The notes under the pieces: model-generated
Database searches by the model: none
Told to the model about the DNA's origin: nothing
Seen by the model: the letters and a program-made list of their open reading frames with translations, nothing else
Translations under genes and position numbers: made by a program
In this document: positions 1 to 64,000 of the stretch, piece after piece
Numbering within the stretch: position 1 is the first letter of the stretch
Layout of the letters: each line of letters opens with the position of its first letter
DNA from: Methanomassiliicoccaceae archaeon
GTDB taxonomy: Archaea > Thermoplasmatota > Thermoplasmata > Methanomassiliicoccales > Methanomassiliicoccaceae
Direction of reading: 5' to 3'
Length of the DNA: 64,000 nt
Assembly (NCBI GenBank): GCA_040776945.1
Contig: JAXGZN010000001.1
Location: forward strand, 1,024,001-1,088,000

Positions 1-626
1 TTCCGTACATGCCGGAGCTGCCACCGATGGTCGTTCCAGTCCTCCTCGCTTGCTCCCAGCTCGTTCATGATGCGCCTTCGGTTCGCCTCCCTGCGCTCGA
101 TCACCTCGGGGTCAAGTCCAGTGGGGTAGGAGTCGATCTTCTCGTAGCACCTAGCGGACAGCACGTCCAAGAAATCGGAGCGGACCCTGGCGGCCTCACG
201 CCCGAAGCTGCTGGTGAAATCGGGCGATCCCTCAGTGGCCATTCCCGACGAGCCGACCGCTCCCTTGACGATATGGTAGAAATCGACGAACAGCGCCCGG
301 TCCTCGGCCCTAAGCTCCGGGCCGTGGACGATGCGGACCATCTCCGCCAGTGTGCTGCACCCGGCCGCCTTCTCGTTCCTCGCCGATATAAGGTTACGGA
401 GCGCCAGGATGCAGAACAGCGCGCTCACCCGTTCCAAGGCATCCACGTCGCAGGATGGGGAATGATAGGAGAGTTCCAGGTGGTGAAGATGGTCGAAGGT
501 CCTTGCCCTGATGTCCTCCAGGTCATCGTTCGATGAAAGAAGGTCGAATAGCGTTGGGTCATATCGCCTCAGGTGCTCCACTTGGATCGATCCTAGGATC
601 GACGCTCCATCGATGCCCGCATTCAT
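1..626 (-). CDS. KamA (lysine 2,3-aminomutase)-family radical SAM protein, N-terminal part (runs off the window)
   Basis: Hand-translated open frame from ATG 626 (not in the ORF track): MNAGIDG...EAARVRSDFLD...YPTGLDPEVIERREANRRRIMNELGASEEDWNDHRWQLRHVR. The 'DWNDxxWQL' segment is typical of the KamA N-terminus; the catalytic CxxxCxxC lies outside the window. Confidence 0.7.
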   Translation of the reverse strand, partial: MNAGIDGASILGSIQVEHLRRYDPTLFDLLSSNDDLEDIRARTFDHLHHLELSYHSPSCDVDALERVSALFCILALRNLISARNEKAAGCSTLAEMVRIVHGPELRAEDRALFVDFYHIVKGAVGSSGMATEGSPDFTSSFGREAARVRSDFLDVLSARCYEKIDSYPTGLDPEVIERREANRRRIMNELGASEEDWNDHRWQLRHVR

Positions 627-911
627 GTTCTCACCCGTTCCCCGATGCTTCTCATCCATCGCTAGTCGCTCATTTCGCATGTCATCCCTTCTGACCCTGT
701 GAGCCGCAATCTGAAAAGAATGGCCTCTCAGGTCCATCTTTAGATACCGCTCATCATATTTCCCATTTTCACCAGTAAGCATGGGTTCTTGCTATGGAAA
801 GATGAGATGACCTAGACGATCTGCCAGCCCCAGGCCGTTCTGCCCGCTGAGCGCTATGGAGATGGTGCGGCTGTACAAAAATTCATATATGGTCATCGGG
901 TTGAGCGCTAC

Positions 912-984
912 GGGCTCATGGTCTAGCGGTTATGACGTCTCCCTCACACGGAGGAGACCGCCGGTTCGAATCCGGCTGAGCCCA
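912..984 (+). tRNA. tRNA-Val(CAC), intronless, CCA not encoded
   Basis: GGGCTCA/TGAGCCC acceptor stem, D-arm TGGTCTAGCGGTTATGA, anticodon loop CTCACAC, T-loop GGTTCGAATCC; TATA-like TTCATATAT about 25 nt upstream. Confidence 0.95.
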
Positions 985-1644
985 CTCATCCTTCTATCCA
1001 GATTATTATTTGAAAATTCTGGCCCTGTTGCAGAACCCTAACGACCAAAGCCACTGGAATACAGTAGGTCGGATCAGGTCGAACGGAGCGCGCTTGACCC
1101 GGACCTCGTTTTTCCTATAGTCCTTCGTTCAGCATTTGATCGGTACTCGAGAAGCGCGGAGATCACGCTGAACGCCGTTTCGGCGCGCGCTCGCTTGGCG
1201 TACAGGCCAAGCAGGGAGTGGCCTCGTACCTCGGAACCCGGATCTATTACGAGATAGAGAGCATGGGCGCGCGCCTGAACATCAGCCTGGACCCGGACCG
1301 GATGTACGAGAAAGGAGAGTCGATCTGCATCAGGTCGCCCCTTCAAAGATTTGGGCGGTCAGACGCGACGGCAAAACAGCCTGCGGCGACAGGGCGATAT
1401 TGCAAGGCCTATTGCCGTACAGTGCCACGGCCGCCTAGGCCATCGAACGGAAGGCCGCCTGTGGAGCGGCCTGCGGAGGGGCAGGGACGCTGGGCTTGTA
1501 GCGAACGTCAGGGCCGTGAGGGCGGGCATGAGGGTCATGGGCATTGTGAGGGACCGGTCGGCGTTCGCGCCACGAAGCCTCATGAGCGGCCTCGCAATCT
1601 ATTTCCGTCCTCCCGTCATCCAAGGTCTCCGATGCGGAGGCAAT

Positions 1645-3618
1645 ATGGCCGTTCCCGGCCCTGATAGGATCATAGGCCTGGGGGTCGACACCGGAGGCAC
1701 CTTCACCGACGCGGCGGTCGTGGACATGACCTCGCGAAAGGTCATGGCCCGTTGCAAGTTCCCCACTAGCCATGATGATCTGATGAGGGCCCTCCACCTG
1801 TCCATCGACGAGACCATCGAACTCAGCGAGGTCCCCGCTTCCAGGATAGACATCGTCTCCGTCTCCACCACCTTGGCCACCAATGCCATCCTCGAGGGCA
1901 AGGGGGGCGATGTAGGCCTCATCGGCATCGGGTGGAGACCCCAGGAGGGGTGGGCGCTGGGGGCCAGGAACCAGGCGTTCATCCGCGGAGGCCACGATCC
2001 CAACGGGAGGCCGGTGGACGCCCTGGACCTGAACGAGGTCAAGGCGGCGATAGACGCGGTCGGAGAGGGGGCCGATGCGCTGGCCATATCCGGCCTGTTC
2101 AGCGTGAACAACCCCAGCCATGAGAACGAGATCAAACGGATGGCCATGGAGCGCACCGGCCTTCCGGCGGTCGTCGGGCACGATCTCACAGGGGAGCTGG
2201 GCATCTACGAGCGCACCGTGACCGCGGTCCTCAACGCCAGGCTCATCCCATCGATAGTGGAGTTCCTGGACGGTACGGTCGGCTCCCTCCGGGCGCGGGG
2301 CGTGGAATGCCCGGTGATGGTGGCCAAGGGGGACGGGAGCCTGATGAGCGTGGAGGCGGCCAGGGAGCGGCCGATCGAGACCATCCTCTCCGGCCCGGCG
2401 GCCAGCGCGGTGGGCGGGATGTTCCTCTCCGGAGAGAGGGACTGCATCGTGATCGATATGGGCGGTACGTCCACCGACATCGCCCTGCTGCACAACGGCC
2501 GGTCCGGCGTGTCCGAGGAGGGCACGACCATCGGAGGGTGGCGAACCAGGGTGCAGACGACGGACATGCGGACCTGCGCCATGGGCGGCGATTCCGAGAT
2601 CTACTCGGAAAAGCACGAGGTCCGCATCGGCCCGGAGAGAGCCGTCCCTCTGTGCATGGCCTCATTGGAGCATCCCGGCCTCATCGACCGATTAAGGTCC
2701 TCTGGCAATTACCGCTTCTATAGGGTGAGCAGAGAAGCCATCAATGGTTTGTCCTCCGGAGAGAGGGCCATCCATGAGCGCCTGCGCTCTCTTGGGCCGC
2801 AGACGCTGGATGAGCTGCGGGTCGGTCTGCCCGAGGTGCTGTTCGTTGACGATCATCTGCACTCCCTTATCAGGCGAGGCCTGGTGGTGAGGCTGGGCTT
2901 CACGCCGACCGACCTGCTGCACGTCCTTGGGAGATATGTCAAGGGAGATGCCGCTGCCTCGGAGGCCGCCCTAGGCATGATCGCCGCCTCCCTGGCCAAG
3001 AGCAAGGAGGTCATGGCCGACGAGCTCTTGGGCCGGATAGTGTCCAACATCTCAGAGGAGGTTCTGAAGATGGCCTTGTTCGGGAACGCTAGGGTGGACG
3101 TTGATGACAGCGGCTACAGGAGGCTCATGGACCTGTTGACCGGAGCAAGGAAGGCTCAGGTCGTGGACCCCAGACCGGTCCTCGACCGGCCGATCATCGG
3201 TGTGGGGGCACCTGCGGGAGCGTTCATACCCCTGGTCGGCGCAAGGCTCGGGGCCAGGACGGTCCTGCCTGCCGATCATGACGTAGGCAACGCGGTGGGA
3301 GCGGTCACGGGCAAGATATGCGAGTTCGCCAAGGTAACGGTCGTTCCGATGAACGACCGATTTCACACCTACTCTCCGCTGGGCGTCCCCATATCCCATC
3401 CCACCATGGACGCCGCGCTCGATAGCGCCAAGCGCATCGTCTCGGAGATCATAACCCGCAAGGCCAAGGCCTCGGGGGCCAACGGAAACATCGAGATCAG
3501 CATCGAGATGGATGAGGTCAAGGCGATCGTCGGCCATCCAGTGGCGCAAGAGGTCATCTCCCACATCGATGTCCGTGGCTTTGGCATCGCAGAGCCGGAC
3601 CTTGCGCGCAGGCCATGA
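1645..3618 (+). CDS. Hydantoinase/oxoprolinase A-subunit family protein
   Basis: GVDTGGTFTDA, STTLATNAILEG, ETILSGPAAS and DMGGTSTDI motifs; start placed at ATG 1645 after GGAGG. Confidence 0.9.
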   Translation: MAVPGPDRIIGLGVDTGGTFTDAAVVDMTSRKVMARCKFPTSHDDLMRALHLSIDETIELSEVPASRIDIVSVSTTLATNAILEGKGGDVGLIGIGWRPQEGWALGARNQAFIRGGHDPNGRPVDALDLNEVKAAIDAVGEGADALAISGLFSVNNPSHENEIKRMAMERTGLPAVVGHDLTGELGIYERTVTAVLNARLIPSIVEFLDGTVGSLRARGVECPVMVAKGDGSLMSVEAARERPIETILSGPAASAVGGMFLSGERDCIVIDMGGTSTDIALLHNGRSGVSEEGTTIGGWRTRVQTTDMRTCAMGGDSEIYSEKHEVRIGPERAVPLCMASLEHPGLIDRLRSSGNYRFYRVSREAINGLSSGERAIHERLRSLGPQTLDELRVGLPEVLFVDDHLHSLIRRGLVVRLGFTPTDLLHVLGRYVKGDAAASEAALGMIAASLAKSKEVMADELLGRIVSNISEEVLKMALFGNARVDVDDSGYRRLMDLLTGARKAQVVDPRPVLDRPIIGVGAPAGAFIPLVGARLGARTVLPADHDVGNAVGAVTGKICEFAKVTVVPMNDRFHTYSPLGVPISHPTMDAALDSAKRIVSEIITRKAKASGANGNIEISIEMDEVKAIVGHPVAQEVISHIDVRGFGIAEPDLARRP

Positions 3619-3675
3619 GGGAGCGGTCGGACGCTTCCGCTCGATGCAACTCCCCTGCCCTCCCGGCACGCGCCC

Positions 3676-4233
3676 TCAGGCTACCAGCAGCTCGGCCTGT
3701 CTCAGCTCCTCGGCGAGCTTTTCGACCGCGACCCCAACGTCCTCAGGTCTCCTCGCGCCGGTGCACACCAGTCTCCCGGACCCGAACAGCAGGATGACGA
3801 CCTTGGGATCGTCCATGCGGTAGACCAGGCCGGGGAACACCTCCGGCTCGTACTCCACCCGCTCCAGGCCCAAGGTGATGACCACCGATGCCAGGTTGAT
3901 CGGGCTCTCCAGGTTGGAGGAGGCCACTATGTTCTGCACCTCCACAGTCGGCGATCTCTCGACCTTGACCCCTGCCGCCCGCACGCTCTCGGTGACCTTG
4001 TCGACCGCGATCTGCACATGCTTCAGCGTCTTCGCGCCGGTGCACACCAGCTTGCCGCTGCGGAACAGGAGGGTGGCGGTCTTGGGGTTCTTCAGCCGGA
4101 ATACCAGCCCGGGGAACGATTCAGGATTGTACTCCGATCCAGGCATGGACTGGACCAGCTTGCTGAGGTCAAGCTCGCATCCGAGGCTCGCGGACGCCAC
4201 TATGTTCTGTATCTCGTAGTTGGTAATATCTAT
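3676..4233 (-). CDS. tbp: TATA-box-binding protein (start uncertain: GTG 4200 or non-canonical ATA 4233)
   Basis: Two repeats, EYNPESFPGLVFRL...LLFRSGKLVCTGAK and EYEPEVFPGLVYRM...LLFGSGRLVCTGAR, each preceded by a QNIVAS strand. Confidence 0.95.
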   Translation of the reverse strand: MDITNYEIQNIVASASLGCELDLSKLVQSMPGSEYNPESFPGLVFRLKNPKTATLLFRSGKLVCTGAKTLKHVQIAVDKVTESVRAAGVKVERSPTVEVQNIVASSNLESPINLASVVITLGLERVEYEPEVFPGLVYRMDDPKVVILLFGSGRLVCTGARRPEDVGVAVEKLAEELRQAELLVA

Positions 4234-4783
4234 GCCCCGAGGCGGGTAGGTACTTCCCTATATAAGCCGGAAGTGCCTGCCTTCATCCCGATCGTCGGAC
4301 GTTCGGCCCTTTTCATCCACATAGTTCGAGTTTTTTACCTGCGCCCGCAGGTTGCAGGTCGCGCCCGACCCGTGGTGGAGGAGCTGTCACGCACCCATGG
4401 TTCGGCCTTATGGCCGAGCACGGAGAAAGCCATCGGAAGAAGGACAAGACCATGGGGCTAAACATCGGCCTCAAGTACTGTGGCTGCGAGGTCATCGCTC
4501 CCCTTATGATCAAGCTCGCCAGGAAGCACGTGCTGCCCGTCGGACGCCCTGGACGGCCGGTAGCATGATGGTGATAGGGAACTTCCGGTGCATCGAAGGA
4601 GGGCTTCTCGCACTGTCCGCCCCCGCTTCACCTTTCCATCAAAGCCCTTCAGCTCCACGTTCTTGTCCTTTCTAAAGGAGGAAGCCTTTAGCAATAATTG
4701 GGCGAGCGTCATCCATCGGTCGACCCCTTGGCCCTGGCCTCTCTTAGGACTGTTCCGAACGAGCACCGATGCCATTACGGCAC

Positions 4784-5014
4784 ATGGATGTTGCATGTGC
4801 CATGGATTTCAGTGCTCGGGCCTCCTACGAGCCGCCGGAGGAGAACGGGCCTCTGGAGGCGCTCAAAGACCGCTTCCAGTTCCACTATCACATCGGCCGT
4901 GCGCAGGACAGGGCCAGCATCGTGGAAAAGGCCACAGGCCCCATCTTGCCATATACTTTGGTGGTGCGGGCACCTGGACAAGAAGACCGGATCATAAAAA
5001 TGTTAGATAGATGA
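4784..5014 (+). CDS. Small hypothetical protein
   Basis: Short ORF MDVACAMDFSARASYEPP...IIKMLDR with plausible composition; no recognisable motif. Confidence 0.35.
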   Translation: MDVACAMDFSARASYEPPEENGPLEALKDRFQFHYHIGRAQDRASIVEKATGPILPYTLVVRAPGQEDRIIKMLDR

Positions 5015-5081
5015 CGAAGCCCGCTGCCGCTGCGGCGATCTCTATGGCAATACAAAGGATGGTGATGACAAGCTTGCTCAT
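4992..5081 (-). CDS. 29-aa single-pass membrane microprotein
   Basis: GGGAGG then ATG: MSKLVITILCIAIEIAAAAAGFVIYLTFL*; one hydrophobic helix; below the ORF-track cutoff. Confidence 0.55.
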   Translation of the reverse strand: MSKLVITILCIAIEIAAAAAGFVIYLTFL

Positions 5082-5202
5082 GGCCCTCCCGCCGAACCTT
5101 CTCTCAGAGGGCCGGCTATCTAATCCTTACCAACGTTCCTGCGTCTCCGGGAGAACCATGTTGATATATCCGGGCGTGCTTTTCCCTTATAGGTTGGAAC
5201 AA

Positions 5203-5268
5203 ATGAGCTGCCGTGGCGTCGCCCATCTCTCATCGGTGCGGTCCTTCAGCTCCAGCTTTGTTTTTTGA
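5203..5268 (+). promoter_or_regulatory. Putative Phe-rich leader peptide (21 aa) and structured leader of aroA'
   Basis: MSCRGVAHLSSVRSFSSSFVF*; U-tract TTTGTTTTTT at 5257-5266; hairpin 5270-5296; TATA-like TTGATATA at 5161. Confidence 0.55.
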
Positions 5269-5332
5269 CGGCCTGCGCGTGAGCACGCGGCAGGCCTGAT
5301 CGTTCCATCCTTCGAACACGAGGTGAAATGGC

Positions 5333-6130
5333 ATGAGCTATACTGGAAAGGCAGTGCGCATGGAGAGGATAATCAATAGGGAGACCGGCAGGACGGTCAT
5401 CGTCCCCATGGACCACGGAATGAGCCTGGGTCCTATAGGCGGGCTGGTGAACATGTCAGCGACGGTGGACCGGGCCGCCGAGGGCGGGGCCAACGCCGTC
5501 CTCGGACATGTTGGCCTGGCGCTTCACGGCCACCGCCGGCACGGAAAGGACATAGGGCTGATAATGCATCTGTCCGCATCCACCAGTCTGTCACCGGATC
5601 CCAACGACAAGGTCCTGGTGACATCGGTGGAAGAGGCCCTGAAGATGGGTGCCGACGGAGTGTCGGTGCACATCAATCTAGGCGCGGAGACGGAAGGGGA
5701 CATGCTGCGGGCGCTGGGGGCCACCGCAATGAAGTGCCGGGAGTGGGGGATGCCCCTGGTGGCGATGATGTATCCCCGTGGCAGAAAGATCACCTCCGAG
5801 AACTCCGCCTGCTACGTGAAGATCGCGGCGCGGGCCGCGGCCGAACTGGGGGTGGACATCGTGAAGACCAACTACACCGGGAGCATCGAGACGTTCCGAG
5901 AGGTCACCAGCGGCTGCCCCGTCCCCGTCGTGGTCGCCGGCGGACCTAGGATGGAAACGACCGAACAGATACTGGAAATGGTGCGTGATTCCATAGAGGC
6001 AGGGGGCGCTGGGGTGGCCATTGGGCGCAACATCTTCCAGGCCAATGATCCGGTGGCCATGCTCAAGGCCGTTACAGCCATAGTGCAGGAGGATGCCACC
6101 GTGCCGGAGGCGATGAGGTTACTGAGGTGA
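5333..6130 (+). CDS. aroA': 2-amino-3,7-dideoxy-D-threo-hept-6-ulosonate synthase (DhnA-type class I aldolase, archaeal aromatic pathway)
   Basis: [40 protein letters not shown] (Schiff-base Lys) and GRNIFQ; SD GAGGTGA. Confidence 0.88.
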
Positions 6131-6871
6131 TCATCTCTCCCTCCATCTGGCCTTCCTCAAGCCGATGTACAGGAAGATCGCAGAAAGGGAGATCACCACC
6201 GCCGCGTCCATAAGCATGACCTCTGTGGGAACTACGGTGAAGCCGGCGAGCGCCTGTGCCAGGCGCGCGGTGTAGGTGGTCGGCGATAGGTAGGCCAGCA
6301 CCCGAAATGGTTCCGGTATCAAGGTGAGGGGGTAGTACACCGGGGCCAAAGTGGAGAACAGGGTGGTGATGAGGCGTGAAAATCCAAAGCTCTGGACGAT
6401 GTCCGAGGAGATCGTGGACAGCGCGAACCCCAAGGAGACCGAGGAGAGGAACATAAGCAGAAGTATGATCGCGATGGCGGTGGCCTGGAACCAGGTGACC
6501 GGCACGAAGAGCGCGAACAGTATCACGAGGACGAGCAAGGCAGGAGAACTGTAGACGATCTCAGCAATGGCCATGCCCGCCACGTACGTTCCAGGGCCGG
6601 TCGGGGAGGCCACCACCATCTCCTGGAGCCGAAAGTCGTTCTTCAGATGAGATAGGTCGGCCTGGAGGAACATGCCGCTCTGGAACATAGTCATGATCAT
6701 CCCGCCCAAGATCGCAACGCCAAGGAGATCGCCGTGGCTCACAAAGAAGATGAGGATGAGGAACGACAGGGGAGAGATCAGCGTATTTATCAGGATCACT
6801 GGATAGGCCCTCATCTCGTAGATCGCGTTCACGAGGATGGATGCCAGCAACTGGCTGGAAAGTTTGCTCAA
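6131..6871 (-). CDS. ABC-2 type exporter permease
   Basis: About six hydrophobic segments, APVYYP...SPTTY motif; start overlaps the ATPase stop. Confidence 0.85.
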
Positions 6872-7791
6872 TCCCTGGCCTCCCCGTTGTCAGCGTCGAT
6901 CTTCCTGCCCACTTTCCTATAGAATATGTCTTCCAAGGTCACGGGGTTCAGCGAGAACCAGGTGCCGCTGTCTATAAGCACCTTCGACAGTTCATGAGAG
7001 CCCTCATCGGTCGTCATCACTTGGGTCATTCCGTCCCTTCCGACCATCATCTCTCCCTCGAAAGGCGGCAGAGCGGTGCCTGAAGGAAACTTGAGCACGT
7101 ACCTGCGGCCCATGCTCGCCCTCAGATCCTCCATCGAGCCCAACGCCAGTAGGCGGCCGCCATCAAGGATGCCGATGCGATCGGCAATGGACTCGGCCTC
7201 TTCCAGATAATGGGTGGTCATGAACAGGAACCGGTCCTTGCTGATGTCGGTCAGCAGTCCCCACAGGTCCCTTCGGGATATTGGGTCCAGACCGGTGCTC
7301 GGTTCATCGAGGAATATGAGGTCGGCGCCGGAGGCGATGACCATGGCGACCAGGGCCTTCCTCTTCATGCCGCCGGACAAAACCCTATTGATCCTGTTGG
7401 CGTGCTCCTCGATGCCGACCATGGCCACGGCGTCTCTGGCCTTTCGCATGGCGTCCTTATGGGCCTCTCCGCGCCAAAGCAGATATGCGGTGATCATCTG
7501 CACGGGGGACATCCACGGGACCACCTTTCCCTCTTGGGGGACCACGGCCATCCTGCTTCGCAGCTCCGCCGCGTCCTCCATTATGTCCAGCCCATCGATG
7601 GTAGCCCTCCCCGAGCTGGGCTCCAACAAGGTCGACATCACCCTGGTCAAAGTGGTCTTTCCCGCGCCATTGCGCCCTATGAGGGCGAACACTCCCCGGG
7701 TCGGGATGGTGAAGCTGATGTCCGAGAGGGCCTCCTTGCCGTTGCTGTATACCTTCGACAGGTTCTCGCATGATACCTCGTTGACCACCAT
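6868..7791 (-). CDS. ABC exporter ATP-binding protein
   Basis: GRNGAGKTT, LSGGMKRK, FLDEPSTGLD, TTHYLEEA. Confidence 0.93.
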   Translation of the reverse strand: MVVNEVSCENLSKVYSNGKEALSDISFTIPTRGVFALIGRNGAGKTTLTRVMSTLLEPSSGRATIDGLDIMEDAAELRSRMAVVPQEGKVVPWMSPVQMITAYLLWRGEAHKDAMRKARDAVAMVGIEEHANRINRVLSGGMKRKALVAMVIASGADLIFLDEPSTGLDPISRRDLWGLLTDISKDRFLFMTTHYLEEAESIADRIGILDGGRLLALGSMEDLRASMGRRYVLKFPSGTALPPFEGEMMVGRDGMTQVMTTDEGSHELSKVLIDSGTWFSLNPVTLEDIFYRKVGRKIDADNGEARD

Positions 7792-7934
7792 TCTAGCTCT
7801 CCTGGGCAGGATATCTAAACGCCTTCCTCGTATAATTCTGATGGGTCGGTAAAGCAGGAACGAATAATATCTGCCGCTTGTTCTCCAAGACAGGCCGAGG
7901 GGCCTATGGCCGGCCTTTAATGCCCTCGAATAAT

Positions 7935-7961
7935 TATTATACTGTCAGATAAAGTATAATA
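7935..7961. promoter_or_regulatory. Inverted repeat, putative operator
   Basis: TATTATACT-N9-AGTATAATA in an AT-rich intergenic stretch. Confidence 0.45.
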
Positions 7962-8056
7962 TCCGTGATGATAACGGGCAGCGGGGAACTAGAGCGCAGC
8001 ATCCCGACGACCCCTGTCCGGTCAGAAGATATGACGCGACCGCATCGCTGACGGAT
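7961..8056 (+). ncRNA. Candidate C/D-box (K-turn) RNA
   Basis: Box C GTGATGA at 7965-7971, box D CTGA at 8048-8051, terminal complementarity ATCCG/CGGAT; internal D'/C' boxes not clear. Confidence 0.3.
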
Positions 8057-8242
8057 CAGTGAAGGGAACGAGGGCATGATGGACAAGCTCACATCGAGTA
8101 AAAAGAGGCTCGCGGCAAGGTTGGTCCGCACGGCGGTAACAGGCCCAATATTCCCCGGTCTCCTGATCACTGCGCGAGGAGGTAATGCGTTTCTCGCAAA
8201 CTGAACGGCATTAAGATGACATGGCTATGAGCGGTTCATCCC

Positions 8243-8275
8243 CGGCGGCGTTGCCCCCGCCGCCGAATTTTTTTT
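8243..8275 (+). terminator. Hairpin plus poly-T terminator
   Basis: CGGCGGCG-N7-CGCCGCCG followed by AA and T8. Confidence 0.65.
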
Positions 8276-9234
8276 ATTTCACTGAGATGCCGAAAAACCG
8301 TAATCGGCGCGGGGCGCTCTAAGGCCTGCCGCCCGATGTCGTGACCACATGGCCATTGTCCCGGCATAGTCCTTCGGCGCAGACAAGGCCGCTCTCATGG
8401 CCCGGCCTGCGCCCGAGCTCACGGCTAACCTCGACCAGGCAGGCCCGCTCATCCATGTTCGGAGTAGGCCGTGGTCGAACAACAGCGTACGCGGAGCAAG
8501 GGATCGTACGCGGCCAAGGTTCATTGGGAATCGCCATCATTTCATTTAGATCGCCTCCGAGCGTCCCCCGCGGCCTAACACAGGCCAGCCTATGCCATTG
8601 CCTCGAGGAGGGTGTCATGAACAGGCCCATAGGCGGAAGTGGTTACGTGGCCCCTGTCCACGCATGGAGGCGATCCCATCTTAGCCCCATTGACGGTCCA
8701 GGCCGATCTCGCCTCAAGGAAGGGGCGGCCCTCGGCGCATGATCCCGGACATGCATCGTTCATGATGGCCCGTGTCCGTCTAAGCAGAGCTGTGGTGACG
8801 CCAGGGAGTAGAAAGGCTCTACCTTCCGGCGAGGTCCGACTAGCATCACGCGGCACCAGGAATTACGGACCGCACGACCTCTCAGCAAGGGGACGCTGAT
8901 GCTTTCGTCTGACACCGGCCCTTGGGCCGGTGAGCAGCTCTCTTAAGTTCAGCAGGGCATGGGCCGCATGAACGTCGACGGTCTGCGGAGACTGCGGTCC
9001 TGGGAAAGAGCGATGCATTTGTCCATCAAACGCCGGGGAACGCACGAACATATCGACCCGAACAAGGCGGTCTGTGAAGCTCCGATACCTATCTTGGAAC
9101 GCCCATTGCGATGGCGATAGGCCCCAGGGCGCCTATTTCCATGCTTCCTGGCGAACCTCGAGTGCCGAAAGGCCGGGCGAAGGCCAAAGACGCTGGTCAA
9201 TCTATTCAAATATTTGAGCGTCAATTCAAAGAAC

Positions 9235-9858
9235 ATGGCCGGCTGCAGGATCGAGATCTCCTACATCGACCCCGATGTGTATACATCCATAGTCAACCAC
9301 GAGCTGAGACGCACCATCCTCCGCAACCTATACGCAATGACCATCGACCGCCCGGTGACGAAGCAGGAGCTGGCAGATCGGACCAAGATAGGCTATCATC
9401 AGCTGAACTACCAATTGGGACACCAGCTGCGTGACTTCTGGAAGGTGGTGGACGAGAGGAAGGTTCGGGGGACCAGGCAGGAGTATCTCGCACCCTCTGC
9501 GCCGGGGACGATATTCATATCTGTAGGCAGGGACGGCAGAGTGTTCGTCGTTGACCCCCTGGCCAACCTGTTCGGGCCCCTTTCCAAGGTGGGCACGCGT
9601 TGCGACGGCTGCTCACCGTCGGACATGGAACGATGCATGGAGTATGTGAAGAGCGGCTGTTACTCCACGGACATATCTCCCGAAGAGAGGGCAACGCTGC
9701 ATGCCAACGGCAGAGAGGGATACATCCGGCCCATGGACCTGGCCATATTAAGCTCGATGAAGGGGGTGGCCAGCGGCAAAGGATGTTCGGTGAGCATACC
9801 ATGCGAGAGCTGCCCGTTCATGCGAAGGGCCATCAAGATAGGAGGCCTTGACGATTGA
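9235..9858 (+). CDS. Winged-HTH regulator with Cys-rich C-terminal domain
   Basis: LRRTILRNL...TKQELADRTKIGYHQLNYQL wHTH, followed by CDGC...C...C...C...CESC. Confidence 0.7.
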   Translation: MAGCRIEISYIDPDVYTSIVNHELRRTILRNLYAMTIDRPVTKQELADRTKIGYHQLNYQLGHQLRDFWKVVDERKVRGTRQEYLAPSAPGTIFISVGRDGRVFVVDPLANLFGPLSKVGTRCDGCSPSDMERCMEYVKSGCYSTDISPEERATLHANGREGYIRPMDLAILSSMKGVASGKGCSVSIPCESCPFMRRAIKIGGLDD

Positions 9859-10970
9859 TCCCAGAAAGCCATTTATCGTTGGACGCCATCGTTGAGAGGA
9901 TGACCGCTAGAACGCGCTTCGCTGTGATCGGAGGCTACCTGGGAGCGGGAAAGACCACGCTAATGGTCGGCCTCGCTCGGTATTTAAAAGAGAGGCACGG
10001 AAAGAACGTGGCGATAATAACCAACGATCAGGGCCATGTTCTCGTGGACACCAAATATGCCTCCGAGGCCGGGTTCGATGTGCGGGAGGTCATGGGAGGC
10101 TGCTTCTGCTCCACCTTCCCCGAGTTCGTGAGGAACGCCCGTTCCATTGTACAGACCAGCAGGCCGGATGTCATCCTTGCGGAGCCTATTGGAACCTCCA
10201 CCAACATCCTTTCGTCAGTGGTCGAGCCTCTGCGCGCCCAATATCCAGAGGAGTTCGATGTTGCGCCGTTCCTCGTTGTGGTGGACGCCACCCGGGCAGC
10301 ATCGCTGGAAGGCTCGAAGCGCCTCATCCCCTCCCACCAGGTCAAGGAGGCGGAAGTGGTCCTGCTTTCGAAGACCGACCGCCTGGACGCTGAAGGCCTG
10401 GAGAGAGCGAGGACGGCGGTCGCCGCCCTCGCACCGGACGCCAGGATCATCCCCTACTCCGCTAGGACCGGAAAGGGCGTCGATGACATAGCCTCCCTGA
10501 CCTTATCGGCCGAGCGCAGCATCAAGGTCTTGAAGAGCGAGGACCATAGGAAGTTCGCGGCGGAGAAGTCAGCGATGTCATGGTACTCTAGCACCAGCAA
10601 GGTCTCTCCGTCAGAGCGTGTTGACCTCTATGATCTGGCCACCACCGTGCTCAGAGCGGCGGCGGACTCCTTCCCACCAGACGACCTGGCGCACGTGAAG
10701 GTGATGATAACCTCGCCCAAGGTGGGGGCCAAGATGTCCCTGGTGGCCGATTCAGTTCAGACAGATGGCGTGCGTGGCTCAAGGTACCTCGGGGATGAGG
10801 CAACACTGGTGGTGAACGCCCGGGTTATGGCGACCCCGAAGCGCCTTGGGGAGGTCATGCGAGGCGCGGTGGAAGCGCTCCCCTCGAAGTTCTCGCTGAC
10901 GGTGAACGATACTACCGAATCCTGCTACTCCCCTCGGCCGGAGACCCCCATGTTCATATCCGGCCTGTAG
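9855..10970 (+). CDS. G3E-family (CobW/COG0523-like) metallochaperone GTPase
   Basis: GGYLGAGKTT, IITND, GGCFCS, AEPIG, SKTD; alternative start ATG 9900. Confidence 0.85.
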   Translation: MIPESHLSLDAIVERMTARTRFAVIGGYLGAGKTTLMVGLARYLKERHGKNVAIITNDQGHVLVDTKYASEAGFDVREVMGGCFCSTFPEFVRNARSIVQTSRPDVILAEPIGTSTNILSSVVEPLRAQYPEEFDVAPFLVVVDATRAASLEGSKRLIPSHQVKEAEVVLLSKTDRLDAEGLERARTAVAALAPDARIIPYSARTGKGVDDIASLTLSAERSIKVLKSEDHRKFAAEKSAMSWYSSTSKVSPSERVDLYDLATTVLRAAADSFPPDDLAHVKVMITSPKVGAKMSLVADSVQTDGVRGSRYLGDEATLVVNARVMATPKRLGEVMRGAVEALPSKFSLTVNDTTESCYSPRPETPMFISGL

Positions 10971-11150
10971 GTACGCTCTTTCAGGGGAGGGGCCAGACCA
11001 TTGTCCGAGGTCGTCCGGGCCGTTGGGAGATATATCGGCAGCGTTTTTTTCCCTTTCGGGTGACGCCGGGGCGTAGTTCATGCCATCTTACGCTCTCGAG
11101 GTCAAAAGGTATAAATTTCTGGCTGTTCAATGGAACGGTGGAGCGCGAGA

Positions 11151-11594
11151 ATGGTCACCGTCGATGACATGAACCACCGCATCCTCAAGCTGTTGATGAT
11201 GGATGGAAAGATGACCTATCGTGAGATAGCGTCGAAGCTCCGCAGGTCCCCCTCCACCGTCCGTGACCGCATCAGGAGGATGGAGGACTACAAGGTCGTT
11301 CTGGGATATGCGGCCATTGTCAACAACGAGCTCATGGGAATGCGATCGGACGCCATAGTCCTTGCGAACGTGGGCGACGGGATATCGGTCAAAGAACTTC
11401 GCAAGCTCCATGAGGTCGACGGGGTTATGGAGGTACTGCTCATCAGCGGGGGCAAACGGGTCATGGTCCGCCTGCACGCGCCGGACAACCACACCCTTGA
11501 CAACACCATAGCCTCATCCATCATGCCCCTGGGACTTAAGGACGTGGAGGTGCGGATCGTCCTGGAATCGGTCATGCGGTTCCCCGGGGTCTGA
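11151..11594 (+). CDS. Lrp/AsnC family transcriptional regulator
   Basis: RILKLLMMDGKMTYREIASKLRRSPSTVRDRIRRME HTH plus C-terminal effector domain; TATA GTATAAAT near 11109. Confidence 0.88.
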   Translation: MVTVDDMNHRILKLLMMDGKMTYREIASKLRRSPSTVRDRIRRMEDYKVVLGYAAIVNNELMGMRSDAIVLANVGDGISVKELRKLHEVDGVMEVLLISGGKRVMVRLHAPDNHTLDNTIASSIMPLGLKDVEVRIVLESVMRFPGV

Positions 11595-11869
11595 CACTAT
11601 TCTGGTCCGGAACACTTCCAAAGGACACAGGCCGGCACGGCATGAGGGCCTTCGATCGATCGGCCGTGGAAAAGGAGGCAGGAACGTCCTTTGTCATGGT
11701 CGGCAGGCCCGTCCTCCCTTTGAGTCATCAAGGAATGAGTGTCTTTTAACGATTTTTAATTGCCAGTCTACGGCAGAGCTTATGAACAGGAATTGTACGA
11801 CGCGGATAATATGTAATATAAGACTCTTTATTATCTCGAACGGCATAGCAGCGGACGAGGCTCTGAACA

Positions 11870-12502
11870 ATGGCATCATTGAACCTGACGCTCATCCCTC
11901 AGCTTCCAGATCTGGACGAGATACGCCAGATGAGGAAGCGCCTAGACCTTTCACAGAGAGAGCTGGCGGCCTTGGCAGGAGTGTCCCAGTCATTGATCGC
12001 CAAGATCGAGAAGGGAAGCATAGACCCATCCTATGACAATGTCCGAAAGATCTTCAATGCTTTCGAGAACATTCTGAAGAAGAGAGCGCTGGAAGGCAAG
12101 AACATGGGGGCCCGGTTCACCGTCGGGGACCTGGCCACGCGGGGAGTGGTATCCATCATTCCGGAGGCCACACTGGCCGAGGCCGTGGACAAGATGGTCA
12201 CGGGCAGGTTCACCCAGCTTCCGGTGATGGCCGGCGATCGCATAGTGGGCGGTATAACCGATGACCGCATCAGGGACTTCACCATCGAGCAGACAAGGAA
12301 CCAGAAGATGTCCTATGACGAGGTGATGATGACCAAGGTCGAGACCGTGATGGAGGCCCCTTTTCCCATCCTCTCGGAAGATACCCCGATCGAACTGGCA
12401 TCCCTTCATCTGCAGCGAGAGGAAGCGGTCCTGGTAACCAGGCGAGGAACGATCATCGGCATACTTACCAGCGCCGACTTCCTGGACCTCGGGCTGCATT
12501 GA
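11870..12502 (+). CDS. XRE-HTH plus CBS-pair transcriptional regulator
   Basis: LSQRELAALAGVSQSLIAKIEKG HTH; CBS motifs FTQLPV and GILTSAD. Confidence 0.88.
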   Translation: MASLNLTLIPQLPDLDEIRQMRKRLDLSQRELAALAGVSQSLIAKIEKGSIDPSYDNVRKIFNAFENILKKRALEGKNMGARFTVGDLATRGVVSIIPEATLAEAVDKMVTGRFTQLPVMAGDRIVGGITDDRIRDFTIEQTRNQKMSYDEVMMTKVETVMEAPFPILSEDTPIELASLHLQREEAVLVTRRGTIIGILTSADFLDLGLH

Positions 12503-12507
12503 AGGCC

Positions 12508-13119
12508 ATGAAGAAGAACGAGCTGGAGAGAAGGCTTCAGAGGGTGGCTCCACACGCCCGTCCCCAGGCGCGTCTGGAGCAATACTCCACCCCGGCAGCG
12601 GTGGCCGCGGACATGCTGTTCACAGCATACGCCTTCGGGGACATCGCCGGGCGAAAGGTGGCCGATCTGGGCTGTGGCACTGGCATCCTGTCCATAGGCG
12701 CAGCGCTCCTGGGCGCCTCCAAGGTCATCGGCATAGAAGTTGACCCGCAGGCGGCGGCAGATGCCAGGAGGAACGCCAAGGAAGCAGAGGTAGAGATCGA
12801 GGTGAGGGAGGCGGACGTAAGGGACGTCAGGATGAAAGCGGACACCGTCATCATGAACCCTCCCTTCGGAGCCCAGCTCCGAAATGCGGACCGTCCGTTC
12901 CTGGAAGCGGCCGTACGCATTGCGCCCAAGGTCTACTCGCTTCACAATGCTCGGACCGTAGAGTTCCTGACATCCATGCTGCGGGCCCTGGACCGAGAGG
13001 TCTACTTCCAGAAAAGATATAAGTTCGAGATACCTCACATGTTCGAGTTCCACGAGAAGAGGAAGAAAGAGGTAGAGGTCGCACTGTTGTGCATCAGTTC
13101 ATTGGATGTGACGAAATGA
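12508..13119 (+). CDS. METTL5-family N6-adenine RNA methyltransferase
   Basis: LEQYSTP, DLGCGTG, MNPPFG, IPHMFEFH. Confidence 0.9.
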   Translation: MKKNELERRLQRVAPHARPQARLEQYSTPAAVAADMLFTAYAFGDIAGRKVADLGCGTGILSIGAALLGASKVIGIEVDPQAAADARRNAKEAEVEIEVREADVRDVRMKADTVIMNPPFGAQLRNADRPFLEAAVRIAPKVYSLHNARTVEFLTSMLRALDREVYFQKRYKFEIPHMFEFHEKRKKEVEVALLCISSLDVTK

Positions 13120-13673
13120 GCGGAAAGATGGTCTTACCCGGCGATGAGGTTGCTGTCGCCGAGGAGTACATGCCCGCGGAGGGCACATATGAGCAGGACG
13201 GAAAGATCCTGTCGAGCTTGGCCGGCGAACTGGAGCTGGACCATGAGGAGAAGGTAGCGAAAGTATCTCCCAAGAACCCCCTGGTGGTTCTTAAGAACGG
13301 GGACAGCGTGTTCTGCCGGATCACCGATGTTCGGGCAAGCATGGCCATCTGCGATATATTCGCCGCGGAGGGCAGGGAGCGTGAGATCACCGGAGAGACA
13401 TCGGCCACCATCCATGTGTCCAAGCTTTCTTCGGAATATGTGCAGGATGTGGGAAAGGAGTACCGCCCGGGCGATCTGGTACGGGCCAAGGTCATCCAGA
13501 CCCGGCCCTCTGTACAACTGTCCACCCAGGAACCGCATTTCGGCGTGGTCAAAGCGCTGTGTCGGAGATGCCGCCATCCCATGGTCAGGCAGGGGAAGGG
13601 CCTACGCTGCGAGCCGTGCGAGCGCGTTGAGACCCGCAAGATCGCCGACGATTACGGCGACATTAGCTTCTGA
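13116..13673 (+). CDS. csl4: Exosome RNA-binding subunit Csl4
   Basis: VLPGDEVAVAEEY, S1 domain, C-terminal CxxC...CxxC ribbon ending ETRKIA. Confidence 0.92.
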   Translation: MSGKMVLPGDEVAVAEEYMPAEGTYEQDGKILSSLAGELELDHEEKVAKVSPKNPLVVLKNGDSVFCRITDVRASMAICDIFAAEGREREITGETSATIHVSKLSSEYVQDVGKEYRPGDLVRAKVIQTRPSVQLSTQEPHFGVVKALCRRCRHPMVRQGKGLRCEPCERVETRKIADDYGDISF

Positions 13674-13908
13674 TGGTCTGAGCGAGGGGAAAGGGCACCT
13701 GAACGACGTCGCCGCGATATGGGCCAAGAAAGCGGCCAAGCGGCCGCTGTCTCAACGTTCACGCTGCTTGGACCAATAGGCGCTGGAGGATCAGGCGCAT
13801 AACCAGTCAAGCGCACGGCCCTTGTGTCCTGCCCATGCCGGCTATGCAAGCTATCCTTTAGTTACCCTTATATCGCATGTAGTTATTAGACGAAAAGCAG
13901 GTTGAACC

Positions 13909-14085
13909 ATGGCCAAGAGCAACGAGGATCTCATACGCGAGATCAACGATCTCAGGAACGAGATGAAGCAGATGAGAGAGGTCCTGAACGTGTTGTTCCA
14001 ACTGGTCGTGGAGGCCGACGAAGGAGATGAGGACGATGTTGAGTTCCCGACCTTCGTCCAGGACATCCCCCGTTTCAATAATTGA
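13909..14085 (+). CDS. 58-aa coiled-coil/acidic small protein
   Basis: Hand-translated MAKSNEDLIREINDLRNEMKQMREVLNVLFQLVVEADEGDEDDVEFPTFVQDIPRFNN*; host-like codon usage, upstream TTATAT box and AGGT, downstream T-run. Confidence 0.75.
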   Translation: MAKSNEDLIREINDLRNEMKQMREVLNVLFQLVVEADEGDEDDVEFPTFVQDIPRFNN

Positions 14086-14118
14086 ACACGGTGCCTTTTT
14101 CATGAAGGTCGGTGAGCG

Positions 14119-14790
14119 ATGAAGGCGGTATGCCTGCTGTCCGGAGGGATCGACTCCCCGGTGGCCGCTTATCTAATGGGCCGCAGTGGCGCTGACGTGG
14201 TGCTGCTGCACATGGACAATCGTCCGTATGCCGGCCCAACGGCAATCTGCAAGGCCATGGACCTGGCCGACAGGATAGGGGCATGCCTAGAGCGGGAACT
14301 GGACCTATACGTGGCCCCGCACGGAGCGAACCAGCTGTTGATACACGATCGATGTCAGCGTAACCTTCAATGCGTGCTGTGCAAGCGCACCATGTTGAAG
14401 GTGGCCAGGGGATTGGCGCGGCGCATAGGCGCTGAAGCGGTTGTTACCGGCGATTCGCTCGGACAGGTAGCCTCTCAGACGCTGTACAACATAGTATCGG
14501 AGCAGTCCGGCCTGGACTTTCCGGTGCTCCGCCCCCTGATCGGTCTTGATAAGTTGGAGATCGAGGCCATGGCCAAGCGCATAGGCACATATGGGATATC
14601 GATCAGGAAAGGGTCGCCATGCACCATCGTGCCCAGCCGTCCGGCGACCATGGCCACCCCTGAGCTAATGGCCGCTCAGGAAAAGAGGCTGGACATCGAG
14701 AGGATCGCCCAGTACGCGGCCGATGAGGCCTTCGTGGTCAGAAGATCGAGCAGTTCTCGAGCCTTGACTCGTCCAACATGTCCGGGGTAA
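14119..14790 (+). CDS. ThiI-like PP-loop sulfurtransferase, catalytic domain only
   Basis: LLSGGIDSPVA, CVLCKR, VTGDSLGQVASQT, LRPLIGLDK, PCT; no N-terminal THUMP domain. Confidence 0.85.
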   Translation: MKAVCLLSGGIDSPVAAYLMGRSGADVVLLHMDNRPYAGPTAICKAMDLADRIGACLERELDLYVAPHGANQLLIHDRCQRNLQCVLCKRTMLKVARGLARRIGAEAVVTGDSLGQVASQTLYNIVSEQSGLDFPVLRPLIGLDKLEIEAMAKRIGTYGISIRKGSPCTIVPSRPATMATPELMAAQEKRLDIERIAQYAADEAFVVRRSSSSRALTRPTCPG

Positions 14791-14989
14791 CGCGATTGAT
14801 ATAGCGCGCCTGCACTCTCGATATGTACAAAATGTTCTCGCCGATCCTCACTTTGACGTCGGTGTCCTTGGGGGACTTAACAGTGATAGGCACGATGACA
14901 GGCCCGGAGCAGGAGGTGGACACTCTATAATCACGCCCGTTCCTCTTGACGAAGTCGATCACCTCCTGGTCGACCGTTATGCTCTGCAT
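14738..14989 (-). CDS. Small conserved-looking hypothetical protein
   Basis: 83 aa with STSCSGPVIVP...KSPK motif, good codon usage, TATA-like CTAAATA about 25 nt upstream. Confidence 0.7.
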   Translation of the reverse strand: MQSITVDQEVIDFVKRNGRDYRVSTSCSGPVIVPITVKSPKDTDVKVRIGENILYISRVQARYINRVTPDMLDESRLENCSIF

Positions 14990-15060
14990 GCCCCGTGGAT
15001 TAGACCCTTCGTATTTAGTGGTTGCGAAGTTATTTTCTGCCTCGCGTTCATGACCCCGCC

Positions 15061-15525
15061 GTGAGATTCGTTCTGGACACCTCCGCGCTGTTCGCCATGC
15101 AAGACCTACCGCCGGGCGAGGCGCATGCGACCCCGGGGGTTATCGCCGAGCTGCGGAAGTACGACGACCCCCGAGTGAGGTTCTGGGAGGACCTGCTTAA
15201 AGTCTCTTCGCCAACGCCCGGTGCGATCGACACAGTTCGCAGGACCGCCTTGCGTACAGGCGACGACGCTCGTCTCTCCCCAACCGACATCGAGGTCTTG
15301 GCGCTTGCCCTCGACCTAAGGGCGGAACTGCTCACCGATGACTACTCGATGCAGAACACCGCCAGAGCGATGGGGCTGAAATATCGCGGCGTAGGTATGA
15401 AAGGGATCAAGGAAGTGGTCCGCTGGAAGTACCGCTGCACTGGATGCCGTAAAGAGTGGGAGGAGAACCATCCGGACTGTCCGATCTGCGGAAGCCCCCT
15501 GCGCTCCTCGCGCTCAAGGAAATGA
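15061..15525 (+). CDS. nob1: Nob1-type PIN endonuclease with Zn ribbon
   Basis: VLDTSA, LSPTDIEVLALA, LLTDDYSMQN, CTGC...CPICGS. Confidence 0.9.
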   Translation: MRFVLDTSALFAMQDLPPGEAHATPGVIAELRKYDDPRVRFWEDLLKVSSPTPGAIDTVRRTALRTGDDARLSPTDIEVLALALDLRAELLTDDYSMQNTARAMGLKYRGVGMKGIKEVVRWKYRCTGCRKEWEENHPDCPICGSPLRSSRSRK

Positions 15526-16599
15526 AGGGCGGCAGCGGAGGATATTGCCCATCCTGCGCGGTCCTAGCACCCGCATGGAGAACTCAAGACGTCCAGTGCC
15601 GCCGAAGAACAGGGAGGCCAGCATCTTGGTGTGCACCGCAGTGCGGAGGGGCTTGTACACCTGTCGCTTCCAGCTCTCCTCATAAGTGGAGAGCGGGGTG
15701 CCCTTGACGAGGTGGTCTGCTATGGTCCGTCCGGCAATGCGGCCGCATATCATGGCGATGGGGATCCCCCCGCCGTTGACGGCCATCACATGGCCTGCGG
15801 CGTCGCCGACCAGCAGGCCTGACGAGGTGAAGGTCCGGGAGACCGGGCCGTTCGATGGGACGTACTTACCGACCGGCCTTCCGGTCACTTCCAGCTTCCT
15901 CATGCGAAGGAACTCCTGGAAATAATCTCCCACCCTCCCATCGGAGAACTTAGGCGCCACGCCGACCCCTACGTTGGCGCCGTCCCTCTTCGGCAACACC
16001 CAAGCGTAAGCTCCAGGGGCCAATCCGCCGAAGTACATTTCCATGATCGGCTCGAACGGACCGATCGCCTGCGAGGTGACCGCTGGATACATATCCTCGT
16101 TGCGCGGCAGACCGAGCCCCCTGGCCACCTTGGAGTTCGGGCCATCTGCGCCCACGACCACCTTGGCCCGATAGACCTCGTCCCTGGTCCTCACTTCGGT
16201 ACCTTCGACAGAGGTGACCATGCTCGAGGTGCGGATGAATGCGCCGGCCTTCACCGCTTTCGACGCCAAATGTTGATCGAAACGGTTACGATCGGTGGTG
16301 TACCCAAGGAAGGGGATATCGAAGCCACGCGAGCGAGGCGACATTATCCGGATTAGGTCGATCTCCCGGGAGACAAGTGACGATGGGATGTCGAACACCG
16401 GTTCAAGGTCCTCGGCGTCAGGAAAGGTGGCCTTGATCTCATCAAGGACCGGAAGGAACTCACCGCATGCTACCGGCTCTCCGATCGCTCCCTTCCTCTC
16501 GAGAACCAGCACTCTCGCACCACCGAGCGCTGCATGTTCCGCGACGCTCGAACCGGCAGGTCCGGAGCCGACGACCACCACATCGAACTCGTCGTTCAT
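15514..16599 (-). CDS. Geranylgeranyl reductase family FAD oxidoreductase
   Basis: GSGPAG, ACGE, GADG, YAWVLPK, VGDAAG, NGGGI. Confidence 0.9.
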   Translation of the reverse strand: MNDEFDVVVVGSGPAGSSVAEHAALGGARVLVLERKGAIGEPVACGEFLPVLDEIKATFPDAEDLEPVFDIPSSLVSREIDLIRIMSPRSRGFDIPFLGYTTDRNRFDQHLASKAVKAGAFIRTSSMVTSVEGTEVRTRDEVYRAKVVVGADGPNSKVARGLGLPRNEDMYPAVTSQAIGPFEPIMEMYFGGLAPGAYAWVLPKRDGANVGVGVAPKFSDGRVGDYFQEFLRMRKLEVTGRPVGKYVPSNGPVSRTFTSSGLLVGDAAGHVMAVNGGGIPIAMICGRIAGRTIADHLVKGTPLSTYEESWKRQVYKPLRTAVHTKMLASLFFGGTGRLEFSMRVLGPRRMGNILRCRPSFP

Positions 16600-17570
16600 C
16601 AGTTCGTCCGCTCCAGGACGGTTCCGGCAAGGGCTATCAGCGAGTCCTTGTACGGCGATGACGGTATGATGTCAAGGGCCTTCACCGCATCGTCCCTGAA
16701 CTTCCTAGCATGTTCACGAGCCAACACGACAGCGTCGGTGGCGCGCACCAGATCGAGGACCTCTTCTATCTCGGCCGAGGTCTTCACATCCTTCTCGAAC
16801 ACCTCGGAAATGCGGCTCGAGCCGGGGTACCGTCCTTGCATAGCGATCATGAGCGGAAGGTTGGCCTTGCTGTCCAGAACGTCCATCCCCGGCGGTTTGC
16901 CGACAGATGTGAGTTCCCCGGTCACGTCCAAGATATCATCGACGATCTGAAAGGCATATCCTATGCCTAGGCCAAACCGTCCCAGGGCCTCGATCTCATC
17001 TACCGTCCCCCCTCCGATGAAGGCTCCCACCCGAGCGCCGGCCTCGATGGGCTTGGCCGTCTTCCCCCCGATGATGCTCATGTAGGTGTCCAGGGGCGTT
17101 TCCGAGCGGCGTTCCATCTCGATCTGCAGTATCTCGCTCTCGGCCATCGCGGAGCAGGCGTCGGCAACCATCTCCACTATCGCTTGGGTCTCCATGGCCC
17201 CGCCCAGGCGGAACCCCTGCACGAACAGGAAGTCGCCGGCGATAAGCGCCTGCTGCAGGCCATATTTGCGATATGTGGCGACAGTGCCTCGCCGGGTGTC
17301 CGCTCCATCGTTGATGTCGTCATGGACCAGGGTGGCAGAATGAATAAGCTCGAAAGCGGCAGCAAGTTTGATGATCTTTTCCTTCTCCTTCCCGCCTACG
17401 CTATGGAACGACAGGAGGGCGATCCCGGGACGCATCCTCTTGCCTCCTGAGTCGATGACATGCAAGGCGATCTCGGTCAAAATGGGCTGTCGGGACCGGA
17501 CGCTCTGCCTGATCTCCGCTTCCACTAGGTGGAGGTCATCGACTATGAGAGCGTCCCAGCATGCTGCCAT
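16599..17570 (-). CDS. trans-polyprenyl diphosphate synthase
   Basis: GGKRMRP, HSATLVHDDIND...RRG, GKTA, FQIVDDILD. Confidence 0.93.
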   Translation of the reverse strand: MAACWDALIVDDLHLVEAEIRQSVRSRQPILTEIALHVIDSGGKRMRPGIALLSFHSVGGKEKEKIIKLAAAFELIHSATLVHDDINDGADTRRGTVATYRKYGLQQALIAGDFLFVQGFRLGGAMETQAIVEMVADACSAMAESEILQIEMERRSETPLDTYMSIIGGKTAKPIEAGARVGAFIGGGTVDEIEALGRFGLGIGYAFQIVDDILDVTGELTSVGKPPGMDVLDSKANLPLMIAMQGRYPGSSRISEVFEKDVKTSAEIEEVLDLVRATDAVVLAREHARKFRDDAVKALDIIPSSPYKDSLIALAGTVLERTN

Positions 17571-17717
17571 GGGCCGTGATAATACCGAGGGATTACTTAA
17601 CGCTTATCGGGTTCCCAAGCGGTCCTGCGCTAGATGCTCTCCTTTTCTGAAGGCCGGGCCGACCTACGACACGTCCCTTGACAATATTTATGACCGTCCA
17701 GTTCCGAAAGTAACCGC

Positions 17718-18146
17718 ATGATGGAGAGTACCGAACAGGCAACGGGGGCCCGCGTAGGCGAGTTCATGAGCCGCGATCCCGCAACGGTGCCCTACGAGGG
17801 AACACTGGACGATGCCCTAATGGTCATGATCGAACGAGGGCGGAACAGCGTACTGGTTATGGACGATGGTCGCCTGGCAGGTCTGATAGACGACACGGAC
17901 ATTGGGCGCTTGGTGGCAAAGAGCGTGGACATCAAGAGAGCGTTGGTCCGTGACTTCGTGACAGCATGCGTACTGACCGGCAATCAGCCGTGCGTGCAGA
18001 TCAAGCAGGACGACACTGTGATGAACGCGCTGCGGGTCATGGACTCCTGGACGGCACGCCAGATCGTAGTGGTGGATGAAAAGGACGAGGTGGTCGGGAC
18101 GATTTCCGTCCTCGACGCCCTAAAAGGTTGGAAGAAAAAGGTTTGA
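17718..18146 (+). CDS. CBS-pair protein
   Basis: Two CBS repeats (VGEFMSRDPATV...; VVGTISVLD) with a CVLTGNQPC insert. Confidence 0.8.
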   Translation: MMESTEQATGARVGEFMSRDPATVPYEGTLDDALMVMIERGRNSVLVMDDGRLAGLIDDTDIGRLVAKSVDIKRALVRDFVTACVLTGNQPCVQIKQDDTVMNALRVMDSWTARQIVVVDEKDEVVGTISVLDALKGWKKKV

Positions 18147-18148
18147 GA

Positions 18149-19621
18149 TCATCCCAGCAGCGGGACCAGGGCCCTGGCGGCCTGCTCGCATAGATCGATA
18201 ACCGGCTCTGGCCAGATGCCGATAGCGATGGTGGCGACCAGGCATATGGCGATCGCGGCGGACAGGGACAGCGGTATCTTCAGTCTTTCTGTGGTGGGGC
18301 CATCGTCCACGAACATGTACTTAACCACGCGTGCGTAATAGTACAGGGACAGGGCACTGTTCAGGATACCCGCTATCGCCAGCCACACCATCCATCCTTG
18401 GTCCACGACCTGCGAGGCGTCGATGGCCGAGGAGAACAGGAACACCTTGGACCAGAACCCTGACAGCGGCGGTATGCCGGCCAAGGCGAACAGGAAGATG
18501 CCCATGGACAGCGCAACGAGCGGCGCCCTGCGGCCAAGTCCTTTGTAGTCCGCGATGCTCTCACCCAGCGCCACGTAGGACAGCGCGGCCACGACCATGA
18601 ACGCCCCGCCCTTCATGAAGGCGTGGGTTATGATGTGGAAGATGCTGCTCTCCACAGCGAACTGGGATGCTACGGCTATGGCGATGATCATGTATCCGGC
18701 CTGGCCGATGGACGAGTACGCCAGCATGCGCTTGATGTTGGTCTGCTGCAGCGCCACCACGTTACCGATGGTCATTGTCAGGATGGCCAAGATGGCGGCC
18801 AGAATCTGCCAGTCGGCCTTAAGGGCGATCAGCGCTACAAGGAACACCTTGAACAGCAGCACCATCCCCATCTTCTTGGAGCCGGCCGCTAGCAGGCCTG
18901 AGATGGGCGTAGGCGCTCCCTCGTACACGTCCGGGGCCCACTGATGGAAGGGCACTATTGCCACCTTGAACCCGAACCCTGCGAGGAGCATCGCTATGGC
19001 TAGCCATGCAGCGGGGTTCAGTCCCGAGGACATAGCGGCAAGGCCTGAGTTGATGCCCTCAAGGTTGGTGGTCCCGGTGATCCCATACAGCAAGGAGATG
19101 CCATATAGGGACAGCGCCGACGACATGCCGCCGATGACCAGGTACTTGACCGCGGCCTCCGCGCCCCGCTTGTCCCTCTTGCGGAAGGCGACCAGTGCGT
19201 AGGAGGAGAGCGATGCGGTCTCCAGGCCGACGAACAGAGAGATCAGGTCTACGGCCATGGCCACAACGATCATGCCAGAGGTGGCCAGCATGATGAGGGA
19301 GAAGTACTCGGCCTGATGGCGGTCCTTCTCGATGTACCTGGCAGAGGCCAGCACGACATACAGGGCCACGAACTGGAACACCAGCGCGAACAGGGCAGCG
19401 AAAACGTCGAGCCGCAGCAGCAGGACGGTCTCCCCGCCCATCATCGCCGGATATCCGTTGAGCATATAGTAGATCACGAAGCCCATGGAGGAAAGGATGC
19501 CCACCACGGAGACCCCGGCCAATGACCGGCTGGATTTGGCCACCAGGTTCACCGCGGGCAACGCCGCGGCAAAGATGACCATTACCAGCACAGGATACAA
19601 CGCACTATAGTCTAGAGCCAT
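18149..19621 (-). CDS. fpoN: Fpo/Nuo-like complex subunit N
   Basis: EAAVKY, GFKVAIVPFHQWAPDVYEGAP, KRMLAYSSI. Confidence 0.93.
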   Translation of the reverse strand: MALDYSALYPVLVMVIFAAALPAVNLVAKSSRSLAGVSVVGILSSMGFVIYYMLNGYPAMMGGETVLLLRLDVFAALFALVFQFVALYVVLASARYIEKDRHQAEYFSLIMLATSGMIVVAMAVDLISLFVGLETASLSSYALVAFRKRDKRGAEAAVKYLVIGGMSSALSLYGISLLYGITGTTNLEGINSGLAAMSSGLNPAAWLAIAMLLAGFGFKVAIVPFHQWAPDVYEGAPTPISGLLAAGSKKMGMVLLFKVFLVALIALKADWQILAAILAILTMTIGNVVALQQTNIKRMLAYSSIGQAGYMIIAIAVASQFAVESSIFHIITHAFMKGGAFMVVAALSYVALGESIADYKGLGRRAPLVALSMGIFLFALAGIPPLSGFWSKVFLFSSAIDASQVVDQGWMVWLAIAGILNSALSLYYYARVVKYMFVDDGPTTERLKIPLSLSAAIAICLVATIAIGIWPEPVIDLCEQAARALVPLLG

Positions 19622-19622
19622 T

Positions 19623-21119
19623 TTAGATCACCCCGGTCAGTATGCGGGGAATCGACGGCACGATGATGTCCATCACCAGTCTAGGATAGATGCCGAACAG
19701 TGCGATGAGGCCGATAAGTACCGCCAGAGGGACGGTCTCGAACCAGTAGGCATCGTGAATGTGTTCGGTATCTATCTTGGTGGTCAGGCTGCCGAATATC
19801 GACCTCTGCATGGCCCATATATAGTACGCGGCGGTCAGCGCCACGCTGGCGATGGGGACTATCACCCAAAGGTCGAAGAAGTCGTAGGTGGCGGTGAACA
19901 CCGAGAACTCGGCCACGAACCCCACCAGACCAGGAAGCCCCAGGGAGGCCATGAACCCGATCATCATTACCGTTGACAGTACGGGTACTTTCGGCGCCAG
20001 GCCGCCCAGCAGAGGTATCTCCCTCGTGCCGGCCTTATGCTGGAACATGCCGCAGGTCATGAAGAGGACGGCCGTTATCAATCCATGGGCGAACATCTGG
20101 AACACTGCCGCGGCCATACCTAGATCGGTCAGGGTGGCGATACCAAGGAGCACTATTCCCATATGGCTGATCGACGAGTATGCGACCATCTTCTTCAGGT
20201 CGGTCTGCGCCAGGCAGGCGAACGCGCCATAGACGATGGACAGTACGCCGATGATCGCAATGAGCACCTGCGCCTCGACCGTGATGTCGGGGAAGGTGAA
20301 CACGCAGATCCTGATGATACCGTACGACCCCATCTTTAGCAGAAGGCCGGCCAGAAGGACCGATCCAGCGGTAGGGGCCTGAACGTGAGCGTCCGGTAGC
20401 CAGGTGTGGAAGGGCACCATCGGCATCTTGACTATGAAGCCGAAGAACAGCGCAGCATAGATGATCAGCTGCAGGGCATGCCCGATGTCCCCGGACACCG
20501 AGGCTATCTCTATCATGTCGAAGCTGGGGGCTCCCAACAGGGGGCTCGCCGTGAAGTACAGGGCGAATATGCCCAGCAGCATGAACAGCGAGGCCACGTG
20601 AGTGTATATGAAGAACTTGATGGAAGCATATGCTCGGCTCGGTCCTCCCCATATCGCTATGAGGAAGTACATCGGGATCAGCACGACCTCCCAGAATATG
20701 TAGAAGAGGAAGTAGTCCAGAGCCGTGAACACGCCCAGCACTCCGACGTCCAGCAGCAGCATGAGCCCCATGTACGAGCTGGTCCGCTCCTCGACATCCC
20801 ACGAGAACAGGATGGCCAGGAAGACCAGCAGGGCCGAAAGGAACACCATCAGCATGCTTATGCCGTCGACGCCCAGGTGGTAAGATATGCCCAACATGGG
20901 CACCCAGTCATATGCCTCATCGAACTGGAACTCCGTGCCCAGCGGGGCGCTGAGCGAGAAGTTCATGATAATGAGGGTCGCGATGACCAAGGTGATCCCG
21001 GAAAAGACCAGGGCCAGGTACCTTGCGGCCTTGGCATGCTTGCCCGCTGCGAACGTCATCATCGATCCGATCAGAGGAACGATCAGCAGCAGGGACAGTA
21101 TGGGGAAGTTCTCGAACAT
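19623..21119 (-). CDS. fpoM: Fpo/Nuo-like complex subunit M
   Basis: FWEVVLIPMY, KMPMVPFHTWLPDAHVQAP, LLKMGSYG. Confidence 0.93.
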   Translation of the reverse strand: MFENFPILSLLLIVPLIGSMMTFAAGKHAKAARYLALVFSGITLVIATLIIMNFSLSAPLGTEFQFDEAYDWVPMLGISYHLGVDGISMLMVFLSALLVFLAILFSWDVEERTSSYMGLMLLLDVGVLGVFTALDYFLFYIFWEVVLIPMYFLIAIWGGPSRAYASIKFFIYTHVASLFMLLGIFALYFTASPLLGAPSFDMIEIASVSGDIGHALQLIIYAALFFGFIVKMPMVPFHTWLPDAHVQAPTAGSVLLAGLLLKMGSYGIIRICVFTFPDITVEAQVLIAIIGVLSIVYGAFACLAQTDLKKMVAYSSISHMGIVLLGIATLTDLGMAAAVFQMFAHGLITAVLFMTCGMFQHKAGTREIPLLGGLAPKVPVLSTVMMIGFMASLGLPGLVGFVAEFSVFTATYDFFDLWVIVPIASVALTAAYYIWAMQRSIFGSLTTKIDTEHIHDAYWFETVPLAVLIGLIALFGIYPRLVMDIIVPSIPRILTGVI

Positions 21120-21120
21120 C

Positions 21121-23091
21121 TTAGATCACGCCTCCGAAGAGGAAGAGGAGGATGACGATGATCGACACCCCCGCTACTACGAGGGCCGCATAGGATTGCA
21201 CGAAGCCGGTCTGGCCTCTGCGAACTATGTTGCCCACCTTTATGGTCACAATGGCGAACCCGTTGACGATCCCGTCGATGACCTTCCGGTCGAACCAGTC
21301 CACCGCCTTAGCAACTCCGTAGACGACCTTGAGCCCGATCCAGTCGTAGGCGGCGGTGAAGCCGTACCTCGCCAGGAGCAGACCGTAGATCTTCCGGCGG
21401 GCTGGGGTGGCCACGAAAACGTCGGGGTTTATGGACCTCTTCCTGTACATCAGGTATGCAAGGAAAATGCCAAGCACGGCCGCGATGATGGATAGGTACG
21501 TCAGGACGTCGGTGAACACGATCTCCAGGATCTGCGTCCACGTTTCCGCATGGGGGTGGAACATGGTAGGTTGTATGGCCTCGGAGAACCCGAAGAACAA
21601 GGCGAACCCGGAACCGAACGCCAGCGCGGCGAGTATGGCCAGCGGCACCCACATTACCTTGGGAGACTCATGCGCATGGTCGTACACGTGATGGTCCCTA
21701 GGCTCTCCGGCGAAGGTCATGTACCATAGGCGGAACATGTAGAAGGCGGTCATGAACGCCGTCAGGATGCCCATTATATAGAGCACATAGAACAGCGGAT
21801 TCTCCGCGCCAGTCTCGAACACCACTGCCAAGATCTCATCCTTGGACCAGAACCCTGACAGTGGCGGTATGCCTGCTATGGATATGCAACCGATCAGCAT
21901 CACCAAGGAGGTTATCTTCAGCTTCTTGGACAGTCCTCCCATCAGCCTCATGTCCTCGGTGTGCACAGCGTGTATGACCGCGCCGGCGCTCAGGAAGAGC
22001 AGGGCCTTGAAGAACGCATGGTTCATCAGGTGGAACATGCCGGACATGAAGCCGGCGTTGGTTTCCTGAGTGTGGAAGAACAGGTATCCGCCGGTGCCCA
22101 GCGCTAGGAACATGTAACCCAGCTGGCTGATGGTCGAGTAGGCGAGCACCCGCTTGATGTTGGGGTTGTTCAACGCCATGGTCGCCGCCATTAGTGCAGT
22201 TATGCCTCCGATGATGGCGATGATGAGCATCGTGTTCGGCGTCTCCACCATGACAGGGTAGGTCCTCGCCACAAGGTAGACACCGGCCTTGACCATGGTC
22301 GCAGCATGGATGAGGGCCGACACGGTGGTCGGGCCCTCCATGGCATCCGGCAACCAGTCATGCAGGGGGAACTGCGCGGACTTGCCGATCGCCCCGCCGA
22401 AGATGAAGAACGTTCCCAGGGTGAGCAGGTCGTTCCCCCCGAGGAAGGCGTCCACGTTGTTGAAGATATAACTGAAGTCCAGGTTGCCTTGGAACCCGAC
22501 GAAGAAGATGAACAGGCCCAGCATGAACATGATGTCCCCGATCCTGGTCACCAGGAACGCCTTCTTGGCCGCAGAGGCGGCAGAAGGCTTGGTGTTCCAG
22601 AAGCCGATGAGCAGGTAGGAACATAGGCCGACGATCTCCCAGAAGATGAACATCTGCAGGAAGTTCGAAGACAGGACCAGTCCGAGCATTGCGCATATGA
22701 AGAGGGAGATCTCCGCGTAGTAGCGGCGCTTCTTCTCGCCCTCCTCATGCATGTATCCGACGGAATAGATGACGACCAGGGTGGAAATGAAGGACACCAC
22801 GATCAGCATCAGGGCGGTCAGCGTGTCGATGTATATGCCCATGTTGAAGGTGAACCCGGGTACTGTCATCCAGTTCATGGACTGTATGAACGTGCCGCCG
22901 GGGTAGCCACCGGTCAATATCTCGAACGCCACCATTAGGGACAGGAAACAGGCGACCGCAGCCATCAGGATGGCGAAATAACCGCCGTTCTCGATCCTCT
23001 TGAACGCCTTGTTGCCCAAGAACCCGACTACGACGAAGGATATCAGCGGGATGATGGGGATCAACCAGGCCAGCTCGCTCCAGTACATCAT
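21121..23091 (-). CDS. fpoL: Fpo/Nuo-like complex subunit L
   Basis: GKSAQFPLHDWLPDAMEGPTTVSALIHAATMV, HAFFKALLF. Confidence 0.94.
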   Translation of the reverse strand: MMYWSELAWLIPIIPLISFVVVGFLGNKAFKRIENGGYFAILMAAVACFLSLMVAFEILTGGYPGGTFIQSMNWMTVPGFTFNMGIYIDTLTALMLIVVSFISTLVVIYSVGYMHEEGEKKRRYYAEISLFICAMLGLVLSSNFLQMFIFWEIVGLCSYLLIGFWNTKPSAASAAKKAFLVTRIGDIMFMLGLFIFFVGFQGNLDFSYIFNNVDAFLGGNDLLTLGTFFIFGGAIGKSAQFPLHDWLPDAMEGPTTVSALIHAATMVKAGVYLVARTYPVMVETPNTMLIIAIIGGITALMAATMALNNPNIKRVLAYSTISQLGYMFLALGTGGYLFFHTQETNAGFMSGMFHLMNHAFFKALLFLSAGAVIHAVHTEDMRLMGGLSKKLKITSLVMLIGCISIAGIPPLSGFWSKDEILAVVFETGAENPLFYVLYIMGILTAFMTAFYMFRLWYMTFAGEPRDHHVYDHAHESPKVMWVPLAILAALAFGSGFALFFGFSEAIQPTMFHPHAETWTQILEIVFTDVLTYLSIIAAVLGIFLAYLMYRKRSINPDVFVATPARRKIYGLLLARYGFTAAYDWIGLKVVYGVAKAVDWFDRKVIDGIVNGFAIVTIKVGNIVRRGQTGFVQSYAALVVAGVSIIVILLFLFGGVI

Positions 23092-23393
23092 TACCACCTC
23101 AGGAGGTTGACCTCGTCAAGGCCGATGGTGTCTCTGGCCTTGTACAGGTTCAGCACTATTGCCAAGCCTACCGCGACCTCCGCGGCGGCTATCGCGATCG
23201 ATACGAGAGCGAACACCATGCCGTTCATGTTGCCCGAATAGGCGGAGAACGCCACGAAGTTGATGTTCGCGGCATTCAACATCAGCTCGATGCACATCAG
23301 CACGACGATGGCGCTCTTGCGCGTGAGGACGCCCACCGCTCCGATGATGAACAGGATGGCCGAAAGGCCAATGAAGTACTCTATCGCTATCAT
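23091..23393 (-). CDS. fpoK: Fpo/Nuo-like complex subunit K
   Basis: CIELMLNAAN, AAAEVAVGLAI. Confidence 0.93.
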   Translation of the reverse strand: MIAIEYFIGLSAILFIIGAVGVLTRKSAIVVLMCIELMLNAANINFVAFSAYSGNMNGMVFALVSIAIAAAEVAVGLAIVLNLYKARDTIGLDEVNLLRW

Positions 23394-23620
23394 TCGTTCT
23401 CCTCCTGGGCGATGAACACTCCTCCCAGCATGGACACGAACAGCACGATGCCGACTATGAGGACGGCAAGGCCGTACTCGTTGAACAATATGCTGCTAAG
23501 CTCGTTGTTGTCGGTCTCGACCAGTGAACCGGCCGGCCATTGAGCGGCCATAAGCGATCCGATCACGAGGACCAGGAACGCCACCAGAGTGATACCGATC
23601 AGGACGTTGCGCCTATTCAT
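23390..23620 (-). CDS. fpoJ2: Fpo subunit J, C-terminal half
   Basis: Two TM helices, LFNEYGL...VSMLGGVFIA; lies between J1 and K. Confidence 0.8.
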   Translation of the reverse strand: MNRRNVLIGITLVAFLVLVIGSLMAAQWPAGSLVETDNNELSSILFNEYGLAVLIVGIVLFVSMLGGVFIAQEENE

Positions 23621-23885
23621 CTCGGCCACCTCCCAGCAGGCGGCGCTTGGTTAGCATGATACCGAACAGCATCAGGACAGCCACCGCGCCGACGTATATC
23701 GTTATCTGGATGATCGCAAGGTACTCCGCGCCCAGGAAGAGATAGGTGAATGCCACTCCCAGGAAGGCCAGGGTAAGCCACATGACGCTCCTGACGATCT
23801 CCTTGGACCATAGCACGGCCAGGGCCGCGATTATCGTTACCGCGGCAACGAACAGGAAAATGATGAAATCCCATGGCAGCGGCAT
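23613..23885 (-). CDS. fpoJ1: Fpo subunit J, N-terminal half
   Basis: AEYLAIIQITIYVGAVAVLMLFGIMLT. Confidence 0.9.
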   Translation of the reverse strand: MPLPWDFIIFLFVAAVTIIAALAVLWSKEIVRSVMWLTLAFLGVAFTYLFLGAEYLAIIQITIYVGAVAVLMLFGIMLTKRRLLGGGRDE

Positions 23886-24637
23886 CACTGCACCTCCTGC
23901 ATGGTCAGGGCGTCCTTGGGACATACTTCGACACAGGTCTCGCAAGAGACGCACTTTTCCTTGTCGAAGACGGGCCTCTTGATCGGCCTGCCCTTCTCGT
24001 TTACCCCGACCTCTACCATCTTGACTGCCCCCACTGGGCAGTCCTTGGCGCACCGGGAGCAGCTTATGCACTTCTTGTCATCCACAACCGGTAGGTCAAC
24101 GTGTTCCACGTGCCGCCGGGGGGCGACCCCCTTGTTAAGCTCCGAGGGCAATATCTCTTCGATATGCACCTCGTTCCCTGGAACCCCTGGGAACTGCAGC
24201 TTGTACGGATCGTAGATCATTTCCTCCCTAGTGTAGGCGGCCAGCTCATACTCCGGCGTGACGATCATCGCGTCAGTGGGGCAATATTCAGCGCAGAAGC
24301 CGCACATCATGCACCTGCCAACGTTGACCCTGGGGCGCTTGACCTTCTTCGGGGGTTTCCCCTCCTCGTGCTTGAGGTCATCGACCTCAACCAGCTCAAT
24401 GCACCTGTTTGGGCAAATGCGCATGCAGATGCCGCACCCGATGCACTTCTCGAATATCAGTCCTGGCCTACCGCGGAACACATCCGGGAGGACAAGCTTC
24501 TCCCAGGGGTATTGAACGGTATTGGGCCGGTTTATGGTGGACTTCAAGGTCTGTTTCGCCGTAACAAGCATGGGCTTCAGGATGTAGGCGGTCAGACCGA
24601 ACTCCTTCTCTCTTCTTGACTTTTCCTTCCTCGCCAT
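23885..24637 (-). CDS. fpoI: Fpo subunit I with an extra C-terminal 2[4Fe-4S] domain
   Basis: TVQYPWEK...FRGR and four CxxCxxCxxxCP motifs. Confidence 0.92.
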   Translation of the reverse strand: MARKEKSRREKEFGLTAYILKPMLVTAKQTLKSTINRPNTVQYPWEKLVLPDVFRGRPGLIFEKCIGCGICMRICPNRCIELVEVDDLKHEEGKPPKKVKRPRVNVGRCMMCGFCAEYCPTDAMIVTPEYELAAYTREEMIYDPYKLQFPGVPGNEVHIEEILPSELNKGVAPRRHVEHVDLPVVDDKKCISCSRCAKDCPVGAVKMVEVGVNEKGRPIKRPVFDKEKCVSCETCVEVCPKDALTMQEVQ

Positions 24638-25728
24638 CAGAATACCCCCGCGGTCTTGAACACGATTGCGATGGCGATGTTGATCGCGGCCAGGGGCAAG
24701 AGCCTCTTCCATCCAAGGTTGAGGATCTGGTCGGTCCTGACCCTGGGCAGAGCGCCCCTGACCCAGATGATTATGCCAAACACCATGAACACCTTAAGCA
24801 GGAACCAAAGCCCGACAGGTATGACGTTCAAGAAATCGGGCATGTCCCATCCTCCAAGGAAGACGAGGGTGATGATGGAAGATCCAACGAACCCCCTGGC
24901 ATACTCTGACATCATGATAAGTCCGAACCTCATCCCACCATACTCGGTGCCCCATCCTTCCACCAGCTCGGCTTCCGCCTCCGGCAGGTCGAAAGGGACA
25001 CGTTCCAGCTCGGCCACCATCGATATGACAAAAGTGAAGGCCCCGATGATCATCGGAGCGATGAGCCAGACATTGTCCTGCTGCCATTGCACTATCTCAA
25101 AGAAGTTCAGGCTGCCGGTGAGGATGACCACTCCGACGACCGACAGAAGGAGCGGCACTTCGTAAGCGATAATCTGGGCCGCCGCCCGCATCCCTCCGAT
25201 GAGGGTGTATTTATTATTAGAGGCCCAGCCGCCGAGCAGCACGGCGAAGGGCACTATGCCGAACAGCGCCAGCGTGAGCAGGAGGCCCAACTGGGGGTTC
25301 GATACATAGAAACCCGGGCTGTAGGGCAAGGTCACGAACATCATCAGAGAGGTCCCGATGATGACCACGGGAGCAAGGTTGTACACCAAGCTGTCCGCGG
25401 CCTCGGGAACGATGTGCTCCTTCACCAGGACCTTCAAGGCATCAGCGAAGTTCTGGAACAGGCCGATGGGACCTACCTGAGTACCGCGCCGGTCCATCAG
25501 CCGGCCGAGGGTCTTCCTCTCCTGCCAGATCAGAGTGATCGATACCAGCATGCCCACTACGAACACGATGAGCGCCACTATCAAGATGGTGACGAAGTTC
25601 AGGACGCCGGGGCTGCCCAGCCAGGCCTCGAGGCCATGGAATCCGAGCCATCCGACGAACGCTCCGATTATGTCGACCAACAGCCAGTGGATGAGGCCGC
25701 CCAATAACTGCCAAATATCCAGGTACAT
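24637..25728 (-). CDS. fpoH: Fpo/Nuo-like complex subunit H
   Basis: WQERK, ADALKVLVKE, GWASNNKY, RVPFDLPEAEAELVEG, PRVRTDQ. Confidence 0.94.
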   Translation of the reverse strand: MYLDIWQLLGGLIHWLLVDIIGAFVGWLGFHGLEAWLGSPGVLNFVTILIVALIVFVVGMLVSITLIWQERKTLGRLMDRRGTQVGPIGLFQNFADALKVLVKEHIVPEAADSLVYNLAPVVIIGTSLMMFVTLPYSPGFYVSNPQLGLLLTLALFGIVPFAVLLGGWASNNKYTLIGGMRAAAQIIAYEVPLLLSVVGVVILTGSLNFFEIVQWQQDNVWLIAPMIIGAFTFVISMVAELERVPFDLPEAEAELVEGWGTEYGGMRFGLIMMSEYARGFVGSSIITLVFLGGWDMPDFLNVIPVGLWFLLKVFMVFGIIIWVRGALPRVRTDQILNLGWKRLLPLAAINIAIAIVFKTAGVF

Positions 25729-25733
25729 CGAGA

Positions 25734-26819
25734 TCACCGATCCGTCTCGCCCATGCAGACATCGATCATGCCTAGGATCGAGGGGACGTCAGCAACCTTG
25801 TGACCTCTCAGCAGGAGAGGGGTGGCTGACAATATCACATAAAGCGGGCTTCTTACCTTGAGGCGGTAAGGCTCGTCGTCGCCCTTGCCTACCACATATA
25901 TGAGGCTCTCGCCCCGAGGGTCCTCCATCCTTGCGAACCCGGTCCCAACCGGCGCGTTCCGAGGAGGCTTGACCCTGATGGGGCCGTCCTTAGGCATCTT
26001 CTTCAGGATGTCCCTGACTATCTGGACGGACATCCTCATTTCGTCCATGCGCACCCGGTACCGGGCATAGGTGTCGCCCTCGTCGGCAGTGCACATGTGC
26101 CAATCGACCTCGTCGTATATCTCATAGGGATCGTTGTGCCGGACATCGTACTTCACGCCGCTGGCCCTGAGGACGGGACCGGTGATGCCAAGGTTGATGG
26201 CGTCCTTTCCGGACATCGGGGCGAGGCCCTCCATCCTCATGCGGAAAACCTTGTTGCGATCCACCAGGTCCTCGTACTCATCGATCCTCTTCTCGAAGTA
26301 GTCGAGGGTCCTGAGGACGTCACGCTCCCAGTTTGGAGGCGCGGCGTTCCTCACGCCGCCGATGCGGCAATAATTATAGGTCATCCTTGCGCCGCACAGG
26401 CTCTGGAAAAGGTCCAGGAACATCTCCCTCTCCCGAATGGCATAGAGGAAGATGGTCAGGTTGCCCAGGTCCGGACCGATGGCGGCCAGCCACATCAAGT
26501 GGTTGCCGATCCTCTGCAGCTCATCGGACATGGCCCGTATCCATTTGGCACGCTCCGGCACCTCGAGGCCCATGAGGTTCTCCACTGCCATGCAGTATAC
26601 ATGGCTCCAGGTGAACGAGGATCCATAGCACAATCGGTCGGCCATGGGGATGATCTGGGGATACTTGCGGTTCTCCACCATCTTCTCCCAGCCGCGATGC
26701 AGATAGCCGATGACGGGCTCAGCGTCCGTAATGGTCTCTCCGTCGACCTTGACCCTCAGGTTCCACAGCCCATGGGTCATGGGGTGCTGAGGGCCCATGT
26801 TGATCCACATCTCTGCCAT
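25734..26819 (-). CDS. fpoD: Fpo/Nuo-like complex subunit D
   Basis: NMGPQHPMTHG, GYLHRG, EDPRGE, ends DVCMGETDR; lacks the paired CxxC Ni ligands, so not a hydrogenase large subunit. Confidence 0.93.
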   Translation of the reverse strand: MAEMWINMGPQHPMTHGLWNLRVKVDGETITDAEPVIGYLHRGWEKMVENRKYPQIIPMADRLCYGSSFTWSHVYCMAVENLMGLEVPERAKWIRAMSDELQRIGNHLMWLAAIGPDLGNLTIFLYAIREREMFLDLFQSLCGARMTYNYCRIGGVRNAAPPNWERDVLRTLDYFEKRIDEYEDLVDRNKVFRMRMEGLAPMSGKDAINLGITGPVLRASGVKYDVRHNDPYEIYDEVDWHMCTADEGDTYARYRVRMDEMRMSVQIVRDILKKMPKDGPIRVKPPRNAPVGTGFARMEDPRGESLIYVVGKGDDEPYRLKVRSPLYVILSATPLLLRGHKVADVPSILGMIDVCMGETDR

Positions 26820-26820
26820 C

Positions 26821-27285
26821 TTACGGACCCCCTGTCTTGCAGTCCTTCCGCAAGGGGAAGAAGGTGTAGTCCGCCGGCAGCAGAAGCCTCTCCATCTTCG
26901 GATGGTCCTTGAACACGATCCCGAACATGTCATAGGCCTCCCTTTCGTGCCAGTTAGCGCCTCCCCAGAGCGGGGTTATCGAATCGATCTCAGGATTGTC
27001 GCGGGGGATGTCCACCACTATCTCGGCGGTAATGTTGCTCGAATAGGATGTGAGATGATAGACGACCTGCATGCGGTCGCACCAGTCCACACCGGTGACC
27101 AGGCTGCATTGGTTGAACCCTAGCTGGTCCTTCATGAACATGCAGAGCTTCAGCAAGGACCCCTTGTCGGCGGTCATGAACAAACGCCGCGGCTTGACCT
27201 TGCTTTCGAACTTAACCGCAGTTGGGAACGCTTCGGAGATCCTGCTCTTGACCTGTTCTACAGTATAAGTAACGTTGTCTTCCAT
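26821..27285 (-). CDS. fpoC: Fpo/Nuo-like complex subunit C
   Basis: ANWHEREAYDMFGIVFKDHP...PLRKD. Confidence 0.93.
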   Translation of the reverse strand: MEDNVTYTVEQVKSRISEAFPTAVKFESKVKPRRLFMTADKGSLLKLCMFMKDQLGFNQCSLVTGVDWCDRMQVVYHLTSYSSNITAEIVVDIPRDNPEIDSITPLWGGANWHEREAYDMFGIVFKDHPKMERLLLPADYTFFPLRKDCKTGGP

Positions 27286-27294
27286 GCTCCCACC

Positions 27295-27858
27295 TCAGTC
27301 GTCCATGAACGTGCCGATCTTCGACTTCTTGATCTTCTGGTGCAGTCTCAGGAACCCGTCTATAAGCGCCTCAGGCCTGGGCGGGCAACCGGGGATGTAC
27401 ACGTCCACGGGGATGAAGGTGTCTACGCCCTGAACGACATTATATGCATCATACCAGGGGCCGCCGGAGATGGCGCACTCGCCCATGGCGATGACCCACT
27501 TGGGCTCGGGCATCTCCTCGTAGAGGCGCCTCAGGGCCGGCCTCAGCTTCTTGGAGACCCAGCCGTTCACCAGGAGAACATCGCACTGTCGAGGCGAGGA
27601 CCTGAAGACCAGTCCAAGCCTTTCATTGTCATATCGAGGCCCGGAACAAGCGGCCATCTCCAGGGCGCAGCAGGCTATGCCGAAGTGCAGCGGGTACATC
27701 GAGTTCCTTACGCCCCAGTTGAGCAATGGGTCCATCACCTTGTCGAGGCCCCTCTTCACACCAGTGGCGCGGACGATATCGTCCATGACGTTCGTGGACC
27801 ATTCCACGAACTCCTTCGCGCTCATCGCGATAGCGTTCGGGTACGCGCTCAAATCCAT
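27295..27858 (-). CDS. fpoB: Fpo/Nuo-like complex subunit B
   Basis: [32 protein letters not shown]. Confidence 0.94.
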
Positions 27859-28208
27859 AATCTCTCCTCCTTCCTCAGGGCATAGAACACCCCGACCAGG
27901 AGCAATCCAAAGAAGGCAAGCATCAGCATCTTTGCGTCAAAGGAAAGGTTGACGAAGTTCAAAGCCCAGATCATCAAAAAAACAGTAACGACGTCGAAAG
28001 CTACGAAGATGATCGCGAACATATAGAACTGGAAGTGGAACTGGACCCGCGCCACCCCGATCGGCACCTCACCGCACTCGTAGGTCTCCCGCTTGAGAGC
28101 CGACGGTCTGGTAGGCCGGAAGAACTTGGTCATCCAGAACGCGAATGCGGGGACTCCTAGAGCTATAACTGCAAAGATTGCTATTGGCAAATAGGTGTCC
28201 AAGAGCAT
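27849..28208 (-). CDS. fpoA: Fpo/Nuo-like complex subunit A
   Basis: [14 protein letters not shown], three TM helices; TATA TTTATA about 25 nt upstream (leaderless-type). Confidence 0.93.
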
Positions 28209-28451
28209 TGATGCGAGAATAGTTAGCCTCTATAAATACGTTATCAGCCGTTAACTTCACTGGCCTATCTGGACGGTCTCCCATTTAGGCTGAATTTGCC
28301 CCTTTTCTACGAAAAAATAAAATCATGATTATCAAAGAACGGAACATGATAATGACGCACCGTTTTCCGGCTAGCTTCCCCGCAGGCCTATGGAAAGTAT
28401 ATGTTCCCCTACTTGCAAACAATCCTATCAATAGGCATAGGAGAGGCGAAC

Positions 28452-29009
28452 ATGAAAGTAGCGATATTCACTGAGGACCTGTACGAGGACGTGGAGTTTT
28501 GGTATCCATTCTATCGCCTTAAAGAGGCAGGACACCAGCCGGTGGTCATCGGCTCGGGGCGGAAGGAGGTCTTTCAGGGGAAGCACGGCGTTCCCAACAG
28601 GGCCGACCTGTCCATCAAGGAGGCCCGGTCCTCGGACTTCGATGCCGTGATAGTGCCGGGAGGTTACGCTCCGGACAAGATGCGGATGTATCCCGAGTTC
28701 GCTCAGATGGTCCGTCTCATGTATGACGAGGGAAAGCTCGTCGCTTCCATCTGCCACGGGCCGTGGGTCCTGGCCTCGGCGGGCATCCTCAGCGGCCGCA
28801 AGGTCACCTGCTGGTCATCGCTCAAGGATGACATGATGAACGCCGGCGCCCGGTTCCTGGACCAGGAAGTGGTCATCGACGGGAACATAATCACATCACG
28901 GATGCCCGACGACCTTCCCGCCTTCATGAGCGAGGTGCTCCGTCACCTGAGCTCTGGGCGGGACGCTCAGGCGGCGCGCATGGCCGCTGCGTCTGCGACC
29001 GGCCGCTGA
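28452..29009 (+). CDS. pfpI: PfpI/DJ-1 family protease/deglycase
   Basis: YEDVEFWYP, VPGGYAPD, SICHGPW, TSRMPDDL. Confidence 0.92.
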   Translation: MKVAIFTEDLYEDVEFWYPFYRLKEAGHQPVVIGSGRKEVFQGKHGVPNRADLSIKEARSSDFDAVIVPGGYAPDKMRMYPEFAQMVRLMYDEGKLVASICHGPWVLASAGILSGRKVTCWSSLKDDMMNAGARFLDQEVVIDGNIITSRMPDDLPAFMSEVLRHLSSGRDAQAARMAAASATGR

Positions 29010-29087
29010 GCGGGTGACAGATTTAAGTTGTCCGGGACCATTAGTGCCCTGTCAGCACGCTCCGCAGCGTCCTTAACAGGTGATACG

Positions 29088-29897
29088 ATGAGCAAGAGGT
29101 TCGGCTTCATAGGCGCCGGCAACATGGCCGAGGCGATGATGAAAGGCATGATATCCGCAGGCGTATGTTCTCCCAGCGAGCTGATCGCCAGCGAGGTCGT
29201 CCCGGAACGTAGGGATTATATCGCCCGCACGCTGGGGATATCGGTCACGGCCGACAACGTAGAGGTGGTCCGGGAGGCCAACAACGTCGTGCTGGCGGTG
29301 AAGCCGAACATCGTTGCCCCGGTGCTCGACGAGCTCAAGCCAATGCTTGGATCCGACCACCTGCTGATATCCATCGCCGCCGGCACAAAGATATCGTTCA
29401 TCGAGGCCCACCTGAACTGGGGGGTTCGTGTGGTAAGGGTCATGCCCAACCAGCCCTGTCTAGTCGGTGCATCGGCATCGGCCTTTGCCCTCGGCCGATC
29501 GGCCAAGAGAGAGGACAAGGACACCGTGCAGAAGGTGCTCGAGTCCGTAGGCGTCGCGTTCGCGATGGAAGAGAAGCTTTTGGACGCGGTCACCGGACTA
29601 TCGGGAAGCGGCCCGGCATACATCTACATGGTGATAGAGGCCCTCGCCGACGGCGGCGTTCTGGCCGGTCTCCCCAGAGATGTTGCGCAAACCCTCGCCG
29701 CGCAGACGGTGTTCGGCGCAGCGAAGACGGTCCTCGACATAAAAGGCCATCCGGCCCAGTTCAAGAACATGGTGGAGTCGCCGGCAGGCACGACCATCGA
29801 GGGCATCAGGGTCCTGGAGGAGGCCGGGGTCCGCGGCGCGTTCATCGATGCGGTGGATGCGGCCGCCAAGCGGTCCATCGAGCTTGGCCGGAGCTAA
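29088..29897 (+). CDS. proC: Pyrroline-5-carboxylate reductase
   Basis: [34 protein letters not shown]. Confidence 0.95.
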
Positions 29898-31621
29898 CCG
29901 GAGCGAGGCTTGCGGCGGAACATGAGGGCATACATCGCCCTGGGTATGCTCCGGAACACGCTGGGCGAGTCCCATTCGAGGTCCCGCTTCTGACAGATGG
30001 TCGATTCCATGAGATCCTCGCCCCTCTGCTTTAGCCGGGCAAGGGTCTCCTCCCTCGATGCCGCGTCCTGCAGCCGCATGGCGCTTTCAACTTCCTTCAT
30101 AAGCTGGCGGGCGTCCTTGGACCTTGCTTCCCGGAGCCTCTTCTCCTCGACCGTCATAAGCCCGACCTCGACCCTGACATCGTTGAGGCGGTCCGCTGCG
30201 TCATAGGACGCCTGGACGATCTGGTCACGGCTAAGGTTAAAGGTCTCATATGACAGCACATCGCGCCAGTTGGGGCTCTCCAGCCTGGAACGGTGCTCTT
30301 CAAGTGTGCGAGCGAAGAGGCGGTAGCCGAACCGCTCAGGGCTCTCGAAGGCCATGCTGCCCGGGTCCAGGAAGGGCGCCAGGGGCGATGTGTACACCAG
30401 AAGGCGCTTGTCGTTGTTGTTCTGAGAATACAGCTTCCGGGTGTATTCCGCCGACCCGATCGCCGAGCCCGAGGTCTGCTCAGGAAGGCCGATCATGAAG
30501 AACATATCGAACCGCTGGCAATCGTTCGATAGCGCGGCGGTGATGCTCTTTTCCATGGAGGTGTTGTCGAACCTGCGCCCCAGCGCATAGCGGACCTTCT
30601 CCTCGTGCGAGTCAGGCGAGAACTGAATGGAATATCGGTGGAACGTCCTCTTCGCTTCCTCGAAGAACGAGGGGGGCGCGGGGGTGAACAGCTCTAGGAC
30701 CACGTTGCCGTCCACTCCGAGCTCGCGGCACCGGCGGAAGAACCGTTCCGCATAGTCGTCCCCTTTCTGCCTGACGTCGCCGACCACGAAGACCGGCGCA
30801 TCGATGTACGCCTGTACATCCGCGATGTCTTGGGCCACCTTCTCCGGGCTGCGGAACGCCGGTCGAGAACGGCCGAGGACCCGACCCATCGCCCCGCAGC
30901 TGCCGCCGCACACCGCGCAGCACTGGCTGCAGCCGCGTACGGTGAACACGGCGGTAAGGGGATATCGGTCCCAGTCCTTGAAGGGCTTCGCCCCCTTGAG
31001 GTCCCGGTGCCGGATGACCGACCTGATTATCCACCCATAATCGATCTCCAGGTGATCGAGGTCCTCAGGCACGTGAGCCATGGGGTTCACGATGGTCCGC
31101 CCGTCCCTCTTCCAGGTCAGGTTGGGGACCTTCGAGAGATCATCGCCCTTCTCCAAGGCGGCCATCAGCACCGCCAGCGGCTCCTCGCAGGAATCGCCCC
31201 GCAGGACCATGTCCGCCTGTGGATAGTTGATCAGTTCCTCTTGGAAGTAGGAAGAGGAGAAACCTCCGAACAGCACCTTGGAATCAGGGTGCAGCCGCTT
31301 CACCATCTCCGCGATGGCCAGGGCGCCATGGGCATGCGGAAGCCAATGAAGGTCGATGCCGAAGACGTTTGAGCGCAGCCTGCCGATGAGGGCCTCCACG
31401 TCCAGCCTGCGGTCGTTCAGCATCATGCTCGCGAGGTTGATTATCCGGACCCTGTATCCGTCGCGGTCCAACCGATTGGCCATGGTGGTGAACCCAAAGG
31501 GATACATCTCGAAGACCGGGGTGGACGGCACCAGATCGCTTACCGGTCCGTAGAAGATGGAGCGCTTCCTGAAATCATAGACGCTGGGAGCGTGCAAGAA
31601 GATGATGTCTTCCTTGTGCAT
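29894..31621 (-). CDS. B12-binding radical SAM protein (TIGR04190/Ta0216-like)
   Basis: [47 protein letters not shown]. Confidence 0.85.
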
Positions 31622-31672
31622 GCGGTCACCTCATGGCCCTACCGGCTAAGGTCGGTCGCTACAAATAGGTTG

Positions 31673-32488
31673 TCATTTCCCGAACCTTCGCTGCCGGAGC
31701 TGGTACGAGCGTATGGCGCGCAGGAAGTCGATCTTCCTGAAGCCTGGCCAATATACGTCGGTGAAGTATAGCTCGGCATAGGCCAGCTGCCATAGCAGGA
31801 AATTGGAGATCCGCTCCTCCCCGGACGTTCTAAGTATTAGATCGGGGTCGGGGAAGTCTGCGGTGTACAGGTAGTTGGAGAAGGTCCGCTCATCTATATC
31901 GCCCACCTCCAGCTGGCCGTCCTTGACCTTCTGGGCGATCTGTTTGATAGCCTGGATTATCTCCTGACGGGAGCCGTAGGCGGTGGCGATGTTATAATAA
32001 TAACTGGAATAGCCAGCGGTCCTCTTCTCGGCGTAGTCGATGGCCTCCTTGACGCTCTCAGGCAGCAGGTCCTTCTGTCCCAGCACGGTGACCTTGATCT
32101 TATGGCGGTGGACGCGCTCGTCGTCCCCCAGGCGATAGAAGTTCTCCTCGAACAGCCTCATCAGGCTCTCGACCTCATCGGTGTCCCGCTTAAGGTTCTC
32201 GGTGGAGAACGCATACACCGTGAGCACCTTGATCCCAAGTTCCATGCACCAGTCCAAGAGCTCCTCCAGTTTGTCCTTTCCCTTGGCGTGCCCCTCGGCG
32301 GCGGTAAGCCCGAACTCCTTGGCGAAGCGCCGGTTGCCATCCATGATCACCGCCACATGGTTGGGCATCTTGCTCTCCCGGACCTCCTTCATCAGGCGCT
32401 TCTCATATGTATTATAGGCGGTGCTGGCTATGACCCTGGATATCTCGTTCTTTATCGCCTTGCCCTCTTCCCCGTTGTCTTCGGACAT
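31673..32488 (-). CDS. uppS: cis-polyprenyl (undecaprenyl-type) diphosphate synthase
   Basis: IMDGNRR, YAFSTEN, RTSGEERISNFLLWQ, RRFG. Confidence 0.95.
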   Translation of the reverse strand: MSEDNGEEGKAIKNEISRVIASTAYNTYEKRLMKEVRESKMPNHVAVIMDGNRRFAKEFGLTAAEGHAKGKDKLEELLDWCMELGIKVLTVYAFSTENLKRDTDEVESLMRLFEENFYRLGDDERVHRHKIKVTVLGQKDLLPESVKEAIDYAEKRTAGYSSYYYNIATAYGSRQEIIQAIKQIAQKVKDGQLEVGDIDERTFSNYLYTADFPDPDLILRTSGEERISNFLLWQLAYAELYFTDVYWPGFRKIDFLRAIRSYQLRQRRFGK

Positions 32489-32510
32489 GACGTTACCAGA
32501 AGCCCTATGG

Positions 32511-33464
32511 TTATCGAAGTTCGTCCTCGGGCAGCGCGGCCGCTTCAAGGCCTAGGTCGAAGCACCCTATTCCCGCGACCGCGCCGATTGTGCCGCGCTT
32601 TCCTGTGACCTCGATCAGTTGCACGCCGTTGCGCTCCGCCACTTCCCTTGCATCTGCGATCTTGAAGATCTCTTTCTTGGCCCTTCTGCCGTAATCGGTG
32701 ACCTCCGCGGGCACCCTGAGGCCCTGGAAGACCGCCAGGGTGGTGTTATCGCTGTATGTATGCTCTTTGATGAACTTAACAACCTGCTCCGTGAGCTTGG
32801 GAACATCGCTCTCCGCGACGGCAAAGGAGACGCCCACCGCGACGCAGTTGGTGGTCTTCTCCGGAACGTTGGGGTTCAGCTGCACGATCTTATGCTCCAG
32901 ATAGTGGCCGCACTTGATCTCGCGGGCCATCTGCAACATCAGGACCCAGGAGGCCCCCTTCTCCTTGGTGTCCGTATCGTCCACGGCATAGATGACCCGT
33001 ACCAGCTTGGGGGTCACCACGCTCACTTCCACGCGGTGAGCGCCCCCGATCTTGGCATCATCGGCATACACGGCCTCGATGGTCCCGGGGCCTTGAGGCA
33101 TGCACGCCCCTATACCCACACTGGCCCCTGCCAGTCCGACCCAGGTCGTTATCACGCGATCGCCGTCCACCCTCAGAGCCTTGAGCCCCTGCCCGCCCAC
33201 GTCCTTGGACGCCGGGCCGAAGCTGACCTCCCGTTCCCCGATAATGGCTTCCATGATCAGGGTAGTGCCCTCAACTCGGACATCGGTAATCGCACCGCCG
33301 GCCCTCCGGCGGTTGGCCGCATCCCACTCCACCGGCCCCTTGGCGATGCACTCCTCTATGATGGTGGCCACTCCGTTCTTCTCATCAACCAGGGTATAGA
33401 TGCCCTTGCAGAACAACTTTCCATACTTGCTGGTTATCTGGTCTGGTGTCAACACAACGGACAT
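32511..33464 (-). CDS. Methanogenesis marker protein 11 (TiaS-related)
   Basis: EWDAANRRRAGG, GLAGASVG, DDTDTKEKGASW, VQLNPNVPEKTTNC; start set at ATG 33464 behind a TATA-like site. Confidence 0.8.
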   Translation of the reverse strand: MSVVLTPDQITSKYGKLFCKGIYTLVDEKNGVATIIEECIAKGPVEWDAANRRRAGGAITDVRVEGTTLIMEAIIGEREVSFGPASKDVGGQGLKALRVDGDRVITTWVGLAGASVGIGACMPQGPGTIEAVYADDAKIGGAHRVEVSVVTPKLVRVIYAVDDTDTKEKGASWVLMLQMAREIKCGHYLEHKIVQLNPNVPEKTTNCVAVGVSFAVAESDVPKLTEQVVKFIKEHTYSDNTTLAVFQGLRVPAEVTDYGRRAKKEIFKIADAREVAERNGVQLIEVTGKRGTIGAVAGIGCFDLGLEAAALPEDELR

Positions 33465-33553
33465 GAGGACATGCTCTCCAGGGTAACGGCCTTTAATACT
33501 GATTTCTGTAAAAAGACTTTCCGTAGCCGCAGGGCCTACCGCCTCTGCCATGT

Positions 33554-34396
33554 TCAATGGTCCAGGAACCCGACGTTCCTGGTCTGGAGATCGCTAAGGT
33601 CCAGCAGTCTCGGCCGCCCCATCCTATCACGGAACAACATGTGGCGGCCCTTGATGCCCATCACCTCGCCTCGATGCGCTCCGGGGGTCGGAACGGATAG
33701 AGGCGGTGACCTAGGCAGCTCCCTCACCGGATATCGGTCCAGGAATATGATCTCCGCCTTGGCCGGCTCTTTCCACCTTGAGATGCGCTCCAGATAGTGC
33801 TCGTGAACGTGCCTGATGGCCTCCGCGGAGGGTTTCCCCGTCCAGGCCTTCGTGAACCTGGCGGCCCTGATCTCCTGAGGGATCTTATATCTCCTGGAGG
33901 TCTCCTTCTCCAGGGTCCTCGCCTCCTTTCGGTCCTGGCACTCGAACAGCGGCCGGACGGCGTCCGCCCCCTGCTCTATCGCCCTCTCCTTGAGCCTGGA
34001 TGCGCTGGTCATGCCCACCTTGATCAAGTTGCCGAAGGAGGCGAGGTACACCACGTGCCTTCGGGAGCAGAACTCCGGCCGATCGCAAAGACCGCCGTCG
34101 CACCGGGGCTCGAACACACAGCCGAGGACCGGTATCCACGGCTCCGCGCAGGCCTGGCAGGTCTCGAACCTTCCTACCGCCCTCTGCGCCGGGCAGGGCT
34201 GATATCCATGCTCGCTGAAACGGCCGACGCAGGTCCGCCCCTCGCCCACCGCCAGGGCGAGGCGGTCCAACGGTAGCTCGTCCACCTTGCGCGCCGTACG
34301 GTCATAGAGCAGCAGATGGGGATCGAAACCATCCCAATGAAAGGACAGGACGTGCTTGTCCAGCGTGACCTCGGCCTTCCGGTCGGAGCGCTCCAT
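33554..34396 (-). CDS. DUF2797-like protein
   Basis: Cys-rich N-terminal half, HVVYLASFG..IKVGMT...RAIEQGA, GIKG. Confidence 0.75.
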   Translation of the reverse strand: MERSDRKAEVTLDKHVLSFHWDGFDPHLLLYDRTARKVDELPLDRLALAVGEGRTCVGRFSEHGYQPCPAQRAVGRFETCQACAEPWIPVLGCVFEPRCDGGLCDRPEFCSRRHVVYLASFGNLIKVGMTSASRLKERAIEQGADAVRPLFECQDRKEARTLEKETSRRYKIPQEIRAARFTKAWTGKPSAEAIRHVHEHYLERISRWKEPAKAEIIFLDRYPVRELPRSPPLSVPTPGAHRGEVMGIKGRHMLFRDRMGRPRLLDLSDLQTRNVGFLDH

Positions 34397-34442
34397 GCAC
34401 AAGGAGTGAGCGTGAACGATAATCAGATTTTCGGTAGGAGGT

Positions 34443-35108
34443 TCAGCTCTCTGCCTCGTTCATCTCCTCTTCCTCCGCGCGGTGAAGGAACTCTGCGGGA
34501 ACCTCTCGTACCAAGTAAACTGTACGTGCCGCACGTTGGACCTCCACCCCTGAAGCGATAAGGCTGGCCGTATCGATCTCCAGTATTATTGGCTCCTCCG
34601 TCCGCACCTGCCCAGCCTTGACCGCGTCGGCATAGGTCTTAGACAGATGCACCATTTTGCGGTCCGAGGGCTTGAGGCCGGTCTCCAGGATGATGTCCGC
34701 CTCCTCTGGCGTCGTAGGATAGAAAAGGGCCCTTGGGATGTTGTCCGTCGGCAATCTGAGGTCAAGGTTCAGCGAGTGCCCGTACGTCGCTCGGATCAGG
34801 TCGTTGCTCACCTGATATCTGCCCTTGGGGTCGGTCTCGATGAGGGCGATGATGTGGTGGGGCCGCAACCAATGATACCTAGGATTGTACTTCTTTACCG
34901 CGGCGATGAAGTCACGGAGTGGGACGAAGCCCTGGTCGTCCATTCTAAGGCTGAACTTGTCAGGGAAATGGCGTAGAGCTCCGGCCATGGTCCTCCCGAT
35001 GCGCTCCAGCTCCTCATCGCTCATCAGGAACCTGCCTTCCTCGCCGCAAACCGGGCATCTCTCACCCCGGAAGTAGCCATGCTCAGTGCACTCTCTCAGC
35101 ATCTTCAT
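34443..35108 (-). CDS. kptA: RNA 2'-phosphotransferase (Tpt1/KptA) with N-terminal Zn ribbon
   Basis: CTEHG...CPVC, ALRH, KGRY, IRATYGHS, VHLS. Confidence 0.9.
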   Translation of the reverse strand: MKMLRECTEHGYFRGERCPVCGEEGRFLMSDEELERIGRTMAGALRHFPDKFSLRMDDQGFVPLRDFIAAVKKYNPRYHWLRPHHIIALIETDPKGRYQVSNDLIRATYGHSLNLDLRLPTDNIPRALFYPTTPEEADIILETGLKPSDRKMVHLSKTYADAVKAGQVRTEEPIILEIDTASLIASGVEVQRAARTVYLVREVPAEFLHRAEEEEMNEAES

Positions 35109-35211
35109 GGGGTATGAACGAGAATTGTTAATAGTTTTGCATGGACCGAACGAGCTGAACCATATCGGCGGAAAAATAATCTTCTAATATTATTATAAAT
35201 GACTACGAAAA

Positions 35212-35229
35212 TATATAGAAATCTATATA
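35212..35229. promoter_or_regulatory. Perfect inverted repeat in divergent promoter region
   Basis: TATATAGA-AA-TCTATATA. Confidence 0.45.
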
Positions 35230-35254
35230 CGGGTCCTGTTATCAAGCATGTACG

Positions 35255-35869
35255 ATGTTCGGGTCAGAGACCGTTCCATCTAGCGCCCCGCTTAGAAGCG
35301 GCGGGAATGCATCTGGACACATAAGAGCGTTGCCATCCCAGCTGATACGTTGGTTGTCGGTGGACCGCGCGACCATGGGCCGGGCCTTCCGGGGGAACAG
35401 GCCATCGGACCGCTCCATGCGTCCAGGCAGCGTGCAGGTGATGCTTCCCTCTTCGCCGCTCGTTCCTGACAGCTTGTTCACAGCAAGCATGGGGCCGCTT
35501 CCCCGCGAGGACATCATCGGAGAGTTCACCGACCTCTTTCGAGACGCTTGCCGGAGGAAGGACCCTGAAGTGAGGTCGGAGTCTGCACTGTGGTTCTACT
35601 CCGATCCGCGCAATTTCGACCAGTCGTCCATCGGAGGCATCGTCCCTTCGGCCGTCTCCCCCAGGACCAGCAGGGTGTCAGCAGGTTCGCTGGTCATATT
35701 GGGCGGGCCTCCAGAGATCCAAGGCCTGCAGGTCTTCGGGACCATCGAGGTCCTGGGCCCCGGCGATGAGGTATACGAGTTCCTCTTGCAGGCGGAAAGA
35801 CTTTTTATGAAGGACGAGGCCACCGCTCGTTGCTCCCCCGGCAGCGCTTTACTGTTCCGCGTAGGTTGA
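35255..35869 (+). CDS. Hypothetical protein, possibly a degenerate FMN-binding split-barrel
   Basis: 204-aa ORF behind an AT-rich promoter; weak resemblance only in the C-terminal GLQVFGTIEVL...EVYEFL. Confidence 0.4.
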   Translation: MFGSETVPSSAPLRSGGNASGHIRALPSQLIRWLSVDRATMGRAFRGNRPSDRSMRPGSVQVMLPSSPLVPDSLFTASMGPLPREDIIGEFTDLFRDACRRKDPEVRSESALWFYSDPRNFDQSSIGGIVPSAVSPRTSRVSAGSLVILGGPPEIQGLQVFGTIEVLGPGDEVYEFLLQAERLFMKDEATARCSPGSALLFRVG

Positions 35870-35908
35870 ACACGAACGCCGGAGGAAGGCTCGAGGCCGG
35901 TCATGGGG

Positions 35909-36799
35909 TCAGCGCTCGATCCCGGCGGCGCGGCAGGCCGCCGTGACGGTGTTCTTCATCAACATCACTATGGTCATCGGACCAACGCCCCCCGGCACCG
36001 GAGTTATCGCGGAGGCCTTGACCGATACCGCATCGAAGTCCACGTCCCCGACCCACCGATAACCTCTCTTGGCCGAGGGATCGTCCACCCTGTTGGTTCC
36101 GACGTCGATGACCACTGCCCCCTCCTTGATCATGTCCGCGGTGATGAACCCCGGGGACCCGATGGCAGCCACGACAATGTCCCCTGTACGCACGATATCG
36201 GCCAACCCTCGAGTGCGGGAATGGCACACCGTGACCGTGGCGTTCGCGCCCTTCTTCTTCTGCATGAGGATGGCCGCAAGGGGCTTTCCCACTATGTTGC
36301 TGCGGCCGACTATGACCACGTGCTTCCCATCGGGATCGTTCCCGGAGCGCAGCAGCATCTCCTGGATGCCGCTCGGTGTGGCCGGCAGGAACACTGGATC
36401 GCCTATGAGCATCCTGCCAACGTTGATGGGGTGGAACCCATCGGCATCCTTTGACGGGTCGATGCGCATGATCACCTTGTTCTCGTCGATATGTTTCGGG
36501 AGAGGCAGCTGAACCAGGAAGCCGTGGATAGCAGGGTCCGAGTTCAGTTCGTCCACCGCGTTAAGCACATCGGCCTCGGAGGCATCGTCCGGCAGAAGGA
36601 CCGTGCGGGAGTGGAGGCCGAGCTCCTGACAAGCCTTGACCTTGTTGCGCACATACTGCTGCGAGGCCGGGTCCTCCCCCGCCAGCACCACTGCCAGCCC
36701 GGGGACGGTCCCCCTCTCCTTAAGTTGTGCGATCTTGACCCTGAGCTCCTGCCTTATCTGTTCCGCGACCTCTGGACCGTGTATGACCTTCGCAGCCAT
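35909..36799 (-). CDS. folD: Methylene-THF dehydrogenase/methenyl-THF cyclohydrolase
   Basis: YVRNK, VQLPLP, KDADGFHP, GRSNIVGKP, TPVPGGVGPMT. Confidence 0.96.
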   Translation of the reverse strand: MAAKVIHGPEVAEQIRQELRVKIAQLKERGTVPGLAVVLAGEDPASQQYVRNKVKACQELGLHSRTVLLPDDASEADVLNAVDELNSDPAIHGFLVQLPLPKHIDENKVIMRIDPSKDADGFHPINVGRMLIGDPVFLPATPSGIQEMLLRSGNDPDGKHVVIVGRSNIVGKPLAAILMQKKKGANATVTVCHSRTRGLADIVRTGDIVVAAIGSPGFITADMIKEGAVVIDVGTNRVDDPSAKRGYRWVGDVDFDAVSVKASAITPVPGGVGPMTIVMLMKNTVTAACRAAGIER

Positions 36800-37456
36800 T
36801 TGCCAAACCTTCTCGGAGTAGTGGTGAGAGGGGCTATAACCTTGGCGATGACCGGCGGTCTTTTGGCCGGCCGATCCCTTGCCATTCCGAGACTTGGGGC
36901 GGTGCATCGCCGAGGTTTCGGCAAGGACTTGGAAGAGCAATACCTATGCCGCCCGCATTGAGGGACCATATCGCGGGGACGCCTCTCCCCATCACCGGCC
37001 CGGCCAAATTAGGTTCAAAAGATCGATCGGACGCTGGCGGTGGTTGCCATGGAGAACATCACCGTCATCGTGCGGCCCACGCCGCTCCGTCGCTTTCCGC
37101 CCGCCCGGCGGTCGACAATCCCAGTGCGAACATGATCGACCCCGCGATCGCCGAGAGGAACGAGAACATCGTCGCTGCAGGAATGCGGGTCGATGCGCAC
37201 TATACAGAAGGCCGGTTCGATCGGGGCGCTGGTCACAGCGTCCCAGGGGGCATCATTGTCACTTTCTCCTATGGGAGCGCCGATCGAGCGCTCAGCGACA
37301 ATGACCTGGCCATCGATCGATCTTTACCCGGACCGGTGGAACAGTGCCGGTAAGAGGCCCGGCCCGCATGGGGCCTGGATGGGGCAAGGACCGCCAAGAC
37401 CTCTACGGCCGCTCCCACGTCCCGAACGGTTTTTAAGTCTCCCTTGACTTCCCCCG

Positions 37457-39148
37457 ATGACCAAGATGAAGGCCGACATCGATATTGCCCAGGAGGCCAT
37501 CGTGCGCCCGATAGAGGAGGTGGCCGCCGCCATGGGTCTGTCCAGGGACGACCTGGAGCTGCACGGACGTTACATGGCCAAGGTCCCGCTTTCCGTCCTG
37601 CGCCGAATGGACGACCGCGAGGACGGGAAGCTTGTCCTGGTGACCGCGATCACCGCGACCAAGGCCGGGGAGGGGAAGACCGTCACCTCCATCGGCCTCA
37701 TGGAGGCGCTGGGACACATCGGCGTGAAGGTGATGGGCGCTCTGCGGGAACCGTCCATGGGTCCGGTGTTCGGCATCAAGGGCGGCGCCACCGGGGGAGG
37801 TCTGGCGCAGGTCTACCCCATGTGGGACATCGACCTGCACTTCACCGGGGACATCCATGCCGTGACCTCCGCCCACAACCTGCTCTCGGCCATGGTGGAG
37901 AACCATATAGCCCACCGCAACGAGCTGGAGATCGACCCGACCAGGGTGGTATGGAAGAAGGCGATCGACATGAACTGCCGCGAGCTGAGGGACATCGTGG
38001 TGGGCCTAGGCGGACGCACTGTGGGAGGGGTTCCGCGAGAGAGCGGGTTCTTGATCACCGCGGCATCCGAGATCAGCGCCATCCTTGCATTGGCCACCTC
38101 CATGGACGACCTGAGGTCGCGGCTTGGACGCATGGTCGTCGCGTACAACGTCCGGGGAGAGCCGGTCCGCGCCTCGCAGCTGGAATGCGTCGGCGCGATG
38201 CTGGTGCTGCTGAAGGATGCCATCAAACCCAATCTGGTGCAAACGCTGGAAGGCCAGCCCGTGTTCGTGCACGGCTTCCCATTCGCCAATATAGCTCACG
38301 GCAGCAACAGCCTGCTGGCCACTAGGTACGCGCTGAAGATGGCTGACGTGGTGGTCACCGAGGGAGGCTTCGCCTCCGACCTGGGGGCGGAGAAGTTCTT
38401 CGACATCGTTTGCCGACAGGCGGGTTTCAGGCCGGACTGCGCGGTCATTGTGGCGTCGATAAGGGCGCTGGCGATGCACGGGGGGGCGTGCCTGGACGAT
38501 GCCGTCACCTGTGAAGGAGCGGACCTGGCCTCCCTGCAGAAAGGCTTCGCCAACCTGGACAAGCACATAGAGAACATCCGCAAGTATGGCGTGCCTGCGG
38601 TGGTCGCCCTCAACCGATTCACCACAGATGCCGAGGAAGAGATAGAGGCGGTCCGCGAGCATTGCGCAGAGCTTGGGGTGCCCTGCGCCGTCTCTGAGGT
38701 CTATTCGCTGGGAGGCAAAGGAGGAAGGGACCTGGCCGAGACGGTCATGCGCGTCCTGGGAACACAGCGCAGCGACTTTCGCCCGCTCTACGATACCGCC
38801 CTGAGCATCGAGGAGAAGATACGCCTCATCGCCACCGAGATCTACGGGGCCAAGGACGTGAGGTACGTCGGCACCGCCAAGAGGGACATTAGAGCGATCG
38901 AGCTTGCCGGGAACAACAAGCTGCCGATATGCATGGCCAAGACCCAGCTTTCCATCACCGACGATCCGAAGCTGAAGGGCGCTCCCCGGGGGTGGACCCT
39001 CACGGTGAAGGAGGTCATAGTGGCCGCCGGGGCAGGGTTCGTGATCCCCCTATGCGGGGACATCATGCTCATTCCCGGACTGCCGTCGGAACCGTCGGCC
39101 AAGCGGATCGACCACACCGATGATGGGCGTATCGTCGGGCTGAGCTGA
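37457..39148 (+). CDS. fhs: Formate--tetrahydrofolate ligase
   Basis: AGEGKT, LREPSMGPVFGIKGGATGGG, LHFTGDIHA, PFANIAHG, CMAKTQ. Confidence 0.96.
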   Translation: MTKMKADIDIAQEAIVRPIEEVAAAMGLSRDDLELHGRYMAKVPLSVLRRMDDREDGKLVLVTAITATKAGEGKTVTSIGLMEALGHIGVKVMGALREPSMGPVFGIKGGATGGGLAQVYPMWDIDLHFTGDIHAVTSAHNLLSAMVENHIAHRNELEIDPTRVVWKKAIDMNCRELRDIVVGLGGRTVGGVPRESGFLITAASEISAILALATSMDDLRSRLGRMVVAYNVRGEPVRASQLECVGAMLVLLKDAIKPNLVQTLEGQPVFVHGFPFANIAHGSNSLLATRYALKMADVVVTEGGFASDLGAEKFFDIVCRQAGFRPDCAVIVASIRALAMHGGACLDDAVTCEGADLASLQKGFANLDKHIENIRKYGVPAVVALNRFTTDAEEEIEAVREHCAELGVPCAVSEVYSLGGKGGRDLAETVMRVLGTQRSDFRPLYDTALSIEEKIRLIATEIYGAKDVRYVGTAKRDIRAIELAGNNKLPICMAKTQLSITDDPKLKGAPRGWTLTVKEVIVAAGAGFVIPLCGDIMLIPGLPSEPSAKRIDHTDDGRIVGLS

Positions 39149-39243
39149 TCGCCGCTCGGCGCCCATGGCCCCGCCTTCGCGTGGACAACGGCGTGCGGTA
39201 GTCGCGAAGGGACATGCGCCAATCTGTGGCGGCTAGGTCTCAG

Positions 39244-40074
39244 CTAAGGCTTCCCCTCGCCCACATGGCAAGAGCTCAGGTACTCGCTCACGGTCATGAA
39301 CCTATGGCCCATGCACAGCGCCTTCTGCAGCACCTTCCTCACGTTCTCGATCTCCCTCTCGGCGCGGTCCCTGCTCAGTTCCCCTCCAAGCGACTCGGCG
39401 ATATGCCAGCTGTGGTCCGCAAGGACCAGAAGCCCCTCGCTGTGAGCCGACAGCAAGCGATCGTAGTCCTCTGGGGATCTCCGGCCCTCGTGCAGAGGCC
39501 ACAGATAGGATTGGAGAAAGCGCCCCCGAGGGTCCCGGCACTGAGCCAGCGGCACCTCCAGGAGGTTCCCCGCAAGGCGGTAGGGACGAAGCCCCTCGCC
39601 GATCTCGCCGAAAAGGGTGGAATCGTACCTCAGGCCGCGTCGCATGAGCACTCTGGACACGCCCTCATCGATGTGCAGGTACGGGCAACGGAAACCTTCA
39701 GGACGCGTGCCGAAAACTGCTTCCAGGGAGGAAAGGGACCGACCTACGATGGCATCGGCCCATTCTTCGGATGGTCGGAAACCGGTGGCATGGCCAGTCA
39801 GGTCCTCATGGTCATATCCGTGCGCTGCCACCTCATGACCGCGCATCAGCTCCTTCAGGTCGTGATCCGCGGAAAGCACTTCGGCGGCCCTGCCTTCCCA
39901 GAAGAAGGTCGCCTTGATGTCCAGGTCACCAAGCAGACGGACCAGCCGCTCCAGCCCGTCCATCGTCGACGAGAACCTGAGGCCGTCCGCACCGCGGCAG
40001 CGGCCTTCCACATGGCCGGCCCGAGGCTCGTTCACGTCCCGGTCGACGTCCACGGTGAACGAGGCAAAGCTCAT
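39244..40074 (-). CDS. Polysaccharide deacetylase family protein
   Basis: FTVDVD, KATFF, HEVAAHGYDH, GFRCPY, YDST. Confidence 0.85.
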   Translation of the reverse strand: MSFASFTVDVDRDVNEPRAGHVEGRCRGADGLRFSSTMDGLERLVRLLGDLDIKATFFWEGRAAEVLSADHDLKELMRGHEVAAHGYDHEDLTGHATGFRPSEEWADAIVGRSLSSLEAVFGTRPEGFRCPYLHIDEGVSRVLMRRGLRYDSTLFGEIGEGLRPYRLAGNLLEVPLAQCRDPRGRFLQSYLWPLHEGRRSPEDYDRLLSAHSEGLLVLADHSWHIAESLGGELSRDRAEREIENVRKVLQKALCMGHRFMTVSEYLSSCHVGEGKP

Positions 40075-40179
40075 GCCGATGCATGGATGCAATGTCTATT
40101 AACAGTTATACTCGACGAACAATCACCATTTTTAAATAGGCAAAACAGATGAGAAAGGCCAGACTCGCCAGGTGAGACA

Positions 40180-41184
40180 ATGAAGCAGGTTCTTGTTCTG
40201 GGCGGCGGCGCAGCCGGTCTCGCTGCCGCGATCGAACTGTCCCACCGAGGCATACCAACGACGGTGGTGGACAGCGCGCCTCCCCCCGGCGGTCAGGCCT
40301 TCCAGCTCGCCTGCAAGGGCTCACCGGCCTGCCTGAACTGCGATGCCTGCCGGCCTCATGACCTGAGGAGGGAAGCTCTCCGTGACCCGATGATCGACCT
40401 TCTCGCCGGCTCGGAACTGGGCTATGTGGCCCCTTGCAGGGACGGCTTCCAGGCGACCGTCAGGAGGCCGGAGGGGTGCGAGGACCACGAGTTCGCAGCG
40501 GTGATTCTGGCCGTCGGCGCGATGCCGTTCAATGCTGCTATGGACGTCAGATATCGCTACGGGGAGTGCGCCGATGTCCTGACCTCACTGGATGTCGAAA
40601 GGGCCCTGCTCGAGACCAACGCTCTGGCGGTGCCCTCCACGGGGCGGGACCCAGAGAGCATCGCCGTTGTTCAGTGCGTCGGGTCCCGCGACGTCCACCG
40701 GGGCGTGCCGTACTGCTCTAAGGCGTGCTGCAAATACGCGTCCAAGCTCGGAAGGAGGCTCCGCCACCTGTACCCTGAGATGGAGCTGACCTTCTTCTTC
40801 ATGGACTGGAGGCCTCTGGAAGCCTCCGAGCGATCGGTGGGGGATTGGGCCGCCGGGGACCGCATGGTAAAGACCGTGCGGTCCAGACCGTCAGAGGTCG
40901 TTCCTGGCGACCGCCCATTGGTCCGCTATGCGACCGAGGCGGAGGACGTGGCCGAGAAGGCCTTCGACATCGTCATGCTGACCGTGGGCATGGTCCCCCG
41001 GCCGGACAATCCGCGGCTGGCCGAGGCCTTGGGGATAAGTTTGGACGACCAAGGCTTCCTCCGCTCCGCTCGTGACGATGTGCTCGTGGCGGGCACCTGC
41101 GCCGGGCCCAAGGACCTGAAGGAGAGCATAGAGGAGGGCATTGCGGCCGCCGGACGGGCCGCGTCGTTCCTGGAGGCGAAGTGA
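40180..41184 (+). CDS. HdrA-like flavo-iron-sulfur protein, short module 1
   Basis: GGGAAG FAD motif, CKGSPACLNCDAC, QCVGSRD...YCSKACC, AGTCAGPKD. Confidence 0.85.
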   Translation: MKQVLVLGGGAAGLAAAIELSHRGIPTTVVDSAPPPGGQAFQLACKGSPACLNCDACRPHDLRREALRDPMIDLLAGSELGYVAPCRDGFQATVRRPEGCEDHEFAAVILAVGAMPFNAAMDVRYRYGECADVLTSLDVERALLETNALAVPSTGRDPESIAVVQCVGSRDVHRGVPYCSKACCKYASKLGRRLRHLYPEMELTFFFMDWRPLEASERSVGDWAAGDRMVKTVRSRPSEVVPGDRPLVRYATEAEDVAEKAFDIVMLTVGMVPRPDNPRLAEALGISLDDQGFLRSARDDVLVAGTCAGPKDLKESIEEGIAAAGRAASFLEAK

Positions 41185-42257
41185 TGACCGTCCCCTCGGT
41201 TCTGGTCGTAGGCTCAGGCCGTATGGCCTTGGATGCCGCGAGGGAGATCGTCGCTCAAGGCGGGAGGGCCATCCTTGCACGGTCCGGGGGAACGAGACGG
41301 CAGTGCGCCCTTCGGGTCCCTGGGGGCATCGAGGTCATCGATGCTATGCTAGTATCGTTGGAAGGGTCCCCCGGAAGGTTCAGGGCCAACCTCCGCTCCG
41401 ATGAGGACATGACAGTGGAATGCTCCTCGGTTATCCTCGCTCCCGGCCCGGACGACCGTCCCACGCCCCAGGGGACCGTGGACCTCAAAGACCTCGCCGG
41501 GCTGGCGGTTTCGGAGGACGCGAAAAGCGTGGCCATAGTGGTACGTCCCGGCGCCCCGAGGAGCTCGTTCATCCATGCAATAAGGGCAGCCAGGGAGCTG
41601 CGTTCCAGGTCCAGGGCGGTCGCGGTGTTCGCCGACGAGATGTCAGCCTTCGGCATAGATGAGCTGGAGTACCGCAGCGCACAGGCCGAGGGCGTGATGT
41701 TCTTTCGCACGCAAGAGGCCGTCGTCTCGGCCGGTCCATCGAAGATAATGGCGACGGACCTCGTGGCCGGAAGCGTGGTCAACATAGCCCCGGACATGCT
41801 GGCCGTGGTGACGCCCGCACCGTTGCGGAACAGAGAGGTACGCATATCCCATCTTTTTTCCGAGGTCCGAGGTTCGCCGAGCATGGGCGCCTCGAGCACG
41901 GCCACCGAAGGCGTGCTCTTCGCAGGCCATGAGGACGAGCTCCTGGAGGAGGAGGCCGTTACCGCCGCGAGGGCCGCGGCGACAAAGGCCATGACGGTCG
42001 CCCGATCCCCTCCGGACAGGAGGGACCAGGCCGCCATTGTGGACCGCGAGAGGTGCTCGGCATGCCTGACTTGCCTCCGGGTCTGCCCCTTCGGAGCTGC
42101 AAGGCCGGGGGAGGAGGGCAAGGCGATCATTGACGGCGCGCGGTGCCAGGCATGCGGGATATGCGTAGGCGCCTGTCCTGGGCGAGCCATCTCGCTGCCC
42201 AGCCTCGTCTCCGCGGCCAATGGGCGAGAGGCGATATCCATGGGGAGATGCTCATGA
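41184..42257 (+). CDS. HdrA-like degenerate module 2 with C-terminal 2[4Fe-4S] ferredoxin
   Basis: VLVVGSG...LEGSPGRFRA; ELEYRSAQAEGVMF; CSACLTCLRVCP and CQACGICVGACP; translationally coupled. Confidence 0.75.
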   Translation: MTVPSVLVVGSGRMALDAAREIVAQGGRAILARSGGTRRQCALRVPGGIEVIDAMLVSLEGSPGRFRANLRSDEDMTVECSSVILAPGPDDRPTPQGTVDLKDLAGLAVSEDAKSVAIVVRPGAPRSSFIHAIRAARELRSRSRAVAVFADEMSAFGIDELEYRSAQAEGVMFFRTQEAVVSAGPSKIMATDLVAGSVVNIAPDMLAVVTPAPLRNREVRISHLFSEVRGSPSMGASSTATEGVLFAGHEDELLEEEAVTAARAAATKAMTVARSPPDRRDQAAIVDRERCSACLTCLRVCPFGAARPGEEGKAIIDGARCQACGICVGACPGRAISLPSLVSAANGREAISMGRCS

Positions 42258-42661
42258 GCGAGCCGACGATAGCCATGTTCATCTGCCGGAACGCCAGGGC
42301 CGCCCTGACCTCCGCGGACGGCACAGAAATGCCGCTCGCCGGTGTGCAGGTCATCGAGTTACCCTGCTCCGGGCGGGTGGACGAGGTCATGGTCCTCAGG
42401 GCCCTGCGGCAGGGGGCCTGGGCGGCGATAGTGGTGGCCTGCCTCGATGGCAATTGCAGGAACTTGACCGGCAACTATCAGGCAAGAAAACGAGTGGATG
42501 AGGTCCGCTCTCTGTTGCTCCAGCTCGGCCTGGGGCCCGATAGGGTCAAGATGTTCAGCGTGGCCTCGAACCAGCGAGCGGTCCTGGCCGAGGCGGTCCG
42601 CAAAGTGATGGACGAAGCACGAGAAAGAGGGCCGATAAGGATACTGGAAGGTGACCGATGA
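42254..42661 (+). CDS. mvhD: MvhD-type [2Fe-2S] subunit
   Basis: FIC, LPCSGRVD, ACLDGNC..LTGN. Confidence 0.88.
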   Translation: MSEPTIAMFICRNARAALTSADGTEMPLAGVQVIELPCSGRVDEVMVLRALRQGAWAAIVVACLDGNCRNLTGNYQARKRVDEVRSLLLQLGLGPDRVKMFSVASNQRAVLAEAVRKVMDEARERGPIRILEGDR

Positions 42662-43359
42662 TAATCGCCGAGCGCAAGGACCTGAAGCAGATAACTGAGA
42701 TGCTGGAGGGCCGGAAGCGCGTCCTGGTGGCGGGGTGCCGGTCCTGCGTTTCGATCTGCCACGCGGGAGGGGAGAAGGAGGTCGCCATCATGGCCGAGGC
42801 CCTGAGGCTGAAAGCAGAGCGTGAAGGCCGGGAGATGGAGGTCAGCGAGGTAGCGGTCGAGAGGCAGTGCGAGAAGGAATGGGTCAGAGGGATCGAACGC
42901 CAGGTGGCGGCCGGCGATATCGTGCTGAGCATGGCTTGCGGAGTGGGCGTCCAGACCATGCAGGAGGTGTACCCTTCGGTATTGGTCGTACCGGGGCTTA
43001 ACACCACCAGCATGGGCGCCCCGGAGGAGGACGGCATATTTGTGGAAAAGTGCGGTGGCTGCGGGGACTGCGTGCTGCATCTCACCGGAGGGGTCTGCCC
43101 GATCGCAAGGTGCGCGAAGTCCCTGCTCAACGGGCCTTGCGGCGGTTCACAGGACGGCAGATGCGAGGTGGACCGGGAAACGCCTTGCGGCTGGGAACAG
43201 ATATATCAAAGCCTTGGAAGGCTGGGACGTCTCGACCTGTTGGAGGTGAACATCCCTCCCAGGAGCTGGCTCCCCTCCCGTTCCGGAGGCCCCCGCAGGA
43301 CCGTCCGGCCTTCAGTGGCAAAGGGGGCGGAGGAGAGGGCGGCGGAGGTCAGGAGATGA
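42658..43359 (+). CDS. metV: Methylene-THF reductase Fe-S/FMN subunit MetV
   Basis: GCRSCVSICHAGG, ERQCE, ACGVGVQ, CGGCGDC...CPIARCAKSLLNGPCGG..DGRCEV...CGW. Confidence 0.9.
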   Translation: MIIAERKDLKQITEMLEGRKRVLVAGCRSCVSICHAGGEKEVAIMAEALRLKAEREGREMEVSEVAVERQCEKEWVRGIERQVAAGDIVLSMACGVGVQTMQEVYPSVLVVPGLNTTSMGAPEEDGIFVEKCGGCGDCVLHLTGGVCPIARCAKSLLNGPCGGSQDGRCEVDRETPCGWEQIYQSLGRLGRLDLLEVNIPPRSWLPSRSGGPRRTVRPSVAKGAEERAAEVRR

Positions 43360-44267
43360 GGTCAGGCAGCAATCTGGAAAGGGTCTTGGAGAGCGGACGC
43401 TTCGCCGTCACCGCGGAGATCGGGCCGCCAAGATCGGCAAGCTCCGAAGCGGTCAGGAGGAAGGCAAGGCTGCTGAAGGGGAGCGCCGATGCGTTCAACC
43501 TCACCGACAATCAGACGGCCATCGTCCGTCTCTCGAGCATGGCATCGTCGGTGGCATGCCTGCAGGAGGGCGTGGAACCGGTCATGCAGATGACCTGCCG
43601 TGACCGGAACAGGATCGCCATGCAGGCCGACCTCCTCGGCGCCTGCTCGCTGGGGATCAGGAACGTGCTGTGCATCTCCGGCGACCACCAGACCTTCGGC
43701 AATCAGAAGGAGGCGAAGAACGTGTGGGACATCGATCCCATACAGCAGCTGATGGTGTTCCGCCAGATGCGCGACCTCGGCCAGACGTGGGGAGGCGACG
43801 GTCTGGAGGAACGGCCGCAAGTGCTCCTGGGCGCCGCCGCCAACCCGTTCGCCGACCCCTTCGAGCTCCGGGTCGTCCGCCTAGCGAAGAAGGTCAACGC
43901 CGGCGCCGACTTCATCCAGACGCAGGCGATCTTCGACCTCGACAGGTTCGAGAGGTTCATGGGCATGGTCCGCGAGCGCGGGCTCGATCGCAGGACCCAC
44001 ATAATTGCCGGAGTGATACCACTGCGATCGGCCAATGCCGCCAGGTACATGAAGGCCAAAGTGGCGGGGATGAGAGTACCGGATGAGATAGTGGACCGAA
44101 TGAGCAGAGCCACAGACCCTAAGAAGGAAGGGGCCAGGATCTGCGTGGAGACGATCGACCGACTAAGAGCGATGGAAGGCGTGCACGGCGTGCACATCAT
44201 GGCCATCGGGTGGGAGGAGATAGTGCCGGAGATCGTAAGGGAGTGCGGCCTGGACCACCGCCCCTAA
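43356..44267 (+). CDS. metF: Methylene-THF reductase catalytic subunit
   Basis: VTAEIGPP, NLTDNQ, QMTCRDRNRIA, SGDH, GADFIQTQ, GVHIM. Confidence 0.95.
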   Translation: MRSGSNLERVLESGRFAVTAEIGPPRSASSEAVRRKARLLKGSADAFNLTDNQTAIVRLSSMASSVACLQEGVEPVMQMTCRDRNRIAMQADLLGACSLGIRNVLCISGDHQTFGNQKEAKNVWDIDPIQQLMVFRQMRDLGQTWGGDGLEERPQVLLGAAANPFADPFELRVVRLAKKVNAGADFIQTQAIFDLDRFERFMGMVRERGLDRRTHIIAGVIPLRSANAARYMKAKVAGMRVPDEIVDRMSRATDPKKEGARICVETIDRLRAMEGVHGVHIMAIGWEEIVPEIVRECGLDHRP

Positions 44268-44367
44268 GTAAGGGCGAAAGGATCGGGGAGCTCCATATCG
44301 ACCAATATTATTCACAGCGAACAATGCCAAAGATATATCCATGCTCCAGCATATTCACCCTGTTACC

Positions 44368-45162
44368 ATGGATGAGAAACGTTGCTGGTTTTGCCGCCGC
44401 GGAAGAAGGGAACTGTTGGAGGAGCTCCCTGATGGGTTCTGGGACGAGCAACAGGAGATGTTCTTCGATGTCGAGGTCATCGGCAGGGTCAGCGGCGTGG
44501 ACAAGGTGCGTCCAGGGGACGTTCCGCACAGTCGCCGTTTCCGGCGAAAGGGGGCCCCTGAGGATGAAGTGCATGCCTTCGACGACAAGCGCTTCGCCAT
44601 CGTCGGAAGGAAATGCTCGAAGGTGAGCGTGTGCCGGATCTGCAGGAGCCTTGAGACCGCGATCACATCGATCTCAGAGGATGGAAGAGGTGCGGTCCCG
44701 TACCGAGCGATATATCCGCCAACGGCCGAGGAGATGGCGGTCGCAAGGTACTGGGAGAAGTACCGCTCCGAGGAGAAGAAGCTGGAGGCGGACTATCCGG
44801 ACGATGCGTATCGAGTACTGCTCGCGATCCAGCGTATGTATGTCGGCGCACCCATAACCCTATGGGACCTGTCCCAGGAGATGAACGTGTTCAACCACCG
44901 CTCGCTCGAACGGCCAGTGTCCCACTTGCTGGAACAACTGCCTGGACTGGGGATGTTGGACCGCAAGACGTTGACCGTGTATATGAACGAAGGGAAGGAG
45001 GGGATGTCGATGATCGAAGAGTTGGTCGAAAGGTATGAGGATTTCTACCGCCAAAGGGATGTGAGCGTAGCGGTCCCAGAGGCCCCGGCCCGAAGCTACG
45101 AGGTGCTTGCCAAAATAAGGAAGCTGAACTATTCGGACGATGGCAGATATTCAAAGTGGTAG
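44368..45162 (+). CDS. Hypothetical protein with split Zn finger and C-terminal winged helix
   Basis: CWFC...VCRIC; ITLWDLSQEMNV...SLERPVSHLL...GMLD. Confidence 0.6.
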   Translation: MDEKRCWFCRRGRRELLEELPDGFWDEQQEMFFDVEVIGRVSGVDKVRPGDVPHSRRFRRKGAPEDEVHAFDDKRFAIVGRKCSKVSVCRICRSLETAITSISEDGRGAVPYRAIYPPTAEEMAVARYWEKYRSEEKKLEADYPDDAYRVLLAIQRMYVGAPITLWDLSQEMNVFNHRSLERPVSHLLEQLPGLGMLDRKTLTVYMNEGKEGMSMIEELVERYEDFYRQRDVSVAVPEAPARSYEVLAKIRKLNYSDDGRYSKW

Positions 45163-45595
45163 GGAAGAAAAAGCTGACGGGAGGCCCTTGCGACCCGCCA
45201 TTGGGTTTCACCGTGCAGGGAGCGGAGCAAGCTCAACTGCGTCCGCGTCCGCCCGCCCTTATCCGGACATAGGTCCAGCATGCCGCAAAGAATACAACGG
45301 ATCCGCTGAAGTATACCAGCTCGTACAATGCGTTCACCTCCTTCCATTTAACCCCCCTCGGGGCCTGAAACAACTTTGGACCAGGCAGTATTTATTGTTA
45401 TCTAAATAGATAATTGTAAACATTTTATTAATGATTTCTTACATTCGGCAACGCGCCCGACCCCCTGATTTATGTTTGGAAAGTAAAGCTTGCACGTTCA
45501 ATAATCCCACTCACGTGAAAATCCAAGAAGGCCATCGACCGAGCGGAAATAAAAGAAAGGAAAAAAGAGGTTTTACGTGACGCAGGCGCGTCGTC

Positions 45596-47605
45596 TCAGT
45601 CAGGCATCTGTTCCTCGTCCTCGGGCATCTCGAAGCAGGCATAGGCCCCATAGAACATCATTTGCTTGTTGGTGACAGCAAAGCCATCATCACCATGCAT
45701 GACGCTCACAGAGTTGCCGGCAACGAGCAGGCCGCGGATATTGACGTCCACAGGCTCGCAGTGAACGCAGATCGTCATGCAATCGTCGTCACGGTCGATG
45801 GACCGGAAGGAGACCTCAGCGCAAGCATCCTCTCCCGTGACCTTGGAGCAGCCCTCGTAATGGATGGCCGTAACGACATCAGCGCACCTGGTGCAGCCTT
45901 CGCCTCTGTAGATCACTTCCGACCTGGCGGCGACATCACAGAAGACACTGAGCCTTACCGACCCGTCGCAGAAGACCATCTCCACGAGCTGGTGGTAGCT
46001 CACCTCGGTGCGGAAGGTCATGGTCGAGCCATGACAGCCTTCGAGCGGAACGCAGTTCTCGCAGGAGTAGGCCGCGGAGGTCTCCATCGTCACCTTATCA
46101 GGCAGGAAGGGGACCTCCAGTGGCAGGCAGTAGTATGCTCCGTCCAGCTCCGAGTCATCGTCCCAGTTGCAGGCGCCCGCATAAGCGACGTTCTGGAGAG
46201 GGTTCTCGCAGAAATCGATCATCGCCGCTCCGTCCAGGCAGAATGCGACCTGGTAATGGTAAGTATAGCTCTGCCCTGGGCAGAGGACCGGCATGCAGGA
46301 CAGGTCCACATCAACGCAGGCAACGTCTATCCAGCAGGACCCGTCCCACCACTGTACGGTGTCAGTGACGAACAGCCCCTCAGTAGAGTAGTCGCCGCAG
46401 TTGGTCACGGTTATGGAGCCACAGACGACGAAATGGCCCTTGTCGCTTATCACGTACTGTTCGACAAGAACGGGCTGGGCATCATCGGCGAACTGCATGA
46501 TCTGTGGCTGTACGACCTCTTCTGTGCAATCAGAGGGGAAGTTCAGCCCCAGCTTGATGTCCTCGGTCCATCTGACATCCGCCGTCTTGCAGACCTCCAA
46601 CATGGTCTCGAACGCCCCGCTGTATATGCACAGGGACACACAATCGCTCACGACGGTGCAGCTATCGCACGCGGTCAGAACGGCCTCGTTGTTGAGCAGG
46701 TAGGCCGAATCACGAGGTGCGCAAACATTGGAGATCTCCAGGTTCACGCAGACCTCGAAGTGACTGCACTTGTCGTCGAGCATCCAAGGTCCAGTATCGG
46801 TCAGGGCCCTGACCTTGAACCCACAGGGAACGTTGAACACGTCGACAAGGCTGGCGCGGTCATCGATAACGGTACGATCGGGTTCGCAGGGCAGGTCGAA
46901 CTCAGCGCAGGCCCTGACCCCGGAAGGCTCACCGCAATCGTCGGCGAAGTTGGAGATCGTGACATCAGCGACGTTACGATAGATGGCTCCCTCGCAGGGC
47001 TCGAACTCATACTCGTAATAATAGGTATAGCACTCCCCGGCCGCTAGCACTGGATGGCAGGAAGTGTCCACCTCGAAGGACGCATGGTCAGTGAACGCGC
47101 CGCACTCCCTAGATATCTGGATGGTATCGCAGATCGCCAGGTCGACCGTATCGAAACAACCGGTATTGGTCACCACAACGGCCCCTCTGACCCCGAAGAC
47201 CTCATCTACGCAGGCCTTTGAGCGCTCGGCCGTTATGATATAGGATATGCATGAGGTCTCGCCCGGCTCGACCTGTATCCTGCCGGCGCCCATGTTCGCA
47301 AGCGCTCCCCTATCGTTGGCATTCAGCTCCTTGACGACGCTCCAAGAGTATCTGGTGGCCATCTCCCAGAAACCGGTAGCGGTCTTGCAAACCGTGATCG
47401 TCGTATCGCAAGGCGCTAGTTCTTTGGCATCGCCGTCCATATCGTTGCAATCGTCTTTCTCAGCAGGGCATTGCTCGCCTCCGTTCGGGCGTTCGTCCTG
47501 CGGGTCGTTCCCCTGGTCCGCGAGCACCAAGGTAGTAGGACCTTTCAAGGCAACTATGGCAACCGCACTGATCATTATGATCAGGGCTACCGCTAACGCT
47601 ATCAT
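45596..47605 (-). CDS. Secreted or anchored Cys-rich acidic protein with repeated beta-sandwich (DUF11/Cna-B-like) modules
   Basis: Hydrophobic N-terminus, about 48 Cys in 669 aa, internal duplication (VCKTA...VTNxG...DT.Q...VDxSCxPVLxxGxxYTYxY...NVA). Confidence 0.75.
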   Translation of the reverse strand: MIALAVALIIMISAVAIVALKGPTTLVLADQGNDPQDERPNGGEQCPAEKDDCNDMDGDAKELAPCDTTITVCKTATGFWEMATRYSWSVVKELNANDRGALANMGAGRIQVEPGETSCISYIITAERSKACVDEVFGVRGAVVVTNTGCFDTVDLAICDTIQISRECGAFTDHASFEVDTSCHPVLAAGECYTYYYEYEFEPCEGAIYRNVADVTISNFADDCGEPSGVRACAEFDLPCEPDRTVIDDRASLVDVFNVPCGFKVRALTDTGPWMLDDKCSHFEVCVNLEISNVCAPRDSAYLLNNEAVLTACDSCTVVSDCVSLCIYSGAFETMLEVCKTADVRWTEDIKLGLNFPSDCTEEVVQPQIMQFADDAQPVLVEQYVISDKGHFVVCGSITVTNCGDYSTEGLFVTDTVQWWDGSCWIDVACVDVDLSCMPVLCPGQSYTYHYQVAFCLDGAAMIDFCENPLQNVAYAGACNWDDDSELDGAYYCLPLEVPFLPDKVTMETSAAYSCENCVPLEGCHGSTMTFRTEVSYHQLVEMVFCDGSVRLSVFCDVAARSEVIYRGEGCTRCADVVTAIHYEGCSKVTGEDACAEVSFRSIDRDDDCMTICVHCEPVDVNIRGLLVAGNSVSVMHGDDGFAVTNKQMMFYGAYACFEMPEDEEQMPD

Positions 47606-47754
47606 CTTCGTGTTTCCTCTCGTATCAAACCCCCCAATAGGTTTCCGCGATTATTTGACAACCAAATATTATTAATACTTTCTATTCGTTTACTTTTATT
47701 ATAACATTATAGATATTTATTTTATAGAAAAATATTATCTCCAATAATAATGAC

Positions 47755-47770
47755 TGGCCTATATAGGCCA
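47755..47770. promoter_or_regulatory. 16-bp perfect palindrome in AT-rich control region
   Basis: TGGCCTATATAGGCCA, flanked by AATAATG/CATTATT. Confidence 0.45.
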
Positions 47771-47786
47771 TAACATTATTGAACGA

Positions 47787-48560
47787 TCATTTTTGACATA
47801 GTCCCTGAAATTCGCACCAATGGCACAGAGGGCCGCTGCGGCAATGGAAATCATCGGCAGCCTCGATGTCATCTATGAGATGGGACATTCGAACCTCAAG
47901 TTCCTGCAGTTCTTTCAAGGTCCGGGAGGACGTAAGCTCCTTGTCATGCGCTAGATAATGCCACTTCAGACGTACCTCTTGGACCTCAGGGACGTTCTGC
48001 CTTACCCCTATCTCGTAAAGGGCCAGCTGGCGATCGCCATTCACCTCTCTGGAGGATGGGAGCCGGCGGCCGGTCTTGAAGTCGTGGATCTCGTACACGC
48101 CGTCGCCCATGCACCTGAGCATATCGATGAAGCCGATGAACCTATGCCTCTCTCCGATAATGAACCGCAGCTCATGCTCGACCCCTATTATCTTTCCTCC
48201 AGTGAACGGCTGGTGACGGCGATGGTAGGCCTGCAGGCCGGCTCTTGCGGCCATTCGATGGTCAGAGACAGTCTCGCCCCTCTTCACTATCCTCACCAAG
48301 GAACCCTCATAATTGTCTTCCCAAACCTTGTCGAAGTGCTCCATCAGCTCTGCCGCCGTCAGCACATGGCCCTTAGCGGCATTCTCATGAAGATGCTGGA
48401 GCGAGAGATGGACCATGGTGCCGGTAAAAGCCTCGATCCCTCGGACCTCGTCCACCTCGACCTTGTCCACGTATTTGTACTGGTACCTTCTGGGGCATTG
48501 CTCATAACAGCTCAGCCGTGAGTGCGAGTACACCTCGGCGCTAAGCGTCCCATCTTTCAT
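47787..48560 (-). CDS. Stand-alone PD-(D/E)XK nuclease (RecB/AddB/Cas4-like)
   Basis: YSHSRL..YEQCP, GTMVH, GFIDML...IHDFKTG, QLALY, CHWCEFQGLC. Confidence 0.88.
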   Translation of the reverse strand: MKDGTLSAEVYSHSRLSCYEQCPRRYQYKYVDKVEVDEVRGIEAFTGTMVHLSLQHLHENAAKGHVLTAAELMEHFDKVWEDNYEGSLVRIVKRGETVSDHRMAARAGLQAYHRRHQPFTGGKIIGVEHELRFIIGERHRFIGFIDMLRCMGDGVYEIHDFKTGRRLPSSREVNGDRQLALYEIGVRQNVPEVQEVRLKWHYLAHDKELTSSRTLKELQELEVRMSHLIDDIEAADDFHCRSGPLCHWCEFQGLCQK

Positions 48561-48633
48561 ATCGCTCTCTTTCCTGGCGCGCTTGAGCGCCCTTGATCTC
48601 AGCTAGGGCAAACGTCCTAATGGTCCTTTCCTT

Positions 48634-49410
48634 TCAATCCCTGAGGAAATCGTCGCAGTACAGCCTCTCGTTCAGCAGTACCCGCCCGGCTTTGATGGTG
48701 GCCATAAGCTCAGGGTCCTCGGGATCGCATATCGCGGCCGATAGGCCGGCCCCGAGAAGCATCGCCAGATAGGTCCGGTTCAGCAGACTGCGCTGCTTGG
48801 CACCGTTGGAGACATTGCTCAGGCCCACCACCGTGCGGGGGGCGGGCTCGTCAAGCGTCTGGAACATCTGCACCGCCTGAACCACCTTGCGGCCCTGGTC
48901 CTGGGCCGCCGAGGTCGGAAGCACCAGAGGGTCGAGGTACAGTCGGTCGGGCATGATGTCGTGCTCCATGGCCTTGGTCATCATGAGCATGGCCATCTCC
49001 GCCCGGGCGTCCGCCGAGTTCGGAACGCCCCTTTCGTCCATGCATAGGCATATGATCTCTGCGCCGTGCTCTCGGCACAACGGGAAGAACCTGTCCATTC
49101 GTTTTTCCTCAGCGGTGGTGGAGTTCATGATGACCCTGTTCTTGGCGGCCTTTAGCCCAGCCTCCATGGTCCGGGGGCCGGAGGTATCAAGGGACAGCGG
49201 TGCCGTGGTGACCTCCTGCACTGTCGACACCAGCCATTCCATCGCCGCCGGCCCGTCATCGCGTCCCGGTCCAACGTTGATGTCCAAGGCCTCGGCGCCA
49301 TGCTCCAGCTGGCGAACGGCGAGCTCCTGGATGAATCTGGCGTCCCGGCGGTCTATCGCTCTACCTACCGATGCGAACTGTCCATTGATCCTCTCAGAGA
49401 TGATGAGCAT
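48634..49410 (-). CDS. acsE: Methyl-THF:corrinoid iron-sulfur protein methyltransferase (AcsE-like)
   Basis: IISERING, LDINVGP, LSLDT, MNST, LDPLVLP, GLSNVSNG, LNRTYL. Confidence 0.85.
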   Translation of the reverse strand: MLIISERINGQFASVGRAIDRRDARFIQELAVRQLEHGAEALDINVGPGRDDGPAAMEWLVSTVQEVTTAPLSLDTSGPRTMEAGLKAAKNRVIMNSTTAEEKRMDRFFPLCREHGAEIICLCMDERGVPNSADARAEMAMLMMTKAMEHDIMPDRLYLDPLVLPTSAAQDQGRKVVQAVQMFQTLDEPAPRTVVGLSNVSNGAKQRSLLNRTYLAMLLGAGLSAAICDPEDPELMATIKAGRVLLNERLYCDDFLRD

Positions 49411-49550
49411 GCTTCCGGTGCGAAAAAGGCCGCAATGTGATAAAAGCATATCTGCCGCCGGCCGATGGCCAGCGCGGCCATAGGGAAAGCTGCCGTCCAA
49501 TCCCAAAGTAGTTAATGCCGATGAAGGATAGGAGCACCCTGTGAGGCACG

Positions 49551-49886
49551 ATGAAGCGCGACTTTGAGGAAGAAGAACGTGATGAGGAAGAGGACCTGGA
49601 AGCAGATGAGGAGGGGTTCGATGAGGAGGAGCCGATCATGGCCGAGAACGCCGTTGTGGACGTGGCGTTCGGCGAGCCCGACGACGGACCCGAGGAAGAG
49701 CAGAGGGTCATTGACTGGGTGTCGAGCTTTCCTCCAGGTGAGTTCCAGAGGCAGGTGGCCGACCTGTTCCTCTCGGACGGGGAGATCTACGTCATGATGG
49801 ACAAGATGACCGTCGTGCTCCCCCTTGTGGAGCTGTTCAGGCTCCTGCAGAGCTCGGGGGCGGTCCGGGAAATGGAAGAGCAGTGA
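49551..49886 (+). CDS. Acidic hypothetical protein
   Basis: 111 aa with an E/D-rich N-terminus and GAGG SD. Confidence 0.65.
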   Translation: MKRDFEEEERDEEEDLEADEEGFDEEEPIMAENAVVDVAFGEPDDGPEEEQRVIDWVSSFPPGEFQRQVADLFLSDGEIYVMMDKMTVVLPLVELFRLLQSSGAVREMEEQ

Positions 49887-49998
49887 GGGCCCAGGCCGCC
49901 GGGTGGCCCGGCGGCCGAGAACATTCATTAACAACCTCGGGATATTCCCTTGGCAAACTGTTCTCTCAGCTTGCCTCACTCGCTTTGGAGGCTATGAT

Positions 49999-51555
49999 TT
50001 GGTCAAGATCGAACGCGCCCTGATAAGCGTGTCCAACAAGGACGGCATCGTCGATTTCGCCCGTAGGCTAAAGGACCATGGGGTCGAGATCATCTCCACC
50101 GGGGGCACCGCGCTACTGCTGGAACGAAATGGAATAAAGACGACCAGCATCTCCGACGTCACTGGATTCCCGGAGATGATGGACGGCCGGGTGAAGACGC
50201 TGCACCCCAACATCCACGCGGCGCTGTTGGCCCGAAGGGACCACCCGGAGCACATGAGGCAGCTTGAGAGGATCAAGGTCAAGAAGATCGACATGGTGGT
50301 GGTGAACCTCTATCCCTTCCGCGACACCGTGAAAAAGCCGGGGGTCACGCTGGATGAGGTGATCGAGAACATCGACATCGGCGGGCCGTCGATGATAAGG
50401 GCCGCGGCCAAGAACTATGAGGCCGTGGCAGTGGTCACCGAGCCGGCGCGCTACGGGCCTCTGCTCGAGGAGATGAGCGTGAACGGGGGCAGCATCGGAA
50501 AGGAGACGCTCAAGGCATTGATGCTGGAGGCGTTCCGCTCCACCGCGAACTATGACGCGATGATCGCTCAGCATCTTGCCGGGGAGTTCCCGGGGCCCCT
50601 GTTCCCCTCTACGCTCACGATAGGCATGGAGAAGGTCCAGGACCTCCGGTACGGCGAGAACCCAAGCCAGAAGGCGGCCTTCTATGGCGATCCCTTCGTT
50701 ACAGGCGTCGCCGTCTCCAGAATGAAGCAGCTTCATGGCAAGGAACTGTCGTTCAACAACATCCTGGACATCGAGTCCGCGCTCTCTCTGCTCAGGGAGT
50801 TCGAGGACCGAGCCTGCGCAGTGGTGATCAAGCACACCAACCCTTGCGGCATCGCCTGCGATGACGACATATATGACGCGTTCATGGTCGCCTACAACGT
50901 GGACCCCATCGCTGCGTTCGGCTGCGTCATCGGCCTCAACCGGGAGTGCGATGTGAGGACCGCGGAGGAGATATCCAAGCACTTCGTGGAGATAGTTTTC
51001 GCGCCCTCCTTCGAGCCGGCGGCTCTGGAGCTTCTAAGCAAGAAGAAGAACATCCGCCTGATGACCACCCCTGGCCCCATAACCCTCGCGGACGCGCCTA
51101 AGATCAAACTGAAGCATGTCAAGGGCGGCATGCTGGTGCAGACCGCTGACAACTACCAGGTCACAGAGGAGAACCTGAAGGTCGTGACCAAGCGCGCCCC
51201 GACCCCTGAGGAGATCAAGACAATGCTTTTCGCCAACCGGATATGCAAGCACATATGGTCCAACACCGTCATCCTCGCGAAGGGAGAGAGGGCGGTAGGG
51301 ATCGGGGCCGGGCAGATGTCTAGGGTGGACTCGTCGTTCATCGCCGCCCACAAGGCCGGCGAGAACGCCAAGGGCTCGGTCATCGCCTCGGACGCCTTCT
51401 TCCCCTTCCGCGACGGCGTGGACGAAGCTGCAAAGGCTGGGGCCACGGCGATCATACAGCCTGGGGGCAGCATCCGGGACCAGGAGGTAATCGACGCAGC
51501 AAACGAGCACAACATGGCGATGGTGTTCACCGGGGTCCGGGTTTTCCGGCACTGA
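49999..51555 (+). CDS. purH: Bifunctional AICAR transformylase/IMP cyclohydrolase (bacterial-type, folate-dependent)
   Basis: RALISVSNK, GRVKTLHP, IDIGGP, LRYGENP, KHTNPCG, SDAFFPF, QPGGS, RVFRH; TTG start after GGAGG. Confidence 0.96.
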   Translation: MVKIERALISVSNKDGIVDFARRLKDHGVEIISTGGTALLLERNGIKTTSISDVTGFPEMMDGRVKTLHPNIHAALLARRDHPEHMRQLERIKVKKIDMVVVNLYPFRDTVKKPGVTLDEVIENIDIGGPSMIRAAAKNYEAVAVVTEPARYGPLLEEMSVNGGSIGKETLKALMLEAFRSTANYDAMIAQHLAGEFPGPLFPSTLTIGMEKVQDLRYGENPSQKAAFYGDPFVTGVAVSRMKQLHGKELSFNNILDIESALSLLREFEDRACAVVIKHTNPCGIACDDDIYDAFMVAYNVDPIAAFGCVIGLNRECDVRTAEEISKHFVEIVFAPSFEPAALELLSKKKNIRLMTTPGPITLADAPKIKLKHVKGGMLVQTADNYQVTEENLKVVTKRAPTPEEIKTMLFANRICKHIWSNTVILAKGERAVGIGAGQMSRVDSSFIAAHKAGENAKGSVIASDAFFPFRDGVDEAAKAGATAIIQPGGSIRDQEVIDAANEHNMAMVFTGVRVFRH

Positions 51556-52051
51556 CCGGGGCCCCGGTCATCTCCAGGAGGTCGTTGGGCCGCATGGTGC
51601 GCACCGACCGCACATGCGAGAACCTGCCCTCATTGGAGCACACCACCGCGCCGGGTATGCTGCGGCCGATTGCAAGTATGAGGGAATCGACCATGGACAG
51701 CCCCTCCCCCCGGCGGCTGAGCTTGTCCCCCTTTCCAATACGGACGTAATTGGCCTCCCTGATGAGGTCCATGGCGATCATGGCGTGCTCCTCCTCCACC
51801 GACTGGACCCGGATGTGCGGGAGTGCCAGGAGCTTCCTTAAGGTCTTTCTGGCCCGGTCCGGGTCCTTTGTGACGTCCAGGACAACATAGAAGACCTCGA
51901 CCAGGACCGGGGTCGGCAATATGCCGGTGAACTCGCCCTGCTCCACCCTTTGGAGCAGCTCGACCGAGCCGCGGCTCCGGGCATCGCGGGAGCGGACGAA
52001 TGCGTCGATGATCACGTTCGTGTCAACGATCACCGGCCTAGGAGCGGACAT
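51527..52051 (-). CDS. PIN-domain (VapC-like) ribonuclease
   Basis: IVDTNVII, VLVEV, LSMVDSLIL. Confidence 0.85.
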   Translation of the reverse strand: MSAPRPVIVDTNVIIDAFVRSRDARSRGSVELLQRVEQGEFTGILPTPVLVEVFYVVLDVTKDPDRARKTLRKLLALPHIRVQSVEEEHAMIAMDLIREANYVRIGKGDKLSRRGEGLSMVDSLILAIGRSIPGAVVCSNEGRFSHVRSVRTMRPNDLLEMTGAPVSAGKPGPR

Positions 52052-52283
52052 CCCTCACCTTCTTTCTCAGCTCGCGGACGTCTATTGCGCAGTCTTCCAG
52101 GCAGCCGATGATGTCGCTGCATCGAGAGATGTCCTGCTCCCTGCCCTCCTCGCCGCGCACAGGCAACAGCCGTTCAAGGGCATCGACCCTTGCCTCCAGC
52201 GCATCCAGGCGCCTCTCGGTGGAGCCTATGGTCCTTGGTCCCCGGTCTCGGGACCTACGCTTTCCAGTTGCTCTCTCGGCCAT
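52038..52283 (-). CDS. Putative antitoxin partner of the PIN toxin
   Basis: Small ORF overlapping the PIN start; coiled coil plus C-terminal DVRELRKKVR. Confidence 0.55.
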   Translation of the reverse strand: MAERATGKRRSRDRGPRTIGSTERRLDALEARVDALERLLPVRGEEGREQDISRCSDIIGCLEDCAIDVRELRKKVRDVRS

Positions 52284-52336
52284 GAGCACCGGCCCTCAGA
52301 TGGCAGTTGTAGGGATAAATGATGTTGGGCCGCGGG

Positions 52337-54052
52337 TCATGCCGGGCCGCCCTGTACCTTCTGCTCGCCCTCCATCTTCCTCGATGCAAGATGGAGCGCT
52401 CCGCCGGCGATCATAAGCACGCCGGCAACGACCAGCAGGTACGCTCCCAGGCCTATCCCCCATTGCACGCCAACGGTCCCGAGGTCCGAGGTTGTCACGC
52501 TCTTCTCTCCGCCGAACGGGCTGGAGGCCATAACGTCGATGATGGTCTCTATCGAACGGTCTTCGGCAGGCGCGAGGGAGGCCACTACGCTGCCCACGGA
52601 GGCTATGGCGATCACCACAGCGATCAGGGGAAGGAACATCGCAATGCCCCTGGTTATGCTCTTGCGGCCGATCCTTGTCCGCTCAGCTGCCACTGTGGAC
52701 ATGACGAAGGCCAGCAGGCCGACGACGATGAACGCCCATAGGGGCACTGGCAGCGCACCTATCTGTACGACCCCCATCTCCAGGTCGAGGGTGTTGATCT
52801 GGATGCCGGATATGCCGTCGATGTTGAGCACCTTCTCATATCCAGTGGTGGTGAACTCCGAGGTGTTGGCGTCGATCGATGCTGTGTAGAACGGCATGAA
52901 CGCCGCCACCAGGCCGATGATGATCCCGGCGATGACCAGCACATTCGCGATCCCCCGGCGGCCTCTGAGGTCCAGCAGCTCCACGTACGGGGGGCGCAGC
53001 TCCCCGGCACGTCGCTTCCTCACCGCTCTCCGGACCATGAGGAAGAGCGGCACAAGCAGTAGGGCGATCAGGATGAGGGCGAGATATGAAAGGACCAGTT
53101 CCACGGTCAGCATGGTGCCGTCCAGCGCAGCACGCGAATCCGCCCACGCGATGCTCCACATCTGTCCGTCCATGCGGAATGCCGGTCCGAACGGGCCGCG
53201 CTGCCCCATGGCCTCCGACGCCGGGGCGCCCCAGTCCCCCCACCTTCCTGAGTAGTCTATCCAAGACTGTGATGCAGGATGGTTGCCTGCCCCAAGCTCT
53301 CCGAGTAGCACGAGATCGTAGTCTGCGGACCTCAGCACCTTGCCGTTGCCGCCCACCACATCCTGAGCCGGCCCCATGGTGCCCTGGTACGGACGATAAT
53401 AGTTGGCGTGGCTTCCCCTCGCGACGTAAACGACCGGAGCGGAGCCGTCCTTCTCCACCTGGCCCCAGGCGGCCTTCTGGCCCTGTTCGTGCTGGCTGTA
53501 GGCGGCATATGAAGGGACCTTGGAGGCATCGAGGACGACCTCGACCATCTCCCAATCACCCTCATGGTTGTTGAACGTGCCTCCATTGAACACGTAGAAG
53601 AACCAATACTGGATGCCGATCCCCGTCGAGTCCGAGGTGACCCGGGCATAGACAGTGTGGCCCGCACCAGACCCGTTGGCCCTGTATTCGTCTATTATGC
53701 CCCCATCGGTCAGGTTGCCGGCGCGATGGTCGAGATAGTAGTTCCGGGACGGATCGGCGTATCCGCCCAGCGTCGTCGCGCTGGGCGTTGACGTCACCAG
53801 AACAGACGAGCTCCCAACGGCCTCCTTGAGGTCGCATCGATCGATGAAGTAGGAGACATCGACAGGGAAGACCTGCTCCCCGGAATTGAACTTCAGGACG
53901 GGGGCGTACAAGGCAGCAAGGTCGCGCTTCTCTTGGTCCGTGAGAGCCGGAGCGGCCGAGACGTTCATCATAGGGACGAGCAATGCGGATGACAGCAGGA
54001 TCGCCGCAACGATCGCGATGGTCAGGGCTACAGTTCTCTTGGACTTGGACAT
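52337..54052 (-). CDS. Vps62/NPP1-like extracellular domain fused to a multi-pass membrane domain
   Basis: Signal peptide, YAPVLKF...E.VFP, IQYWFFYVFN, HEGDWE, SQH, GSHANY, YSGRWG; about five C-terminal TM helices. Confidence 0.8.
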   Translation of the reverse strand: MSKSKRTVALTIAIVAAILLSSALLVPMMNVSAAPALTDQEKRDLAALYAPVLKFNSGEQVFPVDVSYFIDRCDLKEAVGSSSVLVTSTPSATTLGGYADPSRNYYLDHRAGNLTDGGIIDEYRANGSGAGHTVYARVTSDSTGIGIQYWFFYVFNGGTFNNHEGDWEMVEVVLDASKVPSYAAYSQHEQGQKAAWGQVEKDGSAPVVYVARGSHANYYRPYQGTMGPAQDVVGGNGKVLRSADYDLVLLGELGAGNHPASQSWIDYSGRWGDWGAPASEAMGQRGPFGPAFRMDGQMWSIAWADSRAALDGTMLTVELVLSYLALILIALLLVPLFLMVRRAVRKRRAGELRPPYVELLDLRGRRGIANVLVIAGIIIGLVAAFMPFYTASIDANTSEFTTTGYEKVLNIDGISGIQINTLDLEMGVVQIGALPVPLWAFIVVGLLAFVMSTVAAERTRIGRKSITRGIAMFLPLIAVVIAIASVGSVVASLAPAEDRSIETIIDVMASSPFGGEKSVTTSDLGTVGVQWGIGLGAYLLVVAGVLMIAGGALHLASRKMEGEQKVQGGPA

Positions 54053-54302
54053 GGTACTCTCCACCCGGCGTTCTGAACAGAGGGATGATGGAGCCAGTAA
54101 TTAACATTATTCTCTTAGATGATAAATATCCATAGAAAGGCCGCCTGCATGGATAAGGGCAGCGCTCGAGCGCATTAAAGTGCCGGTGATGGGGCCGCGG
54201 CCTGGAGCTGGACGAGCGCCGCTCCGTGCCATTGCCAGAAGGCCGTCGGATTAGGAAGACAGCATAAAAACCGATCACGAAATCGTGGACGGTGCGGTCC
54301 AA

Positions 54303-54347
54303 GATAATCATCATAATTATTCATAATCTATCATAATCTTTAATAAC
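54303..54347 (+). repeat. 10-bp-phased TCATAAT direct repeats
   Basis: TCATAATTAT TCATAATCTA TCATAATCTT at 54311, 54321 and 54331, with degenerate flanking copies. Confidence 0.7.
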
Positions 54348-54368
54348 AAAGAACGGATAGGCAAAGCG

Positions 54369-54923
54369 ATGAGGACAGCGGTGGAGATCGGGATGCCGAA
54401 GATCAGCCGCAGCGCGTTCGTGGACCGCTCCGCCGCCGTCATCGGGGACGTGACCATAGGTGACGATGTGTACATCGCTCCTAACGCCTCCATCCGCGCG
54501 GACGAGCCTGGCTCGAAGATGATCATTGGGGAAGAATGCAACGTCCAGGACAACGCAGTGCTTCACGCGGTGAGCGGCTCCGAGCTGCGCGTTGGGAAAG
54601 GGAGCACGTTGGCCCATGGATGCATTGTCCATGGGCCATGCACCGTCGGCGAGGGCCGTTCCATCGGTTTCGGCAGCGTGGTGTTCCAAAGCGCCCTGAT
54701 GGACGGCTGCGTGGTCATGCACCGCGCTTTCGTCCACGGGGCGACAGTGCCCGCAGAGCGCCTCATCGCCGGCGGGGCCATCATCGACGGTCATCTGGGT
54801 CATAGCGATCACTTCGAGGTGCCGGAGGACATAGCACGGTTCGTGGGATCGGTGCGGTACGCCAATGTCGAGCTGGGCCTCAGGTACCGACAGGGCGAGC
54901 GGCGCGGTCCTAGGGATGGATAG
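54369..54923 (+). CDS. Gamma-class carbonic anhydrase family protein
   Basis: Hexapeptide repeats, IRAD, NVQDNAVLH, LAHGCIVHG. Confidence 0.9.
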   Translation: MRTAVEIGMPKISRSAFVDRSAAVIGDVTIGDDVYIAPNASIRADEPGSKMIIGEECNVQDNAVLHAVSGSELRVGKGSTLAHGCIVHGPCTVGEGRSIGFGSVVFQSALMDGCVVMHRAFVHGATVPAERLIAGGAIIDGHLGHSDHFEVPEDIARFVGSVRYANVELGLRYRQGERRGPRDG

Positions 54924-54966
54924 TGGTGAAGCAGAAATGTTAAATCAGGAAAACCGCTCATCGCCA

Positions 54967-55245
54967 ATGAAGGCATTGGAGGAAGATACGAAATGGGTCC
55001 TGGGCGTGGACCGGCGCCTGGTCGTGATAAGGGCGCTGGACACCGATGGCGCGTTCAGCGCTTCAGAGGTGGCCGAGAGGACAGGCCGCTCCGTTCAGAA
55101 CGTCAGCCGGGCAATGGACGAGATGGAGACCATGGGCCTGATCGAGTGCCTGACCCCTGAGAAGCATAGCTGGAAGCGCTATATCCTGACCGAAAGAGGG
55201 AAGAAGGTCATCCACGACCTCAAAGGCAGGAAGATGATACACTGA
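54967..55245 (+). CDS. Small winged-HTH regulator (MarR/ArsR-like)
   Basis: SASEVAERTGRSVQNVSRAMDEMETMGLI...YILTERG. Confidence 0.85.
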   Translation: MKALEEDTKWVLGVDRRLVVIRALDTDGAFSASEVAERTGRSVQNVSRAMDEMETMGLIECLTPEKHSWKRYILTERGKKVIHDLKGRKMIH

Positions 55246-55282
55246 CGGCCCATATGATGGCAAAGGAAGGAGCGAGAACACC

Positions 55283-56749
55283 ATGATCCCCAAGATACCA
55301 CGCTGCATGAGCACCCAGCACCCAGATAATGTCAACGCGCCCTTCTTCGCTGAGAGCTCGGAGATGGGAGGGGAGGACGAGATACAGGAGGCGTACTATG
55401 TGTTCTCGCACCTGGACTGTGAGGAGCAGATGTGGGACTGCGAGGGCAAGGAGGTCGACAACTACGTGGTCAAGAAGCTCCTCTCCAAGTACGATTGGTA
55501 CTTCAAGGAGAAACAGCTGGGAAAGGACGTGTTCCTCACCCTTAGGGTCCCGAACCCATCGGTGGAGAAGGACGAGGCAAAGATCCTGCTGGAGACGCTG
55601 GAGTCGATACCCCGCTCCTTCGACACGGCCAAGCTGTTCTACGCCAACGACATCCCGCCCATATTCGAGGTCATCCTCCCGATGGCCGCCTCGGCGACCT
55701 CCCTGGACCGCATCTACCGCTACTACCACGACTTCGTCATCGGCAAGCAGCACATGACCTTCGGCAAGACCAAGGGCACGCTCGCCGACTGGATCGGCAC
55801 ATTCGAGCCTGACAACATCAACGTCATCCCGCTGTTCGAGGACCTCGAACACATGATGGACGCGCACAACATCACCCGCGACTACATGAAGGACAAGGAG
55901 CTAGAACACCAACGGGTGTTCCTCGCCCGCTCCGACCCGGCAATGAACTATGGGCAGGCAAGTGCCATACTCATGAACAAGATCGCGCTGTACAACTTCC
56001 AGCTGCTGGAAGAGGAGACCGGGGTCAGCATCCAGCCGATCATCGGGGTCGGCTCCGCGCCGTTCCGGGGCAATCTGAAGCCATCGAACGTGGACCATAT
56101 CATGGGAGAGTACCCCTCGGTGCAGACCTTTACCGTCCAGTCCGCGTTCAAGTACGACTATTCACACGACGATGTACGCGAAGGCATCCGGGCGATCAAC
56201 GACGGCTCGAGATCGAAGGCCATGGAGGTCGATCCCCAGCGGTGCAAGGAGATAATATCCAAATGCTCCGCTTCCTACCGGGAGAAGATCATCAAGCTCG
56301 CGCCGCTCATCAATGAGGCGGCGAGCTATGTCCCGAGGAGGAGGAAGAGGAAGCTGCACATCGGGCTGTTCGGATACTCCCGCAGCCTTGAGGGCGTCGT
56401 TCTTCCCCGGGCAATCGGCTTCTGCTGCGCCTTCTATTCTGTAGGCATACCCCCGGAGATCCTTGGCCTTGATGCGCTGGACGACAGCGACCTGGATTAC
56501 TTGAGACAGGTCAGCCCTCATTTCGATGACAACATGAAGGACGCGTTGCGGTTCATGAACCCCGCATCCCTAAAGACCCTGCCCCTGAAGGTCCGCATGT
56601 CCATAGACAACCTGGACCTCGACTACGAAACGGACGAGGAACATTGCGCGATAACCTCACTGATCATGGACAATCTGAAGAACAGCACCGGCAAGGGGAT
56701 GGAGGAGTCGGTCCTGCGGGCCGCGCATTTAAGAGGGTTCCTGGGCTGA
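55283..56749 (+). CDS. ppcA: Archaeal-type phosphoenolpyruvate carboxylase
   Basis: MSTQHPDN, MWDCEGK, LRVPNP, FLARSDPA, GSAPFRG, TVQSAF, RKLHIGLFGYSR, LPRAI. Confidence 0.95.
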   Translation: MIPKIPRCMSTQHPDNVNAPFFAESSEMGGEDEIQEAYYVFSHLDCEEQMWDCEGKEVDNYVVKKLLSKYDWYFKEKQLGKDVFLTLRVPNPSVEKDEAKILLETLESIPRSFDTAKLFYANDIPPIFEVILPMAASATSLDRIYRYYHDFVIGKQHMTFGKTKGTLADWIGTFEPDNINVIPLFEDLEHMMDAHNITRDYMKDKELEHQRVFLARSDPAMNYGQASAILMNKIALYNFQLLEEETGVSIQPIIGVGSAPFRGNLKPSNVDHIMGEYPSVQTFTVQSAFKYDYSHDDVREGIRAINDGSRSKAMEVDPQRCKEIISKCSASYREKIIKLAPLINEAASYVPRRRKRKLHIGLFGYSRSLEGVVLPRAIGFCCAFYSVGIPPEILGLDALDDSDLDYLRQVSPHFDDNMKDALRFMNPASLKTLPLKVRMSIDNLDLDYETDEEHCAITSLIMDNLKNSTGKGMEESVLRAAHLRGFLG

Positions 56750-56805
56750 GCTTGGAGCGGTCAGGTCGGTGCATTTAATAGCTGCGCCGGGCCTTTCGCC
56801 CACTC

Positions 56806-58674
56806 ATGGGCCACACGGTCACCTTCTACCCGGGCGGCACGGTAGTAGAGGTTCAGGACGGGGAGACAGTGCTGGACGCGGCCGTGGCCGCGGGAGTGCA
56901 GGTCAACAGCGTATGCGGCGGCAAGGGCACCTGCGGCAAATGCCTTGTCATCGTGGACGGGCCGACCGGATCAGAGACCAGGAAGCTGAGCCCTGAAGAG
57001 CACCAGCTGGGCTACCGCCTCGCTTGCCAGACCACGGTGCGGGGCGATATCACGGTGTTCATACCCGAGGAGGCACAGGTCAGCGAGCATCAGATACTCG
57101 CCGGATACCACGGTCGTCAGGCACCGGACCTAACGCCGCTCACGGAGGTGATGAGGCTCGACCTTAACGCGCCATCACTGGAGGATAATCTGGCGGACCT
57201 GGAACGGGTCGCCTGTGCGCTCGGGGAGAAAGGGATTGCCATCTCCCTTCCGCTCCTCAGAGAGCTGCCAAGACTCCTGCGCGAAGGGGGCTGGCAGCTC
57301 TCGGTCATGTTGACCCGCCTGGGAGGAAACGCTCGACTGCTGGCATTGGAGAAGGGCGCGAAAGGGATCCCCAATTATGGGATGGCCATCGACATTGGGA
57401 CCACTACGGTGGCCGCGGAGCTGGTGGACCTCAACAATGGAAAGGTGGTGGCGCAAGCATCGGACTACAACCGTCAGTTGGTGTGCGGGGAGGACATCCT
57501 GTCGCGCATCGCCTATGCCGAGGAGAAGGGGCTCACGAGGCTGACGGAGCTTGTATTGGACACCGTGAACGGCCTGATCGCCCAATTATGCGCGGAAAGG
57601 GACAAGCAGCGAAAGTACCACTCCGGCACCTGCAGCGATGACGTCGCGTCCATCGTTGTCAGCGCCAACACCGCCATGGTGCACATGCTGCTGGGCCTCG
57701 ACCCGAAGAACATCCGATACTCGCCTTACATACCGATCGCCAATGTTCCGCCCTCCCTTTCCGCGTCGGACATAGGCCTGCGGGCGCTCCCCGATGCCCC
57801 GGTCCACATCGTTCCGGGCCGGGCTGCGTACGTGGGCGGGGACATAACCTCGGACATACTGCTCTCCGGCATGCACACGAGCGATGAGCTGGCCTTGCTC
57901 ATAGACGTGGGCACCAACGGCGAGGTCGTCCTGGGCGGGAAGGACTGGATCGTAGGCTGCTCGACATCCGCGGGACCGGCCTTCGAGGGAGGGGAGGTCT
58001 CCTGCGGCATGCGGGCCATGACCGGGGCCATAGATAAGGTGTGCATCTCCGAGAGAGAGATCAGCATCTCCACCATAGGGAACGCCAAGCCCCGGGGCAT
58101 ATGCGGCTCGGGACTTATCGACCTCATCGCCCAGATGTTCCTCCATGGGTACTTGGACAAGAAGGGCAGGATCAACGCCAGCCACGCAGAGAGAGTGCGG
58201 GCCAGCGGCGAGGGCATGGAGTTCATCGTGAACCGGCCGAACGGGTCAAGGCCGATAGCGGTCAGTGACGATGACATCGCCAGCGTCATCCGGACCAAGG
58301 CGGCGATATACGCGGGATGCTCGGTCCTCCTCCAGTCCGTGGACAAGAGGTTCACGGACCTAGACAAGGTGTACATCGCCGGAGGGTTCGGCAGCTACAT
58401 CAACATCGAGAACGCCCAGACCATCGGCCTGTTGCCCGACATCCCCCGCGGCAAGTTCAAGCTATTGGGCAACGGTTCTCTGGGCGGCGCAAGGCTGTGC
58501 CTGCAGTCCCAGACTATGAGGGCCGAGGCCTTCGACATCTACTCAATGATGACCTACCTCGACCTCTCATCCTCCAAGGAGTTCTTCGACCAGTACTCCT
58601 CCGCGCTTTTCTTGCCGCACACCGAGATAGACCAGTTCCCGATGGTGAGGGAGCGGTTGGATGCGAACAGGTGA
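56806..58674 (+). CDS. ATP-dependent reductive activator of corrinoid proteins (RACE, AcsV/DUF4445 type)
   Basis: N-terminal [2Fe-2S] CGGKGTCGKC...RLAC; DIGTTT, YVGGD, DVGTNGE, SAGPAFEG, GICGSG, AGGFG. Confidence 0.9.
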   Translation: MGHTVTFYPGGTVVEVQDGETVLDAAVAAGVQVNSVCGGKGTCGKCLVIVDGPTGSETRKLSPEEHQLGYRLACQTTVRGDITVFIPEEAQVSEHQILAGYHGRQAPDLTPLTEVMRLDLNAPSLEDNLADLERVACALGEKGIAISLPLLRELPRLLREGGWQLSVMLTRLGGNARLLALEKGAKGIPNYGMAIDIGTTTVAAELVDLNNGKVVAQASDYNRQLVCGEDILSRIAYAEEKGLTRLTELVLDTVNGLIAQLCAERDKQRKYHSGTCSDDVASIVVSANTAMVHMLLGLDPKNIRYSPYIPIANVPPSLSASDIGLRALPDAPVHIVPGRAAYVGGDITSDILLSGMHTSDELALLIDVGTNGEVVLGGKDWIVGCSTSAGPAFEGGEVSCGMRAMTGAIDKVCISEREISISTIGNAKPRGICGSGLIDLIAQMFLHGYLDKKGRINASHAERVRASGEGMEFIVNRPNGSRPIAVSDDDIASVIRTKAAIYAGCSVLLQSVDKRFTDLDKVYIAGGFGSYINIENAQTIGLLPDIPRGKFKLLGNGSLGGARLCLQSQTMRAEAFDIYSMMTYLDLSSSKEFFDQYSSALFLPHTEIDQFPMVRERLDANR

Positions 58675-58755
58675 TCCCCGGCCCGCTCCCCCCGCCCCCG
58701 CGAAGCGCTGCTCACAGGCCACAGTATTTGAGGTCGGGAGAGAATAGCCGCGCCG

Positions 58756-59526
58756 ATGCCGGACCGCCCACCCGCCCGCCCGGAGGAAGTGTTCTCCTGC
58801 CGCGCGGCGAGATATGCCACCAGCAAGGTGCACGACGACAGGATGACATTGTCCTGGTTGGTGGACGCCGCGGCCCCCTCGGCGGAAGAGATCGCCCTGG
58901 ACGTGGGCACCGGAGCGGGCCACACAGCGTTTGCCCTTGCTCCTCGGGTGAGAGCGGTGGAGGCGGTAGACCTCACCGAGGAGATGCTGGAGGAGGCCCG
59001 CAAGCTCGCGAGGAAGCGCGGCATCCGCAACGTACGATTCAGCTTGGCCGATGCGATGTCCCTCCCGTTCGGGGACCGAAGCTTCGACATCGTGACCTGT
59101 CGCCGGGCGGCCCATCATTTCACCGACCTGGAGAGGGCGCTGGCGGAGATGGCCCGGGTCCTCAGGCTAGGCGGCAGGCTAGTGATCGATGACCGAAGCG
59201 TGCCGGACGACGAGGACACGGCAGCGTTGATCAATCGGCTGGACGCGATCCATGACCCGTCGCACGTGAAGGACCGGAGCCCCTGCGAATGGTCATCGCT
59301 CATCCAGGGGACCGGGCTGGAGCTTTTGGGGATGCGCCCTTACCGAAGAAGGATGCCCCTCTCCCATTTCACCGACATGACGGACCCGCCGACAGAACGG
59401 GCGATGCGCGACCTGATAATGAACGCGCCGGATCGCGTCAAGAGGACCATGCGCGTGGAGATAAGCGACGACTGCATTTCCATGGACAACTTCTTCGTGC
59501 TCATCTCCGCCTTCAGGTCCAGGTGA
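58756..59526 (+). CDS. Class I SAM-dependent methyltransferase
   Basis: LDVGTGAGH, LPFGDRSFDIVTCRRAAHHF, HDPSH. Confidence 0.88.
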   Translation: MPDRPPARPEEVFSCRAARYATSKVHDDRMTLSWLVDAAAPSAEEIALDVGTGAGHTAFALAPRVRAVEAVDLTEEMLEEARKLARKRGIRNVRFSLADAMSLPFGDRSFDIVTCRRAAHHFTDLERALAEMARVLRLGGRLVIDDRSVPDDEDTAALINRLDAIHDPSHVKDRSPCEWSSLIQGTGLELLGMRPYRRRMPLSHFTDMTDPPTERAMRDLIMNAPDRVKRTMRVEISDDCISMDNFFVLISAFRSR

Positions 59527-59805
59527 GCACGCCCTTATCTCGGAAAGCGCCAGCGCCGCGCCGGCAAATGGAGAGGGCTTGGGAATGTCCACGGCGCGCC
59601 CGACAGGACGTCGGAGGCCCTGGTGCGAATGGAGCGACCGACCTCGCGCTGCCACCCGGCCTGACGGACGCAAAGGAATGGCGGCATATCGGCATGCCGG
59701 ACGGAAAATAGCAAGCTTATTATAGAAGTGCTGATACTATACTAGCTAAACAACTTCGGGTTGTATAGTGGATCAGAGCAGGATCTACATGCAAAGGTGA
59801 CCGTG

Positions 59806-61944
59806 ATGAAAGCAAGTGACAAGGTACTGCGCGTGGCGGAAGCGCGCTCCAAGGAGGCGGGAAGGGGGATCGCCCGCATCGACTCCGCAGTGATGGACGC
59901 TCTCGGCATCACCGCCGGGGACGTGATAGAGCTGGAGGGCAAGAAAAGAACGGCCGCTCTGGCCTGGCCGGGTCTTCCCGAGGACACCAACAAGGGAATG
60001 GTCCGCATCGATGGCACGGTGAGGCGGAACGCTCAGGTGGGCATCGATGACAAGGTCGGCATTCGCAAGATCTCGGCCAAGGATGCCGTGAAGGTGACGG
60101 TAGCGCCGACCATGCCGCTGCGCATCGTCGGCGGGGAGAGGTATTTGCAGGACATGCTCGTGGGCCGCGTCCTGGTCAAGGGAGACATCGTCGAGGTCAA
60201 TACCCTGGAGGGCCGCATCGACCTGGTGGTGACGGCCGCGTCCCCGTCGGCGGACGCATTGCTGGTCAAGCGGACCACCGAGTTCGTGGTGAGCGAGAAG
60301 CCGGCCGGCGAGGTCCCGTCGGTGCCGAGAGTGTCCTACGAGGACATCGGAGGTCTGCGCGACGAGGTCAAGCGCGTCCGGGAGATGATCGAGCTGCCGC
60401 TCCGCCACCCCGAGGTGTTCGAGCGCCTGGGAGTGGAAGCGCCCAAGGGCGTGCTGCTGCACGGACCTCCGGGCACCGGAAAGACGCTCCTGGCCAGAGC
60501 TGTGGCCTCAGAGACCAACGCCAATTTCGTATCCATCGGAGGGCCGGAGATAATGTCCAAGTACCACGGCCAGTCGGAGGAGCAGCTGCGGGAGATCTTC
60601 AAGCAGGCCCAGGAGAACGCCCCGACCATCATGTTCATCGATGAGATCGACTCCATCGCCCCCAAGCGCGAGGAGGTCACCGGGGAGACCGAGAGGCGGG
60701 TGGTCGCGCAGCTCCTTTCTTTAATGGACGGTCTCAAGTCCAGGGGGAAGGTGGTGGTCATCGGAGCGACCAACAGGCCGGACGCTCTGGACCCCGCCCT
60801 TAGGAGGCCGGGGCGTTTCGACCGGGAGATCGAGATAGGCGTGCCCGACCGCGATGGAAGGCTGGAAATACTTCAGATCCACACTCGCGGAATGCCGCTG
60901 GCGGACGATGTCGAGCTGGAGCGGTACGCCGCCCTCACACATGGGTACGTCGGCGCGGACCTTTCGGCGCTGGCCAAGGAGGCGGCGATGATCTCGCTGC
61001 GCCGCGTCCTTCCGGACCTGGACCTTGAGGCCGATTCCATCCCCCGAGAGGTGCTGGAGAAGATAATCATAACCGACGACGACTTCCGTGCGGCGCTGAG
61101 GGAGATGCAGCCGTCCTCCATGCGGGAGGTGCTGGTGGAGCGCCCGGACGTCCACTGGAACGAGATCGGCGGACTGGAGGGGGCGAAGCGCGAACTCCGA
61201 GAGGCGGTGGAATGGCCGCTAAAGTATGGCCGCCTGTTCGAGCGCATGGGCGCAACGCCCCCCAAAGGGGTCCTCGTCCACGGCCCCCCAGGGACCGGGA
61301 AGACGATGCTGGCCAAGGCCGTGGCCACGGAGTCGGAGGCCAACTTCATCTCTATCAAAGGACCGGAGTTCCTCAGCAAGTGGGTCGGCGAGTCGGAGAA
61401 GGCGGTCCGCGAAACGTTCCGCAAGGCCAGGCAGGCCGCCCCTTGCGTGATATTCCTGGATGAGATCGACTCCATAGCTCCAGTAAGGGGCGGGGGCGAG
61501 GGGGACTCACACGTCACCGAGCGGGTGATATCTCAAATGCTCACCGAGATGGACGGGCTGGAAGGCCTAAGGGATGTGGTGGTGGTCGCGGCGACCAACA
61601 GGCTGGACATCATCGACCCGGCGCTCCTGCGTCCAGGGCGGTTCGATCGCCTGGTAGCGATACCGGAACCCGACCTCGAGGCTAGGAAGCAGATCTGGCG
61701 CATACACACTTCCAAGAAGCCCCTGGCCGAGGATGTCGACATCGATGAGCTGGCCAAGCGGACCGAGGGCTTCAGCGGAGCGGACATCGCCGCCGCGGCC
61801 AACGAGGCGGTCATGGCCACCATGCGCTCGATGATCGAGAGCGGCCAGGAGATCGCGGAGAAGGACATAGACGAGGCCAAGGTGCCGATGAGCGCCTTCC
61901 TCGAGGCGGCGGACAAGCTCGACCCGATCAAGAGGAGGTCATGA
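59806..61944 (+). CDS. CDC48/VAT-family AAA+ ATPase
   Basis: N-domain plus two AAA modules (GPPGTGKT twice, DEID twice, RPGRFDR twice). Confidence 0.95.
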
Positions 61945-62195
61945 GGGTCCGGCGCAGCCTAATGGTCCTTAAGGCCGCTAGAGGCGGCCTCGAAACCATT
62001 TCCGATCATCATTCTCTAACTTCAGGGCGCCTCGCCGGCAACCCTCATCTCGGGCCGTGAACGCCCGGCATATCAGGAGAGCGAGGCCCGGTCCCCGCCC
62101 CTGCCGAACGCACCATCCGCTCCACCATCCGCGCAAAGGTCCCAACAGGCGGAGATGTCCTAATGTTTATTAGACGAGGGAGAGGTACGGCAACC

Positions 62196-63224
62196 ATGGT
62201 CTGGAACTGTGCGCCCAGTGTTATCGGGTCGTTGCCGCACACCGACCCCGCGAGAGCGGTCGACCTCATAATTGACAGCCTGCGGACGATCCCCACGTGG
62301 CCGCAGCTGCCGAACCTGGGCTTCCGGGAGAACATGTACGCGCAATACGCCCGTTATCTGCCGGGAGCGCAGATCGACGAGGCGAGGAAGAAGATCAGGG
62401 TGGACCTCAGCAGCTACGATCCAGAGGACATCTACATGAGGATCGTCTCCGAGGACGTCGACTCCTTCTCCCTGCCGGAGGACAGCTTCGCCGGGTTCCA
62501 CGAGCTCATGTCCCGGGAGTTGCCGGGGAGCGTGAGAGCGATCAAGGGCCAGGTGACCGGGCCGCTTTCCATGGGCCTGCAGCTCACCGACCAGAACGAC
62601 CGGCCGGTGCTTTACGACGAAGCATATGCGGAGATCATCCGCAAGTGCCTGAACCTCATGGCCAGATGGCAGGAGCGGGAGCTTCTCAAGAAGTGCTCGA
62701 CGGCCATAACCTTCCTGGACGAGCCGTACCTGTCGATGATGGGCACGCCGTTCGCCAGCGTGTGCCCGGACGATGTCAGGACGTGGATCGCGGACGTGAA
62801 GGGCGGGCTGGAAGGCCTGACCGGCATCCACTGCTGCGCCAATACCGACTGGCCGTTCGTCATGTCCCTGGACATCGACTTCCTGTCGTTCGACGCCTAC
62901 GATTACGGGTACACCATGCTCCTATATCCCGAGGAAGTTCAGCGGTACCTCGAGGACGGCGGCTCCCTGGCCTGGGGCCTGGTGCCGAACAGCGAGGAGA
63001 AGCTGGGGAAGGAGAACGTGGACACCTTGGTCGCATCCATGGAGAGCATGCTTTCCTCCCTGGCCTCCAAGGGCGTGGACGCCGAGCTCCTGGCAAGGCA
63101 GAGCATCATCACCCCTCAGTGCGGCCTCAGCGGCCTGAGCGAGGATAGCGCCGGCCACGTGCTCCAACTGCTGACCGGCGTGTCCGACGCGCTGGCCGCC
63201 AAGCTCTCGCTGGAGCGGCCATGA
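62196..63224 (+). CDS. Core (methylcorrinoid-dependent) methionine synthase, MesB-like
   Basis: GSLPH, PTWPQLP...ENMYAQ, KGQVTGP, FLDEP, GIHCC, TPQCGL (Zn ligands H/C/C); single barrel with no folate-binding half. Confidence 0.75.
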   Translation: MVWNCAPSVIGSLPHTDPARAVDLIIDSLRTIPTWPQLPNLGFRENMYAQYARYLPGAQIDEARKKIRVDLSSYDPEDIYMRIVSEDVDSFSLPEDSFAGFHELMSRELPGSVRAIKGQVTGPLSMGLQLTDQNDRPVLYDEAYAEIIRKCLNLMARWQERELLKKCSTAITFLDEPYLSMMGTPFASVCPDDVRTWIADVKGGLEGLTGIHCCANTDWPFVMSLDIDFLSFDAYDYGYTMLLYPEEVQRYLEDGGSLAWGLVPNSEEKLGKENVDTLVASMESMLSSLASKGVDAELLARQSIITPQCGLSGLSEDSAGHVLQLLTGVSDALAAKLSLERP

Positions 63225-63970
63225 CCAGCATCATCGCGGTAGCGGGAAAGGGCGGCGTTGGGAAATCAACGCTCGCCGCGCTCCTCGTCCGTGAGCTCGC
63301 CTCTCGGTCCGGAAAGGTGGTTCTGGCGGTGGACGCGGACCCCAACTCCAATCTTGGAGAGAAACTGGGGGTCGAGGTGGAGAGGACCATCGGCGACCTG
63401 CGGGAGGACCTGCTGAAGCGCTCCGATGAGGTGACGGCCGGCGGCTCGAAACAGGAAGCGATGCAATACCAACTGCGCCTGGCAATGGTAGAGGGCCGGG
63501 ACTTCGACCTGCTGACCATGGGACGTTCCGAAGGCCGCGGGTGCTACTGCTACATCAACAACCTGCTCCGTACGTACCTGGACTCGATCATGAGCGACTA
63601 TCCGTACGTGGTCATCGACAACGAGGCGGGCATGGAGCACCTGTCCCGGCGGACCTGCCAGCGCATGGACGCGCTGATCATCGTCACCGATGCCACGAAG
63701 GTCGGCCTGATGACGGCGGGCAGGATACTCGCCCTGGCCAGGGAGATGGAGCTCGAGATAGGGTCGGCGGTCCTGGTGGTCAACCGGGTGAAGGGAGAGC
63801 TGCCGCGGCCGCTGAAGGACGCCATCCCTGAGGGCTTTGCGCGCGTCGCCCTGGTGCCCCACGACCAAGCGATCGAGGACCTCGCGTCGTCCGGGGGGCC
63901 GCTGACCTCGCTGCCCAGGAACAGCACGGCCGCGCAGGCGGTGCGCGAGCTGGCCGGCGAGCTGAGGTAG
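63221..63970 (+). CDS. cooC: CooC/AcsF nickel-insertion ATPase
   Basis: AGKGGVGKST, DADPNSNL, GRGCYC, DNEAGMEHLSR. Confidence 0.9.
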   Translation: MTSIIAVAGKGGVGKSTLAALLVRELASRSGKVVLAVDADPNSNLGEKLGVEVERTIGDLREDLLKRSDEVTAGGSKQEAMQYQLRLAMVEGRDFDLLTMGRSEGRGCYCYINNLLRTYLDSIMSDYPYVVIDNEAGMEHLSRRTCQRMDALIIVTDATKVGLMTAGRILALAREMELEIGSAVLVVNRVKGELPRPLKDAIPEGFARVALVPHDQAIEDLASSGGPLTSLPRNSTAAQAVRELAGELR

Positions 63971-64000
63971 CGCAGCGTTCTCCGCGGCCGTCCAGCTCTC

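Follow-up and report, generated by a model that had tools for sequence, protein, structure and literature searches.

The locus and its genomic setting

The window analysed here, that is the whole stretch of 64,000 nucleotides, carries on its forward strand an aroA' gene whose product is an ADH synthase. In the profile search this product reached 386.3 bits against NF005556 (cut-off 241), and with 351.3 bits it lies above the curated TIGR01949 equivalog cut-off of 299.45, a model against which the aroA' copy of the aro operon scores 370.9 bits. The gene is monocistronic, and its neighbour at 6131-6871 is on the opposite strand. Among the loci that carry the element described in this work, the leader-bearing gene is always an extra, stand-alone second copy of aroA'. 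The other copy is found within the aro operon, with the gene of a TrpY-family regulator beside it, and this operon copy is under the TrpY-family regulator. Since no anthranilate synthase was found in the genome (99.84% complete), the aromatic pathway here mainly feeds Phe and Tyr. No leader ORF is present in front of pheA, where the upstream ORF overlaps the gene and thus leaves no room for one.

The stand-alone gene and the features in front of it are as follows:

5161..5168, forward strand: TATA-like box TTGATATA, probable promoter of the leader-aroA' transcript (sequence and relatives)
5191..5200, forward strand: Box A, AGGTTGGAAC, 5' arm of the closing helix A:A' (9 of 10 positions pair; in the MFE fold of 5191-5311)
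5203..5268, forward strand: leader ORF of 21 codons plus TGA, with Phe at codons 15, 19 and 21 (sequence and relatives)
5205..5252, forward strand: stem P1, GAGCTG at 5205-5210 with CAGCTC at 5247-5252 (pairing search and MFE)
5257..5266, forward strand: U-rich tract TTTGTTTTTT, formed by the codons TTT-GTT-TTT and the T of TGA (sequence)
5270..5296, forward strand: hairpin P2, GGCCTGCGCGT / ACGCGGCAGGCC, 1 nt past the stop codon (folding and covariation)
5302..5311, forward strand: Box A', GTTCCATCCT, 3' arm of the closing helix A:A' (pairing with Box A)
5320..5326, forward strand: Shine-Dalgarno-like GAGGTGA of aroA' (sequence)
5333..6130, forward strand: aroA' paralogue, ADH synthase of 265 aa (ORF listing and profile search)

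A sequence-only reading of this DNA had described these elements as a possible Phe-sensing attenuator, and every feature that it reported is present where it had been placed.

A short Phe-containing ORF is conserved upstream of aroA'

The leader ORF runs from the ATG at 5203 to the TGA at 5266-5268, translates as MSCRGVAHLSSVRSFSSSFVF and is co-oriented with aroA', 64 nt before its start; the ORF listing gives it as the last part of a longer ORF in the same frame (5011..5268). The sequence-only reading had noted three Phe among its final seven codons, and this is indeed what the sequence encodes. Our comparison used an orthologue set of at least 22 loci in which the aroA' gene is at least 69% identical, 20 of them with a readable upstream region; loci L065-L110 of the 80-locus list (46 of 80), which are at most 61% identical to the query and many of them bacterial, lie outside this set. 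Among the matches listed at this identity of at least 69%, a short Phe-containing ORF was found in 17 of the 20 readable regions, and in each of these regions an ORF ending in Phe codons precedes a covarying hairpin. The proposal of a conserved leader thus survived the comparison. The element is absent from three readable orthologues (L014, L018 and L043).

The 17 ORFs have 18-25 codons, with two to six Phe codons each, and end 43-76 nt before the aroA' start in TGA (15), TAA (1) or TAG (1). Their lengths of 54, 60, 63, 66, 72 and 75 nt are all divisible by three, and the ORF frame is open in all 17 sequences, the alternative frames in 3 and 8 of them. L034 and L035 have ACG in the place of the usual ATG; 9 nt ahead of it, their Box-A ATG is in frame. 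The sister sequence L008 retains the usual ATG and has its Box-A ATG out of frame. Box A carries an in-frame ATG in many relatives. Downstream, the G-A-G/A-G-T-G of the aroA' Shine-Dalgarno sequence is invariant or nearly so across the 17 sequences.

Two heuristic scans of the same genome, covering 1,042 and 86 candidates, gave no other convincing leader ORF of this kind. Only 2 of the 1,042 comparable small upstream ORFs had at least three Phe among their last seven codons, and the seven candidates viewed closely had a context like that of chance ORFs, one of them seemingly overlapping a coding sequence in another frame. A different upstream ORF, M(R/Q)GECFFAGD..., located 145-200 nt before aroA' in eight metagenome loci, was rejected; its frame is open upstream in L061-L063, and it is probably the end of a neighbouring gene.

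A TATA-like sequence had been noted at 5161. It was found, and it has a positional counterpart in all 17 sequences: an 8-mer with at least seven A/T sits 23-26 nt before the first ATG/TTG in 15 of them, and L111 and L040 have a TATA-like 8-mer at 26-27 nt. Because of this spacing of 23-27 nt to the first AUG/UUG, the leader ORF is probably leaderless or nearly so, and Box A probably forms the 5' end of the mRNA, as predicted from the archaeal TATA-to-start distance. Contigs X1 (5217-5692) and X2 (5260-5424) from RNA libraries span the junction between leader and gene. A further contig, X4, has its first base at 5172, which is 19 nt ahead of the start predicted here; in the four runs nothing covers the DNA upstream of 5172, and such assembled contigs cannot show transcript ends or levels.

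Phe and Tyr codons are concentrated at the 3' end of the ORF

Pooled, the leader ORFs contain 74 Phe among 348 codons, whereas in the 1,348 ORFs of at least 250 aa from the same genome Phe makes up 3.2% of residues and TTT 10.5% of Phe codons. TTY triplets number 74 in the ORF frame against 20 and 31 in the other two; shuffled sequences gave 23.3 ± 4.0, and none of 5,000 reached 74. When the last 12 codons are counted for aromatic residues, the ORF frame gives 75 and the others 34 and 27, and it is the strict maximum in 15 of the 17 sequences. The two most diverged members have eight and seven aromatic residues in these 12 codons, including two Tyr in each. The lowest Phe counts are those of L040 (two) and of the window ORF (three). 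The Phe codons are interspersed, in the manner of F-x-x-F-x-F-x-F, and do not form a dense run.

In the variable middle of the ORF no frame is preferred (17, 11 and 18 TTY in the three frames, 15 sequences), so that the bias towards the ORF frame stems from the conserved 3' block, a stretch common by descent that is also the 3' arm of P1. Seven of the 17 sequences have Ser or Pro in place of the Phe codon located five before the stop, through a U/C switch that the P1 pairing tolerates. Of the earlier description, the Phe codons at the ORF end are confirmed; their enrichment is frame-specific in the conserved 3' block alone.

Two covarying stems and a closing helix

P1 links the start-codon region of the window ORF to codons 15-17 (14-17 across relatives). 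In 16 sequences 85.4% of its cells are paired and four of nine pairs have changed on both sides. For P2, the strong hairpin that had been noted after the stop codon, our folding confirmed the arms (5270-5276 and 5290-5296, with an inner CGCGTG/CACGCG pair) and gave -20.3 kcal/mol (z -3.3; 1 of 200 shuffles equally good). It begins 1-2 nt past the ORF stop in the aligned sequences, with 92.7% of cells paired and three of six pairs changed on both sides in 16 sequences. Taken together, P1 and P2 have 84.6% of cells paired, against 33-52% with slid partners, and eight pairs with double-sided changes, against 2.5 ± 1.1 in shuffles (0 of 500). The element at 5191-5311 folds with z -2.18 (3 of 200 shuffles equally good), and no unusual stability is seen for the wider stretch 5185-5340 (z -0.67).

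The proposed pairing of Box A with Box A' was verified at 9 of 10 positions. In the 12 sequences compared, 85.5% of the cells of this helix are paired, against 35-59% with slid partners, and one pair covaries (AU in five sequences, CG in five). Complementarity between the 5' end and the Box A' region has z -1.1 to -4.2 in 13 of 15 computable sequences. The helix belongs to the MFE fold of most genus members and was not seen in L010 or L112. In some members (the window, L034, L035 and L008), Box A' is joined to the start region of aroA' in the free-state MFE. The alternative pairing of CTGCCG (5208-5213) with CGGCAG (5288-5293) exists in the window but is absent beyond its closest relatives; the window also offers an AACAAA/TTTGTT pairing. 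A T-box-like reading of Box A was discarded, since it calls for a discriminator base not present in tRNA-Phe.

Could a ribosome switch this fold, as had been suggested? We masked footprints from -15 to +12 around an A-site set at the stop, the last Phe or a middle Phe codon of all 17 sequences, which was taken as the footprint size. No consistent switch of fold appeared under these masks. Neither at the Phe codons nor at the stop did they consistently change the accessibility of the aroA' Shine-Dalgarno sequence and AUG in the 17 sequences; the loss of P2 under the stop and last-Phe masks is a consequence of how the masks are built. No significant complementarity to the aroA' initiation region was found for the Phe-rich half of the ORF (duplex z -1.4 to +1.2, 17 sequences) or for Box A' (z -0.6 to +1.3).

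At the gathering score the only Rfam match in the 64 kb window is a tRNA, and at E ≤ 10 the stretch 5100-5400 gives just two chance snoRNA matches (16 and 14.5 bits). A covariance model built from the element (R1) matched 14 of 151 genomes of the order, all of them model-building sequences and none an independent member; it hit one copy per genome, always before the extra aroA' gene, and did not match 37 other loci, L039 among them.

The last Phe codons form a U-rich tract

The tract of the window has the pattern T3-G-T6. The last leader codon is TTT in 14 of 17 sequences and TTC in none; at the third-last position, 12 sequences have TTT and 2 have TTC. Phe codons further upstream in the leader ORFs are mostly TTC. 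A T4-T6 run is thus formed by the last TTT codon and the stop in 16 of 17 sequences (at least four T at most 12 nt from the stop), and L044 has no such run whatsoever. The observation that TTT-GTT-TTT-TGA stands out in a genome that prefers TTC therefore held, both in codon usage and across relatives. In 14 of 17 sequences, the predicted pairing of the final 12 nt of the ORF is below the mean of the element. A -1 frameshift signal made of U6 and the hairpin was rejected; U6 occurs in the closest relatives of the window only, and the spacer is 3 nt.

The density of runs of at least six T in this genome is 0.094 per kb per strand. Of 1,003 long ORFs, 7.2% are followed by a T5 run within 60 nt, while just 0.5% have one in the final 60 nt of the ORF itself; the list of at least 146 runs of at least five T in 5' regions is too noisy to use. 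The genome encodes an orthologue of aCPSF1 (G000:C2:597399-599282; TIGR03675 977.6 bits, cut-off 580.2). No bacterial-type terminator of hairpin plus U-run was found between 4900 and 6300 in a promoter and terminator scan whose sigma-70 part is not applicable to archaea, and at least four T follow P2 on its 3' side in just 6 of 17 sequences. According to Li et al. (2021, PMC8716108), the KH domains of aCPSF1 bind U4 tracts and a single U4 tract gives intermediate termination.

A model for the leader and its alternatives

We propose that 5191-5311 is the cis-regulatory leader of the second, stand-alone aroA' gene, and we rate this claim, taken jointly with Phe sensing and U-tract masking, a little below even. 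The proposal starts from the conserved ORF, the covarying P1 and P2, the U-run at the end of the ORF and the gene context; from these we infer translation of the leader ORF, its start site, termination and a response to Phe. It is probable that a translated leader ORF senses the supply of aromatic amino acids (Phe/Tyr). That the output is termination, controlled by masking of the U-tract under a stalled ribosome, is the likeliest way for it to work, yet a tentative suggestion, which we would sooner doubt than assert. In this model, transcription would start about 23 nt past the TATA-like box, at Box A, and a ribosome would load on the ORF of 21 codons, which would have no untranslated leader or nearly none; Phe codons abound in its 3' half, joined by Tyr codons in two lineages. 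The final UUU-NNN-UUU and the U of the stop codon would provide a U4-U6 tract, the type of signal used by archaeal RNA polymerase and aCPSF1/FttA. With plentiful Phe-tRNA, the ribosome would complete the ORF and depart, P1 and P2 would fold, and the tract, exposed as a single strand between them, would stop transcription before aroA'. With scarce Phe-tRNA, the ribosome would pause on the UUU codons and cover the tract and the 5' arm of P2, so that the polymerase would continue into aroA'. Once the mRNA is full-length, its 5' end would pair with Box A' and close the leader. The part of P2 in termination is unexplained by this model, which counts against U-tract masking. So do the missing hairpin-plus-U-run terminator, the T-run lacking in L044, the masks that left the aroA' ribosome-binding site without consistent change, the start of contig X4 ahead of the predicted one, the absence of frame preference in the middle of the ORF, the Ser and Pro substitutions, the low Phe counts of L040 and the window, the three readable orthologues lacking the element, the negative scans of the genome and the want of independent R1 matches.

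The same sensing ORF could instead act after transcription, if Phe-tRNA decided whether the helix A:A' forms and thereby controlled access to the aroA' ribosome-binding site or protection of the 5' end. The conservation of this helix, well above that of slid partners, its place in most MFE folds of the genus, the 5' complementarity found in 13 of 15 sequences and the free-state pairing of Box A' with the aroA' start in four members all suit such a translational or stability switch, for which the mycobacterial poly-Cys sORFs offer a bacterial precedent (bioRxiv 10.1101/834739). However, neither the Phe-rich half nor Box A' is significantly complementary to the initiation region, the ribosome masks changed its accessibility in no consistent way, the helix was not seen in L010 and L112, and such a switch gives no reason why the last codons favour TTT; we regard this solution as unlikely. 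It is also conceivable, with a rather low probability, that no codon is sensed at all and that P1, the U-rich junction, P2 and the closing helix build a three-way junction that binds a protein or a small ligand, the ORF being incidental or tolerated and its Phe codons a by-product of U/C-rich sequence. The covariation of P1 and P2, the z-score of the element against shuffles, the enrichment of TTY in all three frames of the variable region and the F-to-S/P changes that obey pairing rules would fit a structured RNA of this sort. It accounts poorly for a frame that survives six or more length variants, each divisible by three, for the start codon that all 17 sequences have at the predicted 5' end or close to it, for the ACG/ATG compensation in L034 and L035 and for the Tyr codons beside Phe in the two most diverged members, and no Rfam family matches it.

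The resemblance between the two translation starts raises the improbable option of a constitutive upstream ORF that partly duplicates the aroA' initiation region and would set or raise expression by ribosome loading, opening of structure or coupling, without sensing. The leader start is like the gene start (ATGAGCT...), with an 11-nt identical stretch in L008, where the two peptides begin MSYG and MSYTG, and Box A is like the Shine-Dalgarno/ATG region of aroA'; yet this option leaves unexplained the wealth of aromatic codons in the 3' half, the favoured TTT, the U-run and the abutment of P2 on the stop, and the 43-76 nt between the stop and the aroA' start are a long way for coupling. Finally, the conserved C-terminus (...R-S-F-S-F-x-F) might be an arrest peptide that stalls the ribosome at the stop on free Phe, as TnaC does with its own ligand, and here the fixed position of the stop relative to P2 and the fact that the conserved part of the peptide is its C-terminal end are in keeping with the idea. 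We consider it very improbable, as the conserved residues coincide with the 3' arm of P1 and vary as pairing allows (F/S/P), the C-terminus deviates in L111, L039 and L044, and stalling at high Phe would have to switch a biosynthetic gene off, for which no route is evident in the structure.

If the proposed model is true, transcription-translation coupling would be used for gene-specific control in archaea, and the U-tract/aCPSF1 signal could be conditional. The ribosome and the termination machinery would contest one stretch of RNA, and Phe would be the amino acid that gives such a design for free. It would also mean isozyme-specific feedback on the aromatic pathway in the methanogenic Methanomassiliicoccales, with one aroA' accompanied by a TrpY-family regulator gene and the other preceded by a leader rich in Phe. 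With about 120 nt the element is small; it is conserved and offers informative natural variants.

Comparison with known systems

The leader resembles the trp, his and phe attenuators of bacteria in its short ORF right upstream of a biosynthetic gene, enriched in codons for a product of the pathway, in its conserved covarying flanking hairpins, and in the proposed sensing by stalling at hungry codons. It differs in that it belongs to an archaeon, has no Rfam match and lacks the order of hairpin then U-run: the U-run is inside the ORF and built from the proposed sensing codons, and the hairpin lies past the stop. The ORF is, moreover, probably leaderless and its Phe codons are interspersed. For the mutually exclusive pairings of the bacterial systems, the window offers candidate alternatives that are not conserved beyond its closest relatives.

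In the TnaC system, a ribosome held at the end of the leader ORF hides a site for Rho-dependent termination by the stop codon; TnaC senses free Trp via the nascent peptide and induces a catabolic operon. The proposed model shares with it a ribosome at the very end of a leader ORF that hides, by the stop codon, the site of a termination factor. Here, in contrast, the proposed signal would be uncharged tRNA-Phe, the factor aCPSF1/FttA, and the gene biosynthetic.

The leaderless poly-Cys sORFs of mycobacteria described by Canestrari et al. (bioRxiv 10.1101/834739) are, as is proposed for the leader here, sensory sORFs placed before genes of the matching pathway, with the stalled ribosome as the signal; there, the ribosome blocks a duplex that hides the ribosome-binding site, whereas no such complementarity was found here. 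Among archaea, ribosome profiling of Haloferax volcanii revealed short ORFs in 5' regions (Gelsinger et al. 2020, PMC7261190), for which the portion of that report consulted describes no link to amino-acid codons, hairpins or the regulation of pathway genes. We found no archaeal leader-peptide attenuator in the full-text literature searched, and a 2021 study of archaeal transcription (PMC8448881) states that archaea offered no known example of transcription attenuation or antitermination at that time. The leader could be the first ribosome-mediated transcription attenuator in Archaea, its sensing UUU codons being the very U-tract read by RNA polymerase and aCPSF1/FttA, a claim that we still judge somewhat unlikely. 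The tract is similar in form to the aCPSF1 (FttA) signals of archaea, which are likewise U4-U6 tracts that need no upstream hairpin (PMC8716108, PMC13675443); those signals are known at the 3' ends of transcription units, whereas the tract described in this work lies in a 5' leader, within an ORF.

The leader and its gene

The leader lies upstream of an aroA' paralogue, with the following elements.

5161-5168: TATA-like box, TTGATATA
5191-5200: Box A, predicted mRNA 5' end
5203-5268: 21-codon ORF, peptide MSCRGVAHLSSVRSFSSSFVF
5205-5210 (GAGCTG) paired with 5247-5252 (CAGCTC): stem P1
5257-5266: U-rich ORF end, TTTGTTTTTT
5270-5296: hairpin P2, -20.3 kcal/mol
5302-5311: Box A', pairing partner of Box A
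5333-6130 (+): aroA', ADH synthase

Our analysis confirms, far beyond chance, the features that a sequence-only reading had described here: the TATA-like box, the ORF, its U-rich end, the strong hairpin (z -3.3; 1 of 200 shuffles equally stable) and two alternative pairings, both found in the window sequence. As it had also held, TTT is scarce, at 10.5% of the Phe codons of the source genome. In that genome Phe makes up 3.2% of residues, runs of at least six T are rare (0.094 per kb per strand), and 2 of 1,042 comparable small upstream ORFs carry at least three Phe within their last seven codons.

The downstream gene, correctly named as aroA', passes both curated ADH-synthase models, and stands alone because the next gene sits on the opposite strand. 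An ADH-synthase match is present in each of the 41 related genomes; only 18 have the window type (at least 69% identity), and each of these 18 also has a second copy with 56–62% identity. In the source genome the second copy (locus L191, G000:C2:176135-183301, outside the window) heads an operon of order aroA'-aroB'-aroD/E-aroK-aroA-aroC, with tyrA just beyond, whose products include an aroD/E fusion, an archaeal shikimate kinase, EPSP synthase and chorismate synthase. A divergently transcribed TrpY-family regulator gene adjoins this operon, and an inverted repeat (GCTAGAC-n3-GTCTAGC) immediately follows its TATA box; other genomes of the order (L019-L030) keep this TATA-plus-palindrome in front of their operon copy. 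The window aroA' supplies an additional entry enzyme under separate control. The anthranilate synthase chorismate-binding domain PF00425 had no match in the source genome (99.84% complete) and matched in 14 of 14 control genomes; chorismate would therefore mainly feed Phe and Tyr, and the organism may lack tryptophan synthesis.

Conservation of the leader ORF

We read the upstream DNA of 18 of 18 window-type loci and 34 of 80 genome-collection loci, and at least 80 metagenome loci were scanned by script. Among the matches listed, 22 loci have at least 69% identity, 2 of them largely masked and 20 readable. The attenuator reading survives the search for a conserved ORF with aromatic codons in relatives, as 17 distinct sequences of the 20 carry a Phe-containing ORF of 18–25 codons, 43–76 nt from stop to gene; 11 belong to the window's genus and 3 to other genera of the order, 2 are metagenome contigs and 1 is a MAG labelled Altiarchaeota. 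The ORF is absent from three readable loci (L014, L018, L043). At both ends the peptides are alike, with an MS(R/C/Y)G-like start and an F-R-S-F-S-F-x-F tail around a freely varying middle; they contain 2–6 Phe each (74 of 348 codons). From this comparison the attenuator interpretation gains conserved structure and gene context.

L014, L017 and L018 (about 70% identity, another genus), where the leader ORF is missing, share a conserved promoter of their own (…CAAT(A/C)TTAATCT…). Their 5' region, GC-rich over about 100 nt, contains hairpins and a GGAGGTCC Shine-Dalgarno, and may represent a distinct regulatory element in front of aroA'. In the Methanomicrobiales-type aroA' loci (L061-L063, L164-L187), coding sequence rich in Cys and Phe (…GECFFA…) is conserved 145–200 nt upstream of aroA'. 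A simple scan flags it as a leader ORF; we rejected it, since its frame stays open upstream and it is therefore probably the C-terminal end of the adjacent gene.

A run of at least four T overlaps the ORF end in 16 of 17 sequences. As last codon, 14 use TTT and none TTC, and as third-last codon 12 use TTT; Phe codons farther upstream are mostly TTC, like the genome at large. Before a T-initial stop codon, TTT yields U4 and TTC would not.

ORF lengths are all multiples of three across at least six lengths and arrangements. No stop interrupts the ORF frame in any of the 17 sequences, whereas the other two frames are open in 3 and 8. In all 17 a TATA-like 8-mer lies 23–27 nt 5' of the first ATG or TTG; with the transcript 5' end placed by the usual archaeal TATA spacing, the start codon would therefore lie no more than about 12 nt from it. 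L034 and L035, which have ACG for the usual ATG, have the Box-A ATG in frame; their sister locus L008 has it out of frame, as the start of a three-codon ORF with a TGA that overlaps the ATG retained there. In-frame TTY codons number 74 against 20 and 31 in the other frames, a bias due to the conserved 3' block; against a purely codon-level reading, TTY is even across frames in the variable middle (17, 11, 18), and one Phe position swaps with Ser/Pro by a U/C change that P1 pairing permits. The two most diverged members, L111 and L039, have the most aromatic tails (8/12 and 7/12) and each add two Tyr codons, which would favour codon selection, as U-richness does not account for Tyr.

The start of the leader ORF resembles that of aroA' (ATGAGCT..., 5203-5213 and 5333-5350), likewise in relatives; in L008 the two share an 11-nt identical stretch (peptides MSYG and MSYTG). 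Box A (AGGATGG) is similar to the Shine-Dalgarno/ATG region of aroA', and the leader may have arisen through duplication of this initiation region.

RNA structure and transcripts

Over 16 sequences (L039 omitted), 84.6% of P1 and P2 cells are paired, against 33–52% with slid partners, and eight pairs have both partners changed, where shuffles give 2.5 ± 1.1 and none of 500 had as many. P2 begins 1–2 nt downstream of the stop. A third helix (A:A') pairs the predicted 5' end with Box A', which sits between P2 and the Shine-Dalgarno of aroA'; over 12 sequences 85.5% of its cells are paired, against 35–59% when slid, with one covarying pair. Its support comes mainly from conservation. L039 shows an analogue of different sequence. 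In the window, 5191-5311 is predicted to fold as a three-way junction with the U-run inside it (z -2.18). Among 151 genomes of the order, a covariance model of ORF plus P2 hits only the 14 that supplied its training sequences, once each and always before this aroA'; there was no match in 37 control loci.

RNA-library contigs 5217-5692 and 5260-5424 connect leader and gene; another spans 5172-5329, and its start disagrees with the predicted transcript start. All three are assemblies in which DNA carry-over is possible.

Neighbouring sequence

Divergent from the leader promoter lies a 29-codon hydrophobic ORF (4992-5081, -; MSKLVITILCIA...), with no family match. In L002-L005, and perhaps L011/L012, the start and initial residues of this ORF reappear ahead of the leader with synonymous-type changes, and it probably is a genuine gene for a small membrane protein. 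Between it and the TBP gene (3676-4200, -), about 0.8 kb (4200-4990) holds ORFs with no family match (e.g. 4769-5014, +, 81 aa; 4458-4796, -, 112 aa) and no Rfam match; about 1.4 kb at 7800-9250 has no ORF above 103 aa on either strand and no Rfam match.

Discussion

Translation of the leader, its transcription start, termination and a dependence on Phe are predictions. The mechanism that we infer and rank first is that of the sequence-only reading, in which a stalled ribosome masks the U-run. While waiting for Phe-tRNA at the last UUU codons, a ribosome would hide the U-run together with the 5' arm of P2, and a finished one would depart and leave the U-run exposed between two hairpins. Such a run, exposed or covered, would fit a factor-read termination signal. 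The source genome encodes an aCPSF1 orthologue, and T5 runs follow 7.2% of 1,003 long ORFs in it, against 0.5% inside them. Li et al. 2021 (PMC8716108) describe the aCPSF1 KH domains as binding a U4 tract as a unit, and a single U4 tract as giving intermediate termination; according to a 2026 review (PMC13675443), archaeal U-rich signals require no upstream hairpin. Simple intrinsic termination at the U-run would act in the wrong direction, since termination would rise when the ribosome lags.

The leader could alternatively act through translation of aroA'. Such a translational switch has a mycobacterial precedent (bioRxiv 10.1101/834739), and the A:A' helix calls for an explanation; however, neither duplex tests nor ribosome-mask folding supported it. 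Under U-run masking, we suggest that A:A' could close off the leader, or shield the 5' end, after synthesis of the complete mRNA. Other possible readings are a constitutive uORF, an arrest peptide and an element acting purely as RNA.

No archaeal leader-peptide attenuator was found in a full-text literature search that covered subscription journals thinly, which is not proof of absence. In the sections available, Blombach et al. 2021 (PMC8448881) state that no archaeal transcription attenuation or antitermination mechanism was known at that time, and Gelsinger et al. 2020 (PMC7261190) describe Haloferax uORFs, without an attenuator role. The classical bacterial layout is absent from the window leader, and at least four T follow P2 in only 6 of the 17 leaders. 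In bacterial attenuators a hairpin is followed by the U-run, whereas the window leader departs from that arrangement.

Follow-up and report, generated by a model that had tools for sequence, protein, structure and literature searches.

What use does a methanogenic archaeon have for the tetrahydrofolate (THF) methyl branch of acetogenic bacteria, and where do its methyl groups go? The question is raised by the 35.9-64 kb part of a 64-kb stretch of a Methanomassiliicoccaceae genome (the window, meaning the whole stretch analysed). From the letters of this DNA, the original prediction had placed here a dispersed bacterial-type H4folate methyl branch ending in a corrinoid-dependent core methionine synthase, in a methyl-reducing methanogen that has no H4MPT methyl branch. 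With families called from Pfam and NCBIfam profiles and PDB relatives, the ORF and profile calls recovered all of the predicted genes in this part of the window: folD, fhs, two hdrA-like genes, mvhD, metV, metF, acsE, purH, an activator gene and a mesB-like/cooC pair. Furthermore, mcrA is encoded elsewhere in the genome and MCH was not found in it, which fits a methanogen lacking the H4MPT methyl branch.

The genes that interconvert and use formyl groups are readily assigned. The folD gene, for methylene-THF dehydrogenase/methenyl-THF cyclohydrolase (35909-36940, minus strand; PF00763 143 bits, PF02882 220 bits), may have a later true start than the listed ORF because the Pfam match begins at residue 53, and fhs, for formate-tetrahydrofolate ligase (37457-39148, plus strand), matches PF01268 over its full length with 819 bits. 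Between fhs and the metVF operon lies a real gene for a polysaccharide deacetylase (39244-40092, minus strand); a 312-aa plus-strand ORF at the same place looks spurious. Further along, purH, encoding the 10-formyl-THF-dependent AICAR transformylase/IMP cyclohydrolase (49825-51555, plus strand; PF01808 372 bits, PF02142), is divergently oriented to acsE. Upstream of 35.9 kb, no match to methanogenesis marker 11 was found among 23 scanned ORFs; the Fpo-like genes there include a NuoL-like gene (21121-23097) and a NuoD-like gene (25734-26933).

For the reduction of methylene-THF there are five consecutive plus-strand genes, in which every junction from the first hdrA-like gene to metF is a 4-nt overlap, and which therefore form one operon of translationally coupled genes. 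The first encodes a short FAD flavoprotein (40180-41184) scoring 145 bits against HdrA 5odc and, over its full length, 106 bits against the short HdrA-like protein 6tjr; its 155 bits against the NCBIfam HdrA2 model lie far under the cut-off. The second HdrA-like protein (41181-42257) carries a C-terminal 2x[4Fe-4S] ferredoxin domain matched by Fer4 families and scores 64 bits against HdrA2 and 52-67 bits against PDB HdrA chains. There follow an mvhD-like gene for a [2Fe-2S] electron-transfer protein (42254-42661; PF02662, 96 bits), the ATG of which overlaps the stop codon of the preceding gene (ATGA), then metV, for the small subunit of a MetVF-type methylene-THF reductase (42658-43359; PF12225, 115 bits), and metF, for the catalytic subunit (43356-44267; PF02219 141 bits, and PDB MTHFRs), with an ATG overlapping the metV stop codon. 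By this gene content, the operon is predicted to encode a MetVF-type methylene-THF reductase with iron-sulfur and flavin partners; neither hdrB nor hdrC was found within it.

The next step depends on whether the acsE-like gene (48634-49506, minus strand) encodes a methyl-THF:CoFeSP methyltransferase or a partner of a split MetH. Its product is a pterin-binding TIM barrel (PF00809 match), with a true start probably near 49410 because homology begins at residue 33. NF005719 matches with 281 bits (cut-off 259); NF040758, a narrower model, stays at 169 bits, under its cut-off of 370. The best solved relative is the Moorella MeTr 2e7f (250 bits), and the AcsE proteins of Moorella and Carboxydothermus span 243-250 bits; MetH modules score about 105 bits and 4o0q, a chain deposited as DHPS, 156 bits. 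Also, the MetH homocysteine domain PF02574, matched as a control in 9 of 14 reference genomes, is absent from this 99.84%-complete genome, on which ground a split MetH was rejected. In relatives, acsE adjoins metF, with mesB and acsB no farther than about 5-20 kb away. The scores, the missing PF02574 and this acs/metF context together group the protein with AcsE/MeTr.

The corrinoid acceptor that such an enzyme requires is encoded just past the window. The prediction stood or fell with a corrinoid iron-sulfur protein (CoFeSP), and 2.8-5.0 kb downstream there are both acsC (441 aa, with FeS and CdhD domains) and acsD (307 aa), adjoining acsB; the three genes occupy 2.8-7.2 kb beyond the window end on the opposite strand. 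AcsB is of the bacterial type (713 aa; PF18537, PF03598 and PF19436), with the bacterial N-terminal domain present, and cooS is found on another contig (C2:14.5-16.4 kb; 645 aa, PF03063 551 bits), unlinked to acsB. With AcsB, AcsC, AcsD and CooS all encoded, the genome specifies a predicted bacterial-type CODH/ACS with its CoFeSP. The search beyond the window and across the genome thus located acsB, acsC, acsD, cooS and mcrA; for formate dehydrogenase (FDH), a search of this 99.84%-complete genome with TIGR01591 yielded not so much as a weak Fdh-alpha match. None was found in the 21 other sampled genomes of the same family, and in the order as a whole a match above cut-off is confined to 3 of the 81 genomes sampled, so CO2 cannot enter the methyl branch here through a recognised FDH.

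Two accessory genes of the window belong with the corrinoid and nickel chemistry. A RACo/AcsV-type ATP-dependent reductive activator of corrinoid proteins (56806-58674, plus strand) has the [2Fe-2S] ferredoxin, linker, middle and ASKHA ATPase domains, all four in order (PF14574, PF17651, PF17650, PF00111); against the NCBIfam AcsV "exception" model it scores 573 bits, under the cut-off of 800. A cooC/acsF-type nickel-insertion ATPase gene (63221-63970, plus strand) overlaps mesB by 4 bp, as the predicted coupling of the pair implied; CooC1 3kje is its best solved relative (76 bits), and the product carries a deviant Walker A P-loop, GKGGVGKS, and a C-x-C metal motif, GCYC.

The branch would end at the mesB-type core methionine synthase gene (62163-63224, plus strand). 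Translation probably starts at ATG 62196, behind a GGAGAGG-type site, which would give 342 aa instead of 353 aa; 342 aa is also the length of the identical database cluster. The 353-aa ORF has no Pfam match to Meth_synt_1 or Meth_synt_2, and such misses are usual for the divergent MesB family. Three lines of evidence place the predicted protein as MesB: its zinc site, its predicted MetE-type fold and its scores against Dehalococcoidales orthologues. The H-x-C...D...C zinc site (H223, C225, D244, C320) is invariant in two alignments (A1, n = 24; A2, n = 57), the homocysteine-binding residues S23 and D186 show conservation of 90% or more, and the spacing is identical to the positions 177/214/216/235/311 quoted for the Dehalococcoides mccartyi enzyme (PMC7857596). 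The AlphaFold model (pLDDT 95.2) finds its top matches in MesD 3rpd (TM 0.59-0.61) and MetE C-terminal domains, and predicts a single MetE C-terminal-like catalytic domain without the N-terminal folate-binding domain. Six orthologues from Dehalococcoidaceae, Dehalococcoidales and Dehalococcoidia MAGs gave phmmer scores of 237-300 bits; these serve as proxies for DET0516, the protein against which Price et al. 2021 set a threshold of 173 bits or more. In one of them (L106, 341 aa) the residue numbering is exactly that reported for the D. mccartyi protein. Identity to Chloroflexota members is about 35-40%, and in the tree the proteins of the order group as a single clade next to a Chloroflexota clade of 61 rows; Price et al. 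2021 likewise assign this order's proteins to MesB (PMC7857596). Together with the CoFeSP genes downstream, the assignment upholds the proposed corrinoid-dependent core methionine synthase, with a predicted methyl-corrinoid:homocysteine methyltransferase activity. No PF01717, PF02574 or tblastn paralogue was found in the genome, and the MesB profile had one match only among 12,083 six-frame segments. MesB is the only candidate methionine synthase detected; a MesC-type enzyme could be too distant for these searches.

The core-MetE (MesB) of D. mccartyi, reportedly the subject of work by Deobald in 2020, offers the closest comparison. Both proteins are single domains of about 340 aa without a folate-binding half, share the zinc-site spacing and the homocysteine-binding Ser and Asp, occur and cluster with CoFeSP genes, and are the sole methionine synthase candidates of their genomes. 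The archaeal protein differs in falling in a separate archaeal clade and in the translational coupling of its gene to cooC, with RACo flanking mesB in relatives; among 80 comparison loci fetched, 60 of them titled Chloroflexota, a cooC-like gene lies within 8 kb in four and a RACo gene in four. Moreover, AcsE and MetF, absent from D. mccartyi, are present here, so that the methyl group can come from THF.

How these genes are distributed bears directly on what they do together. Among 81 sampled genomes of the order, this one included, MesB was found in 61, AcsB in 58, AcsE in 55 and MetF in 54, and strong AcsC/AcsD matches adjoin mesB. Across the order the module genes are found together in a single conserved neighbourhood, because of which the label "dispersed" is misleading; cooC, for instance, lies directly 3' of mesB in all 11 loci of family f1. 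A bacterial-type THF-dependent Wood-Ljungdahl module is conserved in most families of Methanomassiliicoccales. Its losses are instructive. In genus g10, four of the five genomes have MesB, AcsE, MetF and AcsC/D, and none of the five has AcsB; the locus of one of these (G005, 99% complete) reads RACo-mesB-acsC-acsD-ACT, with a 24-residue AcsB remnant and no cooC. The retention of the THF genes, CoFeSP and MesB here indicates that flow from THF through CoFeSP to MesB is worth keeping without ACS. Since cooC was found wherever acsB is nearby, and both were lost together in G005 and L100, CooC belongs to ACS. Conversely, genomes G017 (g14) and G042 (g20) have kept AcsB, CoFeSP, RACo and MesB and lack AcsE and MetF, so the methyl group there must derive from acetyl-CoA cleavage. 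These lineages act as natural knock-outs, g10 for acsB and cooC and g14/g20 for AcsE and MetF, and their gene content lends comparative support to CoFeSP as the putative methyl donor of MesB, an addition to the published picture. Additionally, near-identical contigs from RNA-seq libraries cover mesB and run into cooC, acsE and purH, and three runs cover all 30 bins of the stretch, spacers included; as assembled contigs whose source libraries may include DNA, they lend weak support to expression of the mesB stretch.

We consider that the module probably serves biosynthesis, with methyl-THF feeding CoFeSP for methionine and acetyl-CoA, and 10-formyl-THF feeding PurH. Fhs and FolD would interconvert formate, 10-formyl-THF and methylene-THF, the last being drawn either from external formate or from serine via SHMT, which the genome encodes along with FolP, and then reduced to methyl-THF. 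AcsE would then methylate CoFeSP at its cobalt, kept as active Co(I) by RACo. Methyl-CoFeSP would then have two uses: methylation of homocysteine at the MesB zinc site to give methionine, and synthesis of acetyl-CoA by AcsB with CO from CooS. The sharing of methyl groups among CoFeSP, THF, purine synthesis and methionine, as originally proposed, is supported by the gene content, the CoFeSP genes and the grouping of AcsE. Physical transfer from CoFeSP to MesB is predicted; the characterised MesB used free methylcobalamin in vitro (PMC7857596). The MtrA corrinoid protein with MtrH offers an alternative to CoFeSP as donor. AcsE, CoFeSP, RACo and MesB may also constitute a self-sufficient four-part methionine synthase, as the ACS-less lineage suggests. 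The overall chemistry would be that of MetH spread over separate proteins, with AcsE as pterin-binding methyltransferase, CoFeSP as corrinoid carrier, RACo for reactivation and MesB as zinc homocysteine module; it differs from MetH in that the homocysteine module is MetE-like, not of the PF02574 fold, and in having as carrier an Fe-S corrinoid protein that acetyl-CoA synthase uses as well.

We agree with the original prediction that the direction of flow is not readable from sequence; the assimilatory direction is the most likely, and the same enzymes can run in reverse. All enzymes of the module are reversible. In a Dehalococcoides-style flow, AcsB and CooS would cleave acetate-derived acetyl-CoA, and the methyl group would pass through CoFeSP to MesB and also, oxidatively, via AcsE and MetVF to methylene- and formyl-THF, from which thymidylate, serine/glycine and purines would be made. 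The lack of a detectable FDH, by which the branch cannot start from CO2, is in keeping with this, as are G017 and G042, which have the AcsB/CoFeSP/MesB configuration without AcsE and MetF known from D. mccartyi (PMC7857596). We hold it to be possible but on balance rather unlikely: SHMT is a cheaper source of methylene-THF in this genome, cleavage is unneeded for the methionine methyl where AcsE and MetF exist, and in g10 the THF-to-CoFeSP direction evidently works in the absence of ACS.

The missing FDH also leaves room for a link to the methanogenic methyl pool, in which methyl groups of methanol or methylamines, carried on corrinoid proteins, would pass to THF via AcsE or MtrA-MtrH and be assimilated or oxidised to formate, or in reverse, formate-derived methyl-THF would supply methyl-CoM. 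MtrH-family methylcorrinoid:THF methyltransferases exist in bacteria. In this genome mtrA and mtrH stand alone as a pair (G000:C1:328.7-330.4 kb), and a URO-D/MtaA-type gene lies 5 kb upstream of them. Of the 81 sampled genomes 41 have MtrH; family f7 (21 genomes), in which the folate branch is missing too, has none. Even among close relatives the occurrence of MtrH is patchy: it was found in five of nine further genomes of this genus and in none of the four genomes of either g2 or g21, two genera that have MetF and AcsE. The pair is not clustered with folate genes, oxidation without FDH would end at formate, and cultured members of the order are reported to need H2 (PMC10804542, PMC12802149). 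We regard this link as very doubtful; a reading in which the FDH-less folate branch is fed from the organism's own methanogenic substrates via AcsE or MtrA-MtrH is quite unlikely as well, yet if true would mean that an organism thought strictly H2-dependent has a folate route by which methyl groups are assimilated or oxidised to formate. Autotrophic fixation of CO2 along the whole reductive acetyl-CoA pathway, in the manner of acetogens, has Fhs, FolD, MetVF, AcsE, CoFeSP, AcsB and CooS all encoded, but the FDH searches of this genome and the order make it highly improbable.

The acetogen set of Moorella thermoacetica comprises Fhs-FolD-MetVF/HdrABC/MvhD-AcsE-AcsCD-AcsB, with hdrB and hdrC belonging to the Moorella type. 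The archaeal module resembles it in its enzyme families, in the closeness of AcsE to MeTr, in the bacterial N-terminal domain of AcsB and in the single operon for MetV, MetF, MvhD and HdrA-like proteins. It differs in that FDH was not found in the genome, in that the operon has no hdrB or hdrC and two shorter HdrA-like proteins in place of HdrA, and in that cooS is unlinked to acsB. In an mcrA-bearing methanogen such as this host, the module would presumably serve anabolism and not energy conservation, unlike that of acetogens.

The C1 route had been called unexpected; for this order, MesB as the only such enzyme, together with the Wood-Ljungdahl pathway (Price et al. 2021; PMC7857596), and the H4F methyl branch (Xie et al. 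2024; PMC10804542) had been published, so both core ideas, and the arrangement in this archaeal group, are already in print. The same gene set (fhs, folD, MTHFR, acsA-E) is given for Methanomassiliicoccales and sister Thermoplasmata by Xie 2024 (PMC10804542) and Rasmussen 2024 (PMC11264602), and mtrA/mtrH are reported there for environmental clades. The relevant passages of both papers list gene presence, without the RACo-mesB-cooC/acsCDB neighbourhood or the lineages lacking acsB or acsE/metF.

The module would explain where methanogens with neither the H4MPT methyl branch nor the membrane Mtr complex find the methionine methyl group, purine carbon and possibly acetyl-CoA. It bears, too, on what these abundant methanogens of gut, sludge and sediment need from their neighbours, be it formate, acetate, methionine or B12.

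All of the genes listed in the original prediction, which described a bacterial-type H4folate methyl branch ending in a corrinoid-dependent core methionine synthase, were found in the window by Pfam, NCBIfam and PDB sequence searches. Profile matches identified folD (35909-36940, minus strand), fhs (37457-39148, plus strand) and a RACo/AcsV-type corrinoid activase (56806-58674, plus strand). A plus-strand operon of five genes, with a 4-nt overlap at every junction, encodes two HdrA-like proteins, the first a short flavoprotein (40180-41184) and the second bearing a 2x[4Fe-4S] domain (41181-42257), followed by MvhD (42254-42661), MetV (42658-43359) and MetF (43356-44267). The acsE gene (48634-49506, minus strand), recognized by profile and structure-sequence matches, is divergent from purH (49825-51555, plus strand). 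Against the AcsE structures of Moorella and Carboxydothermus its product reached 243-250 bits, compared with ~105 bits for MetH modules, and a homocysteine domain of the MetH type was found nowhere in the genome; on these grounds the "split MetH" reading was rejected and the protein was placed with AcsE.

Other features of this region were noted in passing. Between fhs and the operon, a 312-aa ORF on the plus strand (39214-40152) was rejected as spurious; the gene actually present is a polysaccharide deacetylase on the minus strand (39244-40092). Upstream of the C1 module is a B12-binding radical SAM protein (29894-31621, minus strand; TIGR04190, 636 bits, over the cut-off), another cobamide-dependent enzyme within the window. 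The 23 ORFs scanned upstream of 35.9 kb did not include methanogenesis marker 11.

The putative methionine synthase gene, mesB (62163-63224, plus strand), is a 353-aa ORF that overlaps by 4 bp a CooC-type ATPase gene (63221-63970, plus strand), the product of which combines a deviant Walker A loop with a C-x-C motif and is closest to CooC1. Most likely, mesB starts at the ATG at 62196, which is preceded by a Shine-Dalgarno-like GGAGAGG and gives a product of 342 aa, the length of an identical database cluster. The 353-aa protein matched no Pfam family, its sole NCBIfam match was the MesA model at 21.8 bits, and phmmer against PDB sequences returned nothing meaningful, so that it was identified by searching for homologues, aligning them and modelling its structure. 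It has thousands of homologues (matches at E <= 1e-30 come from at least 370 clusters at 50% identity), the nearest being in Methanomassiliicoccus and Methanomassiliicoccales records, some of them labelled methionine synthase. The names on these nearest records are the basis on which the source genome was assigned to Methanomassiliicoccales. In alignments of 24 and 57 sequences, H223, C225, D244 and C320 are invariant and S23 and D186 are conserved, with the same spacing as the zinc and homocysteine residues given for D. mccartyi MesB in the available portion of PMC7857596 (Price et al. 2021). The AlphaFold model (pLDDT 95.2) matched the MesD structure 3rpd first, followed by the C-terminal catalytic domains of MetE enzymes. 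As stand-ins for DET0516 we used six MAG orthologues titled Dehalococcoidaceae, Dehalococcoidales or Dehalococcoidia, from a comparison set of 80 loci, mostly from Chloroflexota MAGs, that includes four titled Dehalococcoidaceae and not cultured D. mccartyi; these scored 237-300 bits by phmmer, and one has residue numbering exactly as published for D. mccartyi. In an unrooted tree of 109 rows made by a quick method (FastTree), the Methanomassiliicoccales proteins formed one well-supported clade, flanked by a small number of rows that are unnamed or from Thermoplasmatota and Bacillota, and adjoining a 61-row Chloroflexota clade. Sequence and model together clearly point to a MesB-type core methionine synthase. 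The gene is single-copy: a MesB profile run against 12,083 six-frame segments of the genome found the window gene only, and tblastn found no paralogue.

The CoFeSP presupposed by the prediction is encoded just outside the window, which corresponds to G000:C1:1024001-1088000 of a 2.17-Mb genome in two contigs rated 99.84% complete. On the opposite strand, 2.8-7.2 kb past where the window stops, are acsC (441 aa, with Fe-S and CdhD domains), acsD (307 aa) and acsB, and next after them a gene with an ACT domain. AcsB (713 aa) carries an N-terminal domain characteristic of the bacterial protein, and a 645-aa CooS is encoded on the second contig (C2:14.5-16.4 kb); mcrA is also present, so that three further genes sought genome-wide, acsB, cooS and mcrA, were all recovered. 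The fourth, fdh, was not: the genome gave no Fdh-alpha match whatever. MCH was absent in the genome search, and the gene content agrees with that of a methanogen lacking the H4MPT branch; SHMT and dihydropteroate synthase are present. No PF01717 (MetE/MesA-type) domain was matched in the genome scan, and since this model misses the window MesB too and its control was negative in M. acetivorans, the null excludes MetE and MesA and not MesC. Just upstream of cooS is a gene for a 1351-aa protein with PD-(D/E)XK nuclease and superfamily-1 helicase domains (702-4757 of the fetched locus L024; G000:C2:8702-12757).

Among 81 sampled Methanomassiliicoccales genomes, the source genome included, which are related to each other and in some cases incomplete, matches were found for MesB in 61, AcsB in 58, AcsE in 55, MetF in 54 and MtrH in 41; PF03599 (AcsC/AcsD) was matched in 67 when weak partial matches were counted, and Fdh-alpha exceeded the cut-off in 3. 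The same sample was used for each gene, and absences hold for the queries used. Nearly none of these genes occur in the 21 small genomes of one family, f7, and MtrH never does. The genes had been described as dispersed, which they are not: metF adjoins acsE in most genomes, and acsE, mesB and acsB lie on one contig within ~5-20 kb in many families. The gene cooC directly follows mesB in 11/11 loci of the source genome's family, f1, and two loci from relatives (L026 and L027) show a compact, ancestral-looking order, acsB-acsD-acsC / cooC-mesB-RACo.

Several side observations concern gene order and content. Unlike in most relatives, metF and acsE are parted in the window's genus by ~4.4 kb of lower G+C (44341-48560; 0.551 in the 44-48 kb bin), which looks like an insertion common to the genus; it holds a PD-(D/E)XK nuclease gene as well as two ORFs that matched no known family, one of 273 aa and the other of 669 aa, rich in Cys and hydrophobic at its N-terminus. 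In one relative, CooS and AcsB are fused in a 1358-aa ORF (L027 3911-7987, G010:C8) with Prismane, CODH_A_N, CdhC and ACS C-terminal domains by Pfam; open frames of at least 1200 aa surround acsB in 15 genomes of four families, that of G010 being the one checked with Pfam. Throughout f1, source genome included, acsB is unfused and cooS unlinked. The ACT gene (L004 9315-10370, G000:C1:1095315-1096370; also in L025, L026 and L027) encodes a protein of 310-351 aa that ends in an ACT domain and whose N-terminal 260 aa have no assigned domain; it is conserved beside acsB and stays beside acsD even after acsB loss. Four small genomes of genus g22 (G046, G052, G058, G064) are without MesB, AcsE and MetF and carry a divergent AcsB-like ORF of ~680-730 aa (PF03598, E 1e-30 to 1e-35). 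Extra weak PF03599 matches that cover just the C-terminal portion of the model occur in many relatives (e.g. G054:C1:2171597-2171953) and not in the source genome; several sit in frames of ~330 aa, and our guess is that they may represent a further corrinoid protein resembling CoFeSP, for instance HgcA.

Two natural variants bear on the methyl donor. In genus g10, MesB, AcsE, MetF and AcsC/D occur in four of five genomes, the fifth being 66% complete, and AcsB in none. The 99% complete member G005 has the locus RACo-mesB-acsC-acsD-ACT, in which 24 residues with 75% identity to the AcsB C-terminus remain between acsD and the gene with the ACT domain (L025 10704-10775, G005:C20) and appear to be the scar of an acsB deletion. 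Judged by gene content, this genus has thus retained AcsE, CoFeSP, RACo and MesB without acetyl-CoA synthase. Because G005 has lost cooC along with acsB and kept mesB, CooC goes with ACS, not MesB. Conversely, G017 (genus g14) and G042 (genus g20) keep AcsB, AcsC/D and MesB and are missing AcsE and MetF, as in D. mccartyi; RACo is also at the G017 locus. Both variants converge on methyl transfer from methyl-CoFeSP to MesB and support the published methyl-donor prediction.

Elements of this system have been reported before. In the portions available to us, PMC7857596 (Price et al. 2021) defines MesB, predicts CoFeSP as its donor and describes Methanomassiliicoccales with MesB only and with the Wood-Ljungdahl pathway; PMC10804542 (Xie et al. 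2024) attributes to the order both the H4F methyl branch and mtrA/mtrH; and PMC11264602 (Rasmussen et al. 2024) reports MTHFR and folD in MAGs of Methanomassiliicoccales, and in sister Thermoplasmata the set fhs, folD, MTHFR and acsA-E. PMC7824343 (Cozannet 2021) does not mention folate or methionine. The C1 module was therefore read correctly, and it and MesB were, as far as those portions go, already known in this order. The lineage-specific losses and the fused CooS-AcsB were not found in the same portions of the first three papers, the supplements of which may cover them, and among the papers listed by our literature search none was relevant to a CooS-AcsB fusion in Methanomassiliicoccales.

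Weak evidence suggests that the mesB region is expressed: in RNA-seq libraries labelled activated sludge or anaerobic digester, near-identical contigs that cover mesB extend into cooC, a portion of acsE, and purH. These are assembled contigs, three runs covering 30/30 bins with spacers included, and they speak to presence only, not to levels or transcript ends.

With FDH missing, CO2 has no recognized entry to the methyl branch, and C1 units must come from external formate (Fhs), serine (SHMT), acetyl-CoA cleavage or methyl-corrinoid proteins. The module may be linked to the methanogenic methyl pool through MtrA-MtrH, for which the genome has a translationally coupled pair, mtrA (256 aa) and mtrH (296 aa), that stands alone at G000:C1:328714-330375 (L110 6714-8375), no other mtr genes lying near it. 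A URO-D/MtaA-type gene lies 5 kb upstream of this pair and a hydantoinase-like gene adjoins it. Flow through the module may also run in reverse, acetyl-CoA cleavage being among the C1 sources that remain without FDH; where AcsE and MetF are present, however, cleavage is unnecessary for the methionine methyl group, and it is required only where both are missing. For this reason we favour anabolic flow, as inferred from the gene set, and synthesis is the simplest explanation for ACS being kept alongside AcsE and MetF. In this anabolic scheme, 10-formyl-THF would supply PurH, MetVF with its HdrA-like/MvhD partners would reduce methylene-THF to methyl-THF, and AcsE would pass the methyl group to CoFeSP, from which MesB would make methionine and AcsB with CooS would make acetyl-CoA.
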